Shown: piece by piece, positions 1 through 64,000 of the stretch
Layout of the letters: every line of letters begins with the position of its first letter
Position numbering within the stretch: the first letter of the stretch is position 1
Assembly: GCA_049890135.1 (NCBI GenBank)
Contig: JBMHCB010000006.1
Location: 47,607 to 111,606 of the forward strand
Direction of reading: 5' to 3'
DNA length: 64,000 nucleotides
Source: Porticoccaceae bacterium
GTDB taxonomy: Bacteria > Pseudomonadota > Gammaproteobacteria > Pseudomonadales > Porticoccaceae
Notes under the pieces: model-generated
What the model was told of the DNA's origin: nothing
Seen by the model: the letters and a program-made list of their open reading frames with translations, nothing else
Databases searched by the model: none
Program-made: the position numbers and the translations under genes

Positions 1-67
1 AAAGCGGTTTTGAATTATCCAGCGCCGAGGTAGTCCTAGAAGCATTGTGATATCAAGTGTTAGGACT

Positions 68-97
68 AAAAAAGGCACCCATTGGGTGCCTTTTTTG
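68..97. terminator. Bidirectional rho-independent terminator hairpin just beyond the fabB stop
   Basis: GGCACCC (74-80), loop ATT, GGGTGCC (84-90). An A-run lies on the left and a T-run on the right, so a U-tract follows the stem on either strand. Confidence 0.6.
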
Positions 98-115
98 TGA
101 CGCTTAATTATCTAA

Positions 116-1330
116 TTAGCCGGAATATTTTTCCATAACCAAGGTAGCGTTGGTGCCGCCAAAGCCAAAGCTGTTAGACATCACACGGTTAAGCTGTTTG
201 TCTTTACTCTTTAGGACAATTGGCAAGCCCTCTGCTTTTTCGTCAAGATTGTCGATGTGAGCTGAGCCAGCAACAAAGTTATTTTCCATCATTAGCATGC
301 AGTAAATCGCCTCATGCACCCCAGCCGCACCCAAGCTATGGCCAGATAATGACTTGGTTGAGCTAATGTCTGGGCAATTATCGCCAAAGGTATTGTGAAT
401 AGCACCTAATTCAGCCAAATCGCCTACCGGTGTACTGGTACCATGAGTATTTAGGTAATCAATAGGCCCGTCGATATTTTCCATTGCCATCTTCATGCAA
501 CGCTCAGCGCCTTCACCAGAAGGAGCAACCATATCAGCTCCATCTGAAGTAGCGCCATAACCGGTGATTTCACAGATAATATTAGCGCCTCGGGCTAAGG
601 CATGCTCAAGCTCTTCAACTACGACTGTCCCAGCACCCAATCCAGGGGCAAAACCATCGCGATCGGCATCATAGGCGCGCGAGGCAACTTCTGGAGTCTC
701 ATTATATTTGCTAGTCAGTGCACCCATAGCATCAAACATGCCGGCCATAGACCAGTGCATATCTTCAGAGCCACCGGCTAAAAGGATATCTTGCTTGCCA
801 AGCTGAATCAGTTCTGCCGCGTGACCAATACAGTGAGCACTGGTAGCACAGGCCGAGGCGAGGGCGTAGTTAACGCCCTTAATTTTAAAGGGTGTAGCAA
901 CACAGGCTGAAACAGTACTCGCCATAATTTGCGTTACTCGATAAGGCCCTGCGCGTTTAATACCGCGTGCGCGCATTACATCGATGGTTTCGGTAAACAT
1001 TTCACCCGAAACGCCGCCAGAACCCATTACAAGGCCAGTTCTGGGGTTTGAAACCATGTCTTCGGTGAGGCCTGCATCAGCAATGGCTCGATCAGTGGCT
1101 ATATAGGCATAGGATGCAGAAGGGCCCATAAAGCGCATAATTTTTCTATCTATATGCTCACTTGGATCTATATCCAAAGTGGCGCCAACGTTGCATTTAA
1201 GGCCCATTTCAGCAAAATCTTCGCGATAGCGAATGCCTGAAATACCTTCTTTTAATGATTTTGCAACAGTTTCTCTGTCATTCCCAAGGCAAGAAACTAT
1301 TCCCAATCCAGTGATTACTACGCGTTTCAT
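116..1330 (-). CDS. fabB: Beta-ketoacyl-ACP synthase I (KAS I)
   Basis: 404-aa ORF with the condensing-enzyme motifs [12 protein letters not shown] (active-site Cys), [11 protein letters not shown] and [11 protein letters not shown]. It lies directly downstream of fabA, as in the gammaproteobacterial fabA-fabB operon. Confidence 0.93.
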
Positions 1331-1368
1331 TGGTGGTCCTCTAATTCAATAGCTAACAGATAAATCTA

Positions 1369-1890
1369 CTAGAAATTTTCAGTATTTTCAAAAAGACCTA
1401 CTTTAAGATCTTTTGCTGTATATATTTCACGACCATCAACTTCAACGCTGCCATCAGCTATTCCCATAACCAATTTGCGTTGAATAAGGCGTGTTATATC
1501 AAGCTTATAAGTAACTTTCTTAGCATCAGGCAAAATTTGGCCAAAAAATTTAACCGTTCCAGCGCCGAGCGCTCGCCCTCTGCCTGGATTACCATTCCAC
1601 CCAAGGAAGAAGCCTACCAATTGCCATAGTGCATCAAGCCCAAGGCAGCCAGGCATAACTGGGTCACCCTTAAAGTGGCAGTCAAAAAACCAAAGGTCTG
1701 GCGTAATATCAATTTCCGCGATAATTTCACCGAGACCGTGGGAGCCGCCAGTATTGTTGATGGTAATGATTCTGTCGATCATCAGCATATTAGGCGCAGG
1801 AAGTTTTGCATTGCCAGGGCCAAATAATTCGCCGCGGCTACATTTTAAAATCTCTTCTTTTGAATAAGAAGATGCAGGTATAAAAGTCAT
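1369..1890 (-). CDS. fabA: 3-hydroxydecanoyl-ACP dehydratase/isomerase
   Basis: 173-aa ORF with the hot-dog active-site region [24 protein letters not shown]. It is paired with fabB. Confidence 0.93.
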
Positions 1891-1991
1891 GGGATCCTTA
1901 TTGATCTACACAATGAAGGCGCATCGTAACTAGTTATTGTCTCTTCATCAATAGTTAAATACATAGAGTGCCTCTAATACCCATATTAGGG

Positions 1992-2020
1992 TTGACAGTA
2001 AGGGGTCGTCTGCCTAGCAT
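1992..2020 (+). promoter_or_regulatory. Candidate sigma70 promoter for ispB
   Basis: TTGACA (1992-1997), 17-nt spacer, TAGCAT (2015-2020), about 40 nt upstream of the ispB ATG. This is a pattern match only. Confidence 0.35.
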
Positions 2021-2058
2021 GCGGCATACATAAATTTAGTAGGTAGCCCAGTAAAAAA

Positions 2059-3015
2059 ATGGCTTTTTTCCATAATTCTGTCGCTGAAGAATTCCAATCG
2101 GTCAATCAACTTATTCTACAAAGCCTTAAGTCTGAAGTTGGTCTGGTTGAAAATATAGGCAGTTATATTGTTGATTCAGGCGGCAAAAGACTGCGACCTG
2201 TGCTTGTCTTGCTGAGCGCCATGGCCAATGGCTATTCTCAGGGTAAAGATCATATAAAAATTGCAGCAATTATCGAGTTTATCCATACAGCAACCTTGCT
2301 CCATGATGATGTGGTTGACGTGTCTGCGTTGCGAAGAGGGCGAGAGACTGCCAATGAGATATGGGGTAACGCGCCAAGCGTTCTAGTTGGAGACTTTTTG
2401 TATTCTCGTGCCTTTCAGATGTTGGTTGAAATTTCTGATATGACCATTATGAGTGTTTTTGCCGATGCGACAAATGTTATCTCAGAGGGTGAGGTTCAGC
2501 AGATGGCAAATGCAGGAAATCCCGATCTTATGGAATCAACCTACAAAGAAGTAATATATCGCAAGACAGCAAAGCTATTTGAAGCTGGTATGGAGTGTGG
2601 AGCTATTCTAGCTGGATCAGAAAGGCAGGCAATGAAAGATTATGGCATGCATTTAGGTATGGCATTCCAGATTGCTGATGATGTTTTGGATCTTCAAGGA
2701 GATGTCAGTGTCATCGGGAAAAATATCGGTGATGATCTTAGCGAAGGCAAAATGACGCTTCCAATGATCTATGCTCGAGAACATTCAAGTCCAGAGCATA
2801 AAGATATTCTTCGAGACGCAATTAGCAACAAATCATCTAAAGATTTTGATCAAATTTTAAAAATAGTCTCAGAAAGCGGAGGTTTAGACTATAGTTTGAA
2901 AAGAGCCAAAGAACATTCAGATCTCGCGCTTAAATCCCTTGAGGGTTTGCCAGAAAGCCAATACAAAAAAGTTTTGACCGAATTGGCAACCTTTGCCGTA
3001 TTAAGAAACACATAA
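2059..3015 (+). CDS. ispB: Octaprenyl-diphosphate synthase (trans-polyprenyl diphosphate synthase)
   Basis: 318 aa with two DDxxD motifs (LLHDDVVD and IADDVLD) and a typical length. Confidence 0.9.
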   Translation: MAFFHNSVAEEFQSVNQLILQSLKSEVGLVENIGSYIVDSGGKRLRPVLVLLSAMANGYSQGKDHIKIAAIIEFIHTATLLHDDVVDVSALRRGRETANEIWGNAPSVLVGDFLYSRAFQMLVEISDMTIMSVFADATNVISEGEVQQMANAGNPDLMESTYKEVIYRKTAKLFEAGMECGAILAGSERQAMKDYGMHLGMAFQIADDVLDLQGDVSVIGKNIGDDLSEGKMTLPMIYAREHSSPEHKDILRDAISNKSSKDFDQILKIVSESGGLDYSLKRAKEHSDLALKSLEGLPESQYKKVLTELATFAVLRNT

Positions 3016-3157
3016 TAATTGATGAAGCTACAATTTGTTGTCAGAACTTCAATCACTTTCTGATAACAAACAAGGCCTTATATTCATAACATATTCTCAC
3101 TCTCAGGTATTTTATTTAGAGTGATTTTGATAAACTTAGACTAAAATAAGAGTTCAC

Positions 3158-4372
3158 ATGAGTGAACGTTTTATCATTAAGGAGAATGACGTGATCATTG
3201 CAGTAACACGGGAACTAGTAACAGGAGAGAAAAGGGTTTCTTTATGCCCTAATAATGTCCAGTCGCTAATCGAAGCAGGTGCAGAACTGTGGATAGAGCA
3301 CGATGCTGGTGCTCAAGCAGGTTTTTCAGATACAGACTATCAATCAGTGGGTGCAAAAATTATCTCTGACCGAGATAAGCTTTTTGCCGGTGCCGATATC
3401 ATTCTACAGGTTCAAGGTTTTGGTTCTAACACCGAAAACGCTGAACAAGATCTTAAACGACTTAAAGCTAAACAGCTTATTATCGGCATGATGGACCCAT
3501 TAGCCCAACCGCAAGCAGCCAGTCAGGTCGCAAAAACAGGTGCTACAGCCATTGCTTTGGAAATGGTGCCGCGTATTAGCCGCGCCCAAAGTATGGATGT
3601 TCTTTCATCCATGGCAACTCTCGCCGGTTACAGATCAGTCCTACTTGGTGCAGAAGCGGCGCCAAGAATTTTACCTATGCTTATGACCGCAGCAGGCACG
3701 CTTCAGCCCGCTCGTGTACTTATTATGGGCGTCGGCGTTGCCGGCCTTCAGGCCTGTGCTACTGCTAAGCGCTTAGGAGCAGTTGTTGAGGCTTACGATG
3801 TTCGTCCTGCGGCCCGTGAACAAATTATTTCAGTTGGTGCAACGCCTGTAGAGTTGGACTTGCCAACCGAAAGTTCAGAAGGTGCTGGTGGCTATGCCAA
3901 AGAGCAGACCGAGGAGTTCCTTGAGCTACAAAGAAAATTAATGACTGAGGTGGTTGCTAGACAAGATATCATTATCACTACTGCCGCTGTTCCTGGCGCT
4001 AAATCACCTATTCTAGTTACCGAAGAGATGTTGAAAGCGATGAAATCTGGTTCAGTTGTTGTCGATATGGCTGCTGAAAGGGGTGGCAACTGTGAGCTAA
4101 CCAAAATGGGTCAGACAGTGGTTGAGCATGGCGTCACCATCTTAGGGCCAGAAAATATGGCATCAGATGTCGCCTATCATGCAAGCCAGATGTACGGAAA
4201 AAATATACAAACCCTTCTAGAGTTAATTCTTAAGGATGGAAATATTAACCTAGACTTTGATGACGAGATTATAGCTGGAACCGTGGTCGCTCATGATGGC
4301 GAAGTACCTCACCCGCATATGAGAAAGTTATTGGATTTACCGTCGCTAGATGTTGAACAGCAGAGCAAATAA
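3158..4372 (+). CDS. pntAA: NAD(P) transhydrogenase subunit alpha part 1 (dI)
   Basis: 404 aa with an alanine-dehydrogenase/PNT fold and the Rossmann motif VLIMGVGVAGLQA. It is followed by the small membrane part and pntB. Confidence 0.9.
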   Translation: MSERFIIKENDVIIAVTRELVTGEKRVSLCPNNVQSLIEAGAELWIEHDAGAQAGFSDTDYQSVGAKIISDRDKLFAGADIILQVQGFGSNTENAEQDLKRLKAKQLIIGMMDPLAQPQAASQVAKTGATAIALEMVPRISRAQSMDVLSSMATLAGYRSVLLGAEAAPRILPMLMTAAGTLQPARVLIMGVGVAGLQACATAKRLGAVVEAYDVRPAAREQIISVGATPVELDLPTESSEGAGGYAKEQTEEFLELQRKLMTEVVARQDIIITTAAVPGAKSPILVTEEMLKAMKSGSVVVDMAAERGGNCELTKMGQTVVEHGVTILGPENMASDVAYHASQMYGKNIQTLLELILKDGNINLDFDDEIIAGTVVAHDGEVPHPHMRKLLDLPSLDVEQQSK

Positions 4373-4384
4373 AGGACTTAGACA

Positions 4385-4666
4385 ATGGAAATTTTAATTT
4401 TACTACTCGCATTATTCGTATTGTCACTTTTTTTGGGGGTCGAGCTAATAGTAAAGGTTCCACCTACCTTGCATACGCCATTAATGTCTGGCACGAATGC
4501 CGTATCAGGTATTACCCTTGTAGGTGCACTTTTAGCGGCTGGATCAGACACAGCTCCCATGCTGGTTAATGTATTGGGCTTTTTGGCAGTTACCTTTGCC
4601 ACCATTAATGTAATTGGCGGCTATTTAGTGACTAACCGCATGCTCTCGATGTTTAAAAGGAAGTAA
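4385..4666 (+). CDS. pntAB: NAD(P) transhydrogenase subunit alpha part 2 (membrane dII-a)
   Basis: 93-aa, very hydrophobic ORF lying between pntAA and pntB with gaps of 12 and 3 nt. Confidence 0.85.
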   Translation: MEILILLLALFVLSLFLGVELIVKVPPTLHTPLMSGTNAVSGITLVGALLAAGSDTAPMLVNVLGFLAVTFATINVIGGYLVTNRMLSMFKRK

Positions 4667-4669
4667 GCT

Positions 4670-6115
4670 ATGAGTTCATCTATTGTAAATTTGGTTTATT
4701 TGATTGCTGGTATTCTGTTTATACTTGGCATCAAAGGCCTGACAAAGCCGTCTACAGCGGTTAGGGGTAATATGTTGTCCGCCTTAGGCATGCTGATTGC
4801 CGTGGTGGTTACATTACTTAATTCTGAGATTGTTAATTTCACCTACATTGTCGCAGGGGTTTTATTTGGTGGTGCAGTGGGTGCCTTTATGGCATTGCGC
4901 ATACAAATGACCTCAATGCCACAAATGGTTGCCTTGCTCAATGGCTTTGGCGGTGGCGCATCATTAACGATCGCTTCAGCTGAATATTTTTCAGTATTGG
5001 ATATACAGGCGCAGTCATTTGCCGACCTTTTAGTGCCGATGTCTGTTGGTCTAGACGCATTTGGTATAGGTGCAGAAGCACAGGTAACCCTAGTTTCTAT
5101 CGGCTTAACTATTCTTATTGGTGCAGTTACGCTGACCGGAAGTCTTGTTGCCTTTGCAAAATTACAGGGTTTGATTAAGAAAAATATTGGTCTTCCTGGA
5201 GGGCCAACAGGTAACGCACTATTGCTAATTGGCGGTCTTACTGCACTGGTTTGCATGGTAATTAATCCAGGGCAAGCAATCACAGTGATAACTTTGGTTG
5301 CGCTTGCATTGTTGCTAGGCTTGTTCTTGGTATTGCCTATTGGCGGTGCAGATATGCCGGTAGTGATTGCATTACTTAATTCCTATTCAGGACTGGCTGC
5401 TGCATTGGCAGGCTTTATTCTGGGCAATACTGTTCTTATTGTTGCAGGTTCTCTTGTAGGGACCTCTGGTCTGATTCTGACAAAGATTATGTGCGTTGCC
5501 ATGAATCGTTCTCTGGGCAATGTATTATTTGGCAAAATGGCAGCCGCGGGTGAATCGGTTGATGCCGATGAAATTTATGCGGGTAAGGTTACCAGTGCTC
5601 AGCCTGAAGAAGTGGCCATGATGATAGAAATAGCAAAGCGCGTGGTTATTGTTCCCGGTTATGGAATGGCCATGGCACAGGCTCAGCATGCAGTGCGCGA
5701 ACTAGCTGATTCTATGGAAAGTAGAGGTATAGAGGTTGAGTATGGAATTCACCCTGTTGCAGGTCGTATGCCGGGTCATATGAACGTCCTTTTGGCAGAA
5801 GCAGAAGTACCCTACGATAAATTAGTAGAGATGGATAGAATTAATCCAACCTTTGAAGAAACTGATGTGGTAATTGTGATTGGTGCCAATGATGTAACCA
5901 ATCCAATGGCGCGTGAAGCAGAGGGAAGTCCTATCTATGGTATGCCGATTCTGAATGTCGATAAAGCTAAAAATGTCGTGGTTATAAAGCGCTCGCTAAG
6001 CCCAGGGTTTGCCGGATTACCCAATCCATTGTTCGCAATGGATCATACACTCATGGTTTACGGTGATGGAAAGAAAGCAGTCATCGAAATGACTACAGCT
6101 TTAAATCAGAGTTAA
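4670..6115 (+). CDS. pntB: NAD(P) transhydrogenase subunit beta
   Basis: 481 aa. The N-terminal half is polytopic and the C-terminal dIII carries VIVPGYGMAMAQAQH and GANDVTNP. Confidence 0.93.
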   Translation: MSSSIVNLVYLIAGILFILGIKGLTKPSTAVRGNMLSALGMLIAVVVTLLNSEIVNFTYIVAGVLFGGAVGAFMALRIQMTSMPQMVALLNGFGGGASLTIASAEYFSVLDIQAQSFADLLVPMSVGLDAFGIGAEAQVTLVSIGLTILIGAVTLTGSLVAFAKLQGLIKKNIGLPGGPTGNALLLIGGLTALVCMVINPGQAITVITLVALALLLGLFLVLPIGGADMPVVIALLNSYSGLAAALAGFILGNTVLIVAGSLVGTSGLILTKIMCVAMNRSLGNVLFGKMAAAGESVDADEIYAGKVTSAQPEEVAMMIEIAKRVVIVPGYGMAMAQAQHAVRELADSMESRGIEVEYGIHPVAGRMPGHMNVLLAEAEVPYDKLVEMDRINPTFEETDVVIVIGANDVTNPMAREAEGSPIYGMPILNVDKAKNVVVIKRSLSPGFAGLPNPLFAMDHTLMVYGDGKKAVIEMTTALNQS

Positions 6116-6119
6116 ATCC

Positions 6120-6611
6120 TTACGCTTGTGGAGTCTCAACCAGAAAGGGTTCAGGCTCCATAAATACCAATCGCACTATAATGCAGTCAGTTTGTGGTTT
6201 GACTGCCATCATTAAAACATTAATATCCCCATCAATTTGAACGCCGCTAGGTATATTAAATAAAACCTCACCGGTGTCTTGATTGGTTAGTGTGCGCAAT
6301 GTTTTAAGTTCTTTGTCTTTGCGAGCCTCAGTTTCAAACTTTTGGAGTAGAGCGCGAAGAGCCACATCGAAATTGGGAAAGTTAAATTGACCAGAGTATT
6401 GCGCTTTATCTATTTCAATTTTTATGGGCACCACTTCCCCAGTTTTGTCCGATCTAAGTTGCCCACCCTGTAATACTTCACCCTGTTTAAGTTGCTTAAA
6501 CAGTTTTTTTGCATCATTTGGATTTTGCTTAATAAAACCGGCAACAATAAGATTTACCCCGATATTAAACAGCTTTCTTGGGTCAATATTAATATTCTGT
6601 TCGATTTCCAT
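6120..6611 (-). CDS. Hypothetical protein with no family recognised
   Basis: 163-aa ORF with no signal peptide, convergent on pntB with a 4-nt gap between the stop codons. The call rests only on ORF length and the lack of a competing frame. Confidence 0.5.
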   Translation of the reverse strand: MEIEQNINIDPRKLFNIGVNLIVAGFIKQNPNDAKKLFKQLKQGEVLQGGQLRSDKTGEVVPIKIEIDKAQYSGQFNFPNFDVALRALLQKFETEARKDKELKTLRTLTNQDTGEVLFNIPSGVQIDGDINVLMMAVKPQTDCIIVRLVFMEPEPFLVETPQA

Positions 6612-6663
6612 TATTGGCTACTCAGGTAATCTAAAAGGCTCTTAGAGAGCTTTATTGCTCAGT

Positions 6664-7767
6664 TTAGTCGATAAGATTATATTGACTACTCAAAACTCCA
6701 ATAATTTCAGCTTTTGGATTAGATGATAGTGGCAGTGGTTGCCCAGTTATCTTCTCAGCTAGACTCACATAAGTGTTAGATACTTCCATCATCATAGACT
6801 CGGGTAGCTCATTATCTCTAGCAAGAGCATAGCGTTCATCCATACGATTTTTATCCAATAGGATATCTGCGTCATCGAAGTGATTTAAAAGCAGCTGACG
6901 GAATACCTCTTTAGAGTTTTCCACAACAGAACCTTCTCTATATTTTGGGCCATCCCAAATCCGCGATGAATCAGGCGTGCCCACTTCATCCATGTAAATA
7001 AGCTTCTCATTGCCAGAGGCATCTTTTACATAACCAAATTCAAACTTAGTATCAACAAACACCTGATCCAGTTTGGTTAGTTCATCACTGATAACATCGA
7101 ACCCTTGCTCAAGTAATTTTTCGTACACATTGATATCTTCAAGGGAATTAAAATTAAACGCAGCATGATTATTTTCGATATCAGAGCGCGAAATATTCAC
7201 ATCATCAACTTCTGGAACACCTGGTATACCAGTAAGGATACCCTTAGTGGATGGGGTGATTAGAAGTTCAGGTAGTTTTTGATCCTTTTCAAGACCGTCA
7301 GGCAGTTCGATACCACAGAAGTTGCGCTCACCCTTAACGTAAGAACGCCACATAGAGCCAGTAATATACTGACGACAGATAGCTTCAATCATTACAGGCT
7401 TAGCTTTCTGAACAATCCACACCAATGGATGAGGGATATCTAGGATATGGCTATCAGCCAAACCATTTTCGCGAAACAATTTGAACCAATGATTAGAAAT
7501 AGCATTTAGCGCCGCGCCTTTGCCCGGCACACCCTGCATATTGCCTTCGCCTTTCCAGATGCATTCAAACGCAGAAATCCGATCGCTAATCACCATAATT
7601 GCCAACGGTGAGTCAGGCGCGACATCATAGTTATTTTCAGCAATCAGTCTGCGACTGTCTTCTTCAGTCAGCCAATAAACAGAGCGGACTTTGCCACTAT
7701 GTACAGGTAAATTTGTTCGGATTGGTAAATCATTGTTTACCGACAACACTTTGTCAGCGAGGCTCAT
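6664..7767 (-). CDS. purC: Phosphoribosylaminoimidazole-succinocarboxamide (SAICAR) synthase, long form
   Basis: 367 aa with the motifs [10 protein letters not shown] and [10 protein letters not shown]. Confidence 0.9.
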
Positions 7768-7919
7768 AGTTTGTACCCAGATATAATGTTAAAAAAGATA
7801 AGTTAGAACTACTTAATCCATTATTTTATCAACACAACTGATGGCACGCAAAACAATCTAGACAGAATTCGATCTAACTGCGTACTATATTTATTAAAAT
7901 CTCTATTTAAAGGGTAAGA

Positions 7920-8816
7920 ATGAAAACAATTTTAGTGACAGGTGGTAGTGGGTTTATTGGAAGCCAATTTTGTAAAAAGGCTGCAACTAAAGACTGGCAG
8001 GTTATAGTACTAAGTAGAAAGCCTGTAAAGGCGGCAAACGTATTGCCCGAATCAGTACAGGTAATAAATGATTTAACCCAGATAAATCAGCCAATTGATA
8101 TTCTAATTAATCTTGCGGGAGAGCCCATAGCCGATCGGCGCTGGAGTGATAAGCGCAAAGCCACCATCATTCAAAGTCGCATTCAAACCACGCAAAAACT
8201 CTTTGAATATTTCAAGCATGTCGATATGCCACCCTCGGTTGTTGTCAGTGGTTCAGCCATTGGTTATTACGGAGGGGGTATAGCTAATAATCAACCTGTC
8301 ACCGAAGAAGGTTCTGTAGAGCCTAATTTTTCAAGCCAACTCTGTGCACAATGGGAGAAGACTGCACAGCAGTTTGAGCAGTTAGGCGCCCGAGTCTGTC
8401 TGTTGCGAACAGGTATAGTACTTGGAAATCAGGGCGTACTTAGCAAGCTTTTACCGGCGTTTAAGCTTGGTTTAGGCGGGCCAATCGCTACAGGCAAGCA
8501 GTGGATGCCGTGGGTCCATATCGAGGATATGGTCGAGATTATTGCCTATGCAATGCAAAATGACCTTAGCGGCCCTATAAATTGCACCGCACCAAACCCC
8601 GTTACTAATTATGAGTTTGCCAAAATATTAGGCAAGGTGCTTAAGCGGCCCGCCATAGCGCCCATGCCAGCCGCCATAGTTAAATTGTTGTTTGGTCAAA
8701 TGGGCGACGAGTTAATGGTTCAGGGGCAATGTGTTATGCCGCAAAAACTTCATCAATATGGATTTAAATTCTCCCATACCATCTTAGAGTCCGCATTATG
8801 TAATATTCTTAAATAG
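7920..8816 (+). CDS. NAD-dependent epimerase family protein (YfcH/TIGR01777-like)
   Basis: 298 aa with an N-terminal VTGGSGFIGS Rossmann motif and a conserved C-terminal extension typical of the YfcH family. Confidence 0.8.
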   Translation: MKTILVTGGSGFIGSQFCKKAATKDWQVIVLSRKPVKAANVLPESVQVINDLTQINQPIDILINLAGEPIADRRWSDKRKATIIQSRIQTTQKLFEYFKHVDMPPSVVVSGSAIGYYGGGIANNQPVTEEGSVEPNFSSQLCAQWEKTAQQFEQLGARVCLLRTGIVLGNQGVLSKLLPAFKLGLGGPIATGKQWMPWVHIEDMVEIIAYAMQNDLSGPINCTAPNPVTNYEFAKILGKVLKRPAIAPMPAAIVKLLFGQMGDELMVQGQCVMPQKLHQYGFKFSHTILESALCNILK

Positions 8817-9047
8817 CCTATTTCATCAGACAGCCAGCAACATCCCAGATGCTGGTGAGCTTGAGGATGATAAATTGTTTGTTAAAGATGGGCTTGATGC
8901 CTTTGATACCCTTGGGCTAATGCCTAAAGATAATATAATTAATGATGTTAAGCCATCGGTGATTCATGGTGAAATTATCAATGATCCATCACCTAATGCA
9001 AAATAGATCTGCCTTTAAATAGTCATACTGGCAAAGTAAAACAAAAG

Positions 9048-9097
9048 ACCGACCTGTAGTTCATTAAATAATGTAAACTATGGGTTGGTTTTTTTTG
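9048..9097 (+). terminator. Candidate rho-independent terminator ending the yfcH-like transcription unit
   Basis: ACCGACC (9048-9054) pairs with GGTTGGT (9083-9089, one G-T pair) around an inner TAGTT/AACTA stem, followed by a T8 run. Confidence 0.4.
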
Positions 9098-9116
9098 TAA
9101 TGAGTTTTGCTTTTTT

Positions 9117-9887
9117 ATGCTGCTTAATTATTCAGAACAGGGTAGTGGTCATCCTGTTTTTCTTATTCATGGCTTGTTTGGTTCTCTGTCTAATTTGGGT
9201 AATTTAGCCCGCCATTTGGCAGCTGATTATCGCGTTATTTCGGTGGATCTTCGCAATCATGGTGACTCGCCTCATGATGATGAAATGAGCCTATTTTCTA
9301 TGGCTGAAGACATTGTCGAATTGATGGACTTGTTAAAGTTATCAACTGGACATTTTGTCGGACATTCTCTGGGTGGCAAGGTGGCGATGCAATTGGCAAT
9401 GACTAATGCTGATAGGGTTAAAAGCCTGATTGTCGTCGATATAGCACCTGTTATTTATGAGGATAATAATATAAATATAATCAATGCTTTATATAATTTA
9501 TCTAATGTATTGATTGAAGATAGAAAGGCAGCAGATTCTTATTTGTCTGAACAAGGTGTTGAGCTTTCAGTGAGAGCTTTTTTGTTGAAAAACTTGTGTC
9601 GTTTATCTGCTGGTACGTTTGGTCTTAAGCTGAATATTAAGGCGATAAAACAGCATTACAAGACTCAGATTGCTGTTGCACCAAAGGGTGAAAATTTTGT
9701 AGGGCCATGCTTATTTATAAAGGGTGAAAATTCTACTTATATTGAGTCGCAACACCTGCCCGTTATTCAGTCTATTTTCCACGAATCTTCGGTGCATATT
9801 GTTGAGGCTGTGGGTCATTGGTTACATGCAGAAAAACCAGAATTATTTAATCAACTTGTTTCGCAATTTATTGGTGAAATTTCCTGA
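9117..9887 (+). CDS. Alpha/beta-fold hydrolase (YbfF-like esterase)
   Basis: 256 aa with HGLFGS, the nucleophile elbow GHSLGG and the C-terminal catalytic His in GHWLHAEKP. Confidence 0.8.
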   Translation: MLLNYSEQGSGHPVFLIHGLFGSLSNLGNLARHLAADYRVISVDLRNHGDSPHDDEMSLFSMAEDIVELMDLLKLSTGHFVGHSLGGKVAMQLAMTNADRVKSLIVVDIAPVIYEDNNINIINALYNLSNVLIEDRKAADSYLSEQGVELSVRAFLLKNLCRLSAGTFGLKLNIKAIKQHYKTQIAVAPKGENFVGPCLFIKGENSTYIESQHLPVIQSIFHESSVHIVEAVGHWLHAEKPELFNQLVSQFIGEIS

Positions 9888-9948
9888 ACAAGCTGATCAA
9901 TCCGTAGTAAAATGTCGCGATAAATCTTCGTAGTTAGGAGCTACTAAA

Positions 9949-11145
9949 ATGTTTGAGAGTTTAAAGCCTGTTGCAGGTGACCCTATTTTAGGACTAATGG
10001 CAGCCTATAGAGCTGACAGTAGAGAGCATAAAATTGACTTAGGTGTGGGTGTCTATCAGGACGACAGTGGTCGAACCCCAGTTATGAAATCGGTTAAATT
10101 GGCTGAAGCTAAGTTGATGGAGCTGGAAAACACCAAGGCTTATCAGGGTATTGCCGGTGATGCTGGCTATAATCAGTTGATGATGGCGCTTCTGTTTGGC
10201 ACCGATCATAGTATTTTAACCTCGGACCGTTTAGTTACTCTTCAGGCTCCGGGTGGCTCAGGCTCATTGCGTGTGGGCGCTGAGGTTGTTCAACGCGCGC
10301 GTCCTGATGCAAAACTTTGGGTAGGTGTGCCTACTTGGCCTAATCATATTCCACTAATGGGTAGTGCGGGCTTCGAAATTAAAGAATACCCTTATTACGA
10401 CAAATCCACTCATAGCATTAATATTGAGGCTATGATGGAAACCTTAAATAAAGTACCTGCTGGTGATGTGGTCTTATTACATGGTTGCTGTCATAACCCC
10501 ACAGGTGCTGATTTACAACCTGAGCATTGGGATAAGATTGCTGATATTGCGCTTGAAAGAGGCTTTATCCCGTTTATTGATATTGCTTATCAGGGTTTGG
10601 GGCAGAGTTTAGATGCCGATGCCTATGGTTTGCGTATGATGTCTGAGCGCTTACCTGAGCTTTTGGTTGCTTCTTCCTGTTCTAAAAACTTTGGCCTTTA
10701 TCGTGAACGAACGGGTTCAATTACGATGATTGCCGAGTCAGCTGAACAGGCTAAGATTGTCTCTGCGCAGTCTATGTCTACGGCACGTCAAATTTATTCT
10801 ATGCCACCTGCCCATGGTGCACTCTTGGTTTCACTTATTTTGGGTGATGATCAGTTGCGAGCTAACTGGCAAACTGAACTTGAAGAAGTTAGATTGCGAA
10901 TTAAATCAATGCGCACGCTATTTACTGATGGTATAAACAATAATGCTGCTGGTATGGACTTTAGCCATATTAAGCAACAGCAGGGCATGTTTTCTTTCTT
11001 GGGTATTACCTCTGATCAGTTAAACCGATTGCGTGAGGAGTTTGCGATTTATATTGTAGGTTCGACTCGGGTAAATTTGGCAGGCATTAATTCTACCAAT
11101 ATTGATTATCTGATTCAGTCGATAAAAACTGTATTGGATGCCTAA
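9949..11145 (+). CDS. Class I aromatic-amino-acid/aspartate aminotransferase (TyrB/AspC type)
   Basis: 398 aa with the PLP-lysine motif SCSKNFGLYRERTG and the N-terminal GDPILGL motif. Confidence 0.88.
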   Translation: MFESLKPVAGDPILGLMAAYRADSREHKIDLGVGVYQDDSGRTPVMKSVKLAEAKLMELENTKAYQGIAGDAGYNQLMMALLFGTDHSILTSDRLVTLQAPGGSGSLRVGAEVVQRARPDAKLWVGVPTWPNHIPLMGSAGFEIKEYPYYDKSTHSINIEAMMETLNKVPAGDVVLLHGCCHNPTGADLQPEHWDKIADIALERGFIPFIDIAYQGLGQSLDADAYGLRMMSERLPELLVASSCSKNFGLYRERTGSITMIAESAEQAKIVSAQSMSTARQIYSMPPAHGALLVSLILGDDQLRANWQTELEEVRLRIKSMRTLFTDGINNNAAGMDFSHIKQQQGMFSFLGITSDQLNRLREEFAIYIVGSTRVNLAGINSTNIDYLIQSIKTVLDA

Positions 11146-11174
11146 TTTAATTGTTGATTAGTTGAGTTCCTATC

Positions 11175-11216
11175 AAAAAAAACCTCCATTGTAGCTGCTA
11201 TGCAATATGATGGAGG
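11175..11216 (-). terminator. Minus-strand rho-independent terminator in the tyrB-nadK gap
   Basis: CCTCCAT (11183-11189) pairs with ATGGAGG (11210-11216). The A8 run at 11175-11182 gives a U8 tract after the stem only on the minus strand. Confidence 0.45.
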
Positions 11217-11599
11217 GAACAATTCCTTTATAGCGATCACTTGCATAGCCAAAGACCAATGATGGTAGGAAGGTGCCAAGCGTCATTATTAGCTTATGTT
11301 CAAAAAGGTGTAATAGAGCAAAAATACAACTAGTTATAAGATTGGCCTATAGATATTTCACTAATTCTAATACTATTTTTAATTAGGCTGTTTAATTATC
11401 AAAATTGTCGTATTGATGATGATTAGTTGATTAAAAGATATCAAGTTGATCGCTGACTTGATACGCTAGTAAAGCACTCGTTTTCATTTCAAAAAAATAT
11501 CTTACTTGTTACTATCTTGTTATAAATTTTATTTAAGGATTGTGCATCAATAGGGTGCTAATCTGTATAATCATTGGATTATTATCGGTGCCAAATATT

Positions 11600-12493
11600 A
11601 TGCCTTATTTTCAACGAATTGGATTGCTTAGTAGCATTGACGCAGAAGAAGTTAAGCAATCGATCCAAAAACTGGATGCTTTTCTGCAGTCTCAAGGGCG
11701 TGAGGTTGTCTATGAGGCAAAAACTGCACATTTGGTTGAATGGCCGGTAGAAAATCCGCTGATCATTAAAGAATTTTTGGCCGCCATTGATTTGGTGATA
11801 GTTATTGGTGGCGATGGCAGTATTTTAAGTGCCTGTCGTAAAATTGCCGCTAGTGATGTGCCGCTGTTGGGTATTAATTTAGGTAGACTGGGCTTCTTGA
11901 CGGATATAACCCCCGACGAAATTGAAGATCGTGTTGCGTCTGTTTTAGCTGGTGAGTTTAAACAAACAGAGCGCTTTATGCTCAATACTAGTATTTCCCG
12001 CAATGGTAATGAAATTGGTTCTGGTACTGCATTAAATGATGTAGTTCTTCACCCTGGTATGTCAGTTAGAATGATGGAGTTCGAACTCTATGTTGATGGT
12101 GAATTTGTCTACAGCCAGCGTTCTGATGGATTAATTGTAGCAACCCCAACTGGGTCCACAGCCTATGCATTATCTGCTGGCGGTCCATTGATATGTCCGG
12201 AACTTGATGCAATGGTATGTGTTCCTCTAAACCCGCATACATTGAGCAGTCGACCAATCGTTCTTCATGGTGATTCTGAAATAGAAATCAGGGTTAATTC
12301 AAAGCATGAACTGCATCCATCGGTAACCTGTGATGGTCAAGATGATCTATCAACAGAGCCGGGTGATACCATTCGAATTGTAAAGCATCAGCATGCTATT
12401 TCTCTTATTCATCCTAAGGATAACAATTTCTATAAGGTTTCTCGTTCAAAGTTAGGCTGGGGCAGTCGTTTGGGCGTAAAAAAAGAACGATAA
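11600..12493 (+). CDS. nadK: NAD kinase
   Basis: Motifs VIGGDGSIL, NLGRLGFLTD and TPTGSTAYALSAGGP. I chose the start at ATG 11600 (MPYFQRIGL), because the tracked ORF begins upstream at a non-ATG codon. Confidence 0.88.
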   Translation: MPYFQRIGLLSSIDAEEVKQSIQKLDAFLQSQGREVVYEAKTAHLVEWPVENPLIIKEFLAAIDLVIVIGGDGSILSACRKIAASDVPLLGINLGRLGFLTDITPDEIEDRVASVLAGEFKQTERFMLNTSISRNGNEIGSGTALNDVVLHPGMSVRMMEFELYVDGEFVYSQRSDGLIVATPTGSTAYALSAGGPLICPELDAMVCVPLNPHTLSSRPIVLHGDSEIEIRVNSKHELHPSVTCDGQDDLSTEPGDTIRIVKHQHAISLIHPKDNNFYKVSRSKLGWGSRLGVKKER

Positions 12494-12528
12494 CTCAATG
12501 CCGGCACCAGTAAGGAATATTTGTAGCT

Positions 12529-13140
12529 ATGAATCTTTGGAATGTTTCTAGTTTGCGTTATGGAATAGGGCGCAATCCCGTTGTAGCAATTTTAATTCTG
12601 GGATCATTGATTGGCGCGGCGATTGTCGAGTTGAGCCCATCCCTAACCAATAGACTATTTTTTCCCAATCCGATTCAGGGGCAATACTTTCAACTTTTAA
12701 GTCCTATTTTTTTACATTTTGGAATCATACATTTGGTATTTAATTGTCTTTGGTTAAGTTTGTTGGGTTCTAAGGTTGAATCTGCTGATGGATCAGTTCA
12801 TTTGTTACTATTGGTTTTAGTCACCGGTGTTGCGTCTAATATGTCTCAGTACTATTGGTCAGGGACTATTTATTTTGGCGGTATGTCTGGTGTGATCTAT
12901 GCTCTTTTGGGTTATCTTTGGATTAAGAATAAAATTGCACCTCAGAATCATGCGCCATTGCCTAGCGGTTTAATGGGGTTTATGGTGGGTTGGCTAGTTC
13001 TCTGTACGACTGGTGTTTTAGAAGTTGCCCTAGGCATTGGTGTTGCTAATGCCGCCCACTTAAGCGGTTTAACGTCGGGGCTGTTTATTGGCCTGGTATT
13101 TGCGCTGAAAAGCGTGGCCTTGAGTCAACATGGTGAATAG
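12529..13140 (+). CDS. Rhomboid-family intramembrane serine protease
   Basis: 203 aa and polytopic, with the catalytic Ser in GGMSGVIYAL and the catalytic His in AAHLSGL. Confidence 0.8.
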   Translation: MNLWNVSSLRYGIGRNPVVAILILGSLIGAAIVELSPSLTNRLFFPNPIQGQYFQLLSPIFLHFGIIHLVFNCLWLSLLGSKVESADGSVHLLLLVLVTGVASNMSQYYWSGTIYFGGMSGVIYALLGYLWIKNKIAPQNHAPLPSGLMGFMVGWLVLCTTGVLEVALGIGVANAAHLSGLTSGLFIGLVFALKSVALSQHGE

Positions 13141-13149
13141 CGAGTAGGT

Positions 13150-13395
13150 ATGGATTTACAACAGCTTTTAAAAAGTATTACCCCAGAAATCTATCAACAG
13201 TTACAAAAAGCGGTAGAGATTGGAAAGTGGCCCGATGGAAAGAGTATCACCGAGGAGCAGCGTTCCCTTTGTATGCAGGCTATTATTGCCTACGATCAGC
13301 ACAAGCCAGAACATGAAAGAACAGGCTATGTGCCAGAAAAAGAATCCGCTTGTGCAACGGATGATAAACCCAAGCCAATTAAGTGGGATCATTGA
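13150..13395 (+). CDS. YeaC-like small protein (DUF1315)
   Basis: 81-aa acidic ORF. The family name is recalled from memory of similar gammaproteobacterial proteins. It is stop/start-coupled to the next gene through TGATG. Confidence 0.65.
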   Translation: MDLQQLLKSITPEIYQQLQKAVEIGKWPDGKSITEEQRSLCMQAIIAYDQHKPEHERTGYVPEKESACATDDKPKPIKWDH

Positions 13396-14222
13396 TGTCT
13401 ATTTCTGTATCAGGTCATTTGGCAAAAATGCAGGCTGAACTCAATCAGCTGGTGCAATATTTTTTGCCTCTTGATGATCATCGTGAACCGCTTAATTCGC
13501 TGCTAGGCAAACCGATTCGATTGGAATATTTGGGTGATATTCACTGCACCCACTGTGGGCGACGTTCCAAAAAAAGCTTTAGTCAGGGTTATTGTTACCC
13601 CTGTTTCACTAAATTACCTCAGTGTGACACCTGTATTATGAGCCCTGAAAAATGCCACTATGATCAGGGTACCTGTCGTGATCCCAGTTGGGGTGAACAG
13701 TACTGTTTTACAGATCATTATGTGTACTTAGCCAATAGCTCTGGCGTTAAGGTGGGTATCACGCGAGGCTCTCAGGTGCCAACCCGTTGGATTGATCAGG
13801 GCGCGACTCAGGCAATGCCAATTTTTCGGGTTAAATCACGTTACCAGGCCGGTTTAATCGAAGACTGCTTAAGAGAGCATATTGCTGACCGAACCCACTG
13901 GCAGAAAATGCTTAAAGGTAATTCAGAAGCTGTGGATTTAGAACAGATTCGAGATGATTTATTAGTTCAGTCAGAGGCTGGATTAAGCGAGTTAAAGCAG
14001 AGATTTGGCTTGTTAGCTATACAGCGGCTTTACCATCAAAAAGTAGTTGATATTAATTTCCCTGTATTGGAGTTTCCAGAAAAAGTTAAAAGTCTAAACT
14101 TTGATAAACAACCTATAGTTGAAGGAGTACTTCAGGGTATTAAAGGCCAGTATTTGATATTAGATACTGGCGTAATCAATATTAGAAAATTTACTGCATA
14201 CAACGTGCAATTTTCCGCATAA
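13395..14222 (+). CDS. DUF2797-like Cys-rich protein
   Basis: Cys clusters CTHCGRRSKK...CYPCF...CDTCIMSPEKCHY. ATG 13395 overlaps the upstream stop, and GTG 13383 is an alternative start. Confidence 0.7.
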   Translation: MSISVSGHLAKMQAELNQLVQYFLPLDDHREPLNSLLGKPIRLEYLGDIHCTHCGRRSKKSFSQGYCYPCFTKLPQCDTCIMSPEKCHYDQGTCRDPSWGEQYCFTDHYVYLANSSGVKVGITRGSQVPTRWIDQGATQAMPIFRVKSRYQAGLIEDCLREHIADRTHWQKMLKGNSEAVDLEQIRDDLLVQSEAGLSELKQRFGLLAIQRLYHQKVVDINFPVLEFPEKVKSLNFDKQPIVEGVLQGIKGQYLILDTGVINIRKFTAYNVQFSA

Positions 14223-14238
14223 TTAAGGCGTAATCACT

Positions 14239-16872
14239 GTGAAAGATGCAACACCTCAAACTATTTATCTCAAAGACTACAGAGTTCCAGAGTTTGTTAT
14301 TGATAAAACCAATCTGGTTTTCGATTTAAATGATCAACATTGTCGAGTCAGTAGTTTTCTTGCTATTCGTCGTAACCCTCGAAGTCAGCAAGCAAAATCT
14401 GCTTTATTTCTTCATGGCGGTCCTGAGCTTGATCTACAAAGCATACATATTGATGGCCGTGAACTCACTGATAGTGAATATCAGCGAACAGATGATGGTT
14501 TGGTTATTGGTCAGATGCCAGATCAAGGTGAAATCAATATCGAGGTGCTGATTAAGCCGCACCTAAACACTACCATGATGGGTTTATATAAATCTCGAAC
14601 CATGTTCTGTACCCAATGTGAGGCTGAGGGTTTTAGAAATATAACCTTCTATCTCGACCGTCCCGATGTGATGTCTGAATTCACGACTAAGCTAATCGCC
14701 GACAAACAACAATTTCCAGTATTACTTTCCAATGGGAATCCAGTAGAACAGGGTGAATTAGATAACGGGCGGCACTTTGTAACTTGGCACGATCCATTTA
14801 AAAAGCCCGCTTATCTATTTGCGCTAGTTGCGGGAAATCTAGCTGTGGTTGAGGATAGTTTTACTACCTGTTCTAGCCGAGATATTTTGTTGCAGATTTA
14901 TGTGGAAGAAAAAGATCTCAATAAATGCGATCACGCCATGTTGTCCTTAAAAAATTCCATGGATTGGGACGAAAAAGTCTATGGCCGTGAATATGATCTA
15001 GACCGTTTTATGATAGTTGCGGTAGATGATTTCAATATGGGCGCTATGGAGAATAAAGGCCTTAATATCTTTAATACTTCAGCTGTCTTAGCCAACCCCA
15101 GAACCACAACAGATGCAGCCTTTCAAAGGGTTGAGGGAATTGTTGCTCATGAATATTTCCATAATTGGTCAGGCAATAGAGTTACCTGTCGAGATTGGTT
15201 TCAGTTAAGTTTAAAAGAAGGCTTTACTGTATATAGGGATAGCCAGTTTTCTGCCGATATGAATTCGCCCGTGGTTAAGCGCATTGAAGATGTGGTCTAT
15301 CTTCGCACTTATCAGTTTGCCGAAGACGCCGGTCCTATGTCTCATCCTGTTCAGCCTGATGCCTATATGGAAATTAATAATTTTTATACCCTTACCGTGT
15401 ATGAAAAAGGTGCAGAGGTCGTGGGTATGATTCATAGCCTTCTAGGTGATAAGAAATTTCGCGAGGGCAGTGATCTATATTTCTCTCGGCACGATGGACA
15501 AGCCGTTACCATTGAAGAATTTGTCGGTGCTATGGAAGAGGTCAGTGGTTTGGACCTTAAGCAATTCCGTCGCTGGTATAAGCAATCTGGGACACCTCAG
15601 GTCGATGTAAAAAGTCATTATGATTCAGAGGCTAAAACCTATAGTTTAACTTTTGAGCAAAGCTGTCCTACAACTCCTGGCCAAACTCATAAAAAGCCCT
15701 TTGTTATTCCTATTAAGCTCGGTTTGGTGGGCGTAGATGGGGAGGATTTGCCGCTTAATAGTCAGGGTGATACCAGTCTTGTCTTCTCTCTTTATGATAC
15801 AAGCCAAACACTGGTTTTTGAGAATATACAGCAACCAGCAGTACCCTCGCTGCTTAGAGGATTTTCAGCACCGATTAAGCTTAATTATGACTATACATCC
15901 GATCAATTAGCTCATCTGATGGCTAATGATTCAGATGGCTTTAATCGTTGGGATGCGGGACAAAAACTGAGTTTGATAGTTCTTAATAAGTTGATTGATG
16001 ATGCCATGGCCGAGCGCGAATTAGTGATGGATCAGCAGCTAATCAATGTTTTTGGTGACTTGATTACTGATCAAAGTTTAGATCCCGCCATGGTCAATCT
16101 AATGCTCCAATTACCTAGTGAAGCGCAGTTGCATGAGCAAGCAGAAATGATTTATGTGGAGCCTATTCATCGCGCTCGTGAATTTGCCCGTCAATCAATA
16201 GCTAGTGCGCTAGAATCAGACTTGATTGCCACATATCAGCGATTAACCGAAACTCAGGACTATGCACCAGAAGCCTCTCAAATAGGTCGGCGTGCGCTAC
16301 GTAACTGTGTTCTTGGATACCTAATGCAGATTGAAGCGGTGGGGCCAGAATTAGCTTGGCGGCAATTTAATGATGCCAGTAATATGACTGATAAGGCGGC
16401 AGCTCTTAGTGCATTGGCTAACTGCCAAGCCGCAGATAGGCATATCGAAAAGGCGCTTAAAAGTTTTGAAGAACAATTTGTCGATGAAACCTTAGCTATG
16501 AACCTATGGTTACAAATTCAGGCAACCAGCAAGTTAGAAAATGGTCTTGATAGGGTGAAAGCGCTTATGGATCATCCCGCATTTAATATTAATAATCCCA
16601 ATAAGGCTCGAAGCCTACTGGGTGCTTTCTGTAGTGCCAATCCAGTTAATTTTCATCACGTAGATGGCTCAGGATACCGTTTCTTACAGGAGCAAATTAT
16701 TGCGCTAAATGCCTTAAATCCACAGGTGGCAGCACGCTTGGTAACGCCGCTAACCCGATGGAAAAAACTACCTGAGCCCAATTGTCAACAAATGCGCGAT
16801 GCTTTACAGAAAATCGCCAACCATAAAGGGTTAGTCAAGGATATTCAGGAGATTGTGACTAAGTCGCTGTGA
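14239..16872 (+). CDS. pepN: Aminopeptidase N (M1 family)
   Basis: 877 aa with a GTG start, the GAMEN exopeptidase motif and the zinc motif HEYFHNWSGN...E. Confidence 0.93.
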   Translation: MKDATPQTIYLKDYRVPEFVIDKTNLVFDLNDQHCRVSSFLAIRRNPRSQQAKSALFLHGGPELDLQSIHIDGRELTDSEYQRTDDGLVIGQMPDQGEINIEVLIKPHLNTTMMGLYKSRTMFCTQCEAEGFRNITFYLDRPDVMSEFTTKLIADKQQFPVLLSNGNPVEQGELDNGRHFVTWHDPFKKPAYLFALVAGNLAVVEDSFTTCSSRDILLQIYVEEKDLNKCDHAMLSLKNSMDWDEKVYGREYDLDRFMIVAVDDFNMGAMENKGLNIFNTSAVLANPRTTTDAAFQRVEGIVAHEYFHNWSGNRVTCRDWFQLSLKEGFTVYRDSQFSADMNSPVVKRIEDVVYLRTYQFAEDAGPMSHPVQPDAYMEINNFYTLTVYEKGAEVVGMIHSLLGDKKFREGSDLYFSRHDGQAVTIEEFVGAMEEVSGLDLKQFRRWYKQSGTPQVDVKSHYDSEAKTYSLTFEQSCPTTPGQTHKKPFVIPIKLGLVGVDGEDLPLNSQGDTSLVFSLYDTSQTLVFENIQQPAVPSLLRGFSAPIKLNYDYTSDQLAHLMANDSDGFNRWDAGQKLSLIVLNKLIDDAMAERELVMDQQLINVFGDLITDQSLDPAMVNLMLQLPSEAQLHEQAEMIYVEPIHRAREFARQSIASALESDLIATYQRLTETQDYAPEASQIGRRALRNCVLGYLMQIEAVGPELAWRQFNDASNMTDKAAALSALANCQAADRHIEKALKSFEEQFVDETLAMNLWLQIQATSKLENGLDRVKALMDHPAFNINNPNKARSLLGAFCSANPVNFHHVDGSGYRFLQEQIIALNALNPQVAARLVTPLTRWKKLPEPNCQQMRDALQKIANHKGLVKDIQEIVTKSL

Positions 16873-16882
16873 TGCGACTTAG
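16859..16882. terminator. Hairpin spanning the pepN stop in the 13-nt convergent gap with batD
   Basis: CTAAGTCGC (16859-16867), loop TGTGAT containing the TGA stop, GCGACTTAG (16874-16882). There is no U-tract. Confidence 0.4.
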
Positions 16883-16885
16883 CGT

Positions 16886-18574
16886 CTAGTCAAAGTCATT
16901 GGTTGGATACAGCGGCTTCAGTTCAATGCCACGTCCTTTTTTGCCGCTTGCGGGCTTAAAGTTCTTAAGTAATTTAATGATTACTGCTGTATCTAATTCT
17001 GAAGATTTTTTACTATCTGGTTTAAATAGCTCTTGATCAAGTAAATCAAATTGCTGTTTTAACTCAGAATTAGCCATAAGATCTGCCAGTTGATTAAGGG
17101 ATCTGGATGGCTGTTGCGGGAAAACTTCAGCACCCCAGAGTAAAATACTGTCGCGCATTGCGCCCAAATTATTATCTGCCGCCTGTTTGGCTGTTTGATT
17201 TAGCCAATATTTGGCATTGGTAATCTTGTTTTTTTCTTCTATAACCGGTCTAGATGGTGTGTTTTTTCGCCAGTATAAAAGCCCAACAATTAGCGCAATA
17301 AAAAGAGCGTTCAGTGTAAGAGACCACTGAGTAAGCCTAGATAAAGTATTTTCACCAACTGGGCTTTCGGCTCCTGCTGTTTGGTTGCTTATGGCATTGT
17401 TTTCATAGCTTATTTGCGGTGTATTTTTAGCTGCCATTACGGTAAATATGCGCGAAGGCAAGCGGCTAGTTTGTGATCGATTATTGACCGTATCCCACCA
17501 CTTTATTTCTATGGCTGGGAGGGTTAATTGACCCTCTTGATTGGGGACTATGGCAACGCTTTCAGATCGTATACCAAGAATGCCGCGATTGGTTTGATTA
17601 TCCTCCAAAACCGCTTGGTCGGGATAGAGTTTAACCGCAGTATTTTCAAGGGTTGGTAGGGGTTGAATTTGCGCCGCAGTTAACCCCAGTGCGCTGATTT
17701 TGATAGTTCTGGTAATAGGCTCACCTGCGGTCAGAATATCTGATGTCTGACTCCAAGACTCCTCTAATCTAACTTGACTACTGGGCATCCACTGGCTTGC
17801 ACTGATATGGCTTGGTTTTGGCACAATATCAATAGTCTTTTCTTCAGTCAGTCGGGCTAAACGATTGCCGCGTGAAAAGAAACCGCCAAATTGCGAACCA
17901 CTGGTTTCAAATGCCGTAAAGCGCTGGCTAGGAATGGTGAGCTTGCCAACAGCTTGAGGGAAAACAGCAAATTTAATATCGATAATGGAGTAATTTTTAT
18001 CATTGATACGTTTATTAAAGCGCTCCTCGGAAACCTTTTGAACAACCGCATCGGGGATATCAAATTCTGATATTGAGATATCCTGAAGCGGAACAGAGTA
18101 ATGCAGTCGATGAGAGAGTATTATCTGTTCTTGAATATAGGCAGAATTTTTATTCACCGTGGTTTGGATATAGACAGGTTTATTTGCGGTTGCAGCGTTG
18201 GTTTTATTGGCTGCTCGCACTAAAACGCTAATAGACTGACTGGTATGACCTTTAAAGTTTAATTGAGGGATAGTTAGTTGACCTTTTCGCTTAGGTAACA
18301 ATAACAGCTTCCAATCAGTAGATGATTTTTGTTTGCCATTGATCCATGAAAGCTGCTGTTGCTGACTATTAGAGATAATCTCAAAATCTCTCTGAAGCTG
18401 ATTGAAGTTTGGTTTGCCCGTCGCCGACTGTCCCGAATAGGTCACAGTGAGCTGAAGGGTTTCATCAGTCTCTATTTCAGTTCTATCAACCTGAGAAATT
18501 AGCGAAGCCCAGCTGGGTGCTGCCATAACAATTAGGCAAATAGTTAAGATATTATTTAAAAACGGTCTACTCAT
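16886..18574 (-). CDS. BatD-family (oxygen-tolerance) protein
   Basis: 562 aa with a signal peptide, a large periplasmic region, a late TM helix (LNALFIALIVGLLYW) and a cytoplasmic tail. It is the last gene of the Bat-type operon, and its ATG directly follows the upstream stop. Confidence 0.8.
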   Translation of the reverse strand: MSRPFLNNILTICLIVMAAPSWASLISQVDRTEIETDETLQLTVTYSGQSATGKPNFNQLQRDFEIISNSQQQQLSWINGKQKSSTDWKLLLLPKRKGQLTIPQLNFKGHTSQSISVLVRAANKTNAATANKPVYIQTTVNKNSAYIQEQIILSHRLHYSVPLQDISISEFDIPDAVVQKVSEERFNKRINDKNYSIIDIKFAVFPQAVGKLTIPSQRFTAFETSGSQFGGFFSRGNRLARLTEEKTIDIVPKPSHISASQWMPSSQVRLEESWSQTSDILTAGEPITRTIKISALGLTAAQIQPLPTLENTAVKLYPDQAVLEDNQTNRGILGIRSESVAIVPNQEGQLTLPAIEIKWWDTVNNRSQTSRLPSRIFTVMAAKNTPQISYENNAISNQTAGAESPVGENTLSRLTQWSLTLNALFIALIVGLLYWRKNTPSRPVIEEKNKITNAKYWLNQTAKQAADNNLGAMRDSILLWGAEVFPQQPSRSLNQLADLMANSELKQQFDLLDQELFKPDSKKSSELDTAVIIKLLKNFKPASGKKGRGIELKPLYPTNDFD

Positions 18575-20374
18575 CTACCAACGCTCTTGCTGATTAGGGG
18601 GTGGCGGGCGACGTTGCTCTGACGCTCGCTGCTGTGATTGATAACGAAATTTTTGGCGCAATAAGCCACCTGGGTCGTCGGGTACTCTGCGCAGCCATTG
18701 CTGTAATTCCTGTTGTTGCTGTTCTTCGAGTTTCTCTTGATCTGATTTTTGCATTTCACTCATTTGTTGCTCAGCAGAATCTTTATTTTCTTTTTCTTCT
18801 GCTACTTGATTTTTTTGCTCTTCAGTTTCAGATTCTTCTTGATCTTTATCGGCCTGTTGAGCCTGATCTTGCTGCTCACTTTCTTGGTTTTGACCGTCCT
18901 TTGACTGACTTTGTTGCTGCTGACTATCTTGAGATTGGCTCTGCTGTGATTGATCTTGTTGCTCACCATTTTGCGATTGATTTTGCTGTTGTTGCTGTTT
19001 TAATTGTTCAATAAGGGCTTTGTTGGCAATCGCGTCTTCCATTTCAGGCGCTAAATCTAGTGCCTGATCGTAGGCTTTAATAGCACCATCTAAGTCACCC
19101 ATATGGGCCAGAGTATTCCCCAAATTATAATAATTATCTGCACTATTACCCAGTTTGTAATGCTCAGCCGCGGATTCATAATCACGATTTTTGTATGCAG
19201 CGCTGGCCTGCCATTGTGGATTTTTAAATAGTGACTGTGCTGTTTTTGTATCGCCATTATCAAAAGCATTTTGACCCTGTTGATCTTGGGTGTACCATAA
19301 ATCTTGCCATAATGAGGCTTCTGTGGGCTGTGTGGTCAGTAAAGTAGGGCCCAAAATCAGAACATACACAGCACCCTTTCTAAAGCTAGCCAATAAGAAC
19401 GGAATAATTAAAAGAGCAATCCAAAACCCGCGATCTTCCCAAATATCAAATGATCGATCGTCTAATTCTGTGGTGTTGGGGAATTCTTGCGCTACAGCTT
19501 CAGCAATAGCAGAAATATCAGTATCATCATTGGTTATACTGAAGTAACTACCTTTGCCAATACTAGCAAGTTGCTGCAGAGATGAAGGCTCTAGTCTTGG
19601 CAATATAATGCTGTTATTTTGATCCTTAACAAAGCCTCCATTACCCAGTGGAATAGGTGCACCCTGAAGTGTGCCTATACCTAGGATATGTAAGCGTATA
19701 TTTTCTTCAGATAACTGAGCAGAGATATCTCTAAACGCTGATCTTGCAACTCCGTCGGTAATTAATAATAAATCGGCCTGTTGATGACCGCCGTTATTAA
19801 TAAGTTCAATTGCCGTAGCTATGCCATCTTCAGTATTACTGCCATAACTGGGTAAGAGTGTAGGATTCAAGGTGGGTGCAAGACTAATGATTGTATTGCT
19901 ATCTTCAGTTAAAGGGGATACCACAAAAGCCTCACCTCCGTATACCACAAGGCCAGTGAGACCCTGTTGTCGAGCCTTTAGAATATCAATCATTTTGTAT
20001 CTAGCTCTTACCAGTCGACTGGGAGATATATCCTCAGCAAGCATTGAAGGAGATAAGTCAAAAACGATAACCAAGGCTGAATCTTCTTTGTGGACCGGTT
20101 GTGGTAATTGGTTCCATGATGGGCCCGCCAAGCTTAAGCAAAATAACAGCCAGCATAGTGCTAAGCATCGGTGAAAATATTTAGCATAGCTATTACTATC
20201 CAATCTATCTTGCATAAGGTAGGGCAGAAGAGTGGGATTTATAACTTTTTCCCAGTTGCCTGTTTGTTGATTAATTTTCTTTATTAGGCCAAAGCATAAT
20301 ACTGCTGGCAGTAACCCCAATAGCCATAGTGGTCGAATAAAGTGGAAATCTGTTAAAAACTGCCAATCAGCCAT
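18575..20374 (-). CDS. VWA-domain plus TPR protein (BatB/BatC-like fusion) with a Q/E/S-rich tail
   Basis: N-terminal TM helices, MIDAS motif VFDLSPSM, TPR-like repeats (YYNLGNTLAHMGDLDGAIKAYDQAL), then about 100 aa of Gln/Glu/Ser low complexity. I chose the start at MADWQ (20374), which overlaps the batA stop as ATGGCTGA. Confidence 0.8.
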   Translation of the reverse strand: MADWQFLTDFHFIRPLWLLGLLPAVLCFGLIKKINQQTGNWEKVINPTLLPYLMQDRLDSNSYAKYFHRCLALCWLLFCLSLAGPSWNQLPQPVHKEDSALVIVFDLSPSMLAEDISPSRLVRARYKMIDILKARQQGLTGLVVYGGEAFVVSPLTEDSNTIISLAPTLNPTLLPSYGSNTEDGIATAIELINNGGHQQADLLLITDGVARSAFRDISAQLSEENIRLHILGIGTLQGAPIPLGNGGFVKDQNNSIILPRLEPSSLQQLASIGKGSYFSITNDDTDISAIAEAVAQEFPNTTELDDRSFDIWEDRGFWIALLIIPFLLASFRKGAVYVLILGPTLLTTQPTEASLWQDLWYTQDQQGQNAFDNGDTKTAQSLFKNPQWQASAAYKNRDYESAAEHYKLGNSADNYYNLGNTLAHMGDLDGAIKAYDQALDLAPEMEDAIANKALIEQLKQQQQQNQSQNGEQQDQSQQSQSQDSQQQQSQSKDGQNQESEQQDQAQQADKDQEESETEEQKNQVAEEKENKDSAEQQMSEMQKSDQEKLEEQQQQELQQWLRRVPDDPGGLLRQKFRYQSQQRASEQRRPPPPNQQERW

Positions 20375-21323
20375 ACAAAGCGCCTCGCTGGCGTAAAACA
20401 GCAATAAGCAGACTAAGTCCGAAAGCGATACCCAGAGGCCAATGATAAAGAGAAATGGTTGGGCGTATAGTTTCAGCTTCTTGATTCACAGGCTCCAGTC
20501 GGTTTAATTCCTGATAAATAGCATTGAGCTCAGCGGGATTTCTTGCTCTAAAAAACTGACCTCCAGTAATTTTGGCAACTTCAGCTAGGGTTTGCTCATC
20601 TAGGCCATTTGCACCTCTAGCGCCTACACCAATAGTGTAAATTTTTACCTTGGCGCGACTGGCCAGCTGAGCTGCTTTGATGGGTTCCAGTACACCAGCA
20701 TTGTTAGCGCCATCAGTTAATAAGATAACAACGCGATGGTTTTTTGGGCGATCCTCTAGTCGTTTAACCGCTAGACCAATAGCATCACCAATAGCGGTAC
20801 CATTACTACCAGCAAAACCCATTTGCGCCTCATACAGCAGGGTTTGCAATGTTTTTCTATCAAAGGTTAGCGGCGTTTGAAGATAGGCTTGTTCACCAAA
20901 TAAAACCAAACCTAAGCGATCCCCCTCGCGTTGTTCGACAAAATCACCCACCACAGATTTTACCGCGACCAAACGATTAACTATTTGACCCCCAATACGC
21001 ATATCGCGTTGTCGCATACTGGGAGAAATATCCACTGCCAACAGCAAATCGCGACCGCTAGTGGGAAGGGCAACGGGATCCCCAATCCATTGTGGTCTTG
21101 ATGCGGCGACAAGAGTGCAAAGCCAACATATAAAAAGTAGGATTTTTAAAATATTAGTTACCCAAGATGCACTTTTAGCTGGCTTATCCTCAGAGTCGAC
21201 AATGGCCAGCATAGCGGGCGCTCTCAATGCGCTAAAGGTTTGGTTAATAGGTTTACGCCAATATCGATAAATAAGCGGTATTGGCGACACAATTAGCACC
21301 CAAGGCCAGAGAAAGGTTAACAT
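20367..21323 (-). CDS. VWA-domain membrane protein (BatA-like)
   Basis: 318 aa with two N-terminal TM helices, the MIDAS motif LLAVDISPSM, a VWA fold and a C-terminal TM helix. Confidence 0.85.
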   Translation of the reverse strand: MLTFLWPWVLIVSPIPLIYRYWRKPINQTFSALRAPAMLAIVDSEDKPAKSASWVTNILKILLFICWLCTLVAASRPQWIGDPVALPTSGRDLLLAVDISPSMRQRDMRIGGQIVNRLVAVKSVVGDFVEQREGDRLGLVLFGEQAYLQTPLTFDRKTLQTLLYEAQMGFAGSNGTAIGDAIGLAVKRLEDRPKNHRVVILLTDGANNAGVLEPIKAAQLASRAKVKIYTIGVGARGANGLDEQTLAEVAKITGGQFFRARNPAELNAIYQELNRLEPVNQEAETIRPTISLYHWPLGIAFGLSLLIAVLRQRGALYG

Positions 21324-21811
21324 GGCTTAACCTCCAGTTTCGTGCCAACTGGATGTTGTTTAATCCATTGATAAGCCTCATTAAATAAACGGTCAACTAG
21401 CTCTGAAGTAACAGATTGCTGTTTGGCGTATAAAAGTTGCTCCCAATTAGCGGGAAGTTCTGAAAAAAGTACTTTGTTAGTACTATTTTGCAGAAACTGT
21501 ATAAATTCCTGATGACTTAGACTGGCAAGATTTTGTCCTGGATAGGCGCTAGTTGCTACTTGCTTAAGAAGATAAAGCAGTTCAATTAAACGCTGGCGTT
21601 GATCTGAATGAGCAATGTTTTTTAACCGGGCAAGAGCCTGTCGTCTATAACGCTGATTAAAAAAATAACTCAAACCAAAGCGCACACCTAAAAACAGGCC
21701 AGCAAGGCAGAGAATACCGGCAATCCACCATCCCAGAGCCAATGGCCACCAAGAAATTGCCTCAGGTAAATGAATATCTTTTAATTGTGCTAGGGGATTA
21801 CTTGGATTCAC
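21317..21811 (-). CDS. DUF4381-like membrane protein
   Basis: 164 aa with one TM helix (WWPLALGWWIAGILCLAGLFLGV). It holds the conserved position between the DUF58 and VWA genes and overlaps batA by 7 nt. Confidence 0.7.
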   Translation of the reverse strand: MNPSNPLAQLKDIHLPEAISWWPLALGWWIAGILCLAGLFLGVRFGLSYFFNQRYRRQALARLKNIAHSDQRQRLIELLYLLKQVATSAYPGQNLASLSHQEFIQFLQNSTNKVLFSELPANWEQLLYAKQQSVTSELVDRLFNEAYQWIKQHPVGTKLEVKPC

Positions 21812-21824
21812 TCAAAACTCCCAG

Positions 21825-22757
21825 CTAATTAGCTTTTCGAGCCAAGCGACGTTTACCGTAGGCTTTAGCTAACAATTGCATGACAGGCTCTGAGGTATCA
21901 AAGGGTAATAATCCAGCTGAGAGTTGTTCGCACAACTTTTGCAAAAGAGTTTGCCGTTGACTGTATTGATTGGCAAATTTATCGCGTAATTGTTGATTTC
22001 TGGTATCAAGAATGACCTGTTTTTTTCCATTAGTGACAGCATACTGAGCTGGATCAGGCAATCGACGTTCCAAGTGATCAGTGACTTGGCAGAAATTAAT
22101 ATTGCAGTGCTTTGCTAAAGAAAATAGATGTGGTTCGCACTCACTGTCGAGGTCATAAAAGTCACTCACAATAAATACGGTGCTTCCCGGTAGCGCAAGA
22201 CGTCTTGATTCTTCGAGAATAGTCGCCAAATTTAATCTATCTGTTTGAGGCTTCAAGAGAGCTTCGCTGAAATTTTGAAGACCATGAATAAATTGCAGTG
22301 CAGTGTGATGGTTTCGCTTGGGTTTTATATCTAGTTGTTTTTGAGCACCAAAGATAACACCGCCAACGCGGTCATTAATGCCAAGCCCTGCCCATGCAAG
22401 CGCAGCTGAAACCTCACAGGCAACCACCGACTTAAGTCTTTGGCTGCCAAAAAACATCGAGCTTCTTAGATCGGATATTATTAGGATGGGTCGTTCGCGT
22501 TCTTCGATAAATACTTTAGTGTGGGGTACCTGCGTACGAGCGGTCACTCGCCAATCAATACTGCGAACATCATCGCCCGCTTGGTAAAGCCGCACCTGAT
22601 CAAAATCCATTCCTCTGCCACGAAAATGTGATCTATGCCCACCCGCTAGCATTTGCCTGGCTTGAAGCTTTGGAAAGTTAGTTAATTCCCTAGCGGCATA
22701 ACGAAGTCTAATTAATGTATTAGAATCAGCTATTGCAGGATTAGATGACATAGCCAA
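21825..22757 (-). CDS. DUF58 protein (MoxR-associated, VWA-like)
   Basis: 310 aa with the hallmark motif VRLYQAGDDVRSIDWRVTAR. It lies directly downstream of moxR. Confidence 0.85.
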   Translation of the reverse strand: MAMSSNPAIADSNTLIRLRYAARELTNFPKLQARQMLAGGHRSHFRGRGMDFDQVRLYQAGDDVRSIDWRVTARTQVPHTKVFIEERERPILIISDLRSSMFFGSQRLKSVVACEVSAALAWAGLGINDRVGGVIFGAQKQLDIKPKRNHHTALQFIHGLQNFSEALLKPQTDRLNLATILEESRRLALPGSTVFIVSDFYDLDSECEPHLFSLAKHCNINFCQVTDHLERRLPDPAQYAVTNGKKQVILDTRNQQLRDKFANQYSQRQTLLQKLCEQLSAGLLPFDTSEPVMQLLAKAYGKRRLARKAN

Positions 22758-22775
22758 AGTTCCAGCTTTATCTAT

Positions 22776-23729
22776 TTAGGCTGAGGGAACTGTGGAGAGT
22801 AGGGTATCGATAACTTTATTAGCATCAATCCCAGCGGCCTCAGCTTCAAAGCTTAGTATTAATCTGTGACGAAGCACATCGTGGGCCACGGCACGAACAT
22901 CATCTGGTGTGACATAGTCGCGATTATCTAGCCATGCAATAGTGCGACTGCATCTGTCCAGTGCAATGGTTGCCCTTGGACTGGCGCCATAGTCTAACCA
23001 AGCGGCTAGATCACCGCCGTAGGCTTCAGTGCTTCGAGTCGCAAGAATAATCTGTACCAGATATTCCTCAACAGCTTCATTCATATGCACTGCCAGCACT
23101 TCTTTTCTGGCGGCAAATAAATCTTGTTGAGATATGGTGTTAAAATCAAATGTCTGTTCGCCCTGAGCCTCTTGTCGTGATAGTTGTAGGATACTTTTTT
23201 CGCTATCAGGTGAGGGATAATCGACAGACACATGCATCAAAAAGCGGTCCATTTGAGCTTCAGGCAGTGGGTAGGTGCCTTCTTGTTCAATCGGATTCTG
23301 GGTTGCCATAACAAGGAATAAATCAGGCAGTGGATAGCTATTTTTGCCCACAGAAATTTGTCTTTCAGCCATGGCTTCCAAAAGGGCTGATTGCACCTTA
23401 GCAGGTGCGCGGTTAATTTCATCGGCTAATACCAGATTATGAAATAAAGGACCTGCTTGAAATTCAAAAATTCCCTGTTCAGGACGGTAGATGTCGCTAC
23501 CTGTGATATCTGAAGGTAATAGATCTGGCGTAAATTGAACCCGATGGAAATTTGCATCTAACCCTTCAGAAACTGTTTTAATCGCTTTGGTTTTTGCTAA
23601 TCCTGGCGCGCCTTCAACTAAAAGATGGCCATCGGCTAAAAGAGCGATAATAATCCGTTCAATTAGTTGTTGCTGACCGACAATTCTGCTGTTTAGCCAA
23701 GTTTTCAGGCTATCTATATTCTGATGCAA
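22776..23729 (-). CDS. MoxR-family AAA+ ATPase
   Basis: 317 aa with Walker A GAPGLAKT and Walker B LVLADEINRA, followed by the APAKVQSALLEAM motif. Confidence 0.92.
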   Translation of the reverse strand: MHQNIDSLKTWLNSRIVGQQQLIERIIIALLADGHLLVEGAPGLAKTKAIKTVSEGLDANFHRVQFTPDLLPSDITGSDIYRPEQGIFEFQAGPLFHNLVLADEINRAPAKVQSALLEAMAERQISVGKNSYPLPDLFLVMATQNPIEQEGTYPLPEAQMDRFLMHVSVDYPSPDSEKSILQLSRQEAQGEQTFDFNTISQQDLFAARKEVLAVHMNEAVEEYLVQIILATRSTEAYGGDLAAWLDYGASPRATIALDRCSRTIAWLDNRDYVTPDDVRAVAHDVLRHRLILSFEAEAAGIDANKVIDTLLSTVPSA

Positions 23730-23856
23730 GTTGTACCTCTATAAAATTAAAGCTAAAAAAACCGAATGTCGATTTTAGTGAGTCTCTTGATAAGAAACAA
23801 TTAACGATGAAAAATATTTAAAAATTAAGTCTGTTAAATAATAGTTTAAAATCGTT

Positions 23857-24075
23857 CTAAAGATTACTTACCTTTTGTTGCAGAGCTGCTTGGCTAAGTC
23901 CACTCCAATAATCAGCTCGCCCTTGACGCCAGCCCGAACACCAGTGAAAGCCCAGAACTGATTCGGTTTGATAGGGGCAGGTTGAAATTGAGCGCTGTTG
24001 AATAGCAGTTTGATAGCCTTTGAGAAAGGCGCGGTGGGATAAATCTTTTTTATGTTTTTTCATAGGTTTCTCCAT
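23857..24075 (-). CDS. rmf: Ribosome modulation factor
   Basis: Conserved core RAFLKGYQTAIQQRSISTCPYQ...GWRQGR. The true start may be the internal Met at 24063. Confidence 0.85.
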   Translation of the reverse strand: MEKPMKKHKKDLSHRAFLKGYQTAIQQRSISTCPYQTESVLGFHWCSGWRQGRADYWSGLSQAALQQKVSNL

Positions 24076-24265
24076 GTGTAATATTCCATCTTCAGACTGA
24101 AAAGAAATAATTTATAGCTATTTTTTAACAATCTGCTTGTAAAGAGAGATAGAATGACGACCTATATTCGGTGCTGACAGGCCACATTCTGTTAAAAAGC
24201 TACCCTAATATTTTTATGACCGTTAATTTTTTTGATGGTTCCATACTTTTCAGGACATATAAAGC

Positions 24266-26443
24266 GTGCCTTTGATGACAGATATTACTGCTTGGTTAGC
24301 AACTTGCCCTAAAGGTATGGAGCAACTTTTAGCTGACGAGCTTGAAGCTTTAGGAGCTTCAGAGGTCAAGCAAACCCTAGCGGCAGTGCATTTCCAGGGT
24401 TCACTAGAGATAGCCTATAGGTCATGCCTTTGGTCCCGTATAGCTAATCGCATTCTTCTGCCATTATTAAGCTTCAAGCTCGATAGCACGGATGATCTCT
24501 ATAAGCACTCAGTTGATATTCCATGGGAAGATCATCTCACTGTGGATAACAGTATAGCCATTGATTTTATTGGCACCTCAAAATATATCGACAATAGTAT
24601 GTATGGTGCGCAACTGTTGAAAGATGCTGTAGTGGATCGAATTAGGCGTGCTGCAGGTGGACGCCCTAATGTAGATGCAAAGTCACCAGATATTCGTATA
24701 CAGGCGCGTCAGCACAAAGGCCAGGTCGTTGTATCTTTGGATATATCGGGCGAAAGCTTGCATAAGCGAGGGTATCGAACTGGGCAGGGCAGTGCGCCAC
24801 TGAAAGAGAATCTTGCCGCGGCATTGCTAATGCGCGCCGGCTGGCCAAAAATTGCCGCGCAGGGCGGCGCTTTAATTGATCCAATGTGTGGTAGCGGTAC
24901 CTTCTTAATTGAAGCGGGAATGATGGCGGCGGATATTGCGCCAGCGATAATCCGCCAAACTTTCGGTTTTACCCATTGGTTACAGCATGATGAAGCGCTT
25001 TGGGATTCGTTGCTAAAAGAGGCGCAGCAAAGACGAGAAGCTGGTTTAAACACATTTGCCAACGATATCCGTGGTTATGATGGCAATAATCGCGTACTGG
25101 ATGTTACTGTTACCAATATTGAAAATGCCGGTCTTGATGAACATATTCGTATCGCTCACAAGCCGCTCGATCAATTTGGCAAAGCAACAGCCGACAGTGG
25201 CTTACTCATTACCAATCCCCCCTATGGCGCCAGAATGGGCGAGCAGGAGCAACTCGTGCCGCTTTATCAAAAGTTAGGTATCGTGCTTCAGAAAAGCTTT
25301 AATCAATGGCGTGCCGCAGTCTACACTGGAAACTTAGATCTAGCTCGCGAGTTGGATTTATCGCCTACAAAGCAATACAGTCTTTTTAATGGCTCTATTC
25401 CCTGTAAATTATTAGTATTTGACAATATGCAGTCTAAGTCAGAGCAGATTGCAGAACGTTTAAGTAAGCCGGCACCGGTTCAGCCTCTATCAGAAGAGGC
25501 CAAAATGCTATTTAACCGTTTGCAAAAAAATCAAAGACGCCTAAAAGGCTGGCTTAAAAAATCGGGTATTAGCTGTTATCGCCTGTATGATGCTGATATC
25601 CCAGAATATGCCGCCGCCATTGATATCTATGAGCAACGTATCTATGTTCAGGAATATGCGGCACCCAGCACTATCGAGGAACGTATCGCCAAGCAACGAT
25701 TTGATACTATCAAGCGTGCAATCAAAGAATTTGCTGGTGATAAATATGAAAAAATTTATTACAAGGAGCGCCGTCGTCAGAAGGGTGACGCTCAATATCA
25801 GCGATTAAACCAAGAAGTCGCTGAAACAATTGTGGTTAATGAGGGTAGGGCGTGCTTTGAGGTTAATCTCAGCGATTATCTGGATACGGGGTTATTCCTC
25901 GATCATCGACCAGTTCGGGCAATAGTTAGCGAGTTAGCCTCAGGGAAGTCACTGCTTAATCTATTTTGCTATACCGCGTCTGCCACGGTACAGGCGGCTT
26001 TAGCAGGGGCTAAGACCTCTCTGAGCATTGATATGTCTAATACCTACCTAGACTGGGCGCGGCGCAACTTTGAGCTTAATAGTCTAAGCACATTCAAGCA
26101 TCAGCTACTGAGAGCCGATTGCCTCAAGTGGTTAGAAGAAGATAGTCAAACCTTTGATGTAATCTTCTTAGACCCGCCAACATTCTCCAATTCAAAGAAA
26201 ATGGAATCAGTGTTGGATGTTCAGCGTGATCATCCTGAACTTATTCGTCAGGCTATGGCCAAGTTAAACCCTGAAGGCATATTGGTTTTCTCTAATAATT
26301 TCCGCAAATTTAAGTTGGATGAATTAATATCACGTCAATTTAATTGTGAAAATATTACCCAGCAAACTTTAGATAGTGATTTTGAGCGCAACCCACGTAT
26401 TCATAATGTGTGGTTGATTAGTAAACGAAGCTCATTTGGATAA
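24266..26443 (+). CDS. rlmL: Bifunctional 23S rRNA m2G2445/m7G2069 methyltransferase
   Basis: 725 aa with a THUMP-like N-terminus, a first MTase carrying DPMCGSGTFLIEA and ITNPPYG, and a second C-terminal SAM MTase (LLNLFCYTASATV, IFLDPPTFS). The start is GTG 24266 or ATG 24275. Confidence 0.9.
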   Translation: MPLMTDITAWLATCPKGMEQLLADELEALGASEVKQTLAAVHFQGSLEIAYRSCLWSRIANRILLPLLSFKLDSTDDLYKHSVDIPWEDHLTVDNSIAIDFIGTSKYIDNSMYGAQLLKDAVVDRIRRAAGGRPNVDAKSPDIRIQARQHKGQVVVSLDISGESLHKRGYRTGQGSAPLKENLAAALLMRAGWPKIAAQGGALIDPMCGSGTFLIEAGMMAADIAPAIIRQTFGFTHWLQHDEALWDSLLKEAQQRREAGLNTFANDIRGYDGNNRVLDVTVTNIENAGLDEHIRIAHKPLDQFGKATADSGLLITNPPYGARMGEQEQLVPLYQKLGIVLQKSFNQWRAAVYTGNLDLARELDLSPTKQYSLFNGSIPCKLLVFDNMQSKSEQIAERLSKPAPVQPLSEEAKMLFNRLQKNQRRLKGWLKKSGISCYRLYDADIPEYAAAIDIYEQRIYVQEYAAPSTIEERIAKQRFDTIKRAIKEFAGDKYEKIYYKERRRQKGDAQYQRLNQEVAETIVVNEGRACFEVNLSDYLDTGLFLDHRPVRAIVSELASGKSLLNLFCYTASATVQAALAGAKTSLSIDMSNTYLDWARRNFELNSLSTFKHQLLRADCLKWLEEDSQTFDVIFLDPPTFSNSKKMESVLDVQRDHPELIRQAMAKLNPEGILVFSNNFRKFKLDELISRQFNCENITQQTLDSDFERNPRIHNVWLISKRSSFG

Positions 26444-26448
26444 CCCTG

Positions 26449-26685
26449 ATGGAGAAAAAAATTACCCTAATAAGCGGCCCAAATTGCCATCTTTGCGACC
26501 AAGCAAAGGCGATGCTTTATCCGCTATTAGAGGTTAAAAATATTCAACTAAATGAGCTAAATGTAAGGGATGATGTCGCGCTTTTTGAGCAGTATGGGGT
26601 GCGAATTCCTGTGGTAGTTTTTGCTGATGGCCGTGAAAAAGGCTGGCCATTTACCACAGCGCAAATTGCTAGAATGATAGATTAA
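26449..26685 (+). CDS. Glutaredoxin-like small protein (DUF836 type)
   Basis: 78 aa with a CHLC redox motif near the N-terminus, 5 nt downstream of rlmL. Confidence 0.75.
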   Translation: MEKKITLISGPNCHLCDQAKAMLYPLLEVKNIQLNELNVRDDVALFEQYGVRIPVVVFADGREKGWPFTTAQIARMID

Positions 26686-26726
26686 AATATAACAATATCA
26701 ATAATTTAAAGTGCAATTATTATAAT

Positions 26727-27179
26727 TTACTTTATGAGTGGATTCAGGTAAGAATCCAGTGCATTAGCAAAATCCATTCTATCTCTTTGGCTTAATGGAG
26801 GCGGTCCGCCACCCACCTCAACACCACTTGATCGCATAGAGTCCATAAAGTCGCGCATATTGAGTCGAGCGCGAATATTTGAGCTTGTATAAAGTTCACC
26901 CCGAGGGTTCAGTGCCTTGGCTTGTTTTTCGATCACTTCTGCCGCTAGAGGGATATCTGCAGTTATCACTAAATCGTCTTTTTCAACCAGGCTAACAATA
27001 TGATCATCGGCCACATCAAAACCCGAGCTGACACATATGGATTTAACCGTAGGTATTCTGGGTGTGCTAAGGGGGTGATTGGCTACTAAAATAACTTCAA
27101 TACCGGTGCGTTGAGACACACGGTATAAAATATCTTTTATCACCACTGGGCAGGCATCAGCATCGACGTATATTTTCAA
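26727..27179 (-). CDS. YaiI/YqxD family protein (UPF0178)
   Basis: 150 aa starting [12 protein letters not shown], the characteristic N-terminus of this family. Confidence 0.8.
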
Positions 27180-27347
27180 GGATGTTGCTCATATTAGTTC
27201 GTATTTTGTTATTGTAACTGATTCTTTCTTTTTAAGACTAAATCTAGTACTTGAAAAGCCCGCAGTAGTGGGTAAAATGCCGCCCCTAACAATAAATTAT
27301 TATCATGTGACCTCTAGTATGGGCCACCACTGAAAGGAAAAGCTATT

Positions 27348-29264
27348 ATGCCTGTTATTACTCTCCCCGATGGCTCTCGCCGTGAATTTGATTCTGCTGT
27401 TTCTGTGCTTGATATAGCCACAGATATAGGCCCTGGTCTTGCTAAGGCAACCATTGCTGGCGAGGTCAATGGAAATTTAGTTGATGCTTGTGACCTGATT
27501 GAAAACGATGCCAATATTAGAATTATCACTGAACGAGATGCCGAAGGCGTCGATATTATCCGCCACTCCTGTGCTCATTTGTTAGGTCATGCAGTCAAGC
27601 AGTTGTATCCAAACGCCCAAATGGTGATTGGCCCTGTGATTGAAAATGGCTTCTATTATGATATTGCCTATGAGCGCGCTTTTACCCCGGATGACTTAAC
27701 GGCTATTGAAGAGCGTATGAAGGCGCTTATCGCAACAGACTATGATGTGGTTAAAAAGGTAACTCCACGCAACGAGGTGATAGAAACCTTTGAGGCGCGG
27801 GGCGAAAGTTATAAGCTACAGTTAGTTGCAGATATGCCTGATGAGCAAACTATGGGTTTGTATTATCATCAAGAATACATTGATATGTGTCGTGGTCCCC
27901 ATGTGCCCAATACGCGTTTTTTGAAGCATATGCAGTTAACCAAAATTTCTGGCGCTTATTGGCGTGGCGACGCTCAAAATGAGCAGTTACAACGAATTTA
28001 TGGTACGGCTTGGGCCAATAAAAAAGAGTTAAAAGCCTATATCATCCGCATGGCGGAAGCGGAAAAGCGCGATCATCGTAAAATTGGCAAAAAGCTTGAT
28101 CTGTTTCATATGCAGGAAGAAGCGCCGGGTTCTGTGTTTTGGCACCCTAAAGGCTGGGCGATTTATAACGGCATTATGGACTATATGCGCCAAAAACAGG
28201 TTGAGCATGGCTATACTGAAATTAGAACACCTCAGGTAGTAGATTACAGTTTGTGGGAAAAGTCAGGCCATGCGGATAAATTTGGCGACGATATGTTTTC
28301 GATTTCTTCTGAGGACAGGCAGTACGCAGTTAAGCCAATGAACTGCCCCTGTCATATTCAGGTATTTAATCAGGGTCTGAGAAGTTATCGCGATTTACCT
28401 TACAGAGTTACAGAGTTTGGTGCCTGCCATCGCAATGAGCCATCGGGCTCTCTGCACGGCATTATGCGGGTTCGTTCATTTACACAGGATGATGGTCATA
28501 TCTTTTGTACTGAAGAGCAGATTCAATCCGAAGTGTCTAACTTTATGGATGTTTTGCACGATGTGTATGCCGATTTTGGTTTTGATGAAATTATTTATCG
28601 CCTATCTACCCGCCCTGAAAAGCGTGTAGGTACAGATGAAAGTTGGGATCGCGCTGAAAAAGCATTGGCGGAAGCGCTGGATGCTAAAGACTTACCTTGG
28701 CAAGAGTTGCCGGGCGAGGGTGCCTTTTACGGTCCTAAGATAGAATTTTCGCTAAAAGATTGTATTGGCAGAGTGTGGCAAATGGGAACTATTCAGGTAG
28801 ATTTCTCTATGCCAGGTCGCCTTGATGCCGAATATGTTGCTGAAGATGGTAGTCGACAAACACCGGTTATGTTGCACCGAGCAATACTAGGTTCTTTTGA
28901 GCGATTTATCGGTATTTTGATCGAACAGCATGAAGGCGCATTTCCATTTTGGTTAGCTCCGCAACAGGCTATTGTGATCAATATTACCGATTCTCAGGCC
29001 GAATATGCCAATTTAGTCACTCAAACCATGCAAAATAAGGGATTTAGAGTGAATTCGGACTTGAGAAACGAGAAGATCGGCTTTAAAATTCGCGGTCACT
29101 CTATGCAGCGGGTTCCCTATCTTCTCGTTGTGGGTGATAAAGAGATTGAAAATGGCACTGTAGCAGTGCGAACGCGCGATGGCGAAGACTTGGGCAGTAT
29201 GACGATTGAAGAGGTTATTTCTCTCTTTGAACGCGATACAGAAAAGCGCAGTCGTGAACTTTAA
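27348..29264 (+). CDS. thrS: Threonyl-tRNA synthetase
   Basis: 638 aa with an N-terminal TGS domain ([10 protein letters not shown]), the editing-domain [10 protein letters not shown] motif and the class II core ([20 protein letters not shown]). Confidence 0.95.
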
Positions 29265-29284
29265 ACGGGTACGGAGTATTACTT

Positions 29285-29812
29285 ATTAAAAAAGACAGTA
29301 AGCGGGCACGCCTAAACGAAGATATAACATCTTCAGAGGTAAGGCTAATTGCAGCAGATGGTGCGCAGGTGGGTGTGGTTTCAATAGAGACTGCTTTAGA
29401 AACAGCGCAAAAGGATTCATTGGATTTGGTAGAGATTTCTCCCGATTCAACTCCTCCCGTTTGTAAAGTAATGGATTATGGCAAGCATGTCTTTGATATT
29501 AAGAAAAAAGCCGCTCTGCAAAAGAAGAAGCAAAAGCAGACCCAGGTTAAAGAGATTAAATTTCGTCCAGGAACGGATGTTGGTGATTACCAGATTAAAC
29601 TGCGTAATCTGATTAAGTTTTTGGAAAATGGTGATAAAACTAAAATTACTCTGCGTTTTCGCGGACGTGAAATGGCTCACCAAGAATTGGGGATGGAAAT
29701 GATGAAGCGTGTTGAAGCTGATCTTTCCGAGCTAGCTCAAGTAGAGCAGCACCCAAAATTAGAAGGCCGTCAGATGACTATGGTCATGGCGCCTTTTAGT
29801 AAAAAAAGGTAG
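29285..29812 (+). CDS. infC: Translation initiation factor IF-3 with a non-canonical AUU start
   Basis: The frame stays open upstream of the tracked GTG. It reads ATT AAA AAA GAC AGT AAG CGG... ([26 protein letters not shown]), matching the conserved IF-3 N-terminus. The ATT at 29285 is in frame, 84 nt upstream of 29369 and 21 nt after the thrS stop. Confidence 0.88.
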
Positions 29813-29930
29813 CAAAAAGCTACAGCAATAACAGTAAGAAAAACAGCGTGACCCGCGTTCAGCCAATGTTTTTGGCAGGCTGTCCGGGCGGCTCTTACTG
29901 AACATTAACCCTATTTTTAGGAGAACTAAA

Positions 29931-30125
29931 ATGCCAAAAGCAAAGACTCATAGTGGCGCTGCCAAGCGCTTCAAAAAGACGGCTGCGGGCTATAAGCATA
30001 AGCATCAGCACAAAAGCCATATTCTTACCAAAATGACCACCAAGCGTAAGCGTCAACTTCGCGGTACCAGCATCTTAACTGCTGCTGATAGCCCTCGAGT
30101 AGACCGCATGTTGCGTGGCCTGTAA
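29931..30125 (+). CDS. rpmI: 50S ribosomal protein L35
   Basis: 64 aa starting [17 protein letters not shown]. Confidence 0.93.
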
Positions 30126-30151
30126 TTAACTGAATTTGGTAGGAGAATACT

Positions 30152-30520
30152 ATGCCTAGAGTAAAACGTGGTGTCGAAGCTAATCGTCGACACAAAAAGA
30201 TTTTAAAGCAAGCTAAAGGTTACTACGGTGCAAGAAGCCGAGTTTTTCGTGTAGCTACACAGGCTGTCACTAAAGCAGGTCAGTACGCATACCGCGATCG
30301 CCGTGCCAAGAAGCGAACTTTCCGTAGACTTTGGATTGCTCGAATTAATGCACAATCTCGTGTAGAAGGTTTGAGCTATAGCAGACTTATTAACGGTCTA
30401 AGTAAAGCCAAGATCGAACTCGATCGACGCGTGCTTGCAGACTTAGCCGTTTATGATAAGCCTGCCTTTGGTGCGGTAGTTAAGAAAGCAAAGACTGCCC
30501 TAGCCAAAGCTGCTAAGTAA
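30152..30520 (+). CDS. rplT: 50S ribosomal protein L20
   Basis: 122 aa starting [26 protein letters not shown]. Confidence 0.95.
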
Positions 30521-30564
30521 TATCTAACAGCTATTTATTCATACAATGGATAATATGCTGGCGA

Positions 30565-30601
30565 AATAGGGAAGGGGCTTTTGCTCTTTCCCTATTTTTT
30601 T
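30565..30601 (+). terminator. Rho-independent terminator/attenuator between rplT and pheS
   Basis: AATAGGGAA...TTCCCTATT stem followed by a T7 run. Confidence 0.6.
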
Positions 30602-30619
30602 ACAGTTAGAGTAGAATAG

Positions 30620-31678
<1,059 letters not shown>

Positions 31679-31690
31679 GTAGAGGGATTT

Positions 31691-34084
31691 ATGAAATTTA
31701 GTGAATCGTGGTTACGTCAATCAGTAAACCCCTCCATCTCAACTGAAGACTTAGTTGCCCAAATTACTATGGCTGGTCTAGAGGTCGATGCTGTGGAATC
31801 TGCTTCACCTGATATAAGTGGTGTTGTTGTGGGTGAAATTATCGCAGTAGAGCAGCATCCAGATGCGAATAAGCTCAGAGTCTGTCAGGTGGCCGGTAAT
31901 GGAGACACTGAGCTGCAAGTGGTTTGCGGTGCAGCCAATGCTCGGGTGGGTATAAAAGTACCTTTCGCGACGGTTGGCGCTAATCTGCCTGAAGGTTTCA
32001 AAATTAAAAAAGCCGAGTTACGTGGGGTTGAGTCCTTAGGTATGCTTTGCGGTCAAACTGAGCTTGCGTTAGGTGATGATGACACTGGCCTATGGGAGCT
32101 ACCCGCCGATGCAGTGGTGGGCCAAGACCTGCTTGAATATCTTGATTTAAATGACAATATTATTGAGGTGGATTTAACTCCAAATCGTGCAGACTGCTTA
32201 AGTATTCGCGGCCTGGCTCGCGAAGTGGGCGTACTAAATTGTGAGCCAGTCAAGCAATTAGAAATTACCGCGGTTAAGCCAACCATTAAAGAGTCATTAA
32301 AGGTATCTATTGAAGCACCACAGGCCTGTGGCCGCTATGCTGGTCGTGTTGTGCGTGGCGTAGATTTAACGCGCCCAACCCCCTTATGGATGCAAGAGCG
32401 TTTGCGTCGTAGCGGTATTAGAACCCTAGGACCAGCAGTTGATATTACCAACTATGTATTGCTTGAGTTAGGTCAACCCATGCACGCCTTTGATCTGTCT
32501 AAATTAGAGGGTGATATTGTCGTGCGTATGGGGCAGGGTGAAACCCTTGAATTATTAGATGACAGTAAGGTCAAGGTAGCCAAAGATACCCTAGTAATTG
32601 CTGATCAGTCACAGTCCTTAGCGTTGGCAGGGATTATGGGTGGCGCACAATCAGCTGTTTCTGATACTACTAGCGATATATTTTTTGAAAGTGCTTGGTT
32701 TGATCCGATTGCTATAGCGGGCAAAGCAAGAAATTATGGCAAGCATACAGATTCATCGCATCGCTTTGAGCGAGGTGTTGACTCCGATTTACAAATTCAG
32801 GCGCTAGAGCGTGCCACAGCCCTTATGTTAGATATTTGTGGTGGTGATGCCGGCCCAGTTACAGTAGCCGAAGCATCAGATTATCTGCCTAAGCCTGTTA
32901 CTATAGCGTTGCGCGATCAACATCTTGCCCAGCAATTAGGTGTTAGTATCGATGCTAACATCGTTGACGATATGCTAACCCGCCTTGGTCTAACCCAAGA
33001 GCAGCGCGATGCCGATCAAGGTCTATGGCAATCACCCAGTTGGCGCTTTGATTTAGCGATTGAGCAAGATCTAGTTGAAGAGGTGGCCAGAGTTTATGGC
33101 TATAACAACTTGCCCGTTACAACTCCAGCTATGGCGGTCGATATTCAACCCAAAAAAGAAGCTGTGAAACCCCTTGAGTATTTTAGAGATCGTTTGGTTT
33201 CCTTAGGTTATCAAGAGGCTATTACCTATAGTTTTGTCGATCCTCAGTTGCTCGAGTTATTAGATCCGCAGCGTCAAGGCGTTAAGGTGAGTAATCCGAT
33301 ATCCCAAGATCTTTCAGTTATGCGCACAAGCCTATGGCCTGGCCTAGTCAATGCAGCAGTACATAATCTTAATCGACAACAAGCTAGAGTGCGTCTATTT
33401 GAGGTAGGGCAGTGTTTTATTCCATCAAAAAGTGCATCAGCGATTGCAGGTCTAGAGCAAAACCTAGCGCTAGGTGGACTTATTTGTGGTTCAAGGCTGC
33501 CTGTAGGTTGGAGCAGCGGTAAAGAGCAAGTTGACTTCTATGATCTTAAAGGTGATTTAGAGGCTATACTGATAGATAATCAGTGTGATGCAAAGCTATC
33601 TTTCACTGCAGCTACCCACCCTGCATTACATCCTGGGCAGTCGGCAGAAGTGATGTCTAGCGGTGAATCTGTGGGATGGATAGGGCGATTGCATCCGTCG
33701 CTAGAATCTAAATTAGAGATTAATAAACCAGTCTATTTATTCCATGTAGATATTGGCAAGATTAACGAATTTGGCGACTTAAAGGCTAAAGAAGTAAGCA
33801 AGTTCCCCGAAGTTAGGCGAGATTTGGCGTTTATGGTGTCCGCTTCGACACCTGCTCAACGATTGATCGATGAGGCTAAATCAGTGGCAGGTGAATCCCT
33901 TAGTGATTTAAAGTTATTTGATGTTTATCACGGCAAAGATGTTGAAACTAAAGGAAAAAGTATTGCTTTGGGCTTGACCTTTCAGCACAGTTCGCGCACT
34001 CTTACGGATCAAGAGATAAATCAGTCAATTGATAAGGTTATTAATCAACTGAAAAAATCTCTAGGGGCCGAATTAAGAAGTTAA
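31691..34084 (+). CDS. pheT: Phenylalanyl-tRNA synthetase beta subunit
   Basis: 797 aa with an N-terminal tRNA-binding OB domain (HPDANKLRVCQV), B3/4 and B5 regions and a C-terminal FDX-ACB domain. Confidence 0.95.
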   Translation: MKFSESWLRQSVNPSISTEDLVAQITMAGLEVDAVESASPDISGVVVGEIIAVEQHPDANKLRVCQVAGNGDTELQVVCGAANARVGIKVPFATVGANLPEGFKIKKAELRGVESLGMLCGQTELALGDDDTGLWELPADAVVGQDLLEYLDLNDNIIEVDLTPNRADCLSIRGLAREVGVLNCEPVKQLEITAVKPTIKESLKVSIEAPQACGRYAGRVVRGVDLTRPTPLWMQERLRRSGIRTLGPAVDITNYVLLELGQPMHAFDLSKLEGDIVVRMGQGETLELLDDSKVKVAKDTLVIADQSQSLALAGIMGGAQSAVSDTTSDIFFESAWFDPIAIAGKARNYGKHTDSSHRFERGVDSDLQIQALERATALMLDICGGDAGPVTVAEASDYLPKPVTIALRDQHLAQQLGVSIDANIVDDMLTRLGLTQEQRDADQGLWQSPSWRFDLAIEQDLVEEVARVYGYNNLPVTTPAMAVDIQPKKEAVKPLEYFRDRLVSLGYQEAITYSFVDPQLLELLDPQRQGVKVSNPISQDLSVMRTSLWPGLVNAAVHNLNRQQARVRLFEVGQCFIPSKSASAIAGLEQNLALGGLICGSRLPVGWSSGKEQVDFYDLKGDLEAILIDNQCDAKLSFTAATHPALHPGQSAEVMSSGESVGWIGRLHPSLESKLEINKPVYLFHVDIGKINEFGDLKAKEVSKFPEVRRDLAFMVSASTPAQRLIDEAKSVAGESLSDLKLFDVYHGKDVETKGKSIALGLTFQHSSRTLTDQEINQSIDKVINQLKKSLGAELRS

Positions 34085-34121
34085 TTGGGTTAGGATAATT
34101 TCGATATATAGGTAATGTTTG

Positions 34122-34421
34122 ATGAGTGCACTTACAAAAGCTGATCTAGCCGAAATGCTATTTGACGAACTAGGCCTCAATAAACGTGAAGCTAAAGAAG
34201 TTGTCGAAATGTTCTATTCCGAAATTATCCACGCACTCGAAAACAATGATCCAGTTAAATTATCTGGGTTTGGCAACTTCGAATTGCGGGATAAAAAAAG
34301 TCGCCCCGGTCGAAACCCAAAAACCGGTGAAGATGTGGCTATTTCTGCAAGGCGTGTAGTTACCTTTAAACCCGGTCAAAAATTAAAGAATCGGGTAGAA
34401 ATGCATGCTGGAACCAAGTAA
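34122..34421 (+). CDS. ihfA: Integration host factor alpha subunit
   Basis: [13 protein letters not shown]... with [22 protein letters not shown]. The ATG at 34122 is one codon inside the tracked TTG. Confidence 0.93.
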
Positions 34422-34764
34422 CAACAATCAGCTTCCAACTATTCCTGGAAAACGCTACTTTACTATTGGTGAAGTAAGCGAGCTGTGTGCGGTAAAGCCT
34501 CATGTTTTAAGATACTGGGAGCAAGAATTCCCGAGTCTAAATCCGGTTAAACGCCGAGGTAACCGTCGTTACTATCAGCGTGAAGATGTTGTTCTTATTC
34601 GTCAAATTCGCTCTTTACTCTACGAGCACGGCTTCACCATCGGTGGGGCCAAACAGCGTTTAGAGGGCGAAACCACCAAGAAAGAGAGCACACCCTATAA
34701 TCAATTAGTCGCCCAGACTATTTCAGAATTAGAAGACGTTTTAGAGTCTCTTTCGCGCAAATAA
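34405..34764 (+). CDS. MerR-family transcriptional regulator
   Basis: 119 aa with the [28 protein letters not shown]. It overlaps the ihfA 3' end by 17 nt. Confidence 0.8.
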
Positions 34765-34794
34765 AAACTATAGCAACTAAACTATCGGTATTGG

Positions 34795-34822
34795 TTGCAA
34801 TAGTCCAAAGGTAATGTATTAT
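34795..34822 (+). promoter_or_regulatory. Candidate sigma70 promoter for tRNA-Pro
   Basis: TTGCAA (34795-34800), 16-nt spacer, TATTAT (34817-34822), then a GC-rich discriminator (GCCGACC) 14 nt before the mature 5' end. This is a pattern match only. Confidence 0.35.
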
Positions 34823-34836
34823 TGCCGACCTCAAAT

Positions 34837-34913
34837 CGGGGCGTAGCGCAGCCTGGTAGCGCACTACACTGGGGGTGTAGTGGTCGCAGGTTCAAATCCT
34901 GCCGTCCCGACCA
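34837..34913 (+). tRNA. tRNA-Pro (anticodon GGG)
   Basis: I folded the cloverleaf by hand. The acceptor CGGGGCG pairs with CGTCCCG (one G-U), the anticodon stem is CTACA/TGTAG with loop CTGGGGG, the T-arm is GCAGG-TTCAAAT-CCTGC, and the 3' CCA is encoded. Confidence 0.9.
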
Positions 34914-34920
34914 AATAAAT

Positions 34921-34950
34921 AAAAAGGCCTTCCTTGTGGAGGCCTTTTTT
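34921..34950. terminator. Bidirectional terminator shared by tRNA-Pro and the convergent sulfatase gene
   Basis: AAAAAGGCCT (34921-34930), loop TCCTTGTGG, AGGCCTTTTT. The arms are perfectly complementary and A/T runs lie on both sides. Confidence 0.65.
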
Positions 34951-34987
34951 GTTCTTTACATCAAATTATGTGTCGGTGCTTTTCAGT

Positions 34988-36427
34988 TTATAATGCCGGA
35001 TCGCTGGGGCACCGTCTATGAGAGAAGCCTTTGCGATCACACACAGCTAGCTCGCTTTTTATCCCCATATCACCTTGTTGATGCATCCATGTAGTTAGTT
35101 TTTGTTTTAACACAACCAGTTGTTTTTGATGCTGCGGCTGATTGATAATATTGATTCGTTCGAATGGGTCATTAACCATATCGTACAATTCATATTCTGG
35201 TCGTTGTAGATAGTTTGAAAAATTTTCTTTTCCCTGTTTTTTTTCAAGCGCAAGTTCTTCTTTAAACCATTTTCCTGCGGTTAAAATATTGGAGAAGCTA
35301 TTATTTGGCATTAAATTGTGGATTAGTTTAAGGCGTTTGGTGCGAACTGATCTTATGGGGTAGGGTGCTCCTTCATGAATGTTAAAGCTTGTTTGAATGC
35401 CATAAACATATTCTTTGTGTTCTGTTTTTTTGCCAATTAAAACCGATTTAAAGCTTTTTCCATCTAGATTTTTTGGCACTGTGTTACTCACTATATCAGT
35501 CAGTGTTGGAATGACGTCCACATATTCAATCATTGCGTTGCTGACGGAGTTTGGTTTTATATTATTTGGCCAGCGAACAATAAATGCTGTTTTTAGACCG
35601 TTGTCATAATTAGTCCACTTGGCAAATGGCAGAGCGCTGCCTTGCTCGCTGGTGAAAATAAAGATTGTGTCGTTTTTGATACCGAGTTTTTGAATTTCGG
35701 CTTCAAGCAAACCTACTTCGCGATCTAGGTCAGAGACTTCGGCAAGATATTTTGACAGTTGCTGACGCAGTGCTTTGGTATCATTTAAAAACTTTGGTAT
35801 CTGTAATTTATCCGGTGGATACTGCTTTGTATCTCCTCGACTCCAAGGGGTGTGGGGGTTTGCAGATGCAGCAACTAAGAAAAAGGGCTGAGTCTTATTT
35901 CGAGAGATAAATTTTCGGGTAGTTTCTATACCAAAGGAGGATTCTCCTGAGGCTTCTCTGTTTGGTTTGCCGACACGCTCAAATGGAAATGACTTTCCTG
36001 GAAAGATATGGCCCTTTCCAGCTAAGCCAACTCGATAGCCCAATGCTCTAAAGTAATGAGCGGCACTTTTTACCCCATCATAGACTCGAGTATGATTGCC
36101 GTAGGCCCCGTTGCGAATTGGGTAAATACCTGTATAAAGCTGCTGTCGGGTGACGCCACACATAGCTGTTGCGGTAAATGATTGGGTAAATAGCATGCCT
36201 TCTTTAGCTAGCTTATCAATATTAGGTGTAATGGCATTTTTAGGCGCATAGTCATAGAGTTGATGATAGGCGCCAATATCAAACCAATTTAAGTCATCGG
36301 CAAGAACAAGGATAATGTTGGGTGATTTGCTGGCTTCTGAGGGTTTTGCTGATAGAGAGTTATATGGCGTTAAAACAGCAATCAAAAGAAGTAAATTGGC
36401 CAATCTTTTTTGAAATTGATTCATCAT
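34988..36427 (-). CDS. S1-family sulfatase with an atypical CGVTR active-site motif
   Basis: 479 aa with a signal peptide, the metal-binding NIILVLADDL, and CGVTRQQLYTG in place of the canonical CxPxRxxxxTG. Confidence 0.88.
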   Translation of the reverse strand: MMNQFQKRLANLLLLIAVLTPYNSLSAKPSEASKSPNIILVLADDLNWFDIGAYHQLYDYAPKNAITPNIDKLAKEGMLFTQSFTATAMCGVTRQQLYTGIYPIRNGAYGNHTRVYDGVKSAAHYFRALGYRVGLAGKGHIFPGKSFPFERVGKPNREASGESSFGIETTRKFISRNKTQPFFLVAASANPHTPWSRGDTKQYPPDKLQIPKFLNDTKALRQQLSKYLAEVSDLDREVGLLEAEIQKLGIKNDTIFIFTSEQGSALPFAKWTNYDNGLKTAFIVRWPNNIKPNSVSNAMIEYVDVIPTLTDIVSNTVPKNLDGKSFKSVLIGKKTEHKEYVYGIQTSFNIHEGAPYPIRSVRTKRLKLIHNLMPNNSFSNILTAGKWFKEELALEKKQGKENFSNYLQRPEYELYDMVNDPFERINIINQPQHQKQLVVLKQKLTTWMHQQGDMGIKSELAVCDRKGFSHRRCPSDPAL

Positions 36428-36469
36428 CTTACTTCATATTAGTCAGGCACCTAAGATATAGGGGCTAGA

Positions 36470-37498
36470 CTATTTGAGTGTTTTAATTGATGTTGATTCG
36501 CGCATGATAATCTCAGTGGGAAGTAGTTCCATATTTGGATTTTCATCTGATTCCGCACGGCATTTTTCAATCAATATTTTTACCGCTGTCGCTGCCATTT
36601 CTTTGATCGGCTGACGAACAGTGGTCAGTTGAGGCCAGACAACAGTGGCTACTAAGCTATCGTCAAAACCAGCGATAGAGAGATCATCTGGTACTGAGAG
36701 TCCAGCTTTGTGAGCGGCGGCTATTAATGCTGCAGCCATTTCGTCATTGCTGGCAAAAATAGCGGTTGGTCGTTGGGGTTGCTTAAGCAGTTTTTCACCA
36801 GCAATTAGTGCAGATCGGTATTCAAAATTACCTTCCTGAATAAAGCTATCTGGAACGGACAGATTGGCGTCTTTCATCGCCGATAAAAATCCTTCTTGTC
36901 TTCGTCTGGTTGTTGCAGTTCCTTTGCGACCGGTAATAAAACCAATTGATGTATGGCCCAATTCAATCAGTTTTGTTGTCATTTCTTTTGCGGCTTGGTG
37001 GTCATTTATCTCAACACGAAGTCCCAGCTCCTCTGAGATACTTGGTGAGATTCTTGCAAATGGTTTACCCGCTGACATAAGGGCTTTCAGAATTGATGGC
37101 TCATCGCAGAGTGGGGGAGGCAGTATCATACCGTCTAAATTAGATTGAACTATAAGGTTATTAATGTCCTCTGTGATGGTGGCTGAGGATAAACTGACTG
37201 GCTCAACAATTAGGTGATAACCATCTTGCCGTGATTGCTCCATAGCTCCTTGTAATAACTCGACAATATAGCTTGCATTTGGGTTATCAAATATAAGGCC
37301 TAGCACATAGGAGCGAGAGCCAACAGCTGCTCTGGGTGCAACACTGGGTCGATAGTTTAGAGTTTTGATAGCTTCCTCAACCGCAGCTCTAGTTTTAGGG
37401 CTAACTTTTGGTTCCTTTCGGACCACACGTGAGGCAGTTTTAATGGAGACCTTTGCTAGTTTTGCTATATCACTAAGTGTTGATTTACTTTGGATCAT
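36470..37498 (-). CDS. LacI-family transcriptional regulator
   Basis: 342 aa with the N-terminal HTH STLSDIAKLAKVSIKTASRVV and a periplasmic-binding-protein-like sugar-binding core. It is divergent from the sulfatase at 37798. Confidence 0.9.
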   Translation of the reverse strand: MIQSKSTLSDIAKLAKVSIKTASRVVRKEPKVSPKTRAAVEEAIKTLNYRPSVAPRAAVGSRSYVLGLIFDNPNASYIVELLQGAMEQSRQDGYHLIVEPVSLSSATITEDINNLIVQSNLDGMILPPPLCDEPSILKALMSAGKPFARISPSISEELGLRVEINDHQAAKEMTTKLIELGHTSIGFITGRKGTATTRRRQEGFLSAMKDANLSVPDSFIQEGNFEYRSALIAGEKLLKQPQRPTAIFASNDEMAAALIAAAHKAGLSVPDDLSIAGFDDSLVATVVWPQLTTVRQPIKEMAATAVKILIEKCRAESDENPNMELLPTEIIMRESTSIKTLK

Positions 37499-37797
37499 TT
37501 CTTCCTCTGAATTTCTAAATATACACCAATAAAAAAACAGGTAGTTTTATTCGCTGTCTATTATGCAGTTATGTTCATTAAAATTAAAATTTAATAATAA
37601 TGTGAAGTGCTAATAATACATCAAGGTTCTTTTAGCGATTTTATTTGATAAATCTCGGTTGGCCATAAGGTTTCTAATTGCAGCGTTTGTAACTGCTGAT
37701 TTAGTATGATTAAACCCTAGATCCGCCTCTTTTCCCTTGATGATGACAATATAATCATTATAATCAAAAAATTAAATTTTAGGTAGGTCTTATTGCG

Positions 37798-39255
37798 ATG
37801 CAAAAGAATGTTATGGTTTTTGCGTTCTTGGTTTTGTCTGGGTTGCTGGTCAGTCTAGACCTGTATTCGGATATTCCGTTGCCTGCTAAAAAAAGTGATC
37901 GGCCGAATGTTTTATTTATTTCTGTCGATGATTTGCGCCCTGATATTGGTAGTTATGGTCATCCTGTTGCCAAAACTCCAAATTTGGATAACTTTTCTAA
38001 GTCTGCTGTGTTGTTTGAGCAAGCCTATACTCAACAGGCAGTTTGTGGTCCTTCTCGTGCTGCTTTGCTAACAGGATTAAGGCCCTCTACCACAGGGATT
38101 AAGCGTCTTGATCAAACTGTTTCAGGGACTTTGCCTAGCATTACAACAATGAATATGCTGTTTAAGCAAAGTGGTTATGAGACGGTATCTATTGGCAAAA
38201 TATACCATCATTTTAATGACGATGCCGATGGATGGTCTAAGCCGCCCTTTGATATTGCCTATGATGCTAGAAGAGACCGCAAAAAGCGCGGTTTGCCAAA
38301 TCCGCCTTATGATGTTTGGGCATCTGAAGAATTATTACCTGATGCTAAAAATGTTGCATATGCTGTCAATGAGCTTGAAAGGCTTAGTCGGCGAGATAAT
38401 CCTTTCTTTCTAGCCGTAGGCCTGCATCGTCCTCATCTACCTTTTAGAGCGCCTAAAAGTGATTGGGATAAATATGACCTAGAGAAGGTGCCATTGCCGA
38501 AAACAACAGAGCAGCAAATAGGTGCTCCAGATTGGGCGGTAGTTGCTTGGGAAATCTGGAACTATGATGACTTACCTCCAAAACCCGGCCCTATGCCGAA
38601 AGCAACAGGGGATCGGTTAAGGCATGGTTACCTAGCATCTGTTTCATTTGTTGATGGCTTGGTGGGACAGCTAATTGCAAAAATTTCGTCCTTAGGTTTG
38701 GATAAAAACACAGTCATTGTTATTTGGGGTGACCATGGGTTTAAGTTAGGTGATCATGGCGGTTGGTCTAAGCACTCAACAGTAGAGCTTGATATCCATA
38801 TTCCTCTAATAATTCGAGTGCCGGGCATGAAAACACCAGGTGCGCGAACGGATGCGCTGGTTGAAACGGTCGATATTTACCCAACACTTATTGATATTGC
38901 CGGCCTTGATCAACCACATGCTTTAGAGGGTATATCTTTAATGCCGCTTATTAATAAACCAGATCGTCCCTGGAAAGAAGCGGTTTTTGCTCAATTTCCT
39001 CGTTACGTTAAAAGACAGTTAGCAATGGGTGAGACTGTTCGAACTCATCGTTATCGATATACAGCATGGGTGGGAACTGCCAATGGCCAAATTATTGATC
39101 AAGAGCTTTATGATCATGAAAAAGATCCCATTGAATCGATAAATGTTGCTAAAAATACTGATTATCGTCTTGAGCTTGAGCGTCATGAAAAATTAAGAAA
39201 TGAGGGTTGGGGTAAGGTTCAAAAAGAATTGATAAAAAAGTTGACTCAAAAATAA
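37798..39255 (+). CDS. S1-family sulfatase (iduronate-2-sulfatase-like)
   Basis: 485 aa with a signal peptide, NVLFISVDDLR and the Cys-type motif CGPSRAALLTG. Confidence 0.9.
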   Translation: MQKNVMVFAFLVLSGLLVSLDLYSDIPLPAKKSDRPNVLFISVDDLRPDIGSYGHPVAKTPNLDNFSKSAVLFEQAYTQQAVCGPSRAALLTGLRPSTTGIKRLDQTVSGTLPSITTMNMLFKQSGYETVSIGKIYHHFNDDADGWSKPPFDIAYDARRDRKKRGLPNPPYDVWASEELLPDAKNVAYAVNELERLSRRDNPFFLAVGLHRPHLPFRAPKSDWDKYDLEKVPLPKTTEQQIGAPDWAVVAWEIWNYDDLPPKPGPMPKATGDRLRHGYLASVSFVDGLVGQLIAKISSLGLDKNTVIVIWGDHGFKLGDHGGWSKHSTVELDIHIPLIIRVPGMKTPGARTDALVETVDIYPTLIDIAGLDQPHALEGISLMPLINKPDRPWKEAVFAQFPRYVKRQLAMGETVRTHRYRYTAWVGTANGQIIDQELYDHEKDPIESINVAKNTDYRLELERHEKLRNEGWGKVQKELIKKLTQK

Positions 39256-39295
39256 ATTAATCATTTAAACCATTAAAAATAAGGAAGCTATAACA

Positions 39296-39682
39296 ATGAA
39301 AAAACATATTAAACTTTCCTGTCTTTTATTTGTTCCAATTGTCTGTACTGCCGAATCTAAAGAGGCCTGGCAAGCGTTCGATAAGAATAAGGATAATGCC
39401 TTAACCATAGCTGAATTCGCTAATTATAAAGCAGATCAATATGCTGATTTAGATGTGAGTGGTGATGGAAAATGGTCAAAATCAGAATTTGTTAAAGGGC
39501 TCAGAGATATGAAGGATATGGACCCACATTGGCTTAGAGAAAAATTTAGACGTTTTGATAAAGACGATAATGGTATTTTGACAATAGAAGAAGCTGAAAA
39601 AGAAATTGCAGTAAACTTTAAATGGTTAGATAAAGACAAGAGTAAAACAATTACTAAAAAAGAGATGCCAAAAAAGTTCTAG
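39296..39682 (+). CDS. Secreted four-EF-hand calcium-binding protein
   Basis: 128 aa with a signal peptide (LFVPIVCTAES) and four canonical 12-residue EF loops: DKNKDNALTIAE, DVSGDGKWSKSE, DKDDNGILTIEE and DKDKSKTITKKE. Confidence 0.8.
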   Translation: MKKHIKLSCLLFVPIVCTAESKEAWQAFDKNKDNALTIAEFANYKADQYADLDVSGDGKWSKSEFVKGLRDMKDMDPHWLREKFRRFDKDDNGILTIEEAEKEIAVNFKWLDKDKSKTITKKEMPKKF

Positions 39683-39721
39683 CTTCTTTTCAGGATACAA
39701 AAAAATAGTTGCTTAAACGAC

Positions 39722-39745
39722 CATAGTGACATTATTGTCACTATG
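39722..39745. repeat. 24-bp near-perfect inverted repeat (candidate operator or RNA hairpin) upstream of the TBDR operon
   Basis: CATAGTGACATTATTGTCACTATG has 11 of 12 symmetric pairs complementary. It lies 39 nt after the EF-hand stop and 207 nt before the TBDR ATG. No U-tract follows on either strand. Confidence 0.85.
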
Positions 39746-39952
39746 ATTGCAAGATGTTACTATTTAGCAGGAATTTAGTTTATCTATGCTTTTGCATGTT
39801 CAGGGCCAATATTTGTCTGTGAGGCTAAGCTAGTTAGAGTATGATCGACATCATAAGTCATTTCCGGAGAGGGGAGATTGCAACGGGGTATTGGGCTACT
39901 TAATCAATAAGTATGCTTTTGAATTACCGTTGTCAATAATTGGAGAAATATA

Positions 39953-42826
39953 ATGAAGTGCAATATCTCAAAGATTTTTATATCAATAATTACAACGTTT
40001 AGTCTTATCTTGTTGAGTACTTCTGCTATGTCAGAAGAAGCTAAGCAGGATGGCAAGATTGTTGATGAGTCTGTCGACGAGGTCATCGTATTTGGAATTC
40101 GTAGAAGTCTTGAAACTGCCCTAGAAGCAAAGCGTGAGATATCTAACTTAACCGAAGTCATTAATGCAGATGATATCGGTAAACTTCCCGATGAAAATAT
40201 CGCAGAGGTTCTTGAAAATATTCCTGGTGTGCAAATTGATCGATCGGGCGGTATCGGCTCTAATGTTTCTGTGCGTGGCAGTACCCAAAATCGGGTTGAG
40301 ATAAATGGTCGAAGCACCACGCCATCAAAAGATGCTCGCGGCGGCATAAGTTTCTCTGACTTGCCTTCTAGCTTAGTTCGCTCTCTTAATGTGGTAAAAG
40401 TACCAACAGCAGATATGGTTGAGGGGTCGCTTGGTGGTACGGTTAATGTTAAGACGTATCGTGGCCTTAAACTTAAGAAGCCTTTACGCGTTGTGCGTGG
40501 TGTTTCTGAATATGCGGAAAATGCTGATAAATGGAATGAGAACTTTTCTGGCACCTATGGGAATAAATTTTCGACAAGCAACGGCGATGTTGGCGTTATT
40601 TTGAATTTGTCACACTTTGATAAATTTGTTCGCGAAGACCAACTGCGTGTTACCCCGGGTATTCGTCAATCTTCACAGAGTGAGATTGATTTTGACGGTG
40701 ATGGAACTAATGACCCATATTATAAACCTGGTTTTAGTGATCTTGAATTTGGCTTGCAAAATCGTGTTAATACCGCCTTCTCTGGTTCTCTTGAGTGGCA
40801 AGTAGATAATAATTTCAAGCTATACAGCGAAGGGTCATTCACTGACTTAAACCAACAAAGTCTAAAGCAGTCTGCCTTTATTGGAACAGCGGCTTCAGAT
40901 ATCGAGCTAGATGATCCTAATGCTATATTTAAGATGGTTGAAGTTGCGGGCTATCCAGTGTCAATGCTTACATCTGGTATTGTTGGTGGCGGTATTAGAA
41001 ATGGTCGTGTTGACTTACCTTCTGATAATGCAGAGCCTAATGATGGGGTTCAAATTCGCTCTAATAACAAAGCGGGTAATCGTGATACTCAGTCTTATGT
41101 TGCAGCTATTGGTGGTGAGTGGGATACGGATAATTTGAATATTGTTGCTGAGTTGAGTGCTGCTGGCTCAGATTCAGTCGAAACAGCCTTTGTTACGGTT
41201 ATGCAGTTTAATGATCCCACTTCAGCAAATTTCCATAGTTTGGGTGCAAGATTACGCGTTCCTTTCTTCTACTCGCTTGATGGTGATGTTATAGAGTACG
41301 GCCCCTATGCCAATACTGTTAGTAGTGAGCAGCTACTTGATCCTAGTTATTGGTCTATGTATTTAACCAAGGATCAGGATTTCTTTTATAATAATAAAGA
41401 GCTTGCGCAAAAAGTTGATGCCACTTGGTTTGTAGATAATGATTTTTGGACAACCATTAAAGCGGGGGTTCGCTTAACTCAGCGATCGAGTGATAGATCG
41501 CGTCAATCACAGCAAACTCAACCTTGGCCAGGGTTTTCAGGAACAGATCTTGAAAACTACTTACTAGCCACTCCGGGTGATTTTTTTAGTTTCAATAATG
41601 ATGGAAGCTATTTAGATGATTTCCTCACGCTAGACCCCAAAAAGGTCCACAGACAACGCGATGAACTTCGCGAGATGTTCGCGCTGGATGAATCGGGGGT
41701 TATTGATCCGTTACAGGGTTTTGGAGTTGAAGAGGATACAGCCGCACTTTATGTTCGCGGTGACTTTGATGCGATGATTTTTGGTATAGAGGGAAGGGGG
41801 AATATTGGTATACGTGGCGTAAATACCGATCAGGTTGCCAGTGGCAGTGAAGTGATGCCAGACGGCTCCTTACGTGATGTCTCATACACACAAAATTATA
41901 CTAATTATCTGCCAAGTGCCAGTTTGGTTTTGGCGCCTAAAGAAAAAATTCAAATTAGATTTGGGTATGCCGACATTATGCGTCGTCCAAATTTTAGCGA
42001 TCTTTCACCTACGGTTCAGTACCCCCTCAATATCGGACAAGCGGTCAATGTAGGTGACCCCACGTTAAAGCCAACTAAGGCTAAACAATTTGACGCGACT
42101 TTAGAGTATTACTTCCGTAAGGGCAGTGTTGCAAGTCTGGGGTATTACCACAAGAAATTAGAAAGCGTTATTGGTAAGGAGACTAGATGGAACAGTATCT
42201 GTAATCCTCGAGCAGAAGACCCCTATGCGGATGTGCCTGAATTGGCCGCTATGACCTGTACTATTGATGGATTGGATGGTGTGATGGTGAATAGAATTTC
42301 ACCGGTAAACCTTCCAGGTGGCAGTATTGAAGGGTTAGAGTTGTCCTTTTTACATTACTTCCGCAATATACCCAAACCCTTTAGAGGTCTGGGTATTATT
42401 GCAAATTATGCCTATCAAAAGGGTGATCGCGACCAAACCTTTGCAACTCCTGCGTTTTTAAGAAATGATGGTGAGGCTCAAGAGTTTCCGCTTAACTTTG
42501 TACGACTATCTGAGAATTCTTACAACTTCACTGTTTTTTATGAAAGATACCGTTTGAATGCCCGCCTGAGATATACCTACCGAGATAATTTTTTGCTCTC
42601 GGAGTCCATTGATATAGCTAATGGTCAACCTCTATATACTGAGGACAGAGGACAGCTTAATGGCTCTCTATCTTACAAAATTGATAAAACATTTGCGGTT
42701 ACCTTAAGTGGCGTTAATCTTTTGAAATCACGCAAATCAAATCCGGGTGTTTTTGCTGAAGGACCACTCGCCAGAATGTCAGATTCCGATCGTAGAATAT
42801 CTTTAGGTTTGAGGGCGAAATTTTAG
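39953..42826 (+). CDS. TonB-dependent outer-membrane receptor
   Basis: 957 aa with a signal peptide, the TonB box DEVIVFG, a plug domain (NIPGVQIDRSGG...VSVRG), a long beta-barrel and a C-terminal ...LGLRAKF ending in Phe. A GGAG sits 8 nt upstream of the ATG. Confidence 0.92.
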   Translation: MKCNISKIFISIITTFSLILLSTSAMSEEAKQDGKIVDESVDEVIVFGIRRSLETALEAKREISNLTEVINADDIGKLPDENIAEVLENIPGVQIDRSGGIGSNVSVRGSTQNRVEINGRSTTPSKDARGGISFSDLPSSLVRSLNVVKVPTADMVEGSLGGTVNVKTYRGLKLKKPLRVVRGVSEYAENADKWNENFSGTYGNKFSTSNGDVGVILNLSHFDKFVREDQLRVTPGIRQSSQSEIDFDGDGTNDPYYKPGFSDLEFGLQNRVNTAFSGSLEWQVDNNFKLYSEGSFTDLNQQSLKQSAFIGTAASDIELDDPNAIFKMVEVAGYPVSMLTSGIVGGGIRNGRVDLPSDNAEPNDGVQIRSNNKAGNRDTQSYVAAIGGEWDTDNLNIVAELSAAGSDSVETAFVTVMQFNDPTSANFHSLGARLRVPFFYSLDGDVIEYGPYANTVSSEQLLDPSYWSMYLTKDQDFFYNNKELAQKVDATWFVDNDFWTTIKAGVRLTQRSSDRSRQSQQTQPWPGFSGTDLENYLLATPGDFFSFNNDGSYLDDFLTLDPKKVHRQRDELREMFALDESGVIDPLQGFGVEEDTAALYVRGDFDAMIFGIEGRGNIGIRGVNTDQVASGSEVMPDGSLRDVSYTQNYTNYLPSASLVLAPKEKIQIRFGYADIMRRPNFSDLSPTVQYPLNIGQAVNVGDPTLKPTKAKQFDATLEYYFRKGSVASLGYYHKKLESVIGKETRWNSICNPRAEDPYADVPELAAMTCTIDGLDGVMVNRISPVNLPGGSIEGLELSFLHYFRNIPKPFRGLGIIANYAYQKGDRDQTFATPAFLRNDGEAQEFPLNFVRLSENSYNFTVFYERYRLNARLRYTYRDNFLLSESIDIANGQPLYTEDRGQLNGSLSYKIDKTFAVTLSGVNLLKSRKSNPGVFAEGPLARMSDSDRRISLGLRAKF

Positions 42827-42827
42827 A

Positions 42828-44528
42828 ATGATGATTGAGTCGCAAACATTCTGGCGCTGTTTTAGGACGGTTTTTGTTGCTGGCATTATGCTGGTTTTCC
42901 ATTCTATCGCGATTTGCAAGCCAATAGATTATTTTGTCAGTTCGTCAGAAGGCAATGACAAAAATAACGGTCTGTCTGAAAATAGTCCTTGGGCCACCTT
43001 AAAAAGAGTTAAAAAACAAAAGTTGCAGCCTGGAGATACGGTTCACTTTAAATCAGGTGACTTGTTTAAAGGGCAGCTTGTGGTTGACGAGTCTGGAACT
43101 GTAGAGGCTCCAATTCACTTCACAGCTTATGGCGATGGTGATTTGCCCATTATTGATGGTGCCGCCTTAGTTAGAGGTGCTTCACTTGCGGCCATTTTAG
43201 TAATAGATCAGGATCACCTTGAATTTAGTAAATTGAATATAAGAAACTTTCGCAAAAAGTCACGTGATTCTGTATCAGATTATGATGCTTTTGGCATTCT
43301 TGTAAAGAATACAGGCAAGCGAAATTTACGCGGATATAACCTTCATGATCTAGTGGTTGAAGAGGTTTTTCCAGTAAGAGCAAGAGCAATTAACAATAAA
43401 TCTGGTGAAAATTCTTTTAATAAGACACAAGTTTCGGGTATTCGTTTTGAGACCCTTCCTATTACATCTATAGATCAAGCTTTTAATACTGGAGATATCT
43501 ACATTCATGGTAATTTCTTGCGCTATACCGCTAGGTTTGGTATCGCTATTCGTCACAGGTCGTCAAAAATTGAAAGCATTATTGGTACATCGGCAAATTA
43601 CGATACTAATGTTCGCATTATAAATAATCGCTGCGAAGATACTGGCGGCAGCTGTGTATTAATGAGTGGCGTTATGAATGGGCTTCTCGAAAAAAATAGC
43701 TTTATTCGTTCCGGCGCCATGGTTGAGCCGGAACTATCTGTCAATCGAGGCAGTGGTGCATGGTTCTTTGGCAGTAAAAATATTGTTGCTCAGAAAAATT
43801 TTTCTTATGGCTCTCGGGGGCATAATGATTCTGCAGGGATGCACGTTGATTATGGTAATGAGAATGTACTTGTTCAGTATAACTTCACACTGATGAATGA
43901 AGGTTATGGTACGGAAATTCTGGGTAAAAATAAGAATATTATTTGGCGGCATAATATTAGTGTTCATGATGGGACTAGAGTTGTTGGTGTTGCTCGGCCA
44001 GAAGGCGGCAAAAGTATATTTCCGGGTAAAACCATCCATGTGAGTAACTTTTCTGTTCCTAAGCGAATTAAATCAGAGGGTGTTTATATTTATAACAATA
44101 CCTATGTTATTGCCAGTGACTCAGAGCCATTAATTGGCTTTATAGGTAAGGATATGCATCTTTGGAATAATATTTTTGTGGTTGAGGATGGTGGCTTATT
44201 GGCCAAAAATCTTAAAGCCGGATGGTCTAGAAAAAAGGACTTGGAAATAAGGGGTAATGTTTTTTCTGGGAATATATCAAAGAACTTTATTGACTCTGAT
44301 TTAAGTTCAACAATTTCTAAGATTAAATTTGAAGGTAATATAGGTAGTCCAGCGACTTACGCAGTGGCCCCCTCGGCAATAAAAAGTAATCATGATTTAA
44401 AAATAAGTCATCCCCGTTTTCCTTCTGCTGGAAAGGGGATTTTTAAACATATTTCTGAAATACCACAATTCGATATATTTGGTAATGCTTTAGATTCTGA
44501 AATTGCCTCATATGGTGCAGGGTACTAA
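42828..44528 (+). CDS. Secreted right-handed parallel beta-helix repeat protein (unassigned; candidate glycan-active enzyme)
   Basis: 566 aa. After a hydrophobic leader, the N-terminus has YFVSSSEGNDKNNGLSENSPWATLKRV...LQPGDTVHFKSGD, which is typical of pectate-lyase-fold proteins. Then come repeated short N/G/I/V-rich coils (IINNRCEDTGG, NIVAQKNFSYG, NVLVQYNF, IIWRHNISVHDG, IYNNTY, LWNNIF). The ATG lies 1 nt after the TBDR stop. Confidence 0.72.
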   Translation: MMIESQTFWRCFRTVFVAGIMLVFHSIAICKPIDYFVSSSEGNDKNNGLSENSPWATLKRVKKQKLQPGDTVHFKSGDLFKGQLVVDESGTVEAPIHFTAYGDGDLPIIDGAALVRGASLAAILVIDQDHLEFSKLNIRNFRKKSRDSVSDYDAFGILVKNTGKRNLRGYNLHDLVVEEVFPVRARAINNKSGENSFNKTQVSGIRFETLPITSIDQAFNTGDIYIHGNFLRYTARFGIAIRHRSSKIESIIGTSANYDTNVRIINNRCEDTGGSCVLMSGVMNGLLEKNSFIRSGAMVEPELSVNRGSGAWFFGSKNIVAQKNFSYGSRGHNDSAGMHVDYGNENVLVQYNFTLMNEGYGTEILGKNKNIIWRHNISVHDGTRVVGVARPEGGKSIFPGKTIHVSNFSVPKRIKSEGVYIYNNTYVIASDSEPLIGFIGKDMHLWNNIFVVEDGGLLAKNLKAGWSRKKDLEIRGNVFSGNISKNFIDSDLSSTISKIKFEGNIGSPATYAVAPSAIKSNHDLKISHPRFPSAGKGIFKHISEIPQFDIFGNALDSEIASYGAGY

Positions 44529-44532
44529 GGCC

Positions 44533-46077
44533 ATGAATACAAGAAACAGCAGGGTTCAAGATATGCATACTCAAACGATGGCTTTGGGTTTTTTTCGTAG
44601 GCCTTCTTTAGTTATATGCCTAGCCCTAGTGGCTTTATTCATTGCGCTAGTGACAGCCTGTTCCTCAAAGCCTATGAGTAGTGTTGTTAAGGAGACTATA
44701 AAGTCACCTAATTTTATAGTTATCCTAGCCGATGATTTAGGCTGGAGTAGCTTATCTGCTTCGATGGATAAAAATTACCCAAACGCAAAGAGTGACTATC
44801 ATAAAACACCCAATATTGACGCCATAGTAGAAGGTGGTATGCGCTTTTCCAGTGGCTATGCTGCCGCTCCTGTTTGCTCTCCAACGCGTTACAGTATTCA
44901 ATTTGGTAAATCGCCTGCGCGCTTAAAGCGCACCAGGGTTTTGGGTAAGAGTCATGTTGATCACAATCAGGTTGGTATCCCCCAAGTGCTTAAATCTATC
45001 GATAAGTCTTATCGTGCCGCCCACATAGGTAAGTGGCATATCGACAAAGATCCATCTGCTTATGGTTATGACGTTCACGATGGTATGACTAAAAACAAAG
45101 AGGGTGATTTTGATAATAATCAGACTCAATGGCATGGTTATTCTGATGAGGATCCAAAGCGAGTCAATTCAATGACCAAGCGCGCTGTAGAATTTATGCG
45201 CGAATCAGTTGAGCGAGAACAACCTTTCTTTCTTCAGCTCTCTCATTATGCTGTGCACTCGAACATTGTATACAGCGATGCATCATACGCTGGAGTAGGG
45301 AAGCGCGATAAAGGTAAGTTGCATAAGAACCAAGGTTATGCGGCTATGTTAGAAGATATGGATTTATCCATTGGTTCTTTACTTGAGGCGTATACTGAGC
45401 TTGATCTTGCGAAAAACACCTATATCATTTTTCTTTCAGACAACGGTGGCATGCCAGTACTCCCAATGCAGGTCAACAGAGGTAGACCCTATCGTGACGG
45501 GCTAAACTCGCCGCTTCTTCGTGGCAAATGGGATCTTACGGAAGGTGGCATTCGGGTTCCATTTGCAATTACTGGACCTACTATTAAAGCCGGTGGACAA
45601 AGTGATACGCCGGTTATGAGTTATGATATTTTGCCTACCGTTGCTGACCTTGCTGGATCGCAGAAGGGGTTACCTAAAAACCTTGATGGGGTAAGTTTCA
45701 AGCCACTATTTGAAGATCATAAGGCAGATTTAAATCGTCCTTTTGATGGTCTTGTATTCCACTTTCCACATTACAACAGGGTAGGTATGAATGAGCCGCA
45801 TTCAGCAATTAGGTATAAAAATTTCAAGTTAATCCATTTTCCAGCCTCTGGCCGCAATTTACTCTTTGATCTAGCAAAGGACCCTGGTGAGCTTGTTGAT
45901 CTATCTAAAAAGATGCCAAAAATGGTTGAATCATTGAACATCAAGTTAGATGCCTATCTTACGTCAGTTGACGCCGAGTTACCTGAAGACGCTGGCAGTT
46001 GGAAGAGAGTAGGGAACAATGGAAAAGTGAGAACTAAATTTTTTAAACGCTATGACCGTATTTTACAGGACAAGTAA
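44533..46077 (+). CDS. S1-family sulfatase, predicted lipoprotein
   Basis: I chose the start at ATG 44533, 4 nt after the upstream stop and preceded by AAGG. It has the lipobox LVTAC, NFIVILADDLGW and the Cys-type motif CSPTRYSIQFG. Confidence 0.88.
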   Translation: MNTRNSRVQDMHTQTMALGFFRRPSLVICLALVALFIALVTACSSKPMSSVVKETIKSPNFIVILADDLGWSSLSASMDKNYPNAKSDYHKTPNIDAIVEGGMRFSSGYAAAPVCSPTRYSIQFGKSPARLKRTRVLGKSHVDHNQVGIPQVLKSIDKSYRAAHIGKWHIDKDPSAYGYDVHDGMTKNKEGDFDNNQTQWHGYSDEDPKRVNSMTKRAVEFMRESVEREQPFFLQLSHYAVHSNIVYSDASYAGVGKRDKGKLHKNQGYAAMLEDMDLSIGSLLEAYTELDLAKNTYIIFLSDNGGMPVLPMQVNRGRPYRDGLNSPLLRGKWDLTEGGIRVPFAITGPTIKAGGQSDTPVMSYDILPTVADLAGSQKGLPKNLDGVSFKPLFEDHKADLNRPFDGLVFHFPHYNRVGMNEPHSAIRYKNFKLIHFPASGRNLLFDLAKDPGELVDLSKKMPKMVESLNIKLDAYLTSVDAELPEDAGSWKRVGNNGKVRTKFFKRYDRILQDK

Positions 46078-46121
46078 AGCACACATAGTAAATATATAAC
46101 TTAAACAAGAATTTTAATTTT

Positions 46122-48437
46122 ATGAAAAATGTATATTCCCTATCAATACTGACTATTGGAATTTTCACTTCAATTATTTCGTATTCTTCAGAGCCCTACA
46201 AGAATCCTGATCTCTCTGATGGGGCCCGTGTTGATGATTTGCTGTCAAGAATGACACTAATCGAAAAAGTTGGGCAGATGTCACAGTTTGTCGGTCCCGA
46301 GCATATAGCCCGCTCAGAAAAAAATATGACCATTGAAGAAATGCAGGCTGGTGATACGTTTGGGATTTATCCGAATTTACACTCTTCCCAAATTCCAGAT
46401 GTTATTAAAAAAGGAAGGGTAGGATCGTTCTTGCATGTGAAAAATCCTAAAGAAGCTAATTTTCTTCAGAAGCATGCTATTCAAAGTCGCCTTGGAATTC
46501 CGCTTTTAATAGGTATTGATGCAATTCATGGTAATGGCTTAGTAAAAGGGGCGACAATATACCCATCGCCAATCACCATGGCTAGTAGTTGGAATCTTGA
46601 CCTTGTTGAGCAAGCCAGCATTCAAACTGCAAAAGAGGTGAGGGCAAACGGCGCTCACTGGGCGTTTACTCCAAATATTGACATTGCAAGAGATGCGCGC
46701 TGGGGAAGAGTGGGTGAAACCTTTGGCGAAGATAAATTTCTTGTCTCTGAAATGGGCGTTGCGGTTATTAATGGTTTACAGCAGGGCGATTTTTCAAGCG
46801 ATACCAGTGTTCTTGCAACAGCAAAGCACTTTGTAGCGGGTAGTGATCCAATAAATGGACTTAATTTATCGCCTATGGATGTGTCAATTCGGTCTCTGCG
46901 AGAGGATTATTTCCCGCCTTTTGAACGGGCAATTGATGCCGGCGTTTTCACTTTAATGGCAGCGCATAATGAGGTAAATGGTGTACCAGCTCATGGTAAT
47001 CGTTTTTTATTAACCGAAGTGCTTCGAGATGAATGGAATTTCAAAGGGTTCGTGGTGAGTGACTGGTTGGATGTTGAGCGATTAAAAACTTATCATCGGA
47101 CAGCGCCAACGTTTAAAGAAGCGGTTTATCAAAGTGTTGATGCGGGAATGGATATGCATATGCATGGGCCAAAATTTTTAATGCCACTTGTAAGGTTGGT
47201 AAAACAAGGTCGAATTCCTGAATCAAGAATAGACGATGCGGTAAGACCAATACTGTTGGCTAAGTTTCGTTTGGGACTTTTTGAGAACCCTTTTGTCGAT
47301 TTATCCGATGCCAAGAAGCTAATGTTCAATAAAGATCATAAGCAAACGGCACTTGAGCTCGCCAGACAAGGTATTGTATTGCTTAAAAACTCGGACAAAA
47401 TTCTGCCTTTATCCGATGAAAAGCGTATCTTTATTACCGGACCCAATGCTAATAATCATTCGATTATGGGTGACTGGGTATTGCCACAACCAGAAGAAAA
47501 CATCACCACCATTGTCGAGGGCCTAAAAGAGGTAGCTAAGAGTTCGACCAAGATCGATTATTTTGATTTAAAAGGTAGCGTAAGAAGGATTCATTCTGAA
47601 CAAATTTTGAAAGCGGCTAAAAAGGCTAAGTCTGCTGATGTAGCCATTGTGGTAGTAGGCAGCAACCCTTTGAGATATGACAGAAAGGGTAAAACATCTG
47701 GAGAAAATGTTGCTCGTAGTTCTATAGGACTATTTGGTAACCAATTAGAGTTGGTGAGGGCTATTCAGGCATCTGGAACACCAACGATCGTTGTTCTTAT
47801 TAATGGCAGACCTCTCGCAGAGCCTTGGATTGTTGAGAATGTTGACGCTCTGATTGAAGCTTGGGAACCGGGTGCAATGGGCGGTAAAGCCTTAGCAGAA
47901 ATTGTATTTGGTGATGTTAATCCCAGCGGAAAACTACCGATTACAGTTCCATACAGTGTTGGGCATATGCAGGCTATTTATAATCATAAACCAAGCGCTT
48001 TAGTCAGAAAATATGCAGATGCACCTACTCATAACCTCTATGAATTTGGATATGGCTTAAGTTATTCTGAGTTTGAATATAATAATGTCAGATTATCCAA
48101 GTCTAAGATTGAAAATAATGAATCAACACAGCTTTTTGTGACTGTCAAAAATACAAGCCAGTATGCGGGTGATGAAATTGTTCAGCTCTATATTCGCGAC
48201 AAATTTTCACAAGTCACAAGACCTGTGAAAGAGTTAAAAGGATTTAAGCGAATATCATTAAAACCCGGTGAAGAGCGTGTGGTAAATTTTGCTATTACTC
48301 CAGATATGCTTGCCTATTATAATTTGAAGATGAATTGGGTTACAGAGCCTGGCGATTTTAGAATTATGGTTGGCGGTTCGTCTCGTAAAAGCGATTTAAA
48401 ATCAGTTAAGCTAAAAGTTAAAAAAACTAACAACTAG
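46122..48437 (+). CDS. Glycoside hydrolase family 3 (BglX-like beta-glycosidase)
   Basis: 771 aa with a signal peptide, LIEKVGQM, IDAIHGN, the nucleophile motif GFVVSDW and a C-terminal fibronectin-like domain. Confidence 0.92.
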   Translation: MKNVYSLSILTIGIFTSIISYSSEPYKNPDLSDGARVDDLLSRMTLIEKVGQMSQFVGPEHIARSEKNMTIEEMQAGDTFGIYPNLHSSQIPDVIKKGRVGSFLHVKNPKEANFLQKHAIQSRLGIPLLIGIDAIHGNGLVKGATIYPSPITMASSWNLDLVEQASIQTAKEVRANGAHWAFTPNIDIARDARWGRVGETFGEDKFLVSEMGVAVINGLQQGDFSSDTSVLATAKHFVAGSDPINGLNLSPMDVSIRSLREDYFPPFERAIDAGVFTLMAAHNEVNGVPAHGNRFLLTEVLRDEWNFKGFVVSDWLDVERLKTYHRTAPTFKEAVYQSVDAGMDMHMHGPKFLMPLVRLVKQGRIPESRIDDAVRPILLAKFRLGLFENPFVDLSDAKKLMFNKDHKQTALELARQGIVLLKNSDKILPLSDEKRIFITGPNANNHSIMGDWVLPQPEENITTIVEGLKEVAKSSTKIDYFDLKGSVRRIHSEQILKAAKKAKSADVAIVVVGSNPLRYDRKGKTSGENVARSSIGLFGNQLELVRAIQASGTPTIVVLINGRPLAEPWIVENVDALIEAWEPGAMGGKALAEIVFGDVNPSGKLPITVPYSVGHMQAIYNHKPSALVRKYADAPTHNLYEFGYGLSYSEFEYNNVRLSKSKIENNESTQLFVTVKNTSQYAGDEIVQLYIRDKFSQVTRPVKELKGFKRISLKPGEERVVNFAITPDMLAYYNLKMNWVTEPGDFRIMVGGSSRKSDLKSVKLKVKKTNN

Positions 48438-48491
48438 GAATCAGTCACAAAGTATTGAGTTCCCTTATTAATAAAAAAGGAAGAAAAAGAA

Positions 48492-50099
48492 ATGCATATA
48501 TTTTCCTCAACACATAAAAGTTGGACTAAAGTGATAAAATTCATATTAGCCATTGTTTGTGCTAATTCTCTATTATTTTTCGCTAGCAATTCGGTTGCTA
48601 AAGAGCCACTTAATGTCATTTATATCCTAACGGATGATCAAAGATACGACGCTTTGGGTTTTATGAACCCTGAAGTTGATACGCCACATATGGATAAACT
48701 TGCAGAAAGAGGTGTGCATTTCAAAAATAGCTTTGTGACAACAGCACTTTGTTCGCCAAGTCGAGCGTCTATTTTAACTGGGCAATATATGCATACCCAT
48801 GGGGTGGTTGATAATAACAAGCCAGCTAAGGAAGGAACCATCTACTTCCCAAGTTACTTACAGCAGGTTGGTTATGAAACCGCTTTCTTTGGTAAATGGC
48901 ATATGGGCGGTCATCACGATGATCCTCAGCCTGGCTTTGATCATTGGCTTAGTTTTGCTGGTCAGGGAGATTATTATCCTGTCCGTAAGCATGGTGGCGG
49001 ATTCAGTCGTTTTAATATCAATGGTAAGCGTGTTAAGCAAAAAGGTTACATAACAGATGAGCTTACAGACTATACATTGCAGTGGCTAACTGCCGAGCGA
49101 GATAGCAGAAAACCTTTCTTTGTGTATCTATCACACAAAGCAGTTCATGCCAATTTTGATCCGGCCAAGCGCCATAAAGACCAATACAGTGATGTTGAAA
49201 TTAAAGTACCTGCTAGTCAGGCCGATACCCCAGAAAATTACAAAGGCAAACCAATGTGGGTTAAAAATCAGCGCAATAGCTGGCATGGCGTTGATTTCCC
49301 TTACCACAGTGACTTAAATGTTACTGAATATAAGCGGCAATATAACCGCGCCCTTTCAGCAGTAGATGACAGTCTTGGTAGAATTACAGCTTGGTTGAAA
49401 GCCAATAACCTTGATCACAATACAGCAGTAATTCTTATGGGTGATAATGGCTTCTTATTCGGTGAACATGGGCTGATTGACAAGCGAAATGCTTACGAGG
49501 AATCTATGCGTGTTCCTCTGGTTGCTTACATACCGGGCGCCAAGCAAAATTATGTTGTTGAAGAGATGGCCGCTAATATTGATATTGCGCCTACGATTCT
49601 TGATATCGCAGGTATCAAGGAGCAACCGCCACAATTTGTTGGTTCGAGCTTATTACCACTAGCCAAGGGTGAAGTCGTTAATGATTGGCGCGATAATCTA
49701 CTCTATGAATATTATTGGGAATTTAACTTTCCGCATACGCCAACAACATTAGCTATTCGCTCGGATGATTTTAAGCTAATTCAATATCATGGTGTATGGG
49801 ACACGGATGAGCTTTTTGATTTAAAAAATGATCCTAAAGAAATGAATAACCTTATCGATGATCCTCGCTATTTAAAAATTAAAGTTGAATTGCGCAAGGC
49901 TTTGTTTGCTCGTTTAGCTGAAGATGGTGAGCATTCTGTTCCCTATACAAAGAAATTTAGTCGCGGTGCGGTGTTGCGTCATGGCGATCGTTCAAAAGCT
50001 GCCGAATTTCCAGATGATTGGTTGCGACAAGGGAATGAAAAGGATCTGAGAAAGTTTTTCACGCCTGATGATAGGCGATTAAAGCGCGGTAATGATTAG
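48492..50099 (+). CDS. S1-family sulfatase (N-acetylglucosamine-6-sulfatase-like)
   Basis: 535 aa with a signal peptide, NVIYILTDDQRYD and the Cys-type motif CSPSRASILTG. Confidence 0.9.
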   Translation: MHIFSSTHKSWTKVIKFILAIVCANSLLFFASNSVAKEPLNVIYILTDDQRYDALGFMNPEVDTPHMDKLAERGVHFKNSFVTTALCSPSRASILTGQYMHTHGVVDNNKPAKEGTIYFPSYLQQVGYETAFFGKWHMGGHHDDPQPGFDHWLSFAGQGDYYPVRKHGGGFSRFNINGKRVKQKGYITDELTDYTLQWLTAERDSRKPFFVYLSHKAVHANFDPAKRHKDQYSDVEIKVPASQADTPENYKGKPMWVKNQRNSWHGVDFPYHSDLNVTEYKRQYNRALSAVDDSLGRITAWLKANNLDHNTAVILMGDNGFLFGEHGLIDKRNAYEESMRVPLVAYIPGAKQNYVVEEMAANIDIAPTILDIAGIKEQPPQFVGSSLLPLAKGEVVNDWRDNLLYEYYWEFNFPHTPTTLAIRSDDFKLIQYHGVWDTDELFDLKNDPKEMNNLIDDPRYLKIKVELRKALFARLAEDGEHSVPYTKKFSRGAVLRHGDRSKAAEFPDDWLRQGNEKDLRKFFTPDDRRLKRGND

Positions 50100-50139
50100 G
50101 ACGATTCTTTTTAGGGTCATCCTTAAATAGGGGAATCTT

Positions 50140-51102
50140 ATGAAATCACCATTTAAGCTTACGTTAGTAATTACGGTTACTGCTTTTTCTGCTGGTTGCA
50201 GTAAAAATATTGAGCCTATGGTGTGTTTATCCGATTTAGATGCCGCCGCTACACAAGATATTAATGGTGGTCAGTTTAGTTTTGGCGAAAATCGATATTA
50301 TGCCAATGAGAAACCGGTCCAATTAATTGAGGTTAAAGATTTTAATATTGATCGTGCAGAAGTGACTAATCGGGAGTTTCAAGCGTTTGTTGAAGCCACC
50401 GGTTATGTGACTGATGCAGAACGAGGTCTTTCTGAAAAAGAGTTTCCAAATGTACCAGCAGAATTTCGTGTTCCAGGTTCAATGGTGTTTGTTTCGCCAG
50501 ATTCCGAACAAAAAAATGCATCTGCTTGGTGGCAGTTTATAGCCGGTGCTAACTGGCGACATCCCTTAGGACCAAATAGCTCTATTGACGGCAAAGATGC
50601 TTTCCCTGTAGTTCAAGTGACCTATGATGATGCCTTAGCCTATGCCAATTGGATTGGACGAAGATTGCCCACTGAAGCGGAGTGGGAGTATGCATCCAGA
50701 GGTGGATTAGAGCGTGCATCATATTCATGGGGAGAAGAACCACCTCATCAAGGTATATCCAAAGCCAATACTTGGCAGGGAAATTTCCCTTTCAATAATA
50801 TGAAAGAAGATGGCTTTGTGGGTAGTTCGCCTGTTGGTTGTTTTCCTGCAAATGGATATGGTTTGTATGATATGACAGGAAATGTATGGGAATGGACTGA
50901 AACTGCCTATGGTCCCGATCATCAAAGAGATTATGGTCAGAAGGGCTATGACCCTCTACAACCAGGCATAGAAGTAAAAACCCTGAAAGGCGGGTCTTTT
51001 TTATGTTCAGATAACTACTGTCAGCGTTTCCGTCCTGCATCTAGGCAGGGACAGGATCTTACTGTTGCCACATCACATATAGGCTTTAGGACCGCAAAAT
51101 AG
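50140..51102 (+). CDS. Formylglycine-generating enzyme (SUMF1/FGE family), predicted lipoprotein
   Basis: 320 aa with the lipobox FSAGC, the motifs RLPTEAEWEYASRGG and GNVWEWT, and the catalytic Cys pair in GGSFLCSDNYCQRFRPASR. Confidence 0.9.
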   Translation: MKSPFKLTLVITVTAFSAGCSKNIEPMVCLSDLDAAATQDINGGQFSFGENRYYANEKPVQLIEVKDFNIDRAEVTNREFQAFVEATGYVTDAERGLSEKEFPNVPAEFRVPGSMVFVSPDSEQKNASAWWQFIAGANWRHPLGPNSSIDGKDAFPVVQVTYDDALAYANWIGRRLPTEAEWEYASRGGLERASYSWGEEPPHQGISKANTWQGNFPFNNMKEDGFVGSSPVGCFPANGYGLYDMTGNVWEWTETAYGPDHQRDYGQKGYDPLQPGIEVKTLKGGSFLCSDNYCQRFRPASRQGQDLTVATSHIGFRTAK

Positions 51103-51205
51103 CGATTATTAAATAGCTCCTATAAAATACTTATTAAAAAAAAGTACCCATATAAGCATGAGTTAGTTTTTAATTGGCTTAATAGTTATTACTATTTTGT
51201 TAGAC

Positions 51206-51240
51206 CAAAAAAATGGCCGCATTAGCGGCCATTTTTATTT
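51206..51240. terminator. Bidirectional rho-independent terminator between the FGE gene and the convergent repeat-protein gene
   Basis: ATGGCCGC (51213-51220), loop ATTA, GCGGCCAT (51225-51232), with an A7 run before and a T-run after. Confidence 0.7.
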
Positions 51241-51286
51241 TTAGTAGACTCTCTAAGCTTTGAAAATCTAAATAACAGTTTGTTGA

Positions 51287-53824
51287 TTAAGGCATAAGGC
51301 TAATGATATAAGCTTCAACATCTGCCGCTGATTGACGAGATGCTCCAGTCGCAACAGCTCCATCAATCAATGACGCGCCTCGCAAACCAAATAGATAACG
51401 TAACATCATCAAACCATCTGTCAAAGCATCAACATTATCACTACCATCGATATCAGCAAACGAAGTAGTAGAGTCGGCAACATTTGCTTCCACTTCTTCT
51501 AGCGTTAATGATGAGCCTGAGGCTATAGCGCCATCAGTCAGTGATGCACCACGTAAACCAAAGGTGTATCGAAGCAGTAGCAGGCCGTCGGTAAGTGCGT
51601 CAGCATTACCATCGTTATCAAAGTCCCAGCTACCCTCTGAAATTGGCATATTATATGCCTCAGGCGCAAATCCATGACTGGCAGCTGTGCTTACTGATGA
51701 GAAGCCAATAGTAGTACTCTCAACAGAAACCTCTTCAGCAGTATTGAAATTAATGGTTAACAAAGACTCTGGTAGTTGGCCCGGCCAGTCACCAAACAAT
51801 GCAGCCCAACTAGCAGATAAATACATGTCTGTAGATGAATCATTATCAGCATCATCAGTATCTTCAAATGGACCACTAGCATCAATATTATCAGCAGCGA
51901 ATACTTCTGCAAATTCTACAAAGGTTAACACTGAGCTATTGTAGTGAACTTTTAAACCAAGACCAGTAAGTGTTTCATCGTTATCTGAAGCGTTATAACT
52001 AACCGTTACAGAAGTAGCCTTTCCTGGCATTGCTGAAGGGTTACCAGATACCGATATCATTTGTTTTGGAAGTTCACCAACATTTGGATCCAACGGATCA
52101 CCATCAAGGCCATCTTCAACGCCATCACCATCATCGTCAGTGTCCGAATTATTACCTATACCATCATTATCAGTATCAACTGATTCAGCAGGGTCGTCTG
52201 GAAAGGCATCTTCATCATCAAAAAAACCATCATTATCAGAATCAATTCTCTCTGGTTCTGGATATATCTGTGTTTCATTGATAGAAAGTGCATCAAATCT
52301 TACATCAACACTGGATAGTTGAACTTTTACAGCTCTATCAAATGTTACAGCTGGAACTGTAATTGTATTATCACCAAGCACTAGGTCTTGAGCATTAGCA
52401 AAGAAATCACTGCCATTGGCTGTTGTTTTATAGACCCTATAGCTTGCACCGCCTTCAGGTAATTCTGTGACATTCATTGATAATGATTGCTCAGCTTGGC
52501 TAGAGGCACCATCATTTATAAGGGTTAAGTTAATAACTCTAGGCCAATCCGCATTGGTTGTTGGGGTGAATGCTGAGCTTTCGCCTGCCGTGATGCCAGC
52601 CTGAGGATCTTCCGGATCAGTAACCCCCGGATAGAGCTGGTCTCCATTGACAGATAAAACGTCAAATCTTATATCAGAACTAGAGAACTGAAGTTTAACG
52701 GCTCTATCAAAAGCCACACCGGCAACTGTAACAATATTATTGCCAAGTACTAATTCTTGAGCATCGCCAAAGAAATCATTGCCATTAGCAGTGGTTTTAT
52801 AAACTCTATAGGTCGCTCCGCCTTCTGGAAGCTCAGTGATATTGATTGATAATGTCTGAGCACCTTGACTAGAAGCCCCATCCGCTACAAGTGCCAAATC
52901 AATCACCTTAACCCAGGTTGCGTGATCTTTGTCATAAAATGCTGAACTATCGCCTAATGTGATGCCCGCTGCGGGTTCTTCTGGAGCAGGCGCTTCTGGG
53001 TAAAGCTGAGCTCCATTAACAGAGAGGGCGTCAAATCTTACATTAGCGCTAGACAGCTGAATTTTTACAGCTCTATCAAATGCAACAGCTGCAACGGTAA
53101 CAGTGTTATTACCCAGTACTAAGTCTTGTGCATTGGCAAAAAAATCACTGCCATTAGCTGTTGTTTTATAGACTCTATAACTCGCACCACCCACCGGCAA
53201 ATCTGTGACATTCATTGATAGTGTTTGCTCAGCTTGGCTTGAAGCACCCTCAGATATAAGTGTTAATGTAATAACTCTGGTCCAGCTTGGATTAGTTGTT
53301 GGACTAAATGCTGTGCTTTCGCCTGCGGTGATACCTGCTTGAGGATCGACTGGATCAGCCATTTCAGGGTAGAGTTGATCTCCATTAACTGAGAGGGTGT
53401 CAAAGCTTATATTGGGACTAGATAGTTGAATTTTAACGGCTCTATCAAAAGCGACCCCTGCAACAGTAATAATATTGTTGCCAAGAAATAATTCCTGAGC
53501 ATTGCCAAAGAAATCACTTCCGTTAGCTGTCGTTTTGTAAACCCTATAGTTTGCTCCGCCTTCTGGAAGCCCAGTAACATTGATTGATAATGTCTGAGCA
53601 CCTTGACTAGATGCGCCATCAGAGACACGTGCAAGCGTTATAACATTTGTCCATGATTCATTCGTGCTTGATGTAAATTCAGAGCTTTCGCCTACAGTAG
53701 TCGAAGCTATAGCAGAAGCAGTGAATGTTAAAAAGAAAACTGTCGCAAACAATACTTTGGCCGCAGCACCTATACGTTTAAGTAAGTTCGAAAAGAAACT
53801 TATATTAGAAGTTAGATGATACAT
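51287..53824 (-). CDS. Secreted mosaic protein: 4 x 123-aa modules, acidic DxDxDG Ca-binding linker, cohesin-like module, double dockerin-like C-terminus
   Basis: 845 aa with a signal peptide (...TFTASAIAST). YRVYKTTANG recurs at aa 93, 216, 339 and 462. The linker is DSDNDGFFDDEDAFPDDPAESVDTDNDGIGNNSDTDDDGDGVEDGLDGD. Two segments are DFDNDGNADALTDGLLLLRYTFGLRGASL and DIDGSDNVDALTDGLMMLRYLFGLRGASL. Confidence 0.8.
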   Translation of the reverse strand: MYHLTSNISFFSNLLKRIGAAAKVLFATVFFLTFTASAIASTTVGESSEFTSSTNESWTNVITLARVSDGASSQGAQTLSINVTGLPEGGANYRVYKTTANGSDFFGNAQELFLGNNIITVAGVAFDRAVKIQLSSPNISFDTLSVNGDQLYPEMADPVDPQAGITAGESTAFSPTTNPSWTRVITLTLISEGASSQAEQTLSMNVTDLPVGGASYRVYKTTANGSDFFANAQDLVLGNNTVTVAAVAFDRAVKIQLSSANVRFDALSVNGAQLYPEAPAPEEPAAGITLGDSSAFYDKDHATWVKVIDLALVADGASSQGAQTLSINITELPEGGATYRVYKTTANGNDFFGDAQELVLGNNIVTVAGVAFDRAVKLQFSSSDIRFDVLSVNGDQLYPGVTDPEDPQAGITAGESSAFTPTTNADWPRVINLTLINDGASSQAEQSLSMNVTELPEGGASYRVYKTTANGSDFFANAQDLVLGDNTITVPAVTFDRAVKVQLSSVDVRFDALSINETQIYPEPERIDSDNDGFFDDEDAFPDDPAESVDTDNDGIGNNSDTDDDGDGVEDGLDGDPLDPNVGELPKQMISVSGNPSAMPGKATSVTVSYNASDNDETLTGLGLKVHYNSSVLTFVEFAEVFAADNIDASGPFEDTDDADNDSSTDMYLSASWAALFGDWPGQLPESLLTINFNTAEEVSVESTTIGFSSVSTAASHGFAPEAYNMPISEGSWDFDNDGNADALTDGLLLLRYTFGLRGASLTDGAIASGSSLTLEEVEANVADSTTSFADIDGSDNVDALTDGLMMLRYLFGLRGASLIDGAVATGASRQSAADVEAYIISLMP
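52256..53692 (-). repeat. Intragenic tandem repeat, 369-nt period, about 3.9 copies, with A-B-A-B relatedness
   Basis: Protein landmarks are spaced exactly 123 aa apart. At DNA level, GCTCTATCAAAAGC... starts at 53439 and again at 52701, which is 738 nt or 2 x 369. Repeats 1/3 share SQGAQTLSIN and FFG-AQEL, while repeats 2/4 share SQAEQ-LSMN and FFANAQDL. Confidence 0.88.
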
Positions 53825-54033
53825 ATTATTTATTACCCCTTATTATTAGATTTATTCAGATCAGAATATCATAGCCCTGAGGAATGACAATAATGTCTTT
53901 TTTGTTAGATTACCCCTTTATTCACGTACATGCAACTGTTGTTTGTAGGGTGAGAAAAAAGTGTCAATATTGTGTCTCAAGCCTATCCCAGTTAATAAAA
54001 ATTATCTTGAGTAAGTGATTATACGAAAAATAG

Positions 54034-54063
54034 TTGTGATCAATAAATGATACGTTGTAACAT
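54034..54063 (+). promoter_or_regulatory. Candidate promoter with an overlapping Zur-box-like inverted repeat
   Basis: TTGTGA (54034-54039), 18-nt spacer, TAACAT (54058-54063). The inverted repeat ATGATAC-GTT-GTAACAT (54047-54063) has 6 of 7 arm positions complementary. It resembles the AT-rich AATGTTAT..ATAACATT Zur consensus recalled from gammaproteobacteria. Confidence 0.4.
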
Positions 54064-54113
54064 ATTTATTGGTAACCAACTATGCCCCTGTATTTCTTCA
54101 AAGGTTTATCCCT

Positions 54114-54365
54114 ATGACACAAAAACTTCCTGTTACAGTGATTTCTGGTTTTCTTGGCGCTGCCACCGAATGGTTACCCCATCATCTTGCTGATAGAAGT
54201 AAATTAGGCACTGTAAATAAAAGAAAACCCGACGAGTTTTCCGAGATTTTTGAAAGAAGTAATAATATAAGACAGTTGAGTGTTGGTGATTTTGCACTAC
54301 TCAAAGGCGAACTTTGGTATAAAAATGAGGGTGCAGGGCTTATTCATCGCTCTCCACAGCTATAA
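54114..54365 (+). pseudogene. Decayed N-terminal remnant of a COG0523 (CobW/ZigA-like) GTPase gene
   Basis: MTQKLPVTVISGFLGAATEWLPHHLADRSKLG matches the start of COG0523 proteins (LPVTVxxGFLGxGKTTLLxHxL), but the P-loop GxGKT is destroyed (GAATE). The frame ends after 83 aa, against 334 aa for the intact copy at 57104. Confidence 0.5.
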
Positions 54366-54438
54366 AGTAGTAATCGTCGCTTACTGTTAACCATTGATTT
54401 TATTGATGATTCATATAGCAATAGCTATGGAGAAAAAA

Positions 54439-55110
54439 ATGAAAAAACCTTTTGTTAATATTGTTTCTTTGGTAGTGGTTCTTATGGGAGTCGCACCTTC
54501 TATTTATGCAGAAAAAAATGAAACGAACCTCGATGCACATGTTCATGGACTATCTGAGTTAACAATTGCCTCAGAAGGTGAGGATCTCAAGATTCAACTT
54601 ACATCTCCCGCCATGAATATAGTGGGTTTTGAATATAAGGCCGTTAGCAAGAAAGATATCGAGGCTATTAAGAATGCTGAGTCAATTTTAAATCAGCCAG
54701 AGGTACTATTTTTGTTCTCTGATAATGGTTGTAAGCCTATTAATATTGATTTGGATATATCAGGTCTTGTTGAGGAGGATGATCACGGGCAGCATGATAA
54801 TAAACAGAATCATCACAAAGATCATGACGACCACGAAGATCATGATGATCATAAAGAACATGATGACCATAAAGATCACGAAAATGACAAACATGAGGAT
54901 CATCACAAGCATGATAAGCATGAAGATCACAGTGAAATAGTTGCTAACTACAGTTACCGCTGTATGGACATTGCCAAGCTGTCTTCAATACAAGTCTCTT
55001 TATTTGAAGCTTTCTCAGGCATTCATAAGATTCATACAATGTGGCTAACGCCTTCAAAGCAGGGCTCGGTGACGCTCACAGCAAAGAATCAGATGGTAGA
55101 GTTTAGATAA
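54439..55110 (+). CDS. Periplasmic His-rich metal-binding protein (DUF2796 / ZrgA-like)
   Basis: It has a signal peptide (LVVVLMGVAPSIYA) and an HVHG motif near the mature N-terminus. I counted 17 His by hand in a 49-residue H/D/K/E tract (aa 131-179 of the tracked ORF). I chose the start at ATG 54439, which has a GGAG upstream. Confidence 0.8.
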   Translation: MKKPFVNIVSLVVVLMGVAPSIYAEKNETNLDAHVHGLSELTIASEGEDLKIQLTSPAMNIVGFEYKAVSKKDIEAIKNAESILNQPEVLFLFSDNGCKPINIDLDISGLVEEDDHGQHDNKQNHHKDHDDHEDHDDHKEHDDHKDHENDKHEDHHKHDKHEDHSEIVANYSYRCMDIAKLSSIQVSLFEAFSGIHKIHTMWLTPSKQGSVTLTAKNQMVEFR

Positions 55111-55115
55111 TTAAT

Positions 55116-55583
55116 ATGAATAAACTCGAAGATATGATTCACCATGCAGAGCGGCAATGTAAAGCGCGTGGCGCGCGTTTAACTGTTAAGCGTAAACAGA
55201 TTTTAATGGGACTTATACAGTCCAATAAGGCGCTCTCAGCTTATGATTTAATTAAATATTGCAAAGATGAGTACGATGAAACCATTCCTGCAATGTCGGT
55301 CTATCGCATCTTGGAATTTCTACAAGATCAGCTTCTGGTACATAAGTTAAATCTCGCTAATAAATATGTTGCTTGTATGCATATCAGTTGCGACCACGAT
55401 CATGAAGTACCGCAATTTTTAATTTGTAGAAATTGTAGTAAGGTCAAAGAAGTCAGTATCAACCAATCAACTATTTTAGACATTAATGAAACAGTTAAGA
55501 ATGCAGGCTATGACCTCTATAAGCCCCAAGTGGAATTAAACTGCTTGTGTGAAACTTGTATTACCACTAACGCATCCACTTGA
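55116..55583 (+). CDS. zur: Zinc uptake regulator (Fur family)
   Basis: 155 aa with a winged-helix N-terminus (LSAYDLIKYC...MSVYRILEFL) and Cys/His metal sites (CDHDHE, CRNC, CLCETC). It lies 5 nt downstream of the ZrgA-like gene, in a zinc context. Confidence 0.85.
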   Translation: MNKLEDMIHHAERQCKARGARLTVKRKQILMGLIQSNKALSAYDLIKYCKDEYDETIPAMSVYRILEFLQDQLLVHKLNLANKYVACMHISCDHDHEVPQFLICRNCSKVKEVSINQSTILDINETVKNAGYDLYKPQVELNCLCETCITTNAST

Positions 55584-55802
55584 AGCATACCTGCTAACAA
55601 TGACTAATATTGAATACTATTGGTTTAAAGATGTACATAGTAAAATTACGCATGTCCATAGTGCAGTGTTTAATGTTTAAAAATAGACTTTGAACAAACA
55701 GATATAAACATTGAAATTAGGGGGTTTAACCAATGAATTTCTTTAACGATTCAATGCTTTATTATAAAATCCATCTTGTAACCACCAGATAAGGCATTAA
55801 AT

Positions 55803-56168
55803 ATGGAGCATAGTGTAATCACAGCATTATTTGACGAATGGAACAATGCGCTGCAAACGGGAGACCCTAAGCAAGTTGCCTCACTCTACGCAGCAGATGC
55901 CATACTTCTGCCAACTGTTTCTAATAAGGTTCGTCATAACCATGATGAAATAGAAGACTATTTCTTTCATTTTCTTGCCAAGGGCCCAAAGGGTAAAATT
56001 GATGAATCAAACATTCGTATCTTTGATGAAATAGCCATTAATTCAGGAGTATACACATTCACCTTTAAAGATGGCGTTTCGGTTCAGGCACGATTTACTT
56101 ATGTGTACCGATGGAATGGCCAAGGCTGGATAATTATTGAGCATCATTCATCGGCTATGCCTGAGTAA
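55803..56168 (+). CDS. SnoaL-like / DUF4440 (SgcJ/EcaC-type) small protein
   Basis: 121 aa with LYAADAILLPTVS...YF..FL...P.G.I and the C-terminal WIIIEHHSSAMP signature typical of this NTF2-like family. Confidence 0.72.
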   Translation: MEHSVITALFDEWNNALQTGDPKQVASLYAADAILLPTVSNKVRHNHDEIEDYFFHFLAKGPKGKIDESNIRIFDEIAINSGVYTFTFKDGVSVQARFTYVYRWNGQGWIIIEHHSSAMPE

Positions 56169-56214
56169 GCTTAATACTCACGCCTCCTAAATTAATAAGA
56201 TTACTAAACCCAAT

Positions 56215-57081
56215 ATGGCTCGATTATTTGTAGACAATTTGACCGTAATTGATTTTTCATATCTCGACAACATACGTGGTGTTGTCGGTGAATCTTGGAT
56301 TGTTGATATTGAATTGGCAGGGGACTTAGATGATCAAGGAATGGTGTTTGATTTTGGAAATGTTAAGAAACAAATCAAACAATTTATTGACGCAGAAATT
56401 GACCACCGTTTGTTGGTGCCAACAAAATCATCAGGGTGCAGTATCCTTGGCGATAATAACCAGTTAGCAGTTGAATTTCCGTTAAAAAATGATGGAATAA
56501 TTCGTCATCAATCACCAAAGGATGCTGTTTTATTAGTCGATGCTCAAGTGATTGATTCGAGCAGTATAGCTCAAGAGTTACAAGCGAAAATAAAGCTATT
56601 CCTGCCTGAAAATGTAACCGATGTGTTTATTAATCTGCGCTGTGAAGACATTATTGGTGCTTATTACCATTACACCCACGGACTTCAAAAACATTTAGGT
56701 CAATGCCAGCGAATAGCGCATGGTCATCGATCGCGAATTGAAATTAAAACCAATGGTAAGCGCAACTCGCAGCTTGAAGCCGAATGGGCAAACAGATTAA
56801 AGGATAGTTATATAGCCACTGAGGCTCACATTGATAATGAATTTCAAATTAATGGTATTGCTCATACAATTATGGAATACAGTGCTCAACAAGGCGATTT
56901 TTCTATAACGCTACCAAGTTCAAACATCTTTGTAATGCCGATAGAAAGTACTGTTGAAAATATTGCAATCTTCTTGGCAAATCTTATTTCAGAAAACAAC
57001 CAATTAGATATAGAAGTCAAAGCATACGAGGGGCTTAATAAAGGTGCTTTTGGTGCGGCGAATTTTCCATCTACTGGTTAA
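56215..57081 (+). CDS. Tandem T-fold 6-pyruvoyl-tetrahydropterin/6-carboxytetrahydropterin synthase-like protein (QueD/PTPS family)
   Basis: 288 aa. The N-terminal half has PTPS-like GMVFDFGNVKKQI...EIDHRLLVP but lacks the His triad. The C-terminal half keeps YHYTHGL...CQRIAHGHRSRIEIK (CxxxxHGH zinc/catalytic motif). Confidence 0.72.
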   Translation: MARLFVDNLTVIDFSYLDNIRGVVGESWIVDIELAGDLDDQGMVFDFGNVKKQIKQFIDAEIDHRLLVPTKSSGCSILGDNNQLAVEFPLKNDGIIRHQSPKDAVLLVDAQVIDSSSIAQELQAKIKLFLPENVTDVFINLRCEDIIGAYYHYTHGLQKHLGQCQRIAHGHRSRIEIKTNGKRNSQLEAEWANRLKDSYIATEAHIDNEFQINGIAHTIMEYSAQQGDFSITLPSSNIFVMPIESTVENIAIFLANLISENNQLDIEVKAYEGLNKGAFGAANFPSTG

Positions 57082-57103
57082 AGCCTAATATAGAGATAGT
57101 TCA

Positions 57104-58108
57104 ATGAAATCACAGGTGTTAGATATTCGCGCTGTTCCTACTAATATTATCACCGGTTTTCTAGGTGTAGGTAAGACATCAGCTATCTTGCATTTGCTTA
57201 AGAGTAAGCCAAATAATGAGCGTTGGGCCGTACTGGTTAATGAATTTGGTGAAATTGGGGTAGATGGTGCATTAGTCCAAGGCCAACAGGCAGAAGAGCA
57301 GGGCGTATTTATTCGTGAAGTACCTGGTGGCTGTATGTGTTGTGCTGCTGGTCTCCCAATGCAAATAGCATTAAATCAATTATTAGCCAAAGCTAAACCC
57401 GACCGACTGTTGATTGAGCCAACTGGTTTGGGACATCCAAAAGAAGTACTTCAAATTCTTTCTGCAGAGTACTACCAAGATATTTTGTCATTGCATAAAA
57501 CATTTAGCTTAGTTGATGCACGCAAGCTAACAGATGAACGTTATACCGAGCATGAAACCTTTAATCAGCAAATAGCAATTGGTGATTTTATTGTTGGCAA
57601 TAAGCAAGATCTATATCAGAATCAAGATAAAACTAGACTTAATGACTACGTAAAAAAAATAGGTCAAAGCCATGCGGAGGTTATTTTTACCCATCAGGGA
57701 CAGATTCCATTTACATTATTGGATGGTTTAGCTCAAAGTTATCCTCATTTAGGCCATAGTCACCATCACCATCATGAAATCAAGCCACTAGCCTCTGAAT
57801 TACCAATACCAGAGCAAGGTTTTCTATTTGCACAGAATCAAGGAGAGGGTTTTCAAAGTGCAGGTTGGCGATTTGCACCTAACAAGGTCTTTAGCCATAA
57901 AAAATTATTTTCATTGTTAACAGGTTTGTGTGTTGAACGTATGAAAGCAGTTTTTATAACCAATCAAGGTGTCTATGGTTACAACCTAACAGCAGATTCT
58001 CTAACTGAGATTCAATTAGATGACTGCTTAGAAAGTCGTATAGAAGTGATTTCAGATGCCATAGATAATAGCTTAGAAGCAGAGTTATTGGCCTGCCTAT
58101 TAGACTAG
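57104..58108 (+). CDS. COG0523-family G3E GTPase metallochaperone (CobW/ZigA/YeiR-like)
   Basis: 334 aa with the P-loop GFLGVGKTS, the metal motif GCMCCA, NKQD-like GNKQDL and the His stretch HLGHSHHHHHE. Confidence 0.9.
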   Translation: MKSQVLDIRAVPTNIITGFLGVGKTSAILHLLKSKPNNERWAVLVNEFGEIGVDGALVQGQQAEEQGVFIREVPGGCMCCAAGLPMQIALNQLLAKAKPDRLLIEPTGLGHPKEVLQILSAEYYQDILSLHKTFSLVDARKLTDERYTEHETFNQQIAIGDFIVGNKQDLYQNQDKTRLNDYVKKIGQSHAEVIFTHQGQIPFTLLDGLAQSYPHLGHSHHHHHEIKPLASELPIPEQGFLFAQNQGEGFQSAGWRFAPNKVFSHKKLFSLLTGLCVERMKAVFITNQGVYGYNLTADSLTEIQLDDCLESRIEVISDAIDNSLEAELLACLLD

Positions 58109-58109
58109 G

Positions 58110-58757
58110 TTATTCCGTGTAGGCCTCGTAAGATGCCATCTCCAGGCTGTAGGCTGCCGTAGCCATAAAGTTTTCAACCAGTGTTGTACTTAGTTTTCCA
58201 GATATCCAGAAAGGGTCATACAAAGTCTCTAGCTTTAATCCTTTCGCTGCTTGCACGTATATAATCTGATTTGGTGGTGGTGGTGGTGAATGAATACAGG
58301 CACCAAAGTAAGGCACTAAAAAAAACTCAGTGATAATCTCTTCATCAAATTCCACCGGTACAACAAATCCTGGAATTCGAACAGCCCGACCATTCAGATC
58401 TTTAATAATATTTGTAGAGACTAGTGCCTGTTGGTAACGATCATCACTGGCAGTATCCAGAAAATTCTTAATCTCATTGCCAATATCATCCTCAAATCCA
58501 CCGTCCTCTATATCATCGATATAACCCGGTGGGTTAAGTAAAGCATTTAAATCATCTTGCGGGATTAAGTCGTCCCACTCAAGAGTATCAAAAGTGATGG
58601 GAGTAGGTTTAATTGATACTGTTTTATCAATCGAAATCTGTGGCTGCTTGTTAGTGGATGGTTGAGATCTTTTAGTGTTTAAATCACTTCCCATTGCATT
58701 AAATGCAATAGCGAGTTGGGTTATTATCAGTGCTATAAAACTAATTTTTCTTAACAT
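58110..58757 (-). CDS. DUF3299-like periplasmic protein
   Basis: 215 aa with a signal peptide and a conserved C-terminal core: IPGFVVPVEFD...EFFLVPYFGACIHSPPPPPNQIIYV. It is divergent from the ABC genes. Confidence 0.72.
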   Translation of the reverse strand: MLRKISFIALIITQLAIAFNAMGSDLNTKRSQPSTNKQPQISIDKTVSIKPTPITFDTLEWDDLIPQDDLNALLNPPGYIDDIEDGGFEDDIGNEIKNFLDTASDDRYQQALVSTNIIKDLNGRAVRIPGFVVPVEFDEEIITEFFLVPYFGACIHSPPPPPNQIIYVQAAKGLKLETLYDPFWISGKLSTTLVENFMATAAYSLEMASYEAYTE

Positions 58758-59021
58758 AATTATTTAACATATAAGGTAAACAGCCAGAGACTAATTATGG
58801 TGATTGTAGATTCACTTACAGCAGTAAAAATAGAGTATTTTATAAGTCTAGCCTAGCTTCTAATTATAGGTAAGTAGTATAACATTCTAAATTTAATAGT
58901 TTGCGTTAAGCTTTGATGTTACCAAAACCATTTAGCTGATTTTATTTGTAGGAAACCCAGTGTATTATCCTGCTATGTCACTGTAATCTGAGCATGAAAA
59001 GCTAGGCTTTGAAGGGGTAAA

Positions 59022-59699
59022 ATGGCCATTGAACTCAACGATATTCGTTTCTATTATTTGGATCGGCCTGAAAACATAGTATTAAATATACCTTCATGGT
59101 CATTAAGCGCAGGTGAACAAGCCTTTGTTCAGGGTCCCTCTGGTGGAGGGAAGTCTACACTGCTGGGTCTTCTTAGTGGAATGCTCGTTCCGAGTGAAGG
59201 AAAAGTCACGGTTCTTGGACAGCGCCTAGATAACATGAGTAGTCGACAGCGTGATCAGTTTCGAGCAATGCATATCGGCTATGTGTTTCAACAATTCAAT
59301 TTGATGCCCTACCTCAATGCAATCGACAATGTGTTACTAGCCACACAGTTCTCAAATCGAAAAAATACTAGCCTATTAAATGAAATTAAGACACTATTCA
59401 TTGGGCTTAATATCCCAGAAAAAGAATGGAATAGGCCAACTCGTGATTTAAGTATTGGGCAACAACAAAGGGTGGCAATTGCTAGGGCATTAATCATCAA
59501 ACCACAGATATTGATAGCCGATGAGCCAACGTCTTCCCTCGATAGGGAAAACAGCGAAGCATTTATGAGGCTATTGATGCCAATCGTAGCTGAAAACCGG
59601 ATGACCTTGCTATTCGTCAGCCACGATCAGTCATTAGCTACCTACTTTACAAAAGTTGAATCTTTAGATGACTTTAATCGCGTGGAGGGCTTAGGCTAA
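59022..59699 (+). CDS. ABC transporter ATP-binding protein (MacB/LolD type)
   Basis: 225 aa with Walker A GPSGGGKST, the signature LSIGQQQRVA and Walker B ILIADEPTS. Confidence 0.92.
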   Translation: MAIELNDIRFYYLDRPENIVLNIPSWSLSAGEQAFVQGPSGGGKSTLLGLLSGMLVPSEGKVTVLGQRLDNMSSRQRDQFRAMHIGYVFQQFNLMPYLNAIDNVLLATQFSNRKNTSLLNEIKTLFIGLNIPEKEWNRPTRDLSIGQQQRVAIARALIIKPQILIADEPTSSLDRENSEAFMRLLMPIVAENRMTLLFVSHDQSLATYFTKVESLDDFNRVEGLG

Positions 59700-60943
59700 T
59701 GATCGCTAAACTGGCACTGCAAAGCCTAGCAGATCGAAAAGGTTCGGTTATGCTCTCTCTTTTAGCAATGACGGTCAGTATTTTTGTACTGTTAGGGGTG
59801 GAGCATATTCGTCATCAAACTAAACAAAATTTCTCTAGCACTGTTTCTGGAATTGACCTTATTGTTGGTGCAAGAACCGGCAGCTTAAATTTACTTCTAT
59901 ATTCTGTGTTTAGGATTGGATCTCCAACAAATAATATTCGCTGGCAAACATATGAGAATATTACCAATAATAACCAAGTAAAATGGGCTATTCCGATCTC
60001 GCTCGGTGATTCACACAAGGGTTATCGTGTGCTGGGGACCACAAAAAGTTATTTCCAACATTTTAGTTATGGCAAGAAGCGTCATTTAGCCTTTTCTGAT
60101 GGCCGAGAATTTGATCAAGTCTTTGATTTGGTTTTGGGTTCAGAGGTTGCCAATAAGCTAGGCTACAAGTTAGGGGATAAGGTCGTATTAGCGCACGGAA
60201 TTGCAGCAACAAGCTTTAGTATGCATGATGATCGACCCTTCACTGTTGTAGGTATCCTGGCCGCTACGGGAACGCCTGTTGATCAAACCCTGCATGTTAG
60301 TTTACAGGGTATTGAGGCCATCCATATCGATTGGCAACAGGGTGCAAAAATACCTAACAGTGGACTTACTCAAAGTGAATTAGAGCAAGTGGAGCTTCAA
60401 CCCAAAAGCATTACTGCATTTATGTTGTGTCTTAAGTCAAAAATTGCGACTTTTCAGATTCAAAGAAATATTAATGAGTATAAGTTAGAGCCGGTGGTAG
60501 CTATTCTTCCAGGTGTTGCACTCTCTGAACTATGGCGCATGATAGGTGTATTAGAAAATGCACTGATATTAGTTTCGGCTTTGGTTTTTATTGCTGCATG
60601 CTTAGGCGTTAGTTCAATGCTGCTAGCATCAATTCGCGAGCGTCGATATGAAATACAATTACTGCGTATTATCGGAGCGCCTCCATACTTTCTATTTCTA
60701 TTAATTGAACTAGAAGCCTTTCTGATTACTCTACTCAGTTGCGTTTTTGGATCAGGTCTTTTAGTTGCTTGCTTGGCATTACTTCAGGATTATTTGGTCT
60801 ATCAATACGGCATACATATAGAGAGCAATCTTCTCAATCAGAATAGCTTATATTTGATTGCGGCTATACTCAGTGCCTCAATTGTTGTTTCAATAATTCC
60901 ATCGTTTAATGGATACCGCAAAGCTAAGTCCACTTTGTTATAG
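59699..60943 (+). CDS. ABC transporter permease, FtsX/MacB type
   Basis: 414 aa with TM1, a large periplasmic loop and a C-terminal three-helix FtsX bundle. Its ATG overlaps the ATPase stop as TAATG. Confidence 0.88.
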   Translation: MIAKLALQSLADRKGSVMLSLLAMTVSIFVLLGVEHIRHQTKQNFSSTVSGIDLIVGARTGSLNLLLYSVFRIGSPTNNIRWQTYENITNNNQVKWAIPISLGDSHKGYRVLGTTKSYFQHFSYGKKRHLAFSDGREFDQVFDLVLGSEVANKLGYKLGDKVVLAHGIAATSFSMHDDRPFTVVGILAATGTPVDQTLHVSLQGIEAIHIDWQQGAKIPNSGLTQSELEQVELQPKSITAFMLCLKSKIATFQIQRNINEYKLEPVVAILPGVALSELWRMIGVLENALILVSALVFIAACLGVSSMLLASIRERRYEIQLLRIIGAPPYFLFLLIELEAFLITLLSCVFGSGLLVACLALLQDYLVYQYGIHIESNLLNQNSLYLIAAILSASIVVSIIPSFNGYRKAKSTLL

Positions 60944-61011
60944 AAAGCTTATCAATTGAACTAATTGTTTATGGTGAACTTCTGGTTTCAATTAGTATAC
61001 AACGTTGATTG

Positions 61012-61233
61012 TTACCTATGCCCACGGCTTTTATTACTTGTGACCCCAGCCAAAAGCTGGTAAGAATTCTCCGGTTTAAATGTGCCGTGATTAAATAAAT
61101 TAGCTTGGTTTATTTGCAACCATGAGTAAAATTTTAATATTTCAGAATTAAGACTCATACCCACATTAAAGTTTTTTGATATCCACTCGTTGTGTAGTCT
61201 ATTTATTTCAGTGATTGTTTGTGTTTTGTTCAT
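61012..61233 (-). CDS. Orphan hypothetical ORF (uncertain)
   Basis: 73-aa ORF in an otherwise non-coding 770-bp stretch, with no recognisable motif. Confidence 0.3.
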   Translation of the reverse strand: MNKTQTITEINRLHNEWISKNFNVGMSLNSEILKFYSWLQINQANLFNHGTFKPENSYQLLAGVTSNKSRGHR

Positions 61234-61670
61234 AAGCTCCCATGTCCCTTAGGAGATCAAATTTAGTTAAGTCCAACACTAAGTCTAGATCACCAAAAGA
61301 CACTTTTTTGAAAATTAAACACAGTTTTTAATAATCTTGGTTGCCAAGTCAGTATAGACAACCGTTTGATAACCTTCTGATACTATTTCACTTTTTTCAT
61401 TAAAAAATTTAAGTGAGGAAGCTCACTCCTAAAATATAGTGGAAAGGACTGAGGATATGTACACGAAGCTATAAAACGCCAAAATTAAAATTAGTTTCTT
61501 AAATATCAGGTTTGCCCCGTTCATGTGTGAGCGGGGTTATAGCTACAATTTTTTCAAATTAGAACTTGGCGAGTTTTGACCCTTTGGGCTTCGCGGCTAT
61601 TGGCGGCTCGGTCTAAACATACTATGTCAAGTATGGTACCTGAGAAGATTCTCAACTCATTCGAGCAGCC

Positions 61671-61703
61671 AATAAAAAACCCCGCCAAAATGGGCAGGGT
61701 TTT
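61671..61703 (-). terminator. Rho-independent terminator downstream of tRNA-Arg
   Basis: On the minus strand, AAAACCCTGCC-CATTTT-GGCGGGGTTTT has one internal mismatch and is followed by a T-run. It starts 7 nt after the tRNA 3' end. Confidence 0.55.
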
Positions 61704-61709
61704 TGTATA

Positions 61710-61786
61710 TGGCGCACTCGGAAGGATTCGAACCTTCGACCGCTCGGTTCGTAGCCGAGTACTCTATCCAGCTGAGCTACGAGTGC
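61710..61786 (-). tRNA. tRNA-Arg (anticodon ACG)
   Basis: The reverse complement folds as a cloverleaf. The acceptor GCACTCG pairs with CGAGTGC, the anticodon stem is CTCGG/CCGAG with loop CTACGAA, the T-arm is GAAGG-TTCGAAT-CCTTC, and the discriminator G plus CCA are encoded. Confidence 0.9.
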
Positions 61787-61893
61787 GTAATGGTCTCATT
61801 TCTGAGGTCGCGTACTATAGGTGAGCGCGATCATTGAGTCAATATAAACCATGCTTTGTTGATGTTTTTTTATCGAAGTTATGTGTGTTTTTT

Positions 61894-62886
61894 CTATGAG
61901 GCTGGTGCTTCTGCCACAAACACCGCTCTGATGGGTGCCGGATGACCCTCAATGGTTTTATTTGAATCCTTTGGATCTAAAAACGTTTCCAGTGAATCAA
62001 AGGTCATCCAGTCAGTTGAGCGTTGCTCTTCAGTTGACGTTTTACATTGATCGACTAATCGCGGATTATGGAACCCCATTTTCTTCATCCAGCCAATTAG
62101 GGTGTCTGCAGAGGGTAAGAACCATACATTTGGCATTTTGCCATAGCGCCCCTGAGGTACTAATGCTTCACCGTTTTGACCTTCAATAATCAGTGTTTCT
62201 AAGACTAACTGACCACCATTTCTGAGTAATTCTTTTAGCTCTAAAAGATGATCCATAGGTGATCGTCGATGATATAAAACACCCATCGAAAAAACGGTAT
62301 CAAAGGCCTTTAATTTTTTCGGCATATGCTCTATACCGAACGGCAGAACATCTACCGGATGCTGTTCGCCTGCAAAGTGTTTGATGGCATAAAATTGATA
62401 AACTGATTTAGGCGAGGGATCTATGCCAATGACTCTATTCGCACCTTCACCTAGCATGCGCCAACAGTGATAGCCATTACCACAGCCTACATCTAAAACC
62501 AGTCTATTTTTAAGGGACTCAATATGTGGCAAAACACGATCCCATTTCCAATCGGACCGCCATTCAGTATCTATATTTAGACCATACAGATTAAAAGGCC
62601 CTTTACGCCAGGGGTGAAGGTCCATCAGAGTCGCCTGTAGCTGCAGTCTCCGACCCTTATCCATTAAACCAGGGTCGCCAATACTGACTTCATGTTTAAA
62701 ATCCATGGTTAATGGGTCGATTTCAGGCAGTCTTTCAAGACAACGATTCCAGCTCGGCATGTCACCCCAGCGTTCAATGCGAAGCTGTTCATTAATTTCA
62801 TTAGCTATACTTGGAAGCCATTGTGAAAGCGGTGAATTGGGCAGCCAATCAATCAGAGACTGGTATTTTTGCGATGGATCGGTCAT
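61894..62886 (-). CDS. cmoB: tRNA U34 carboxymethyltransferase
   Basis: 330 aa with the SAM-binding VLDVGCGNGYHCWRM and the conserved N-terminal region ...WGDMPSW...L. Confidence 0.9.
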   Translation of the reverse strand: MTDPSQKYQSLIDWLPNSPLSQWLPSIANEINEQLRIERWGDMPSWNRCLERLPEIDPLTMDFKHEVSIGDPGLMDKGRRLQLQATLMDLHPWRKGPFNLYGLNIDTEWRSDWKWDRVLPHIESLKNRLVLDVGCGNGYHCWRMLGEGANRVIGIDPSPKSVYQFYAIKHFAGEQHPVDVLPFGIEHMPKKLKAFDTVFSMGVLYHRRSPMDHLLELKELLRNGGQLVLETLIIEGQNGEALVPQGRYGKMPNVWFLPSADTLIGWMKKMGFHNPRLVDQCKTSTEEQRSTDWMTFDSLETFLDPKDSNKTIEGHPAPIRAVFVAEAPAS

Positions 62887-62968
62887 ATTGGCACTCTTGA
62901 AATAAGCCAGAATTATAATTGATTTTGAACTAATAAGATAAAATTACTGTATACAACTGGAATCATAT

Positions 62969-63193
62969 ATGAGTGATAAGAGATTAGATGCACTTGAAGA
63001 AAAACTAGCCTTCCTAGAAGCTAGCAATGCAGAAATGAGTGAAGAAATATTTCGTCAACAACAAGAGATAGCTGCATTGACAAAAGCGCATCATCATGCG
63101 CTATCGCGCCTACAAAATCTTGAGGATGCCGAGGCAGATATGGTTGCAGGTCAAGGTGGTTCTATTGCAATGGATAAGCCACCCCATTACTAA
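62969..63193 (+). CDS. slyX: SlyX-family coiled-coil protein
   Basis: 74 aa with RLDALEEKLAFLE...EIFRQQQEIAAL and the C-terminal KPPHY, typical of SlyX. Confidence 0.8.
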   Translation: MSDKRLDALEEKLAFLEASNAEMSEEIFRQQQEIAALTKAHHHALSRLQNLEDAEADMVAGQGGSIAMDKPPHY

Positions 63194-63213
63194 TTTTATG
63201 TTCGGAGTCATTT

Positions 63214-64000
63214 ATGACCGAAATAAATCACGCCCTTGAAGCTGATATTGATCGTACTTTTGCGGAACAGCAAACATACTCTCTTAGTCTAAGAACATCG
63301 ACCTGTGAACAGCGACTAGCTGTTTTGGCGAATTTTGAAAGGGTATTTAAAGCCTCCTTTGAGAAACTTTACAAAGCGGCAGCAGAAGACTTTTCTAAGC
63401 CGGAATCTGAGGTGGATACAGGTGAAATTTTAACCGTCCTCTCTGAGTTAAAGCATGTGCGTAAAAATCTAAAGCGTTGGATGAAACCAGTTTCCGTAGC
63501 AGCAACGGCGACTATGGTCGGTACTAAATCGAAAATATTAACCGAGCCCAAAGGGGTTGCTTTAATTATATCTCCCTGGAATTATCCGTTTAATTTAAGT
63601 TTTAGTCCGATGATTTGGGCGATTGCAGCGGGTAATACGGTAATTTTAAAGCCCTCAGAAATGACTCCGGCAATGTCTTCTGTGATTCAAGATATCGTTG
63701 AGCAGGCTTTTGATCCCAAGCAGGTTAGTGTTTTTCAGGGCGATGCAGCTGTTTCCAGTTATTTAACCGCTAAACCGTTTAATCATATTTATTTCACTGG
63801 CAGTCCAGCAGTTGGTAGACATGTTATGGCTGCTGCGGCGAAAAATTTAGCCTCTGTGACACTTGAGCTGGGTGGGAAAAGTCCGGTTATTATTGATCAA
63901 ACAGCAGATGTAGATAAGGCAGCAAAATCTATTTGCTTTGGTAAGTTCGCTAATAATGGTCAAACCTGTATTGCTCCTGATTATGTGTATGTTCACCGCA
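63214..64000 (+). CDS. NAD(P)-dependent aldehyde dehydrogenase (ALDH3-like), 3'-truncated by the window end
   Basis: This frame is not in the ORF track because it has no stop. From ATG 63214 it reads MTEINHALEADIDRTF...PWNYPFNL...LELGGKSPVII...NNGQTCIAPDYVYVH, with the catalytic Glu and Cys motifs. Confidence 0.85.
   Translation, partial: MTEINHALEADIDRTFAEQQTYSLSLRTSTCEQRLAVLANFERVFKASFEKLYKAAAEDFSKPESEVDTGEILTVLSELKHVRKNLKRWMKPVSVAATATMVGTKSKILTEPKGVALIISPWNYPFNLSFSPMIWAIAAGNTVILKPSEMTPAMSSVIQDIVEQAFDPKQVSVFQGDAAVSSYLTAKPFNHIYFTGSPAVGRHVMAAAAKNLASVTLELGGKSPVIIDQTADVDKAAKSICFGKFANNGQTCIAPDYVYVHR

Follow-up and report, generated by a model that had tools for sequence, protein, structure and literature searches.

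A PUL-like, probably LacI-regulated gene cluster with four sulfatases and a GH136-like protein in a Porticoccaceae bacterium, most likely serving the use of a multiply sulfated, beta-linked glycan

The gene cluster described here was found in a MAG of a marine, SAR92-related Porticoccaceae bacterium (Gammaproteobacteria), within a 64-kb stretch of DNA that was analysed as a whole and is referred to as the window. ORF coordinates, Pfam and NCBIfam reproduced the ten genes of the initial annotation together with the motifs and intergenic gaps quoted there (Table 1). A hydrophobic signal sequence opens every exported protein of the locus, and lipobox-like motifs are present in sulfatase C (VTAC) and in the FGE (SAGC). 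The genes from the TBDR to the FGE (39953-51102) had been proposed to form a single transcript, and they do look like one operon: the gaps of 1, 4, 44, 54 and 40 nt are obtained with sulfatase C starting at ATG 44533, and the picture is the same with TTG 44503, given by the ORF finder, or ATG 44578. The cluster is bracketed by two hairpins with 12-pair stems, the only strong terminator-like ones, and none of comparable strength was found within 39953-51102. MerR and tRNA-Pro(GGG) also adjoin the version of the cluster in a related locus (L010).

Table 1. Features of the cluster and its borders (positions in the 64-kb window)
Feature	Position	Strand	Evidence or context
tRNA-Pro(GGG)	34837..34913	+	ARAGORN, Rfam; left island border, context only
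Terminator-like hairpin, 12-pair stem	34921..34949		between tRNA and sulfatase A 3' end
Sulfatase A, exported S1, S1_8-like	34988..36427	-	PF00884 E 2e-37; CGVTR
LacI-family repressor	36470..37498	-	PF00356 + PF13377
Predicted operator O1, TGATGACAATATAATCATTA	37741..37760		lacI/sulfatase B divergent region; PWM 20.6 bits, second best in 64 kb
Sulfatase B, exported S1, S1_7-like	37798..39255	+	PF00884 E 8e-48
EF-hand protein, secreted, 128 aa, four loops	39296..39682	+	PF13405, PF00036, PF13499
Predicted operator O2, TAGTGACATTATTGTCACTA, perfect palindrome	39724..39743		upstream of TBDR operon; PWM 24.6 bits, best in 64 kb
TonB-dependent outer-membrane receptor (TBDR), 957 aa, first operon gene	39953..42826	+	PF07715, PF00593, TIGR01782
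GH136-like right-handed beta-helix hydrolase (predicted), exported, 566 aa	42828..44528	+	PDB phmmer, AF2, Foldseek
Sulfatase C, lipoprotein-type S1, S1_16-like	44533..46077 (start maybe 44503 or 44578)	+	PF00884
GH3, exported, exo-beta-xylosidase/beta-glucosidase (BglX type, predicted)	46122..48437	+	PF00933 + PF01915 + Fn3-like
Sulfatase D, exported S1, S1_11-like	48492..50099	+	PF00884 E 1e-58
FGE, lipoprotein-like signal	50140..51102	+	PF03781, 253 bits, residues 40-320
Terminator-like hairpin, 12-pair stem	51209..51236		between FGE gene and convergent 845-aa gene
Secreted protein, 845 aa	51287..53824	-	AF2, Foldseek, operator O3 upstream
Predicted operator O3, GAATGACAATAATGTCTTTT	53882..53901		58 nt upstream of 845-aa gene; PWM 18.6 bits, third best in 64 kb

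All four sulfatases match PF00884 in Pfam (E 1e-37 to 1e-58), and this fold, together with the motifs CGPSR, CSPTR and CSPSR and the deviant CGVTR found in the translations, identifies them as S1 formylglycine-dependent sulfatases. The deviation in sulfatase A, Cys-x-Val-x-Arg with Val replacing the Pro/Ala of C/S-x-P/A-x-R, is kept in its orthologues (CGVTR, CSVAR, CAVTR, CAATR). Subfamilies were taken from the nearest solved structures rather than from SulfAtlas HMMs or phylogeny. Sulfatase A is closest to the S1_8A enzyme 9bb9 (E 9e-41) and to SGSH (4mhx), from which a 2-O/2-N regioselectivity is predicted; in the outline of PMC12549532, exo-Gal-2-sulfate 2-O-sulfohydrolases are among the S1_8 enzymes that act in the lambda-carrageenan cascade. 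The best matches of sulfatase B are 6hhm, labelled 'Arylsulfatase' (E 1e-89), and iduronate-2-sulfatase 5fql (E 2e-65). We take 6hhm to be the S1_7 enzyme of the Formosa agariphila ulvan PUL. S1_7 activities are listed in PMC9825549, where regioselectivity is seen to vary inside the subfamily. Sulfatase C, with 9fo1 ('k-carrageenan sulfatase S1_16', E 2e-66) as its best match, is predicted to be a Gal-4-O-sulfatase, and sulfatase D, nearest to the mucin-desulfating sulfatase 7p24 (E 1e-77) and the GlcNAc-6-sulfatase 5g2v, a 6-O-sulfatase (S1_11 regioselectivity is described in PMC9825549). The FGE carries the C-terminal motif GGSFLCSDNYCQRFR, with the catalytic Cys pair of an aerobic FGE in LCSDNYCQRFR, and is the putative maturase for all four Cys-type sulfatases.

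The beta-helix protein had been left unassigned, with the GH3 as the one classifiable glycoside hydrolase, a view that our analysis revises. In the AF2 model (pLDDT 91.6) the top six Foldseek matches are all GH136 (E 5e-20 to 4e-14, TM 0.53-0.67), the next family following at 4e-8, and a phmmer search of the PDB returned GH136 lacto-N-biosidases with E 6e-16. Across 37 homologues with identity down to 30%, residues D334 and D341 never change, and they align with D568 and D575 of ErLnb136, likewise Asp residues seven positions apart, which form the catalytic pair of that enzyme (PMC7335108). D334 is thus the predicted acid/base and D341 the predicted nucleophile of a distant GH136-like hydrolase, for which a retaining mechanism is expected, and the locus therefore holds two hydrolase candidates, not one. 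The relationship is remote, with only ~20% identity to GH136 enzymes, and the NCBIfam LnbX model matches residues 33-109 only, at 57.6 bits where the cut-off is 2500. The beta-helix domain starts right at the protein start (residues 34-110 align with residues 246-322 of 6kqs), and no GH136-I/LnbY partner domain or gene was recognised among the island genes by Pfam or NCBIfam, which counts against the assignment since known GH136 enzymes need this partner. The GH3 is identified by PF00933 (237 bits), PF01915 (183 bits) and the nucleophile motif GFVVSDW. It scores 550-577 bits against the NCBIfam models for BglX, beta-xylosidase and exo-1,3/1,6-glucosidase, each time below the cut-off, and in the PDB it comes closest to the beta-xylosidases 7zb3 and 8c7f (E 1e-145), with beta-glucosidases matched too. 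A clearly endo-acting enzyme was not found in the locus.

Plug and barrel domains and a score of 500 bits against TIGR01782 (cut-off 310) establish the 957-aa protein as a TonB-dependent receptor of what we take to be the proteobacterial Xanthomonas/Caulobacter-type class. The locus had been described as SusD-less; in a Porticoccaceae gammaproteobacterium, and with a receptor of the TIGR01782 class, the lack of SusD is normal and no oddity. The adjacent susC/susD pair of a canonical Bacteroidota PUL is absent, with no SusD in the locus and a receptor of TIGR01782 rather than SusC type, so that the locus functions like a PUL yet is outside the strict PUL definition. The 845-aa protein consists, in order, of four tandem beta-sandwich (CBM-like) modules, Asp-rich calcium-binding-type repeats and a C-terminal dockerin-like repeat pair. 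Its AF2 model, with pLDDT >90 for approximately residues 40-525, matches tandem CBM22, discoidin and Cry-type jelly rolls in Foldseek, and among homologues the repeat occurs in fusion with a GH catalytic core, with CBM6 and with CBM48. The protein is a candidate for glycan capture.

The lacI gene, divergent from sulfatase B, is followed after 42 nt by the co-oriented gene of sulfatase A. Its own product reached no NCBIfam equivalog cut-off; HTH_LacI, the periplasmic-binding-protein fold and the predicted palindromic operators are together consistent with a LacI regulon. A PWM for the palindrome ATGACA-N4-TGTCAT, learnt from related loci only and then scanned over the window, gave three outliers (24.6, 20.6 and 18.6 bits, the next site scoring 10.8), all in promoter regions of the island and overlapping predicted sigma-70 promoters. 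O1 lies between the -35 (37737) and -10 (37759-37764) elements given by a promoter scan and has orthologous sites in the related loci L001-L003, L016 and L031. O2, unique in the window, overlaps the predicted -35 of the TBDR operon (TTGTCA at 39735), with orthologous sites upstream of the TBDR in L002 and L035. O3, the score of which is inside the range of the best shuffle (19.2), overlaps the predicted -35 of the 845-aa gene (minus-strand promoter 53890..53863), and in L002 an operator stands 69 nt upstream of the 845-aa homologue. The three operator promoters serve lacI-sulfatase A and sulfatase B-EF-hand, the TBDR-to-FGE genes and the 845-aa protein, respectively. The limits first drawn for the locus (34988-51102) were thus too narrow, as the regulon reaches ~53901 with the operator O3 marking the promoter of the 845-aa gene. 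Orthologous loci have ATGACAATATTGTCAT or TGACAGCGCTGTCA in their promoter regions, and the form of the operator follows the LacI clade.

The core of TBDR, GH136-like, S1_16, GH3 and S1_11 genes is syntenic in ~35 Cellvibrionales loci, from a synteny set of 37. The gene just before the beta-helix gene encodes the TBDR in 26 of the 29 related loci with enough sequence, and the one just after it encodes the S1_16 sulfatase in 24 of 32; S1_11 was counted in 21 Cellvibrionales loci, GH3 in 18, LacI in 17 and the EF-hand protein in 14. Further versions of the cluster turned up among the related genomes sampled from marine plankton, and the beta-helix family has sulfatase neighbours in 52 of 78 loci from several phyla. 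Synteny and the common operator together argue for one functional unit. The initial annotation had remarked on missing transporter and catabolic genes, and neither is encoded in the remaining window, which holds housekeeping genes; the lack of a transporter is nevertheless this genome's own arrangement, as an MFS transporter is present in six related gammaproteobacterial loci. Of these, the L011 protein was scanned and scored as a GluP glucose/galactose transporter (400 bits, cut-off 202). It is encoded directly behind an operator, and its NagP score stays far below the cut-off of the NagP model. GH2 beta-galactosidases occur in six non-gammaproteobacterial loci. Lcl_C-domain proteins are encoded upstream of the TBDR in nine loci, and in Halieaceae a protein with Big_2 and Lcl_C takes the place upstream of the TBDR; Lcl recognises sulfated GAGs, according to the abstract of PMC11162425. 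PEP-CTERM surface proteins were also seen in related loci.

We consider it likely, though well short of certain, that the cluster is a proteobacterial PUL-like, TBDR-centred regulon, the most likely purpose of which is the use of a multiply sulfated, beta-linked glycan or oligosaccharide. We infer a 2-O/4-O/6-O-sulfated, beta-linked glycan containing Gal, Glc and/or Xyl, and, judging from the enzymes present, its units would be Gal-4S and Glc(NAc)-6S, with or without Xyl-2S. In the proposed mechanism, the LacI repressor would occupy the operators until a breakdown product accumulates, while the secreted protein with four CBM-like modules would capture the polymer at the cell surface, a role that the Big_2 and Lcl_C protein may take over in Halieaceae. 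The TBDR would bring oligosaccharides into the periplasm, where the exo-sulfatases S1_16 (4-O), S1_11 (6-O) and S1_7/S1_8 (2-O), matured by the FGE lipoprotein, would free the non-reducing end of sulfate. After desulfation the GH3 exo-beta-xylosidase/glucosidase would act in turn with the GH136-like enzyme, a retaining hydrolase that probably splits off a mono- or disaccharide, and the neutral hexoses would enter the cell via a transporter encoded elsewhere, or in relatives via the GluP glucose/galactose MFS within the regulon.

The same machinery might, in place of an algal or phytoplankton polysaccharide, serve an animal-type substrate, such as mucin O-glycans or keratan-like or GAG-like chains from the mucus of zooplankton, fish or jellyfish, which we regard as possible but rather unlikely. 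In its favour, GH136 enzymes have as their targets the lacto-N-biose-type units found in milk and mucin glycans (PMC7335108, PMC10154618), the best matches of sulfatase D are mucin- and GlcNAc-6-sulfatases, sulfatases A and B also resemble lysosomal SGSH and IDS, and binding of sulfated GAGs is described for the family to which the Lcl_C domains of related loci belong. However, GH20, GH29, GH33, GH84, GH88 and GAG lyases are absent from all loci examined, the GH3 is of the xylosidase/glucosidase and not of the NagZ type, and the solved structures that come closest to sulfatases A, B and C are those of algal-glycan enzymes from the lambda-carrageenan, ulvan and kappa-carrageenan pathways. The transporter in relatives, above the cut-off as GluP and far below it as NagP, also argues against an animal-type substrate.

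It seems improbable that the beta-helix protein is instead a polysaccharide lyase, or a binding or tailspike-like protein with no catalytic role, which would leave the GH3 as sole hydrolase. The fold is common to PL1, PL6 and PL9 lyases and to phage tailspikes, Foldseek also lists PL6 and PL9 (E 5e-7 to 1e-4), and Pfam shows only a generic Beta_helix match below cut-off; the GH136 matches nevertheless stand 12 orders of magnitude above the best lyase match, are significant at sequence level too, and come with the aligned and invariant Asp pair. That the genes are neighbours by chance, or serve sulfur scavenging or turnover of the bacterium's own sulfated exopolymer instead of nutrient uptake, is a very remote prospect. 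The absence of catabolic and transporter genes from the window and the PEP-CTERM proteins of related loci would fit such a role, but the synteny across ~35 genomes with its common operator speaks against chance, and the TonB-dependent importer, joined by a hexose importer in relatives, points to uptake. Sulfate, moreover, is not limiting in seawater.

The remark that substrate and pathway map onto no PUL that could be named held up, as a characterised PUL with this gene set was not found in the searchable literature. Xanthomonas/Caulobacter carbohydrate-utilisation (CUT) loci, which target sucrose, xylan, maltodextrin or GlcNAc, combine a TIGR01782 TBDR and periplasmic GHs with a LacI repressor and palindromic operators, in some cases with an MFS importer within the locus. 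The present locus shares the receptor class and LacI with palindromic operators and differs in its sulfatases, FGE and GH136-like enzyme, none of which, to our knowledge, occurs in CUT loci. The Formosa agariphila ulvan PUL holds the best solved relative of sulfatase B (6hhm), and a GH3 beta-xylosidase and an S1_25 rhamnose-3-sulfatase likewise take part in the ulvan cascade. Xylose-2-sulfate sulfatases of S1_7 and S1_8 are listed for ulvan as well (PMC9825549). Ulvan lyases, GH78, GH88, GH105 and an S1_25-type enzyme are absent from our locus, whereas S1_16, S1_11 and the GH136-like enzyme are added, and we therefore reject its reading as an ulvan locus. The lambda-carrageenan cascade of Pseudoalteromonas distincta U2A (PMC12549532), from a CarPUL that is likewise gammaproteobacterial, proceeds by cyclic exo-desulfation and exo-hydrolysis to galactose, and sulfatase A has its closest solved relatives among S1_8 2-O-sulfatases. 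Since the 10 GHs (GH110B being the one that the section headings name) and the S1_15 of that cascade are all absent here, a different backbone is implied. The "enigmatic GH136 + sulfatase PUL" of a Winogradskyella paper, likened by its description, also comes from a marine bacterium and clusters GH136-annotated enzymes with sulfatases, and its authors named no substrate either; it is a Bacteroidota SusC/SusD system, unlike the locus described here, which belongs to a gammaproteobacterium, is probably under LacI control and has a TBDR only.

The GH136 lacto-N-biosidases (B. longum LnbX 5gqc, E. ramulus ErLnb136 6kqs, T. nexilis TnX 7v6m) are the best structural matches of the beta-helix protein (TM ~0.65, E 5e-20), with the right-handed beta-helix domain and the Asp-x6-Asp pair in common. 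Unlike them, it is only ~20% identical, has no recognisable GH136-I/LnbY partner and is predicted to be exported in a Gram-negative marine bacterium. Its gene is flanked by those of the TBDR and the S1_16 sulfatase, which makes a sulfated glycan of marine origin a more probable substrate than a type-1 chain of milk or mucin, and the candidate key cutting enzyme of the regulon would be a distant, uncharacterised relative of gut-bacterial lacto-N-biosidases.

The gene set that the initial annotation had read for this locus is borne out by the ORF list, the translations and the Pfam and NCBIfam matches, and every motif claimed there is found in the translations. The locus encodes four S1 sulfatases (PF00884, E = 1e-37 to 1e-58), an FGE (PF03781, 253 bits), a 957-aa TonB-dependent receptor (TBDR) of the TIGR01782 class (500 bits, NCBIfam), a GH3 enzyme with three domains in Pfam, a LacI-family regulator whose gene is divergent from the sulfatase gene at 37798, a 128-aa secreted protein with four EF-hand loops, and a 566-aa beta-helix protein identical in sequence to NCBI MGC6480838.1. 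The gaps of 1, 4, 44, 54 and 40 nt from the TBDR gene to the FGE gene are reproduced when sulfatase C starts at ATG 44533, TTG 44503 and ATG 44578 being alternative start codons. Strong terminator-like hairpins occur only on the two sides of the cluster. A 216-aa GTG ORF, antisense within the 5' part of the TBDR gene and of low-complexity composition, is regarded as spurious.

Everything in the window outside the cluster is housekeeping, so the reported absence of sugar transporter and catabolic genes holds for the window. Upstream lie thrS, pheST, a MerR-family gene and tRNA-Pro, with a Bat/MoxR/VWA operon, a transhydrogenase and others farther away; the downstream neighbour is a ZrgA/Fur-family/CobW zinc-uptake cluster. 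The island starts immediately after tRNA-Pro(GGG), which is itself preceded by pheST and the MerR-family gene. In L010, a divergent relative with another cluster layout and a beta-helix protein 60% identical, the cluster adjoins the same MerR gene and tRNA-Pro(GGG) (L010 1510-1586), which suggests an insertion that is old or has recurred at this site.

Features of the sulfated-glycan locus and its surroundings (window positions)
Feature	Position	Strand	Content
Bat-like operon	16886-23729	-	MoxR AAA ATPase, DUF58 protein, VWA proteins, TPR protein, BatD
tRNA-Pro(GGG)	34837-34913
Hairpin	34921-34949		terminator-like
Sulfatase A	34988-36427	-	S1_8-like
LacI-family regulator	36470-37498	-
Operator O1	37741-37760		putative LacI site, 20.6 bits
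Sulfatase B	37798-39255	+	S1_7-like
EF-hand protein	39296-39682	+	128 aa
Operator O2	39724-39743		putative LacI site, 24.6 bits
TBDR leader	39744-39952
Spurious ORF	39904-40554	-	216 aa
TBDR	39953-42826	+	957 aa
Beta-helix protein	42828-44528	+	GH136-like, 566 aa
Sulfatase C	44533-46077	+	S1_16-like
GH3	46122-48437	+
Sulfatase D	48492-50099	+	S1_11-like
FGE	50140-51102	+
Hairpin	51209-51236		terminator-like
845-aa protein	51287-53824	-	four CBM-like modules
Operator O3	53882-53901		putative LacI site, 18.6 bits
Zinc-homeostasis cluster	54394-60943		ZrgA, Fur-family (Zur-like) regulator, PTPS-like protein, CobW-family GTPase, DUF3299 protein, MacB-like ABC transporter

The beta-helix protein had been left unassigned, with GH3 as the single classifiable glycoside hydrolase, and this reading does not stand. 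By sequence its matches in the PDB are GH136 lacto-N-biosidases (E = 6e-16, in two stretches, catalytic region included), and its residues 33-109 also match the NCBIfam LnbX model, well below the cut-off (57.6 bits against 2500). With its AF2 model (pLDDT 91.6, pTM 0.90; input alignment of 37 homologues), the six best Foldseek matches are all GH136 (E = 5e-20 to 4e-14, TM ≤0.67), the next family being GH120 XylC at 4e-8, and lyases score 5e-7 or worse. In the HMMER alignment D334 and D341 fall on the sole Asp-x6-Asp pair of ErLnb136, in which D568 is the acid/base and D575 the nucleophile (PMC7335108), and both residues, together with the intervening H339, are invariant among beta-helix homologues as low as 30% identity. 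Given these sequence and fold matches and the conserved Asp pair, the protein is probably a second glycoside hydrolase of the locus, of the retaining type. We label it GH136-like, short of proven GH136 membership, because it is only ~20% identical to GH136 enzymes and because the GH136-I/LnbY partner required by known GH136 enzymes (PMC7335108, PMC8106489) is neither fused to it nor recognisable among the island genes.

The sulfatase subfamily labels were taken from the nearest solved structures. Sulfatase C is closest to an S1_16 kappa-carrageenan sulfatase (E = 2e-66), and, going by the PDB label, we take S1_16 to be specific for Gal-4-sulfate. Sulfatase B is closest to 6hhm (E = 1e-89), presumably the enzyme that represents S1_7 in the ulvan PUL of Formosa, and to iduronate-2-sulfatase; sulfatase D to S1_11 mucin and GlcNAc-6-sulfatases (E = 1e-77); and sulfatase A to S1_8A of the lambda-carrageenan cascade and human SGSH. 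The specificities in SulfAtlas are 2-O/2-N for S1_8, 6-O for S1_11 and mixed for S1_7 (PMC9825549), and the S1_8 enzymes of the lambda-carrageenan cascade include exo-Gal-2-sulfate sulfohydrolases (PMC12549532). The GH3 enzyme has beta-xylosidases and BglX-type beta-glucosidases as nearest structures (E = 1e-145). We also noticed that the sulfatase A motif, MCGVTRQQLYTG, carries Val at position 3 in place of the canonical Pro/Ala of the C-x-P/A-x-R sequence for FGE recognition; the orthologues keep this non-canonical Cys-x-Val-x-Arg form (CGVTR, CSVAR, CAVTR; one CAATR), and the efficiency of FGE conversion is therefore in question.

The EF-hand gene is co-conserved in related loci beside an S1_7 or S1_11 sulfatase gene. 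Its product scores a weak 46.7 bits with the lanmodulin model, whose cut-off is 135, and its loops are without the proline characteristic of lanmodulin, so we rejected this identity. As candidate roles, it may supply the sulfatases with calcium, loosen anionic gels that are bridged by Ca, or act as a partner of the GH136-like enzyme.

A scan of the beta-helix alignment against species-representative genomes gave 78 loci, whose ORFs were compared with the window proteins. Thirty-seven of them (L001-L037) are mostly labelled as Cellvibrionales-type MAGs and SAGs (Porticoccaceae/SAR92, UBA7375, Halieaceae/OM60), a few of the labels being broader or odd, and the core of the locus recurs across this set. 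The TBDR gene lies immediately 5' of the beta-helix gene in 26 of the 29 loci with enough sequence, and an S1_16 sulfatase gene immediately 3' in 24 of 32; S1_11 is present in 21 loci, GH3 in 18, LacI in 17, the EF-hand protein in 14, S1_7 in 11, S1_8 in 10 and FGE in 3. Six related loci add an MFS transporter, and the one scanned, in L011, scores as a GluP glucose/galactose transporter (400 bits against a curated cut-off of 202). The Halieaceae loci carry all four sulfatases in one operon and a Big_2 plus Lcl_C protein ahead of the TBDR; Lcl is an adhesin recognising sulfated GAGs (PMC11162425). Across all phyla a sulfatase gene neighbours the beta-helix family gene in 52 of the 78 loci, and the Bacteroidota and Balneolales versions often come with GH2 beta-galactosidase, SusC, HTCS regulators and SSF transporters.

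One Cellvibrionales clade (L006, L008 and L012) has an extra operon behind an operator in the first 5 kb of each locus (e.g., L008 496-4964), encoding a 246-aa PEP-CTERM/VPLPA-CTERM protein, a 568-aa protein and a second GH136-like paralogue (~33% identical); in L012 this region also holds an MFS transporter. The 568-aa protein, like the 368- and 658-aa proteins of L013 and L010, has no match in Pfam, NCBIfam or the PDB, and these proteins may add new enzymes to the pathway.

Upstream of the TBDR gene is a perfect palindrome, TAGTGACAttatTGTCACTA, that occurs only once in the window. Orthologous loci have ATGACAATATTGTCAT where LacI identity is 50-88% and TGACAGCGCTGTCA where it is ~37%. These sites occupy the intergenic region between lacI and the sulfatase gene, and they also precede the TBDR gene and the S1_11/EF-hand operon; further operators stand before gluP in L011 and 69 nt upstream of the 845-aa protein homologue in L002. 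A PWM built from 11 sites of related loci only, scanned over the 64-kb window, gave O2, O1 and O3 as outliers, the next site scoring 10.8 bits, while the top score on shuffles averaged 11.6 with a maximum of 19.2. Each outlier overlaps a predicted sigma-70 promoter. The putative regulon thus comprises three units within the cluster (lacI-sulfatase A with sulfatase B-EF-hand, and TBDR-to-FGE) and beyond it the gene for the 845-aa protein, so that it reaches ~2.8 kb farther than the interval 34988-51102 of the initial annotation. The TBDR leader is unusually long (~190 nt between O2/promoter and start codon); Rfam finds only two tRNAs, and no riboswitch or other family in this leader.

The 845-aa protein has four tandem beta-sandwich modules, confident in the AF2 model, with weak, generic CBM-/discoidin-type fold matches and no PDB match by sequence. 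In homologues of the protein the module occurs joined to catalytic cores of GHs, to CBM6, to CBM48 and to T9SS tails. It is a candidate surface glycan-capture protein, and the Lcl_C protein of Halieaceae, encoded upstream of the TBDR, may have the same role. Its C-terminal third carries thrombospondin-type Asp-rich repeats of the calcium type (DSDNDG..., DTDNDG..., DTDDDGDG...) and two dockerin-like repeats (D.DNDGNADALTDGLLLLRY...), which Pfam does not recognise; the AF2 model is poor in the C-terminal half.

What is established here is the identity of the genes, the fold and the catalytic residues, the synteny and how the operators are distributed. Where the proteins act and in what order, their regioselectivities, and the nature of the inducer and the substrate belong to a scheme that we infer. 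LacI would repress at the three operators until a breakdown product induces; the protein with four CBM-like modules would capture the glycan and the TBDR import oligosaccharides; in the periplasm, FGE-matured, exo-acting sulfatases would remove 4-O, 6-O and 2-O sulfates, with the GH136-like enzyme and GH3 cleaving in alternation; and the neutral hexose would be taken up by a transporter unlinked in this genome. The enzyme set, together with GluP and GH2 of the relatives, suggests a beta-linked glycan with Gal-4S and Glc(NAc)-6S, and with Xyl-2S where the lineage has S1_7 and S1_8.

In a library clustered at 50% identity, 157 representatives of the marine GH136-like beta-helix clade score E ≤ 1e-30, and our literature search found no paper tying GH136 to SAR92, Porticoccaceae, Halieaceae or a sulfated marine substrate. 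The enzyme of this locus is probably functionally new. A more speculative proposal, which we consider possible but less likely than not, is that the clade represents a new activity, an exo-acting "biosidase"/hydrolase specific for an undescribed 4-O/6-O-sulfated beta-galacto/gluco-glycan from phytoplankton, working without a LnbY-type partner and perhaps relying in its place on the secreted EF-hand protein that is co-conserved, and that the TBDR, GH136-like, S1_16, GH3 and S1_11 regulon marks, in genomes, the use of a sulfated marine polysaccharide that is widespread but not yet recognised by chemists, and that SAR92 and OM60/NOR5 bacterioplankton eat.

Algal sulfated glycans are a large, slowly degraded marine carbon pool, and the known pathways for their degradation are mostly from Bacteroidota and a few cultured Gammaproteobacteria. 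Here, uncultured plankton of the Porticoccaceae and Halieaceae carry a compact, conserved gene set delimited by its regulator, with a substrate outside all characterised PULs and a central GH136-like hydrolase whose family has until now been represented only by lacto-N-biosidases of the gut. Regulon searches in metagenomes and induction readouts in metatranscriptomes can start from the operator motif and the synteny core, which also point to a few enzymes with which the substrate could be sought biochemically.

As the initial annotation had held, no characterised PUL in the literature searched corresponds to this gene set. The PULs for ulvan, carrageenan, porphyran and GAGs are ruled out as direct matches because their diagnostic lyases and GHs are absent, and a paper on North Sea Gammaproteobacteria does not describe this cluster. 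The enzyme set had been called odd, but the locus is less odd than it seemed: a TBDR without SusD is expected in a gammaproteobacterium of the SAR92-related plankton, a second glycoside hydrolase is probably present, and relatives supply the transporter. The locus is a genuine, coherent and regulated system, most likely for sulfated-glycan use and uncharacterised so far, which in architecture and working resembles proteobacterial TBDR/LacI carbohydrate-utilisation loci and the carrageenan loci of Pseudoalteromonas.

Follow-up and report, generated by a model that had tools for sequence, protein, structure and literature searches.

What is cleaved, and by which enzyme, at a sulfatase-rich TonB-dependent receptor (TBDR) locus carried by a Porticoccaceae (SAR92-related) MAG? 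The question reaches beyond a single genome: SAR92/Porticoccaceae and Halieaceae are abundant bloom responders, and most of their TonB-dependent transporter loci are without a predicted substrate (PMC8371827). The locus lies in a 64-kb stretch of DNA that was analysed as a whole and is referred to below as the window. The answer turns on a gene for a beta-helix protein located between the TBDR and a sulfatase.

A beta-helix gene embedded in a sulfatase operon

The gene (42828..44528, + strand) has an ATG start, and its product is assigned here as a GH136-like right-handed beta-helix glycosidase from PDB and profile searches, an AF2 model and Foldseek comparison. The TBDR reading frame stops with TAG at 42824-42826, a single nucleotide before the ATG at 42828; at the other end, the TAA at 44526-44528 is followed by 'ggcc' and then by the ATG of sulfatase C at 44533, a gap of 4 nt. 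With coordinates and codons checked, the first-pass annotation was right to describe a 566-aa ORF at the heart of an operon. The longest mechanical ORF for sulfatase C begins with TTG at 44503 and overlaps the GH136-like gene.

Residues 1-30 (42828..42917, +) make up a probable Sec signal peptide with a putative cleavage site. The leader, MMIESQTFWRCFRTVFVAGIMLVFHSIAIC, is hydrophobic, as had been noticed before, and is modelled as a helix at residues 3-27 with lower pLDDT; its positions carry no majority consensus residue in the family alignment. It is not a classical lipobox leader because Ile occupies position -1 before Cys30. The signal peptide leads directly into the N-terminal beta-helix cap (residues 33-110; 42924..43157, +) with no domain between, and the YFVSxxGxDxNxG...PW..L...PGD signature quoted in the first-pass annotation is present there as DYFVSSSEGNDKNNGLSENSPWATLKRV...PGDTVHFKSGD.

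Upstream, the TBDR (39953..42826, +) possesses Plug and barrel regions and belongs to the TonB-Xanth-Caul subfamily (TIGR01782, 500 bits against a cutoff of 310). It is preceded by a secreted EF-hand calcium-binding protein of 128 aa (39296..39682, +), recognised by EF-hand Pfam matches and a signal-like N-terminus, for which tblastn finds a match in 16 of 87 loci, there adjoining a locus sulfatase. Sulfatase B (37798..39255, +), which we take to be S1_7-like, matches PDB 6hhm at 1.3e-89 and human iduronate-2-sulfatase at 2e-65, and a promoter-like site lies upstream of it at 37737-37764. Divergent from the operon are a LacI-family regulator (36470..37498, -; Pfam LacI and Peripla_BP_3), which is kept in related loci, and a fourth S1 sulfatase, sulfatase A (34988..36427, -; Pfam Sulfatase and SGSH_C, with an NCBIfam arylsulfatase-like match below cutoff).

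Downstream, sulfatase C (44533..46077, +; Pfam Sulfatase and SGSH_C) has as its best solved relative PDB 9fo1 (E 1.9e-66), deposited as 'k-carrageenan sulfatase S1_16', followed by GalNAc-6-sulfatases. Next comes a GH3 exo-glycosidase of the BglX type (46122..48437, +) with Pfam GH3 N and C domains and an Fn3-like domain. Its best PDB matches are the beta-xylosidases 7zb3 and 8c7f at about 1e-145, then beta-glucosidases, and all its NCBIfam matches fall under the equivalog cutoffs; by sequence its specificity is ambiguous, beta-xylosidase or beta-glucosidase-like. Sulfatase D (48492..50099, +), presumably of an S1_11-like subfamily, matches PDB 7p24, a mucin-desulfating sulfatase, at 1e-77, then 5g2v (GlcNAc-6-sulfatase) and 7lha (exo-L-Gal-6-sulfatase), so that its nearest solved relatives are 6-O-sulfatases. 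A formylglycine-generating enzyme (FGE), the sulfatase maturase (50140..51102, +; PF03781, 253 bits), is the last gene before a strong terminator-like hairpin (51209..51236, +; a 12-bp stem then a T-run) that would close the operon. In the consensus scan on which this hairpin rests, strong hairpins bracket the locus and no strong terminator occurs within 37.8-51.1 kb.

Beyond the hairpin, an 845-aa protein (51287..53824, -) contains four tandem repeats of ~125 aa, identified by repeat alignment and AF2 as beta-sandwich, CBM-like domains. An N-terminal helix precedes the repeats, which are modelled with pLDDT of about 90; after them come a long, likely disordered segment with very low pLDDT and a helical tail modelled at low confidence. 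Pfam gave a partial DUF7728 match only, NCBIfam and PDB sequence searches gave none, and Foldseek returned CBM22, CBM51 and Cry jelly-rolls at low TM. A relative adjoins the GH136-like gene in one related locus (L035). Judging from the model, the protein is probably glycan-binding and no enzyme; we considered it as a hidden second depolymerase and rejected the idea because the tandem beta-sandwich array is without an enzyme-like fold. The earlier statement that the locus otherwise holds only a GH3 and sulfatases therefore stands for the GH3 and the four sulfatases and leaves out the LacI regulator, the EF-hand protein, the FGE and the 845-aa protein.

Sequence and predicted structure place the protein with GH136

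Queried with the single protein, phmmer returned GH136 entries as the sole PDB matches, in two stretches with E values of 5.6e-16 to 5e-12. A family profile of 27 sequences searched against the PDB gave 6kqs at 5.9e-54, 7v6m at 3.4e-53 and 5gqc at 1.3e-48, with the remaining two of the five GH136 sequences at 3.4e-46 and 1.6e-45. Residues 12-508 of 5gqc aligned to profile positions 19-468, nearly the full length of the catalytic module. The best non-GH136 match of the profile, the alginate lyase 6kfn at 1.8e-7, was confined to the N-terminal cap, as were further weak matches to the alginate-lyase beta-helices 7o84, 7o7a and 7o78.

The AF2 model (pLDDT 91.6, pTM 0.90) stacks short strands from approximately residue 70 to residue 480 into a predicted beta-helix that can be superposed on LnbX. 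The AlphaFold and Foldseek comparison that had been proposed for this gene was carried out: GH136 structures fill ranks 1-6 (E 9e-19 to 2.6e-14, TM 0.52-0.66), with TM 0.64-0.66 to 7v6m, 7v6i and 5gqc and identities of about 20-22% to solved GH136 enzymes in the Foldseek alignments, and GH120, PL6 and PL9 structures follow at about 5e-7 or weaker. Model and Foldseek agree on the right-handed parallel beta-helix recognised from the sequence in the first instance.

Curated models are less sensitive to this protein, and none in Pfam or NCBIfam reaches its cutoff. The NCBIfam LnbX model, NF047897, matches the cap alone (residues 33-109) and far under cutoff; the cap match to GH136 structures covers residues 34-110. 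The sole Pfam match, Beta_helix (PF13229), scores 24.1 bits, below the gathering cutoff of 25.9; precomputed PF13229 matches exist for many homologs.

Taken together, sequence, profile and predicted structure agree that the ORF product is a distant but clear relative of GH136. The first-pass annotation could place it in no named CAZy family from motifs and advanced it as a candidate new glycan-cleaving family. Neither position is supported: phmmer, the family profile and Foldseek all point to GH136, a characterised family matched with confidence, and the catalytic Asp pair is conserved. The protein is most likely a divergent variant of a known family rather than the founder of a new one.

The predicted catalytic pair is kept, the GH136_I partner is not found

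In ErLnb136 the acid/base is D568 and the nucleophile D575 (PMC7335108). The corresponding site here is the putative catalytic motif D334-S-A-G-M-H339-V-D341 (43827..43850, +), whose D334 and D341 align with the ErLnb136 'NQD SMAWDA D SG' and LnbX 'NGD GQAWDA D YG' segments and reproduce the seven-residue spacing between the two Asp residues. The pair presumably corresponds to D411/D418 in LnbX numbering. All 94 family sequences, at identities as low as 25%, keep both residues, and W312, Q350, N352, R374, D381 and R384 are equally invariant. H339, found in 93 of the 94, stands in place of the Asp that GH136 sequences carry two residues before the nucleophile in the alignments. From this conservation we infer that D334/D341 is the catalytic pair of a retaining beta-glycosidase.

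The LnbY/GH136_I partner has been reported as compulsory in characterised GH136 enzymes, where it also lines the +1 subsite (PMC7335108). Neither the locus nor the 64-kb window yielded an LnbY/GH136_I gene or domain in a scan of nearly all ORFs of at least 150 aa, each of which fell into an unrelated family; dependence on such a partner or on an N-terminal domain is thus not apparent within the window. Partner dependence is a trait of the characterised gut enzymes and no formal CAZy criterion. Its absence from locus and window implies that the active-site surroundings must differ from those of characterised GH136 enzymes, and suggests that some members of the family do without a GH136_I partner.

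Relatives recur beside receptors and sulfatases

The order TBDR, GH136-like gene, sulfatase C is found again in Porticoccaceae, Halieaceae and Alteromonadaceae; its first two members keep their order in most gammaproteobacterial loci, and sulfatase C lies directly 3' of the GH136-like gene in most loci of at least 49% identity. Sulfatases neighbour the gene in 63 of the 83 loci listed. In the set of at least 49% identity, 30 of 38 listed loci have a sulfatase, 26 of these within 300 bp, and more distant loci have sulfatases in 33 of 45 listed. Hosts are free-living, bloom-associated plankton.

The co-neighbouring glycoside hydrolase is GH3 in Gammaproteobacteria and GH2 in Bacteroidota. Distant relatives reside in SusC/D-type PULs together with a GH2 beta-galactosidase, HTCS regulators and esterases (locus L006 among them), and relatives also occur in sulfatase-rich PULs of Carboxylicivirga, Flammeovirga, Reichenbachiella and Pontiella. 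Bacteroidota relatives bear T9SS secretion tails and some relatives a PF02922 (CBM48-type) domain, as expected of polysaccharide-acting enzymes, and the library search returned many long multidomain relatives.

Three further observations were made on the wider family. A class of paralogs of 700-715 aa sits outside any PUL, which counts against the reading favoured below. A PfkB kinase is recurrent in some distant loci. A 51%-identical homolog (locus L003) adjoins genes for an IlvD-type L-arabinonate/xylonate dehydratase-like protein, a diketo-deoxy-aldonate hydrolase-like protein, an SGL lactonase and an SDR; an oxidative pentose/6-deoxyhexose pathway was considered as a substrate clue and, being confined to this single locus, was rejected as evidence and is a lead at most.

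Weighing alternative activities

Could the protein simply be an ordinary GH136 enzyme of the lacto-N-biosidase type, with the known specificity essentially carried over, so that it would release disaccharides of the Gal-beta-1,3-GlcNAc/GalNAc type from type-1, mucin- or keratan-like glycans, possibly sulfated, that marine animals or algae make? Its nearest relatives are indeed GH136 enzymes with the same catalytic pair, sulfatase D is near GlcNAc-6- and mucin-desulfating sulfatases and sulfatase C near GalNAc-6-sulfatases, and among the distant loci listed a GH2 beta-galactosidase co-occurs in 22, with a GH16 beside the distant relative in a Novosphingobium locus; GH2 and GH16 together recall the enzyme sets directed at sulfated poly-LacNAc or keratan-type chains. 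We nonetheless regard this activity as unlikely, given an identity of about 20%, a locus and window without GH136_I, an operon without Pfam-recognisable GH20/GH2, GlcNAc catabolic genes or LNB phosphorylase, a sole other glycoside hydrolase (the BglX-type GH3) nearest to beta-xylosidases and beta-glucosidases, and hosts that live freely in bloom plankton. Better placed, though still doubtful, is a secreted or surface-exposed endo-acting depolymerase that would cut a sulfated polymer into oligosaccharides for import by the TBDR. The protein is the only operon enzyme with a long-groove beta-helix, no other endo-type GH or PL accompanies it and the 845-aa neighbour resembles a binding array; the T9SS tails, PF02922 domains and multidomain architectures of relatives fit such a role, and doing without GH136_I, which helps to close the ErLnb136 active site (PMC7335108), could leave an open cleft. 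Against an endo mode, characterised GH136 enzymes are all exo-biosidases (PMC7335108), and a plain Sec leader without a lipobox would by default direct a gammaproteobacterial protein to the periplasm, downstream of the TBDR.

It is very improbable that the protein works as a PL6/PL9-like polysaccharide lyase, a C5-epimerase or some other non-hydrolytic beta-helix enzyme on a sulfated polymer of uronic acids. The cap matches to alginate lyases and the presence of PL6 and PL9 in the Foldseek list (E 1e-6 to 1e-4) hint in that direction, as do iduronate-2-sulfatase among the nearest relatives of sulfatase B and the PfkB kinase of some distant loci. Yet even the weakest GH136 match outranks the PL matches by seven or more orders of magnitude; the latter have a Foldseek E of 6e-7 or weaker and TM values no higher than 0.55. 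What the family conserves is the Asp-x6-Asp pair of GH136, and the locus holds neither a GH88/GH105 unsaturated uronidase nor KduI/KduD; the protein thus has neither closest similarity to a PL family nor uronate-processing partners. We give the least credence of all to a non-catalytic beta-helix serving as an adhesin, surface glycan-binding protein or TBDR accessory. The gene directly follows the TBDR, distant loci have SusC/D, and no curated family model is matched above cutoff; in Bacteroidota PULs it is a SusD-like binding protein that takes the position after SusC. On the other side, homology to active enzymes extends along the whole protein, and the Asp pair and about 15 further polar residues are invariant in 94 sequences, to 25% identity, a cluster typical of an active site and unlike a binding scaffold. 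The adhesin without a catalytic cluster, which the first-pass annotation had kept in reserve, is accordingly not borne out, with the acidic pair in 94 of 94 sequences. We discarded the lyase, epimerase and adhesin readings because the GH136 pair is invariant and the structural scores lie far apart.

A proposed model for the locus

The explanation that we favour, and consider probable, is that the protein is a Sec-exported member of the GH136 beta-helix lineage, within a large and mostly marine clade, acting as a retaining beta-glycosidase on a sulfated marine glycan. The target is most likely a sulfated algal sugar chain. Because it is a beta-helix with a conserved acidic pair, embedded in a conserved TBDR/sulfatase/GH3 operon, the protein is very probably the key glycan-cleaving enzyme of the locus. 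Homology to GH136, conservation of the catalytic pair and synteny with sulfatases, TBDR and GH3 are the sequence-level foundations of this model, and the beta-helix fold is its predicted structural one.

The enzyme would hydrolyse, probably in the periplasm, a sulfated glycan or oligosaccharide handled by the co-transcribed TBDR, with D341 as the nucleophile and D334 as the acid/base, as in LnbX and ErLnb136. Its action would be exo (biosidase-like) and would yield short fragments, probably disaccharide-sized. The four S1 sulfatases, matured by the operon FGE, would desulfate these fragments, the GH3 exo-glycosidase would complete their breakdown, and the LacI repressor would control the operon; this order of steps is likewise conjectural. 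The locus neighbours give no coherent picture of the substrate: the GH3 is ambiguous, and the nearest solved relatives of the sulfatases remove 2-O, 4-O and 6-O sulfate from different sugars. The context of sulfatases, GH3 and marine plankton argues against HMO-type substrates, and release of lacto-N-biose from human milk oligosaccharides is almost certainly not a specificity that transfers to this protein.

More tentatively, and with somewhat less than even confidence, we propose that within GH136 the sulfatase-linked marine clade forms a branch with a new function and no need of a chaperone, cleaving a highly sulfated phytoplankton glycan that has only two linkage types; two glycoside hydrolases and four distinct sulfatases in the conserved module are what a repeating disaccharide backbone would lead one to expect. 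If this were true, the gene would determine the specificity of the locus and be usable as a marker and probe for that glycan among bloom responders of the SAR92, Halieaceae and Bacteroidota groups. The locus type is compact, comprising one TBDR, one GH136-like enzyme, one GH3 and four sulfatases, and is kept across several gammaproteobacterial families. Placement in GH136 and named catalytic residues make of a 'hypothetical beta-helix protein' a concrete enzyme open to testing, and would extend a family known only from gut milk- and mucin-glycan metabolism to marine sulfated-glycan turnover.

Comparison with known systems

In the literature searched we found no characterised GH136 enzyme of marine origin or acting on sulfated glycans, beyond a remark on an 'enigmatic' PUL, and no description of the gammaproteobacterial TBDR/GH3 locus in work on SAR92. 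The remark concerns a marine PUL of Winogradskyella forsetii with dbCAN-annotated GH136 genes and sulfatases, for which the authors named no substrate (PMC9723794); dbCAN-based papers, this one included, assign proteins from sulfatase PULs of marine Bacteroidota to GH136. The 80 loci returned by the genome scan do not include one from Winogradskyella. The Winogradskyella PUL is a Bacteroidota SusC/D locus, whereas the present one is a gammaproteobacterial TBDR/GH3 locus, and the two are likened by annotation and by the pairing of GH136-like genes with sulfatases, which the count of 63 in 83 listed loci quantifies.

The beta-helix lyases (alginate lyases, chondroitinase B, Pel9A and rhamnogalacturonan lyase) and the GH120 beta-xylosidase XylC share the overall architecture and the cap motif with the GH136-like protein. 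Their resemblance is far weaker (Foldseek E 5e-7 to 1e-4, TM 0.3-0.5), and the invariant motif of the family is the GH136 Asp pair.

The closest comparison is with the GH136 lacto-N-biosidases, represented by LnbX of Bifidobacterium longum (5gqc), ErLnb136 of Eubacterium ramulus (6kqs/6kqt), TnX (7v6m) and BsaX (7v6i). Common to these and the GH136-like protein are the beta-helix module, the cap motif and the Asp-x6-Asp pair, together with the flanking 'G-x-W' ... 'QYN' ... 'RxNxS' framework; with 7v6m the protein also has a C-terminal 'D-x-F-G-N ... IGA' motif in common. Unlike the gut enzymes, the GH136-like protein has His at 339 in place of Asp, no LnbY/GH136_I found beside it and a marine gammaproteobacterium as its host. 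Its gene stands with a TBDR, four sulfatases, an FGE and a GH3, whereas theirs stand with ABC transporters and GH112/GH42 in HMO pathways. This divergence and these differences in context imply that the substrate is almost certainly not lacto-N-tetraose.

Sequence and structural assignment to GH136

The ORF at 42828..44528 (+), which has an ATG start in the ORF list, encodes a 566-aa protein with the translated N-terminus MMIESQTFWRCFRTVFVAGIMLVFHSIAICKPIDYFVSSSEGNDKNNGLSENSPWATLKRVKKQKLQPGDTVHFKSGD; this protein is a divergent GH136. The preceding TonB-dependent receptor (TBDR) gene (39953..42826, +; TIGR01782 at 500 bits against a cutoff of 310, with plug and barrel domains) terminates at TAG 42824-42826, one base ahead of ATG 42828, and four bases separate the GH136-like stop codon, TAA 44526-44528, from the sulfatase C ATG at 44533. 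The longest mechanical ORF of sulfatase C begins at TTG 44503, overlapping the GH136-like gene. The first-pass annotation was correct in every descriptive element; its view that no named CAZy family fits gives way to the PDB sequence, profile and Foldseek matches.

Curated models say almost nothing about the protein: the Pfam Beta_helix model scored 24.1 bits, under its 25.9 cutoff, and the NCBIfam model for the lacto-N-biosidase LnbX matched residues 33-109 alone. A phmmer search of the single protein against all PDB sequences returned GH136 lacto-N-biosidases as sole matches (6kqs, 5.6e-16; 5gqc, 3e-14; also 7v6m, 24mr and 7v6i), with one aligned segment in the N-terminal cap and another spanning roughly residues 222-432. 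A profile built from an alignment of 27 homologs, with identities down to 30%, retrieved the same five sequences at E values of 5.9e-54 to 1.6e-45, spanning up to profile positions 19-468; the next-best match, an alginate lyase at 1.8e-7, was confined to the cap. When the AlphaFold2 model derived from this alignment (pLDDT 91.6, pTM 0.90) was compared with the PDB by Foldseek, GH136 structures took ranks 1-6 (E 9e-19 to 2.6e-14; TM 0.64-0.66 to 7v6m, 7v6i and 5gqc); after a gap, the helices of GH120 XylC, PL6 and PL9 scored no better than 5e-7.

Conservation of the catalytic pair

In the GH136 lacto-N-biosidase ErLnb136, D568 is the acid/base and D575 the nucleophile (Pichler et al. 2020, PMC7335108); the HMMER alignments use a chain index two higher than the paper, whose W548 is chain W550. 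In phmmer and profile alignments the ErLnb136 pair, NQ-D-SMAWDA-D-SG, aligns with HN-D334-SAGMHV-D341-YG of the query and NG-D-GQAWDA-D-YG of LnbX. We collected all GH136-like ORFs of 87 related loci, paralogs included, giving 94 unique sequences of 25-82% identity. D334 and D341 are kept in all 94, as are W312, N324, G331, Q350, N352, R374, S378, D381, R384 and Y422-N423-N424; H339, where the GH136 sequences of the PDB alignments carry Asp, is present in 93. Their positions in the nucleotide sequence were verified. Judged from sequence, such conservation marks an active enzyme rather than a scaffold. Most likely, the protein is a beta-glycosidase of the retaining type, in which D341 would serve as nucleophile and D334 as acid/base.

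Organization of the locus

The locus extends over about 35.0-53.8 kb of the window and is flanked by housekeeping genes, ThrRS and PheRS upstream and zinc-related genes downstream. Its order is sulfatase A (34988..36427, −), LacI (36470..37498, −), sulfatase B (37798..39255, +), an EF-hand gene, the TBDR, the GH136-like gene, sulfatase C (44533..46077, +), GH3 (46122..48437, +), sulfatase D (48492..50099, +) and the formylglycine-generating enzyme (FGE; 50140..51102, +), with a divergent gene for an 845-aa protein at the end. Consensus scans placed the best promoter-like site upstream of sulfatase B and a second upstream of the TBDR, and strong hairpins on both sides, at 34921-34949 and 51209-51236. 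Upstream of the locus, and unrelated to it, lies a Bat 'aerotolerance'-like cluster (BatD/VWA/TPR/DUF58/MoxR-type AAA operon; 16886-23729, −).

The closest solved relatives of sulfatase B, which we take to be S1_7-like, are 6hhm and iduronate-2-sulfatase; those of sulfatase C are 9fo1, deposited as 'k-carrageenan sulfatase S1_16', and then GalNAc-6-sulfatases; and those of sulfatase D, presumably S1_11-like, are GlcNAc-6- and Gal-6-sulfatases. GH3 is closest to the beta-xylosidases 7zb3 and 8c7f, then to beta-glucosidases. The secreted, 128-aa EF-hand calcium-binding protein (39296-39682, +) is a conserved member of the sulfatase operon, its gene having tblastn matches adjoining a locus sulfatase in 16 of 87 loci; its closest NCBIfam model is lanmodulin, far under cutoff, and a possible role is to provide the S1 sulfatases with Ca2+ or to buffer it for them. 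In 11 related loci (L001/L002, at 4906-6870; L023, L028-L031, L034, L038, L041 and L043) the TBDR is separated from the EF-hand gene, or from LacI, by a gene for a Big_2 + Lcl_C protein of 650-870 aa; this gene does not occur in the window, where the EF-hand gene and the TBDR are just 270 nt apart.

NCBIfam and PDB sequence searches gave no match for the 845-aa protein (51287-53824, −). Homolog alignment resolved four tandem repeats of ~125 aa (consensus ...DGxSSQxxQTLxINVTxLPxGGANYRVYKTTANG...NTITVxAVxFDRTVKxQFSS...), and homologs share a repeated core, to which Glyco_hydro_cc, CBM6 or T9SS tails are joined in other proteins of marine bacteria. AlphaFold2 predicted an N-terminal helix, four beta-sandwich domains (pLDDT about 90), about 190 likely disordered residues of very low pLDDT and a helical tail; Foldseek returned CBM-type jelly rolls only, at low TM. 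The repeat may represent an undescribed carbohydrate-binding module family. Since the protein is probably glycan-binding, the GH136-like protein and GH3 stay the sole recognisable glycosidases of the locus.

Distribution and synteny of relatives

An identical (100%) homolog occurs in a Porticoccaceae MAG (NCBI MGC6480838.1). At E ≤ 1e-30, exhaustive profile searching yielded 2,540 clusters formed at 50% identity, and many of these are multidomain. The profile also matched giant library representatives (P0241, P0247, P0296 and P0337) in two to ten stretches, for example three in the 6046-aa P0241 and ten in a 4240-aa protein. When one genome per GTDB species was scanned, 298 of them proved to hold relatives. 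The 80 top-scoring loci come from Porticoccaceae/SAR92, Cellvibrionales, Halieaceae and Alteromonadaceae at 50-82% identity, and Carboxylicivirga, Labilibacter, Marinilabilia, Saprospiraceae, Balneolales, Novosphingobium, Microbulbifer agarilyticus, Flammeovirga pacifica, Reichenbachiella and Pontiella sulfatireligans at 31-38%.

Local BLAST of ORFs from related loci against window proteins found a sulfatase in 30 of 38 loci of the clade at ≥49% identity, and 26 of the 30 have it no farther than 300 bp from the GH136-like gene. In this clade the genes almost always run TBDR, GH136-like, sulfatase C, and GH3 and sulfatase D usually come next. The distant clade has sulfatases in 33/45 loci (mean 2.1 per locus) and tandem GH136-like paralogs in 9/45. 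The commonest other neighbours are LacZ-type GH2 (22 loci), HTCS regulators, SusC/SusD, a PfkB kinase, a six-hairpin GH and SASA esterases; the Novosphingobium locus has GH16 in addition.

Seven gammaproteobacterial loci within L012-L020 carry a second, divergent GH136-like paralog with 31-34% identity to the query; it is encoded on the upstream side of the main TBDR/GH136-like/sulfatase block, a few genes away (in L013 and L015, for instance, upstream of LacI/TBDR). Neither these paralogs nor the tandem ones of the nine distant loci have lost either catalytic Asp, which suggests sub-functionalised specificities. A SAR92/Porticoccaceae subclade of 700-715-aa paralogs (P0059-P0097; loci L004/L005, L033, L036, L037 and L044) shares 54-57% identity over 75% of the query and has an extra N-terminal region, annotated as PF02922 (CBM48-type) in a few; in L004/L005 and L036 these lie outside any PUL, adjoining ZnuA/ABC zinc-transport genes, and in L033 and L037 a TBDR precedes them. 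In L003, with a 51%-identical homolog, regions 3784-6600 and 17162-21686 adjoin the homolog's operon and encode an SGL lactonase, a 2,4-didehydro-3-deoxy-L-rhamnonate hydrolase-like FAH, an SDR, a second GH3, an SSF symporter and an IlvD-type L-arabinonate/xylonate dehydratase-like protein (842 bits, just below the 882 cutoff). This set, seen in a single locus, resembles a non-phosphorylative route for a pentose or 6-deoxyhexose and may give a clue to which monosaccharide is released.

Proposed role and comparison with characterised GH136

The first-pass annotation took this gene for a candidate glycan-cleaving enzyme; that part of its reading is right, and the gene is the key such candidate in a sulfated-glycan operon. 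Building on the homology, fold, catalytic-pair conservation and synteny that we observe, a model can be proposed in which the substrate of the GH136-like enzyme would be a sulfated glycan or oligosaccharide that the adjoining TBDR handles, FGE would mature the sulfatases, the sulfatases and GH3 would finish degradation, and LacI would control the operon. Speculatively, a conserved module of two glycoside hydrolases and four distinct sulfatases would suit a backbone that is heavily sulfated and has few types of linkage.

In the literature searched, the substrates of all characterised GH136 are human milk oligosaccharides or mucin-type glycans; one paper records a GH136 in the genome of a marine Bacteroidetes, none of the marine GH136 encountered is characterised, and the locus type goes unmentioned in a survey of bloom-associated Gammaproteobacteria that includes 22 SAR92 species. 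Characterised GH136 require a second, alpha-helical component, called compulsory for activity, which wraps the helix and supplies Y145 near the +1 subsite (PMC7335108); it can be a subunit of its own (LnbY, RhLnb136_I) or form an N-terminal domain (ErLnb136_I). Among the scanned ORFs of ≥150 aa (nearly all) of the locus and window, none is an LnbY/GH136_I-type partner, each fitting an unrelated family; a partner may yet be encoded elsewhere in the genome. Unlike characterised GH136, the protein described here runs from its leader straight into the beta-helix cap, without an N-terminal partner domain; this partner-less architecture, the altered motif at H339 and the sulfatase-linked marine context are new in this clade.

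What the first reader, a model, noticed from the sequence alone, without database searches (positions are those of the whole stretch)
51287..52246. Cohesin-like and dockerin-like modules in one secreted protein of a Gram-negative aerobe
Seen: after the repeats comes an acidic DxDxDG-rich linker that resembles a thrombospondin type 3 repeat (aa 527-580). A module of about 145 aa follows (aa 586-729: ISVSGNPSAMPGKATSVTVSYNASDNDETLTGLGLKVHYNSSVLTFVEF...), which reads like a cohesin beta-sandwich. Last come two copies of D-x-D-x-(D/S)-(G/D)-N-x-DALTDGL(L/M)-(L/M)-LRY-x-FGLRGASL, spaced 57 aa apart, which read as a duplicated dockerin-type Ca-binding segment.

Established knowledge: cohesin-dockerin pairs build cellulosomes in anaerobic Firmicutes, and isolated cohesin-like and dockerin-like modules are known outside cellulosomes with largely unknown function.

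Inference: having both partners in one polypeptide could allow self-polymerisation or anchoring of a substrate-capture scaffold on the cell surface, beside a TBDR-based glycan locus.
Basis: partly seen in the sequence, partly recalled or inferred. Interest (0 to 1): 0.68.

Follow-up and report, generated by a model that had tools for sequence, protein, structure and literature searches.

The report
Fused cohesin-like/dockerin-like tag, SAR92 exoprotein
The end of this secreted marine-bacterial protein is a true cohesin-fold module fused directly to an enlarged, dockerin-like calcium-binding module, and the same tag recurs on many secreted enzymes and binding proteins of the SAR92/Porticoccaceae group, suggesting an untested cellulosome-like way of holding proteins together at a Gram-negative cell surface.

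Summary
ORF 51287-53824 (-) encodes 845 aa: a signal peptide, four ~125-aa repeats, an acidic TSP3-like linker, a ~144-aa module and two DxDxDG..DALTDGLLLLRY units 57 aa apart. AlphaFold2 (pLDDT 94.5) plus Foldseek place aa 586-729 among cohesins (27 of the top 28 PDB hits). Its own Pfam score is sub-threshold, but 20 of 62 relatives hit PF00963. The last 116 aa fold confidently (pLDDT 97.5) into a six-helix domain with no significant PDB fold match. Dockerin_1 is the nearest family (80/101 relatives hit weakly; hhalign 65%), so it is an expanded dockerin-like double F-hand, not a canonical dockerin. The module family is large (4,936 clusters) and concentrated in Porticoccaceae/SAR92, with at least 5-11 genes per MAG. 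It sits at the N- or C-terminus of GH16, GH81, Glyco_hydro_cc, CBM, LRR, CotH, di-haem and lipoprotein genes. The cohesin-dockerin junction has an invariant length. The passenger repeat carries T9SS tails in Flavobacteria, which supports an anchoring/docking role. Cohesin-dockerin binding, self-polymerisation and surface location remain untested. Verdict: new variant of a known kind, moderately interesting.

The parts
51287..53824 (-). Whole gene: 845-aa secreted modular protein (stop codon 51287-51289)
   Evidence: ORF listing; 99%- and 81%-identical full-length relatives P0001 and P0002
53705..53824 (-). Predicted Sec signal peptide (aa 1-40, ...TASAIA|S)
   Evidence: Read directly from the translation (n-region KR, hydrophobic core, AxA site); no predictor was run
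52247..53704 (-). Four diverged ~125-aa repeats (aa 41-526), a passenger domain of unknown fold, probably glycan-binding
   Evidence: Internal self-hit at 66% identity. The same domain occurs as a single copy on Glyco_hydro_cc+CBM6 enzymes and on T9SS-tailed flavobacterial proteins. No Pfam or PDB sequence match
52070..52246 (-). Acidic DxDxDG-rich TSP3-like linker (aa 527-585)
   Evidence: TSP_3 E=0.0034, sub-threshold; the same linker precedes the cohesin-like module in many relatives
51638..52069 (-). Cohesin-fold module (aa 586-729)
   Evidence: AF2 pLDDT 94.5 with 10 beta-strands; Foldseek: 27 of the top 28 PDB hits are cohesins, prob 1.0, target TM 0.60-0.72; Pfam Cohesin E=0.0053 for this copy, 20/62 relatives hit with best E=1.5e-6
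51779..51874 (-). Most conserved stretch inside the cohesin-like module: acidic loop DxDxDNDxxTD followed by WAxLFGxWPG
   Evidence: Invariant D75, T80, D81, W88, P96 in alignment A1; translation; unstructured loop 70-81 in the model
51290..51637 (-). Expanded dockerin-like module (aa 730-845): an internal duplication of [13-residue Ca loop + helix + short helix + helix]
   Evidence: AF2 pLDDT 97.5, pTM 0.89, six helices; no significant PDB fold match; nearest families are Dockerin_1, then EF-hand; hhalign 64.6% to real type-I dockerins
51560..51625 (-). F-hand segment 1: DFDNDGNADALTDGLLLLRYTF
   Evidence: invariant positions
51389..51454 (-). F-hand segment 2: DIDGSDNVDALTDGLMMLRYLF (57 aa after segment 1)
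   Evidence: invariant positions
51209..51236 (.). Perfect 12-bp hairpin with flanking A- and T-runs: a likely bidirectional terminator between this gene and the convergent FGE gene

Best explanation
The region encodes the C-terminal 'docking cassette' of a secreted, non-catalytic, four-repeat (probably glycan-binding) protein. The cassette is a TSP3-like acidic linker, then a cohesin-fold beta-sandwich, fused with no linker to a 116-aa dockerin-derived double F-hand Ca2+-binding module. The cassette is one instance of a modular tag that Porticoccaceae/SAR92 bacteria attach to many exported proteins. The dockerin-like module occurs alone on enzymes and lipoproteins, or together with one or more cohesin-like modules on CBM-rich, adhesin-like proteins. 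The most likely mechanism is that the dockerin-like module is a Ca2+-dependent protein-protein docking element whose receptor is the cohesin-like module of another protein in the same proteome. Under that model, enzymes carrying only the dockerin-like module, adaptors carrying both modules such as this protein, and lipoprotein- or membrane-tethered members assemble into a cell-associated complex next to TonB-dependent uptake systems. Shown here: the folds, the family distribution, the architectures and the invariant junction. Inferred: Ca2+ binding, cohesin-dockerin recognition, surface location and glycan binding by the repeats.
For: Cohesin fold; relatives reach Pfam Cohesin (precomputed PF00963). 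Dockerin affinity: the only non-EF-hand PDB sequence hits of the family profile are the C. thermocellum Xyn10B dockerin (E=0.02-0.05). Dockerin_1 is the top Pfam family for 80/101 modules (best E=4.9e-5). hhalign aligns both F-hands to both dockerin segments (64.6%, E=6e-5). System-like distribution: 335 genomic relatives, nearly all in Porticoccaceae/SAR92/UBA7375, with a lower bound of 5-11 genes per MAG. Division of labour resembles a cellulosome: the dockerin-like module alone on GH16+CBM6, Glyco_hydro_cc+CBM6, DHOR, CotH, beta-propeller and LRR proteins; both modules on GH81 and on CBM48/CBM20/CBM4_9/cadherin proteins; proteins with two cohesin-like plus one dockerin-like module; small cohesin-only ORFs adjacent to genes carrying both modules. 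Possible anchors: lipoproteins with the dockerin-like or the cohesin-like module, and a TM-anchored cohesin-like protein. There is a single dockerin-like type regardless of context. The module is terminal, at either end (273 C-terminal, 54 N-terminal). The same passenger repeat carries T9SS sorting domains in Flavobacteria and a different conserved tail in Verrucomicrobia, so this position is normally occupied by a targeting or anchoring module. Locus synteny with the sulfatase/GH3/TBDR cluster is conserved.
Against: No binding evidence of any kind exists, and AF-Multimer was not available. The dockerin-like module has no significant structural match to solved dockerins (best dockerin E=5.7, prob 0.07), and its similarity to dockerins is not clearly stronger than to generic EF-hands (calmodulin E=0.07 against dockerin E=0.02). 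The cohesin-dockerin junction is invariant (136/164 with zero extra residues), unlike classical cohesins and dockerins on flexible linkers. This could mean the cohesin-like module is a fixed structural partner of its own dockerin-like module (as in X-Doc dyads) rather than a free receptor. Proteins have at most 2-3 cohesin-like modules, so there is no large scaffoldin. Many cargo proteins are not carbohydrate-active enzymes. The repeat domain's glycan binding is inferred only from co-occurrence.
Confidence: 0.5

Rival explanations
1. The dockerin-like module is a general cell-envelope retention module that binds a non-protein surface component (LPS, capsule or EPS, for example through Ca2+ bridges). 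The fused cohesin-like module is merely its structural support, analogous to the X-module in type II X-Doc dyads, and is not a receptor.
For: Cargo is very broad and includes proteins that are not carbohydrate-active enzymes. The module is always terminal and may be at either end. The cohesin-dockerin junction is invariant, implying one rigid unit, and pTM is 0.74 for the two-domain model. The module occupies the position of T9SS tails in other phyla. It has no fold match to solved dockerins.
Against: Cohesin-like modules also occur free of the dockerin-like module: on long linkers in tandem arrays, at the opposite end of a protein (L036, cohesin-like module, seven Ig-like domains, then dockerin-like module), as small stand-alone ORFs and on lipoproteins. 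A purely structural helper would not be expected to do that. Lipoproteins already have an anchor, yet some still carry the dockerin-like module.
Confidence: 0.3
2. This is the first reader's specific model: the protein self-polymerises head-to-tail (dockerin-like module of one chain into the cohesin-like module of the next), forming a homopolymeric substrate-capture fibre.
For: One module of each type per chain. A zero-length junction would sterically disfavour binding within one chain and favour binding between chains, by analogy with short-linker diabodies (inference). There is a single dockerin-like type, so nothing is known to prevent self-recognition.
Against: Close relatives of the same protein lack the cohesin-like module entirely (repeats plus dockerin-like module, P0003-P0011), so polymerisation is not essential to the passenger's function. 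With 5-11 or more paralogues sharing one dockerin-like type, heterotypic networks are more likely than homopolymers. There is no oligomer evidence.
Confidence: 0.15
3. The cohesin-like and dockerin-like modules bind each other within one chain, forming a closed, inert, Ca2+-stabilised terminal 'cap' that only confers stability or protease resistance on exported proteins.
For: Invariant junction; high confidence and moderately high pTM for the didomain model.
Against: About half of the family members carry the dockerin-like module without any cohesin-like module (172 against 154 in the sampled set), and these solo modules do not differ in sequence. The dockerin-like module therefore does not need a partner in the same chain.
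Confidence: 0.1

Closest known systems
Cellulosomal cohesin modules (Pfam PF00963; e.g. C. thermocellum CipA cohesin 1AOH, C. cellulolyticum 1G1K/2VN5, R. flavefaciens ScaC 5LXV)
   Same: Size (~144 aa) and the beta jelly-roll fold. They are the top Foldseek matches (prob 1.0, target TM 0.60-0.72). There is a weak, nearly full-length Pfam match, and relatives score significantly.
   Different: 10-16% sequence identity. This copy is below Pfam's cut-off. It has a conserved acidic DxDxDNDxxTD loop followed by WAxLFGxWPG, which I do not recognise from classical cohesins (own knowledge). It is fused directly to the next module instead of sitting on a flexible linker. The host is a marine Gram-negative bacterium.
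Type I dockerins (Pfam PF00404; e.g. Xyn10B dockerin 1OHZ_B, CelD, Cel48S)
   Same: Duplicated Ca-loop-plus-helix (F-hand) segments with a D-x-D/N-x-D/N-G ... D ... LLxxRYLxG pattern. Dockerin_1 is the nearest family by profile searches. The module is terminal on secreted enzymes.
   Different: 116 aa rather than ~65 aa. Segments are 57 aa apart rather than ~35 aa. Loops are 13 residues rather than 12. Two extra helices follow each F-hand. There is no significant fold match. The module is often N-terminal. Cohesin binding is untested.
Non-cellulosomal cohesin- and dockerin-like modules (Saccharophagus degradans 2-40; Archaeoglobus fulgidus; the survey by Peer et al. 2009, cited from memory)
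   Same: Cohesin-like and dockerin-like modules outside anaerobic Firmicutes, sometimes in one polypeptide. The S. degradans genome paper reports 2 dockerin-like and 6 cohesin-like ORFs, TSP3/cadherin modules on beta-1,3-glucanases and a COG3488 oxidoreductase-like domain, and leaves binding untested (PMC2386152). The A. fulgidus pair is functional (PMC12484212).
   Different: Here the modules form a large, lineage-concentrated family (thousands of clusters; at least 5-11 genes per MAG) with a fixed fused dyad and an expanded dockerin-like architecture. I found no paper linking cohesin or dockerin to SAR92/Porticoccaceae.
Type II X-module-dockerin (X-Doc) dyads of cellulosomal scaffoldins
   Same: A beta-sandwich module fused immediately N-terminal to a dockerin and acting with it as one unit at the C-terminus of a scaffold protein (analogy from my own knowledge; the invariant junction is).
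   Different: The beta-sandwich here is cohesin-like, not an X-module. The packing of the two modules could not be inspected because no coordinates or PAE were available.
Lineage-specific terminal sorting/anchoring domains (T9SS type A CTD, TIGR04183)
   Same: They occupy the same position on homologous passenger repeats in Flavobacteria and are attached to a wide range of exoproteins.
   Different: No sequence similarity. The dockerin-like module also works from the N-terminus, which a C-terminal sorting signal would not.

Membership tests
Cohesin (PF00963) | ~140-150-aa nine-stranded beta jelly-roll resembling solved cohesins | tested here: met
   AF2 pLDDT 94.5; 27 of the top 28 Foldseek PDB hits are cohesins, prob 1.0
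Cohesin (PF00963) | Sequence match to the Pfam model at the curated threshold | tested here: inconclusive
   This copy scores 17.4 bits against a cut-off of 24.1 (E=0.0053, near full length). 20/62 close relatives hit at E<0.01, best 1.5e-6, and several carry a precomputed PF00963 call
Cohesin (PF00963) | Binds a dockerin with high affinity | not testable with these tools
   No multimer prediction or experiment was available
Dockerin type I (PF00404) | Two duplicated Ca-binding loop + helix (F-hand) segments | tested here: met
   Segments at aa 734-755 and 791-812; invariant D/D/A/L/D/G/F positions duplicated at a 57-aa offset
Dockerin type I (PF00404) | Compact ~60-70-aa module, segments ~35 aa apart, 12-residue EF-hand-type loops | tested here: not met
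   116 aa, 57-aa offset, six helices; all alignments to real dockerins need one extra residue per loop and a 21-residue linker insertion
Dockerin type I (PF00404) | Sequence match to the Pfam model at the curated threshold | tested here: not met
   This copy scores 14.3 bits against a cut-off of 22.9 (E=0.049). 80/101 relatives hit at E<=1, best 4.9e-5
Dockerin type I (PF00404) | Fold similarity to solved dockerins | tested here: not met
   Foldseek: no hit at E<=0.001; dockerins rank 15-20 with E 5.7-6.1, prob <=0.07, target TM <=0.58
Dockerin type I (PF00404) | Remote homology by profile-profile comparison | tested here: inconclusive
   hhalign 64.6%, E=6.3e-5, 57 columns, against a thin profile of 4 real dockerins
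Thrombospondin type 3 repeat (PF02412) | Match to the Pfam model; DxDxDGxxDxxD Ca-binding repeats | tested here: inconclusive
   17.5 bits against a cut-off of 25, E=0.0034 on the isolated linker; the motif is visible in the sequence
Cellulosome-type assembly system | Dockerin-bearing enzymes plus cohesin-bearing non-catalytic scaffold and anchor proteins in one proteome | tested here: met
   Dockerin-like module on GH16, Glyco_hydro_cc and GH81; cohesin-like modules on CBM, cadherin and Ig proteins, tandem arrays, lipoproteins and small ORFs
Cellulosome-type assembly system | Demonstrated cohesin-dockerin recognition and multi-enzyme complex formation | not testable with these tools
   Needs biochemistry or multimer modelling
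C-terminal sorting signals (T9SS CTD, PEP-CTERM, GlyGly-CTERM and similar) | Match to the NCBIfam/TIGRFAM sorting-domain models and an obligatory C-terminal position | tested here: not met
   No NCBIfam hit; the module is N-terminal in 54 and internal/other in 53 of 380 occurrences

The most novel reading that the evidence does not exclude
SAR92/Porticoccaceae, among the most abundant coastal bacterioplankton, use a diverged cohesin/expanded-dockerin pair to assemble a Ca2+-dependent, outer-membrane-tethered multi-protein complex. The complex would combine beta-glucanases, CBM-rich adaptors such as this protein, and other exoproteins. It would be a Gram-negative, aerobic, marine analogue of the cellulosome that couples extracellular glycan capture and cleavage to TonB-dependent uptake. 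The 116-aa module would define a new dockerin class.
Probability: 0.35. Interest if true: 0.85.

Novelty: new variant of a known kind. Interest (0 to 1): 0.6.

Why it matters
How free-living marine Gammaproteobacteria keep secreted polysaccharide-degrading enzymes and their products close to the cell is an open question. They lack both the Bacteroidota SusCD/T9SS display machinery and a Gram-positive wall. A proteome-wide cohesin/dockerin-like tagging system in SAR92 would provide a concrete, testable mechanism, since recombinant modules are small and the folds are predicted with high confidence. It would extend the cohesin-dockerin principle to aerobic Gram-negative plankton. It would add a new, larger dockerin architecture with potential use as an orthogonal affinity pair. 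It would also improve annotation of thousands of 'hypothetical' marine proteins that currently have no Pfam domain for this module.

Tried and rejected
1. Whole-protein Pfam and NCBIfam scans gave only spurious or weak hits (DUF7728 on a 28-residue stretch). Segment-wise scans were needed.
2. PDB sequence searches with the single C-terminal sequence and with the repeat region found nothing.
3. The CLIPPER/DUF11 hit (9ifr, Foldseek rank 9) was followed up in the paper. I rejected it as a generic CnaA-like sandwich: it is one hit against 27 cohesins, Pfam gave no DUF11 hit on this module, and the sequence-level signal points to Cohesin.
It returned a single protein. I fell back on 4 real dockerin sequences taken from PDB alignments, so the hhalign result rests on a thin profile.
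5. I looked for further cassette genes in the window by tblastn and by HMM at E<=10, and found none.
6. I tested whether dockerin-like modules next to a cohesin-like module and solo modules are different types, by analogy with type I/II dockerins. They are not.
7. A sorting-signal interpretation (T9SS, PEP-CTERM) was rejected because there is no model match and the module also occurs N-terminally.
8. There is no tandem DNA repeat in the gene.
9. The complete genome CP179212 could not be retrieved as an annotated record.
10. Literature searches for cohesin or dockerin together with SAR92 or Porticoccaceae returned nothing.
Full report
**Observation.** The window carries an 845-aa ORF on the minus strand (51287..53824). 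The finding's coordinates correspond to aa 527 through the stop codon. The protein begins with a Sec-type signal peptide, read from the sequence (…TASAIA|S). Next come four diverged ~125-aa repeats (internal self-match at 66% identity; no DNA-level tandem repeat). These are followed by an acidic DxDxDG-rich linker (aa 527-585), a ~144-aa module (aa 586-729) and a 116-aa tail (aa 730-845). The tail contains DFDNDGNADALTDGLLLLRYTF and DIDGSDNVDALTDGLMMLRYLF, with invariant positions offset by exactly 57 residues.

**Direct database tests.** The whole protein hits neither family. Scanned as separate segments:

| Segment | Pfam family | E-value | Bits | Curated cut-off |
|---|---|---|---|---|
| Middle module (aa 586-729) | Cohesin | 0.0053 | 17.4 | 24.1 |
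| Linker (aa 527-585) | TSP_3 | 0.0034 | 17.5 | 25 |
| Tail (aa 730-845) | Dockerin_1 | 0.049 to 1.1 | 14.3 | 22.9 |

The Cohesin match covers nearly the full length of the model. A PDB sequence search with the single sequence finds nothing.

**Cohesin-like module.** A search with the last 257 aa returns 1,524 relatives. Many are named Porticoccaceae or Cellvibrionales, and several carry a precomputed PF00963 call. In a 62-sequence alignment (A1), 20 members hit Pfam Cohesin (best E=1.5e-6). AlphaFold2 on that alignment gives pLDDT 94.5 and pTM 0.74, with ten beta-strands followed by six helices. In Foldseek against the PDB, 27 of the top 28 hits are cohesins (C. cellulolyticum, R. flavefaciens ScaC, C. 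thermocellum CipA/OlpA, C. perfringens), with probability 1.0 and target TM 0.60-0.72. The exception is a DUF11/CLIPPER domain, a generic CnaA-like sandwich. I conclude that aa 586-729 is a genuine cohesin-fold module and a distant member of that family. Its most conserved feature is an acidic loop, DxDxDNDxxTD, followed by WAxLFGxWPG. I do not recognise this from classical cohesins, and it may be an extra Ca2+ site or a functional site.

**Dockerin-like module.**
- **Fold.** Modelled alone (A2), it folds with very high confidence (pLDDT 97.5, pTM 0.89) into six helices. It is an internal duplication of [Ca loop, 12-residue helix, 4-residue helix, 10-12-residue helix].
- **Structure search.** Foldseek finds no significant PDB match. 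Solved dockerins appear only at ranks 15-20 (E 5.7-6.1, probability <=0.07).
- **Sequence profiles.** These do point to dockerins. The family profile's best PDB hits are the Xyn10B dockerin of 1OHZ/2CCL (E=0.02-0.05), just ahead of calmodulin EF-hands.
- **Pfam.** Dockerin_1 is the commonest match among 101 modules (80 hits at E<=1, best 4.9e-5), followed by EF-hand_1 and FG-GAP Ca-loop families.
- **Profile-profile.** A local hhalign against four real type-I dockerins aligns both F-hands to both dockerin segments with 64.6% probability. The alignment needs a 21-residue linker insertion and one extra residue in each loop.

The module is therefore best described as an expanded, dockerin-derived double F-hand domain. 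It fails several defining features of a canonical dockerin (size, spacing, loop length, HMM threshold, fold match), so I do not file it as a member of that family. It has no Pfam model of its own, yet it is large: an exhaustive phmmer search finds 4,936 representative clusters at E<=1e-3 and 2,735 at E<=1e-10.

- **Taxonomic spread.** A scan of one genome per species finds 335 genomic relatives. Nearly all are in Porticoccaceae/SAR92/UBA7375 MAGs, with outliers in Cocleimonas, Thiomicrospira and one other MAG. There are many loci per genome.
- **Census.** An HMM census of the 76 retrieved loci finds 118 module-bearing ORFs, a lower bound of 5-11 per MAG.
- **Architectures.** They include X-cohesin-dockerin, cohesin-cohesin-dockerin, the dockerin-like module alone at the C-terminus, the dockerin-like module alone immediately after the signal peptide, cohesin-Ig×7-dockerin, and small cohesin-only ORFs next to genes carrying both modules.
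- **Cargo.** Dockerin-tagged cargo includes GH16+CBM6, Glyco_hydro_cc+CBM6, di-haem peroxidase-like (DHOR), CotH, beta-propeller and BspA-LRR proteins. GH81 and CBM48/CBM20/CBM4_9/cadherin proteins carry both modules.
- **Possible anchors.** Some members are lipoproteins (lipobox, ~55-aa linker, dockerin-like module). One lipoprotein and one TM-anchored protein carry a cohesin-like module.
- **One module type.** Dockerin-like modules fused to a cohesin-like module and solo ones are indistinguishable: about 50% identity within and between classes, and no class-specific positions.
- **Fixed junction.** The cohesin-dockerin junction is essentially invariant (136/164 with zero extra residues, 160/164 within ±3). 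Linkers between tandem cohesin-like modules range from 2 to 165 aa.
- **Position.** The module is terminal in most proteins: 273 C-terminal, 54 N-terminal, 53 other.

**The passenger and the locus.**
- **Relatives in Porticoccaceae.** Close relatives of this protein carry the same repeats with only the dockerin-like module (P0003-P0011). Glyco_hydro_cc+CBM6 enzymes carry an N-terminal dockerin-like module and one repeat.
- **Relatives in other phyla.** Flavobacterial relatives end in a T9SS type A sorting domain (TIGR04183, E=1e-8 to 1e-12). Verrucomicrobial relatives end in their own conserved ~45-aa tail. The position held here by the cassette is thus normally held by a lineage-specific targeting or anchoring module.
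- **Neighbouring genes.** The gene lies convergent to, and separated by a perfect hairpin terminator (51209-51236) from, a cluster of FGE, three sulfatases, GH3, a TBDR and a further sulfatase.
- **Synteny.** This arrangement recurs in another Porticoccaceae MAG (L013). There the neighbours are 74-87% identical but the cassette is only ~51% identical.
- **Organism.** A sulfatase 99% identical to one in an HTCC2207-type MAG (L070) places the window in the SAR92 clade.
- **Copy number.** The window contains no other cassette gene.

**Mechanism.** The best-supported reading (confidence about 0.5) is that the dockerin-like module is a Ca2+-dependent docking element and the cohesin-like modules are its receptors. 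Enzymes carrying only the dockerin-like module, adaptors carrying both modules such as this four-repeat protein, and lipid-anchored members would then form a cell-associated complex near TonB-dependent uptake systems. What is shown is the folds, family size, architectures, conserved synteny and invariant junction. What is inferred is Ca2+ binding, cohesin-dockerin recognition, surface location and glycan binding by the repeats.

The rivals are:
- **Envelope binding (0.3).** The dockerin-like module binds a non-protein envelope component, and the fused cohesin-like module is an X-module-like support.
- **Homopolymer (0.15).**
- **Inert cap (0.1).** The two modules bind each other within one chain and only stabilise the protein.

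The invariant junction can be read either way. It may mean fixed packing within one chain, or it may sterically force binding between chains. I could not resolve this because no coordinates, PAE or multimer prediction were available.

**Comparison with what is known.** Cohesin- and dockerin-like modules outside cellulosomes, including both in one polypeptide, are known: A. fulgidus (functional pair mentioned in PMC12484212) and the survey by Peer et al. 2009 (cited from memory). For the related marine degrader Saccharophagus degradans, the genome paper lists two dockerin-like and six cohesin-like ORFs, TSP3/cadherin modules on beta-1,3-glucanases and a COG3488 oxidoreductase-like domain, and it explicitly leaves binding untested (PMC2386152). 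I found no paper connecting cohesin or dockerin with SAR92/Porticoccaceae. Four things appear new here: the scale and lineage concentration of the system, the expanded 116-aa dockerin-like architecture with no solved structural counterpart, the obligate zero-linker cohesin-dockerin dyad, and the use of the module at either terminus, including on lipoproteins.

**Verdict.** This is a new variant of a known kind. Interest is about 0.6. The strongest reading not excluded is a Gram-negative marine cellulosome analogue (probability about 0.35), which would be of high interest if true.

Noticed in passing
window 51779-51874 (-), aa 651-682: Inside the cohesin-like module, the most conserved stretch is an acidic loop DxDxDNDxxTD followed by WAxLFGxWPG (invariant D75, T80, D81, W88, P96 in A1). 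It may be an additional Ca2+ site or a functional site. I do not recognise it from classical cohesins.
   Followed up: partly
P0012-P0120 (verrucomicrobial relatives of the N-terminal repeats): Opitutales/Puniceicoccaceae relatives all end in a conserved ~45-aa tail (…LQFSxDLxSWTSxxSxxSPYxxxxxxxxFYRxxxxE). It has no NCBIfam match, nor any precomputed Pfam call listed for these proteins. It may be an undescribed lineage-specific C-terminal sorting or anchoring domain.
   Followed up: partly
P0090, P0097, P0101: These relatives end in a single Cys-flanked F-hand (CPTDLDGDGxTAVGDLLxxLGxFGQxCE). It looks like a minimal, disulfide-clamped, dockerin-like tail, different from the 116-aa module.
   Followed up: no
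L013 compared with window 44503-53824: In the syntenic locus of another Porticoccaceae MAG, the neighbouring FGE, sulfatase and GH3 genes are 74-87% identical to the window's, but the cassette of the adjacent gene is only ~51% identical. Either the surface protein evolves much faster or a paralogue has replaced it at the same position.
   Followed up: partly
window 51209-51236: A perfect 12-bp GC-rich hairpin flanked by an A-run and a T-run lies between the convergent FGE gene and the cassette gene. It is a likely bidirectional intrinsic terminator.
   Followed up: partly
window 42828-44528 (+): A 566-aa ORF immediately downstream of the TonB-dependent receptor, and overlapping the next sulfatase ORF by 26 nt, has no Pfam hit at E<=1e-5. 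It may be an uncharacterised TBDR-associated binding protein.
   Followed up: no
L057 minus-strand ORF (354 aa) and L065 minus-strand ORF (>=599 aa): A cohesin-like module sits at the C-terminus of a protein with an N-terminal TM/signal-anchor and a long S/N-rich linker. Another sits on a lipoprotein (…ALAAC|TDSK). These are candidate membrane anchors for the proposed system.
   Followed up: partly
L036 (Porticoccaceae nBUS_09 complete genome, CP179212:1508474-1521253): Four module-bearing genes lie within a 12.8-kb stretch, three of them consecutive: a small cohesin-only ORF (82-642), an X-cohesin-dockerin gene (4267-6786), a cohesin-Ig×7-dockerin gene (6822-9380) and a gene with an N-terminal dockerin-like module (9778 onward). 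The layout recalls scaffoldin gene clusters.
   Followed up: partly
window 54394-55583 (+): A ZrgA-family zinc-uptake protein and a Fur-family (probably Zur) regulator lie directly upstream of, and divergent from, the cassette gene. No link to the finding is apparent.
   Followed up: no
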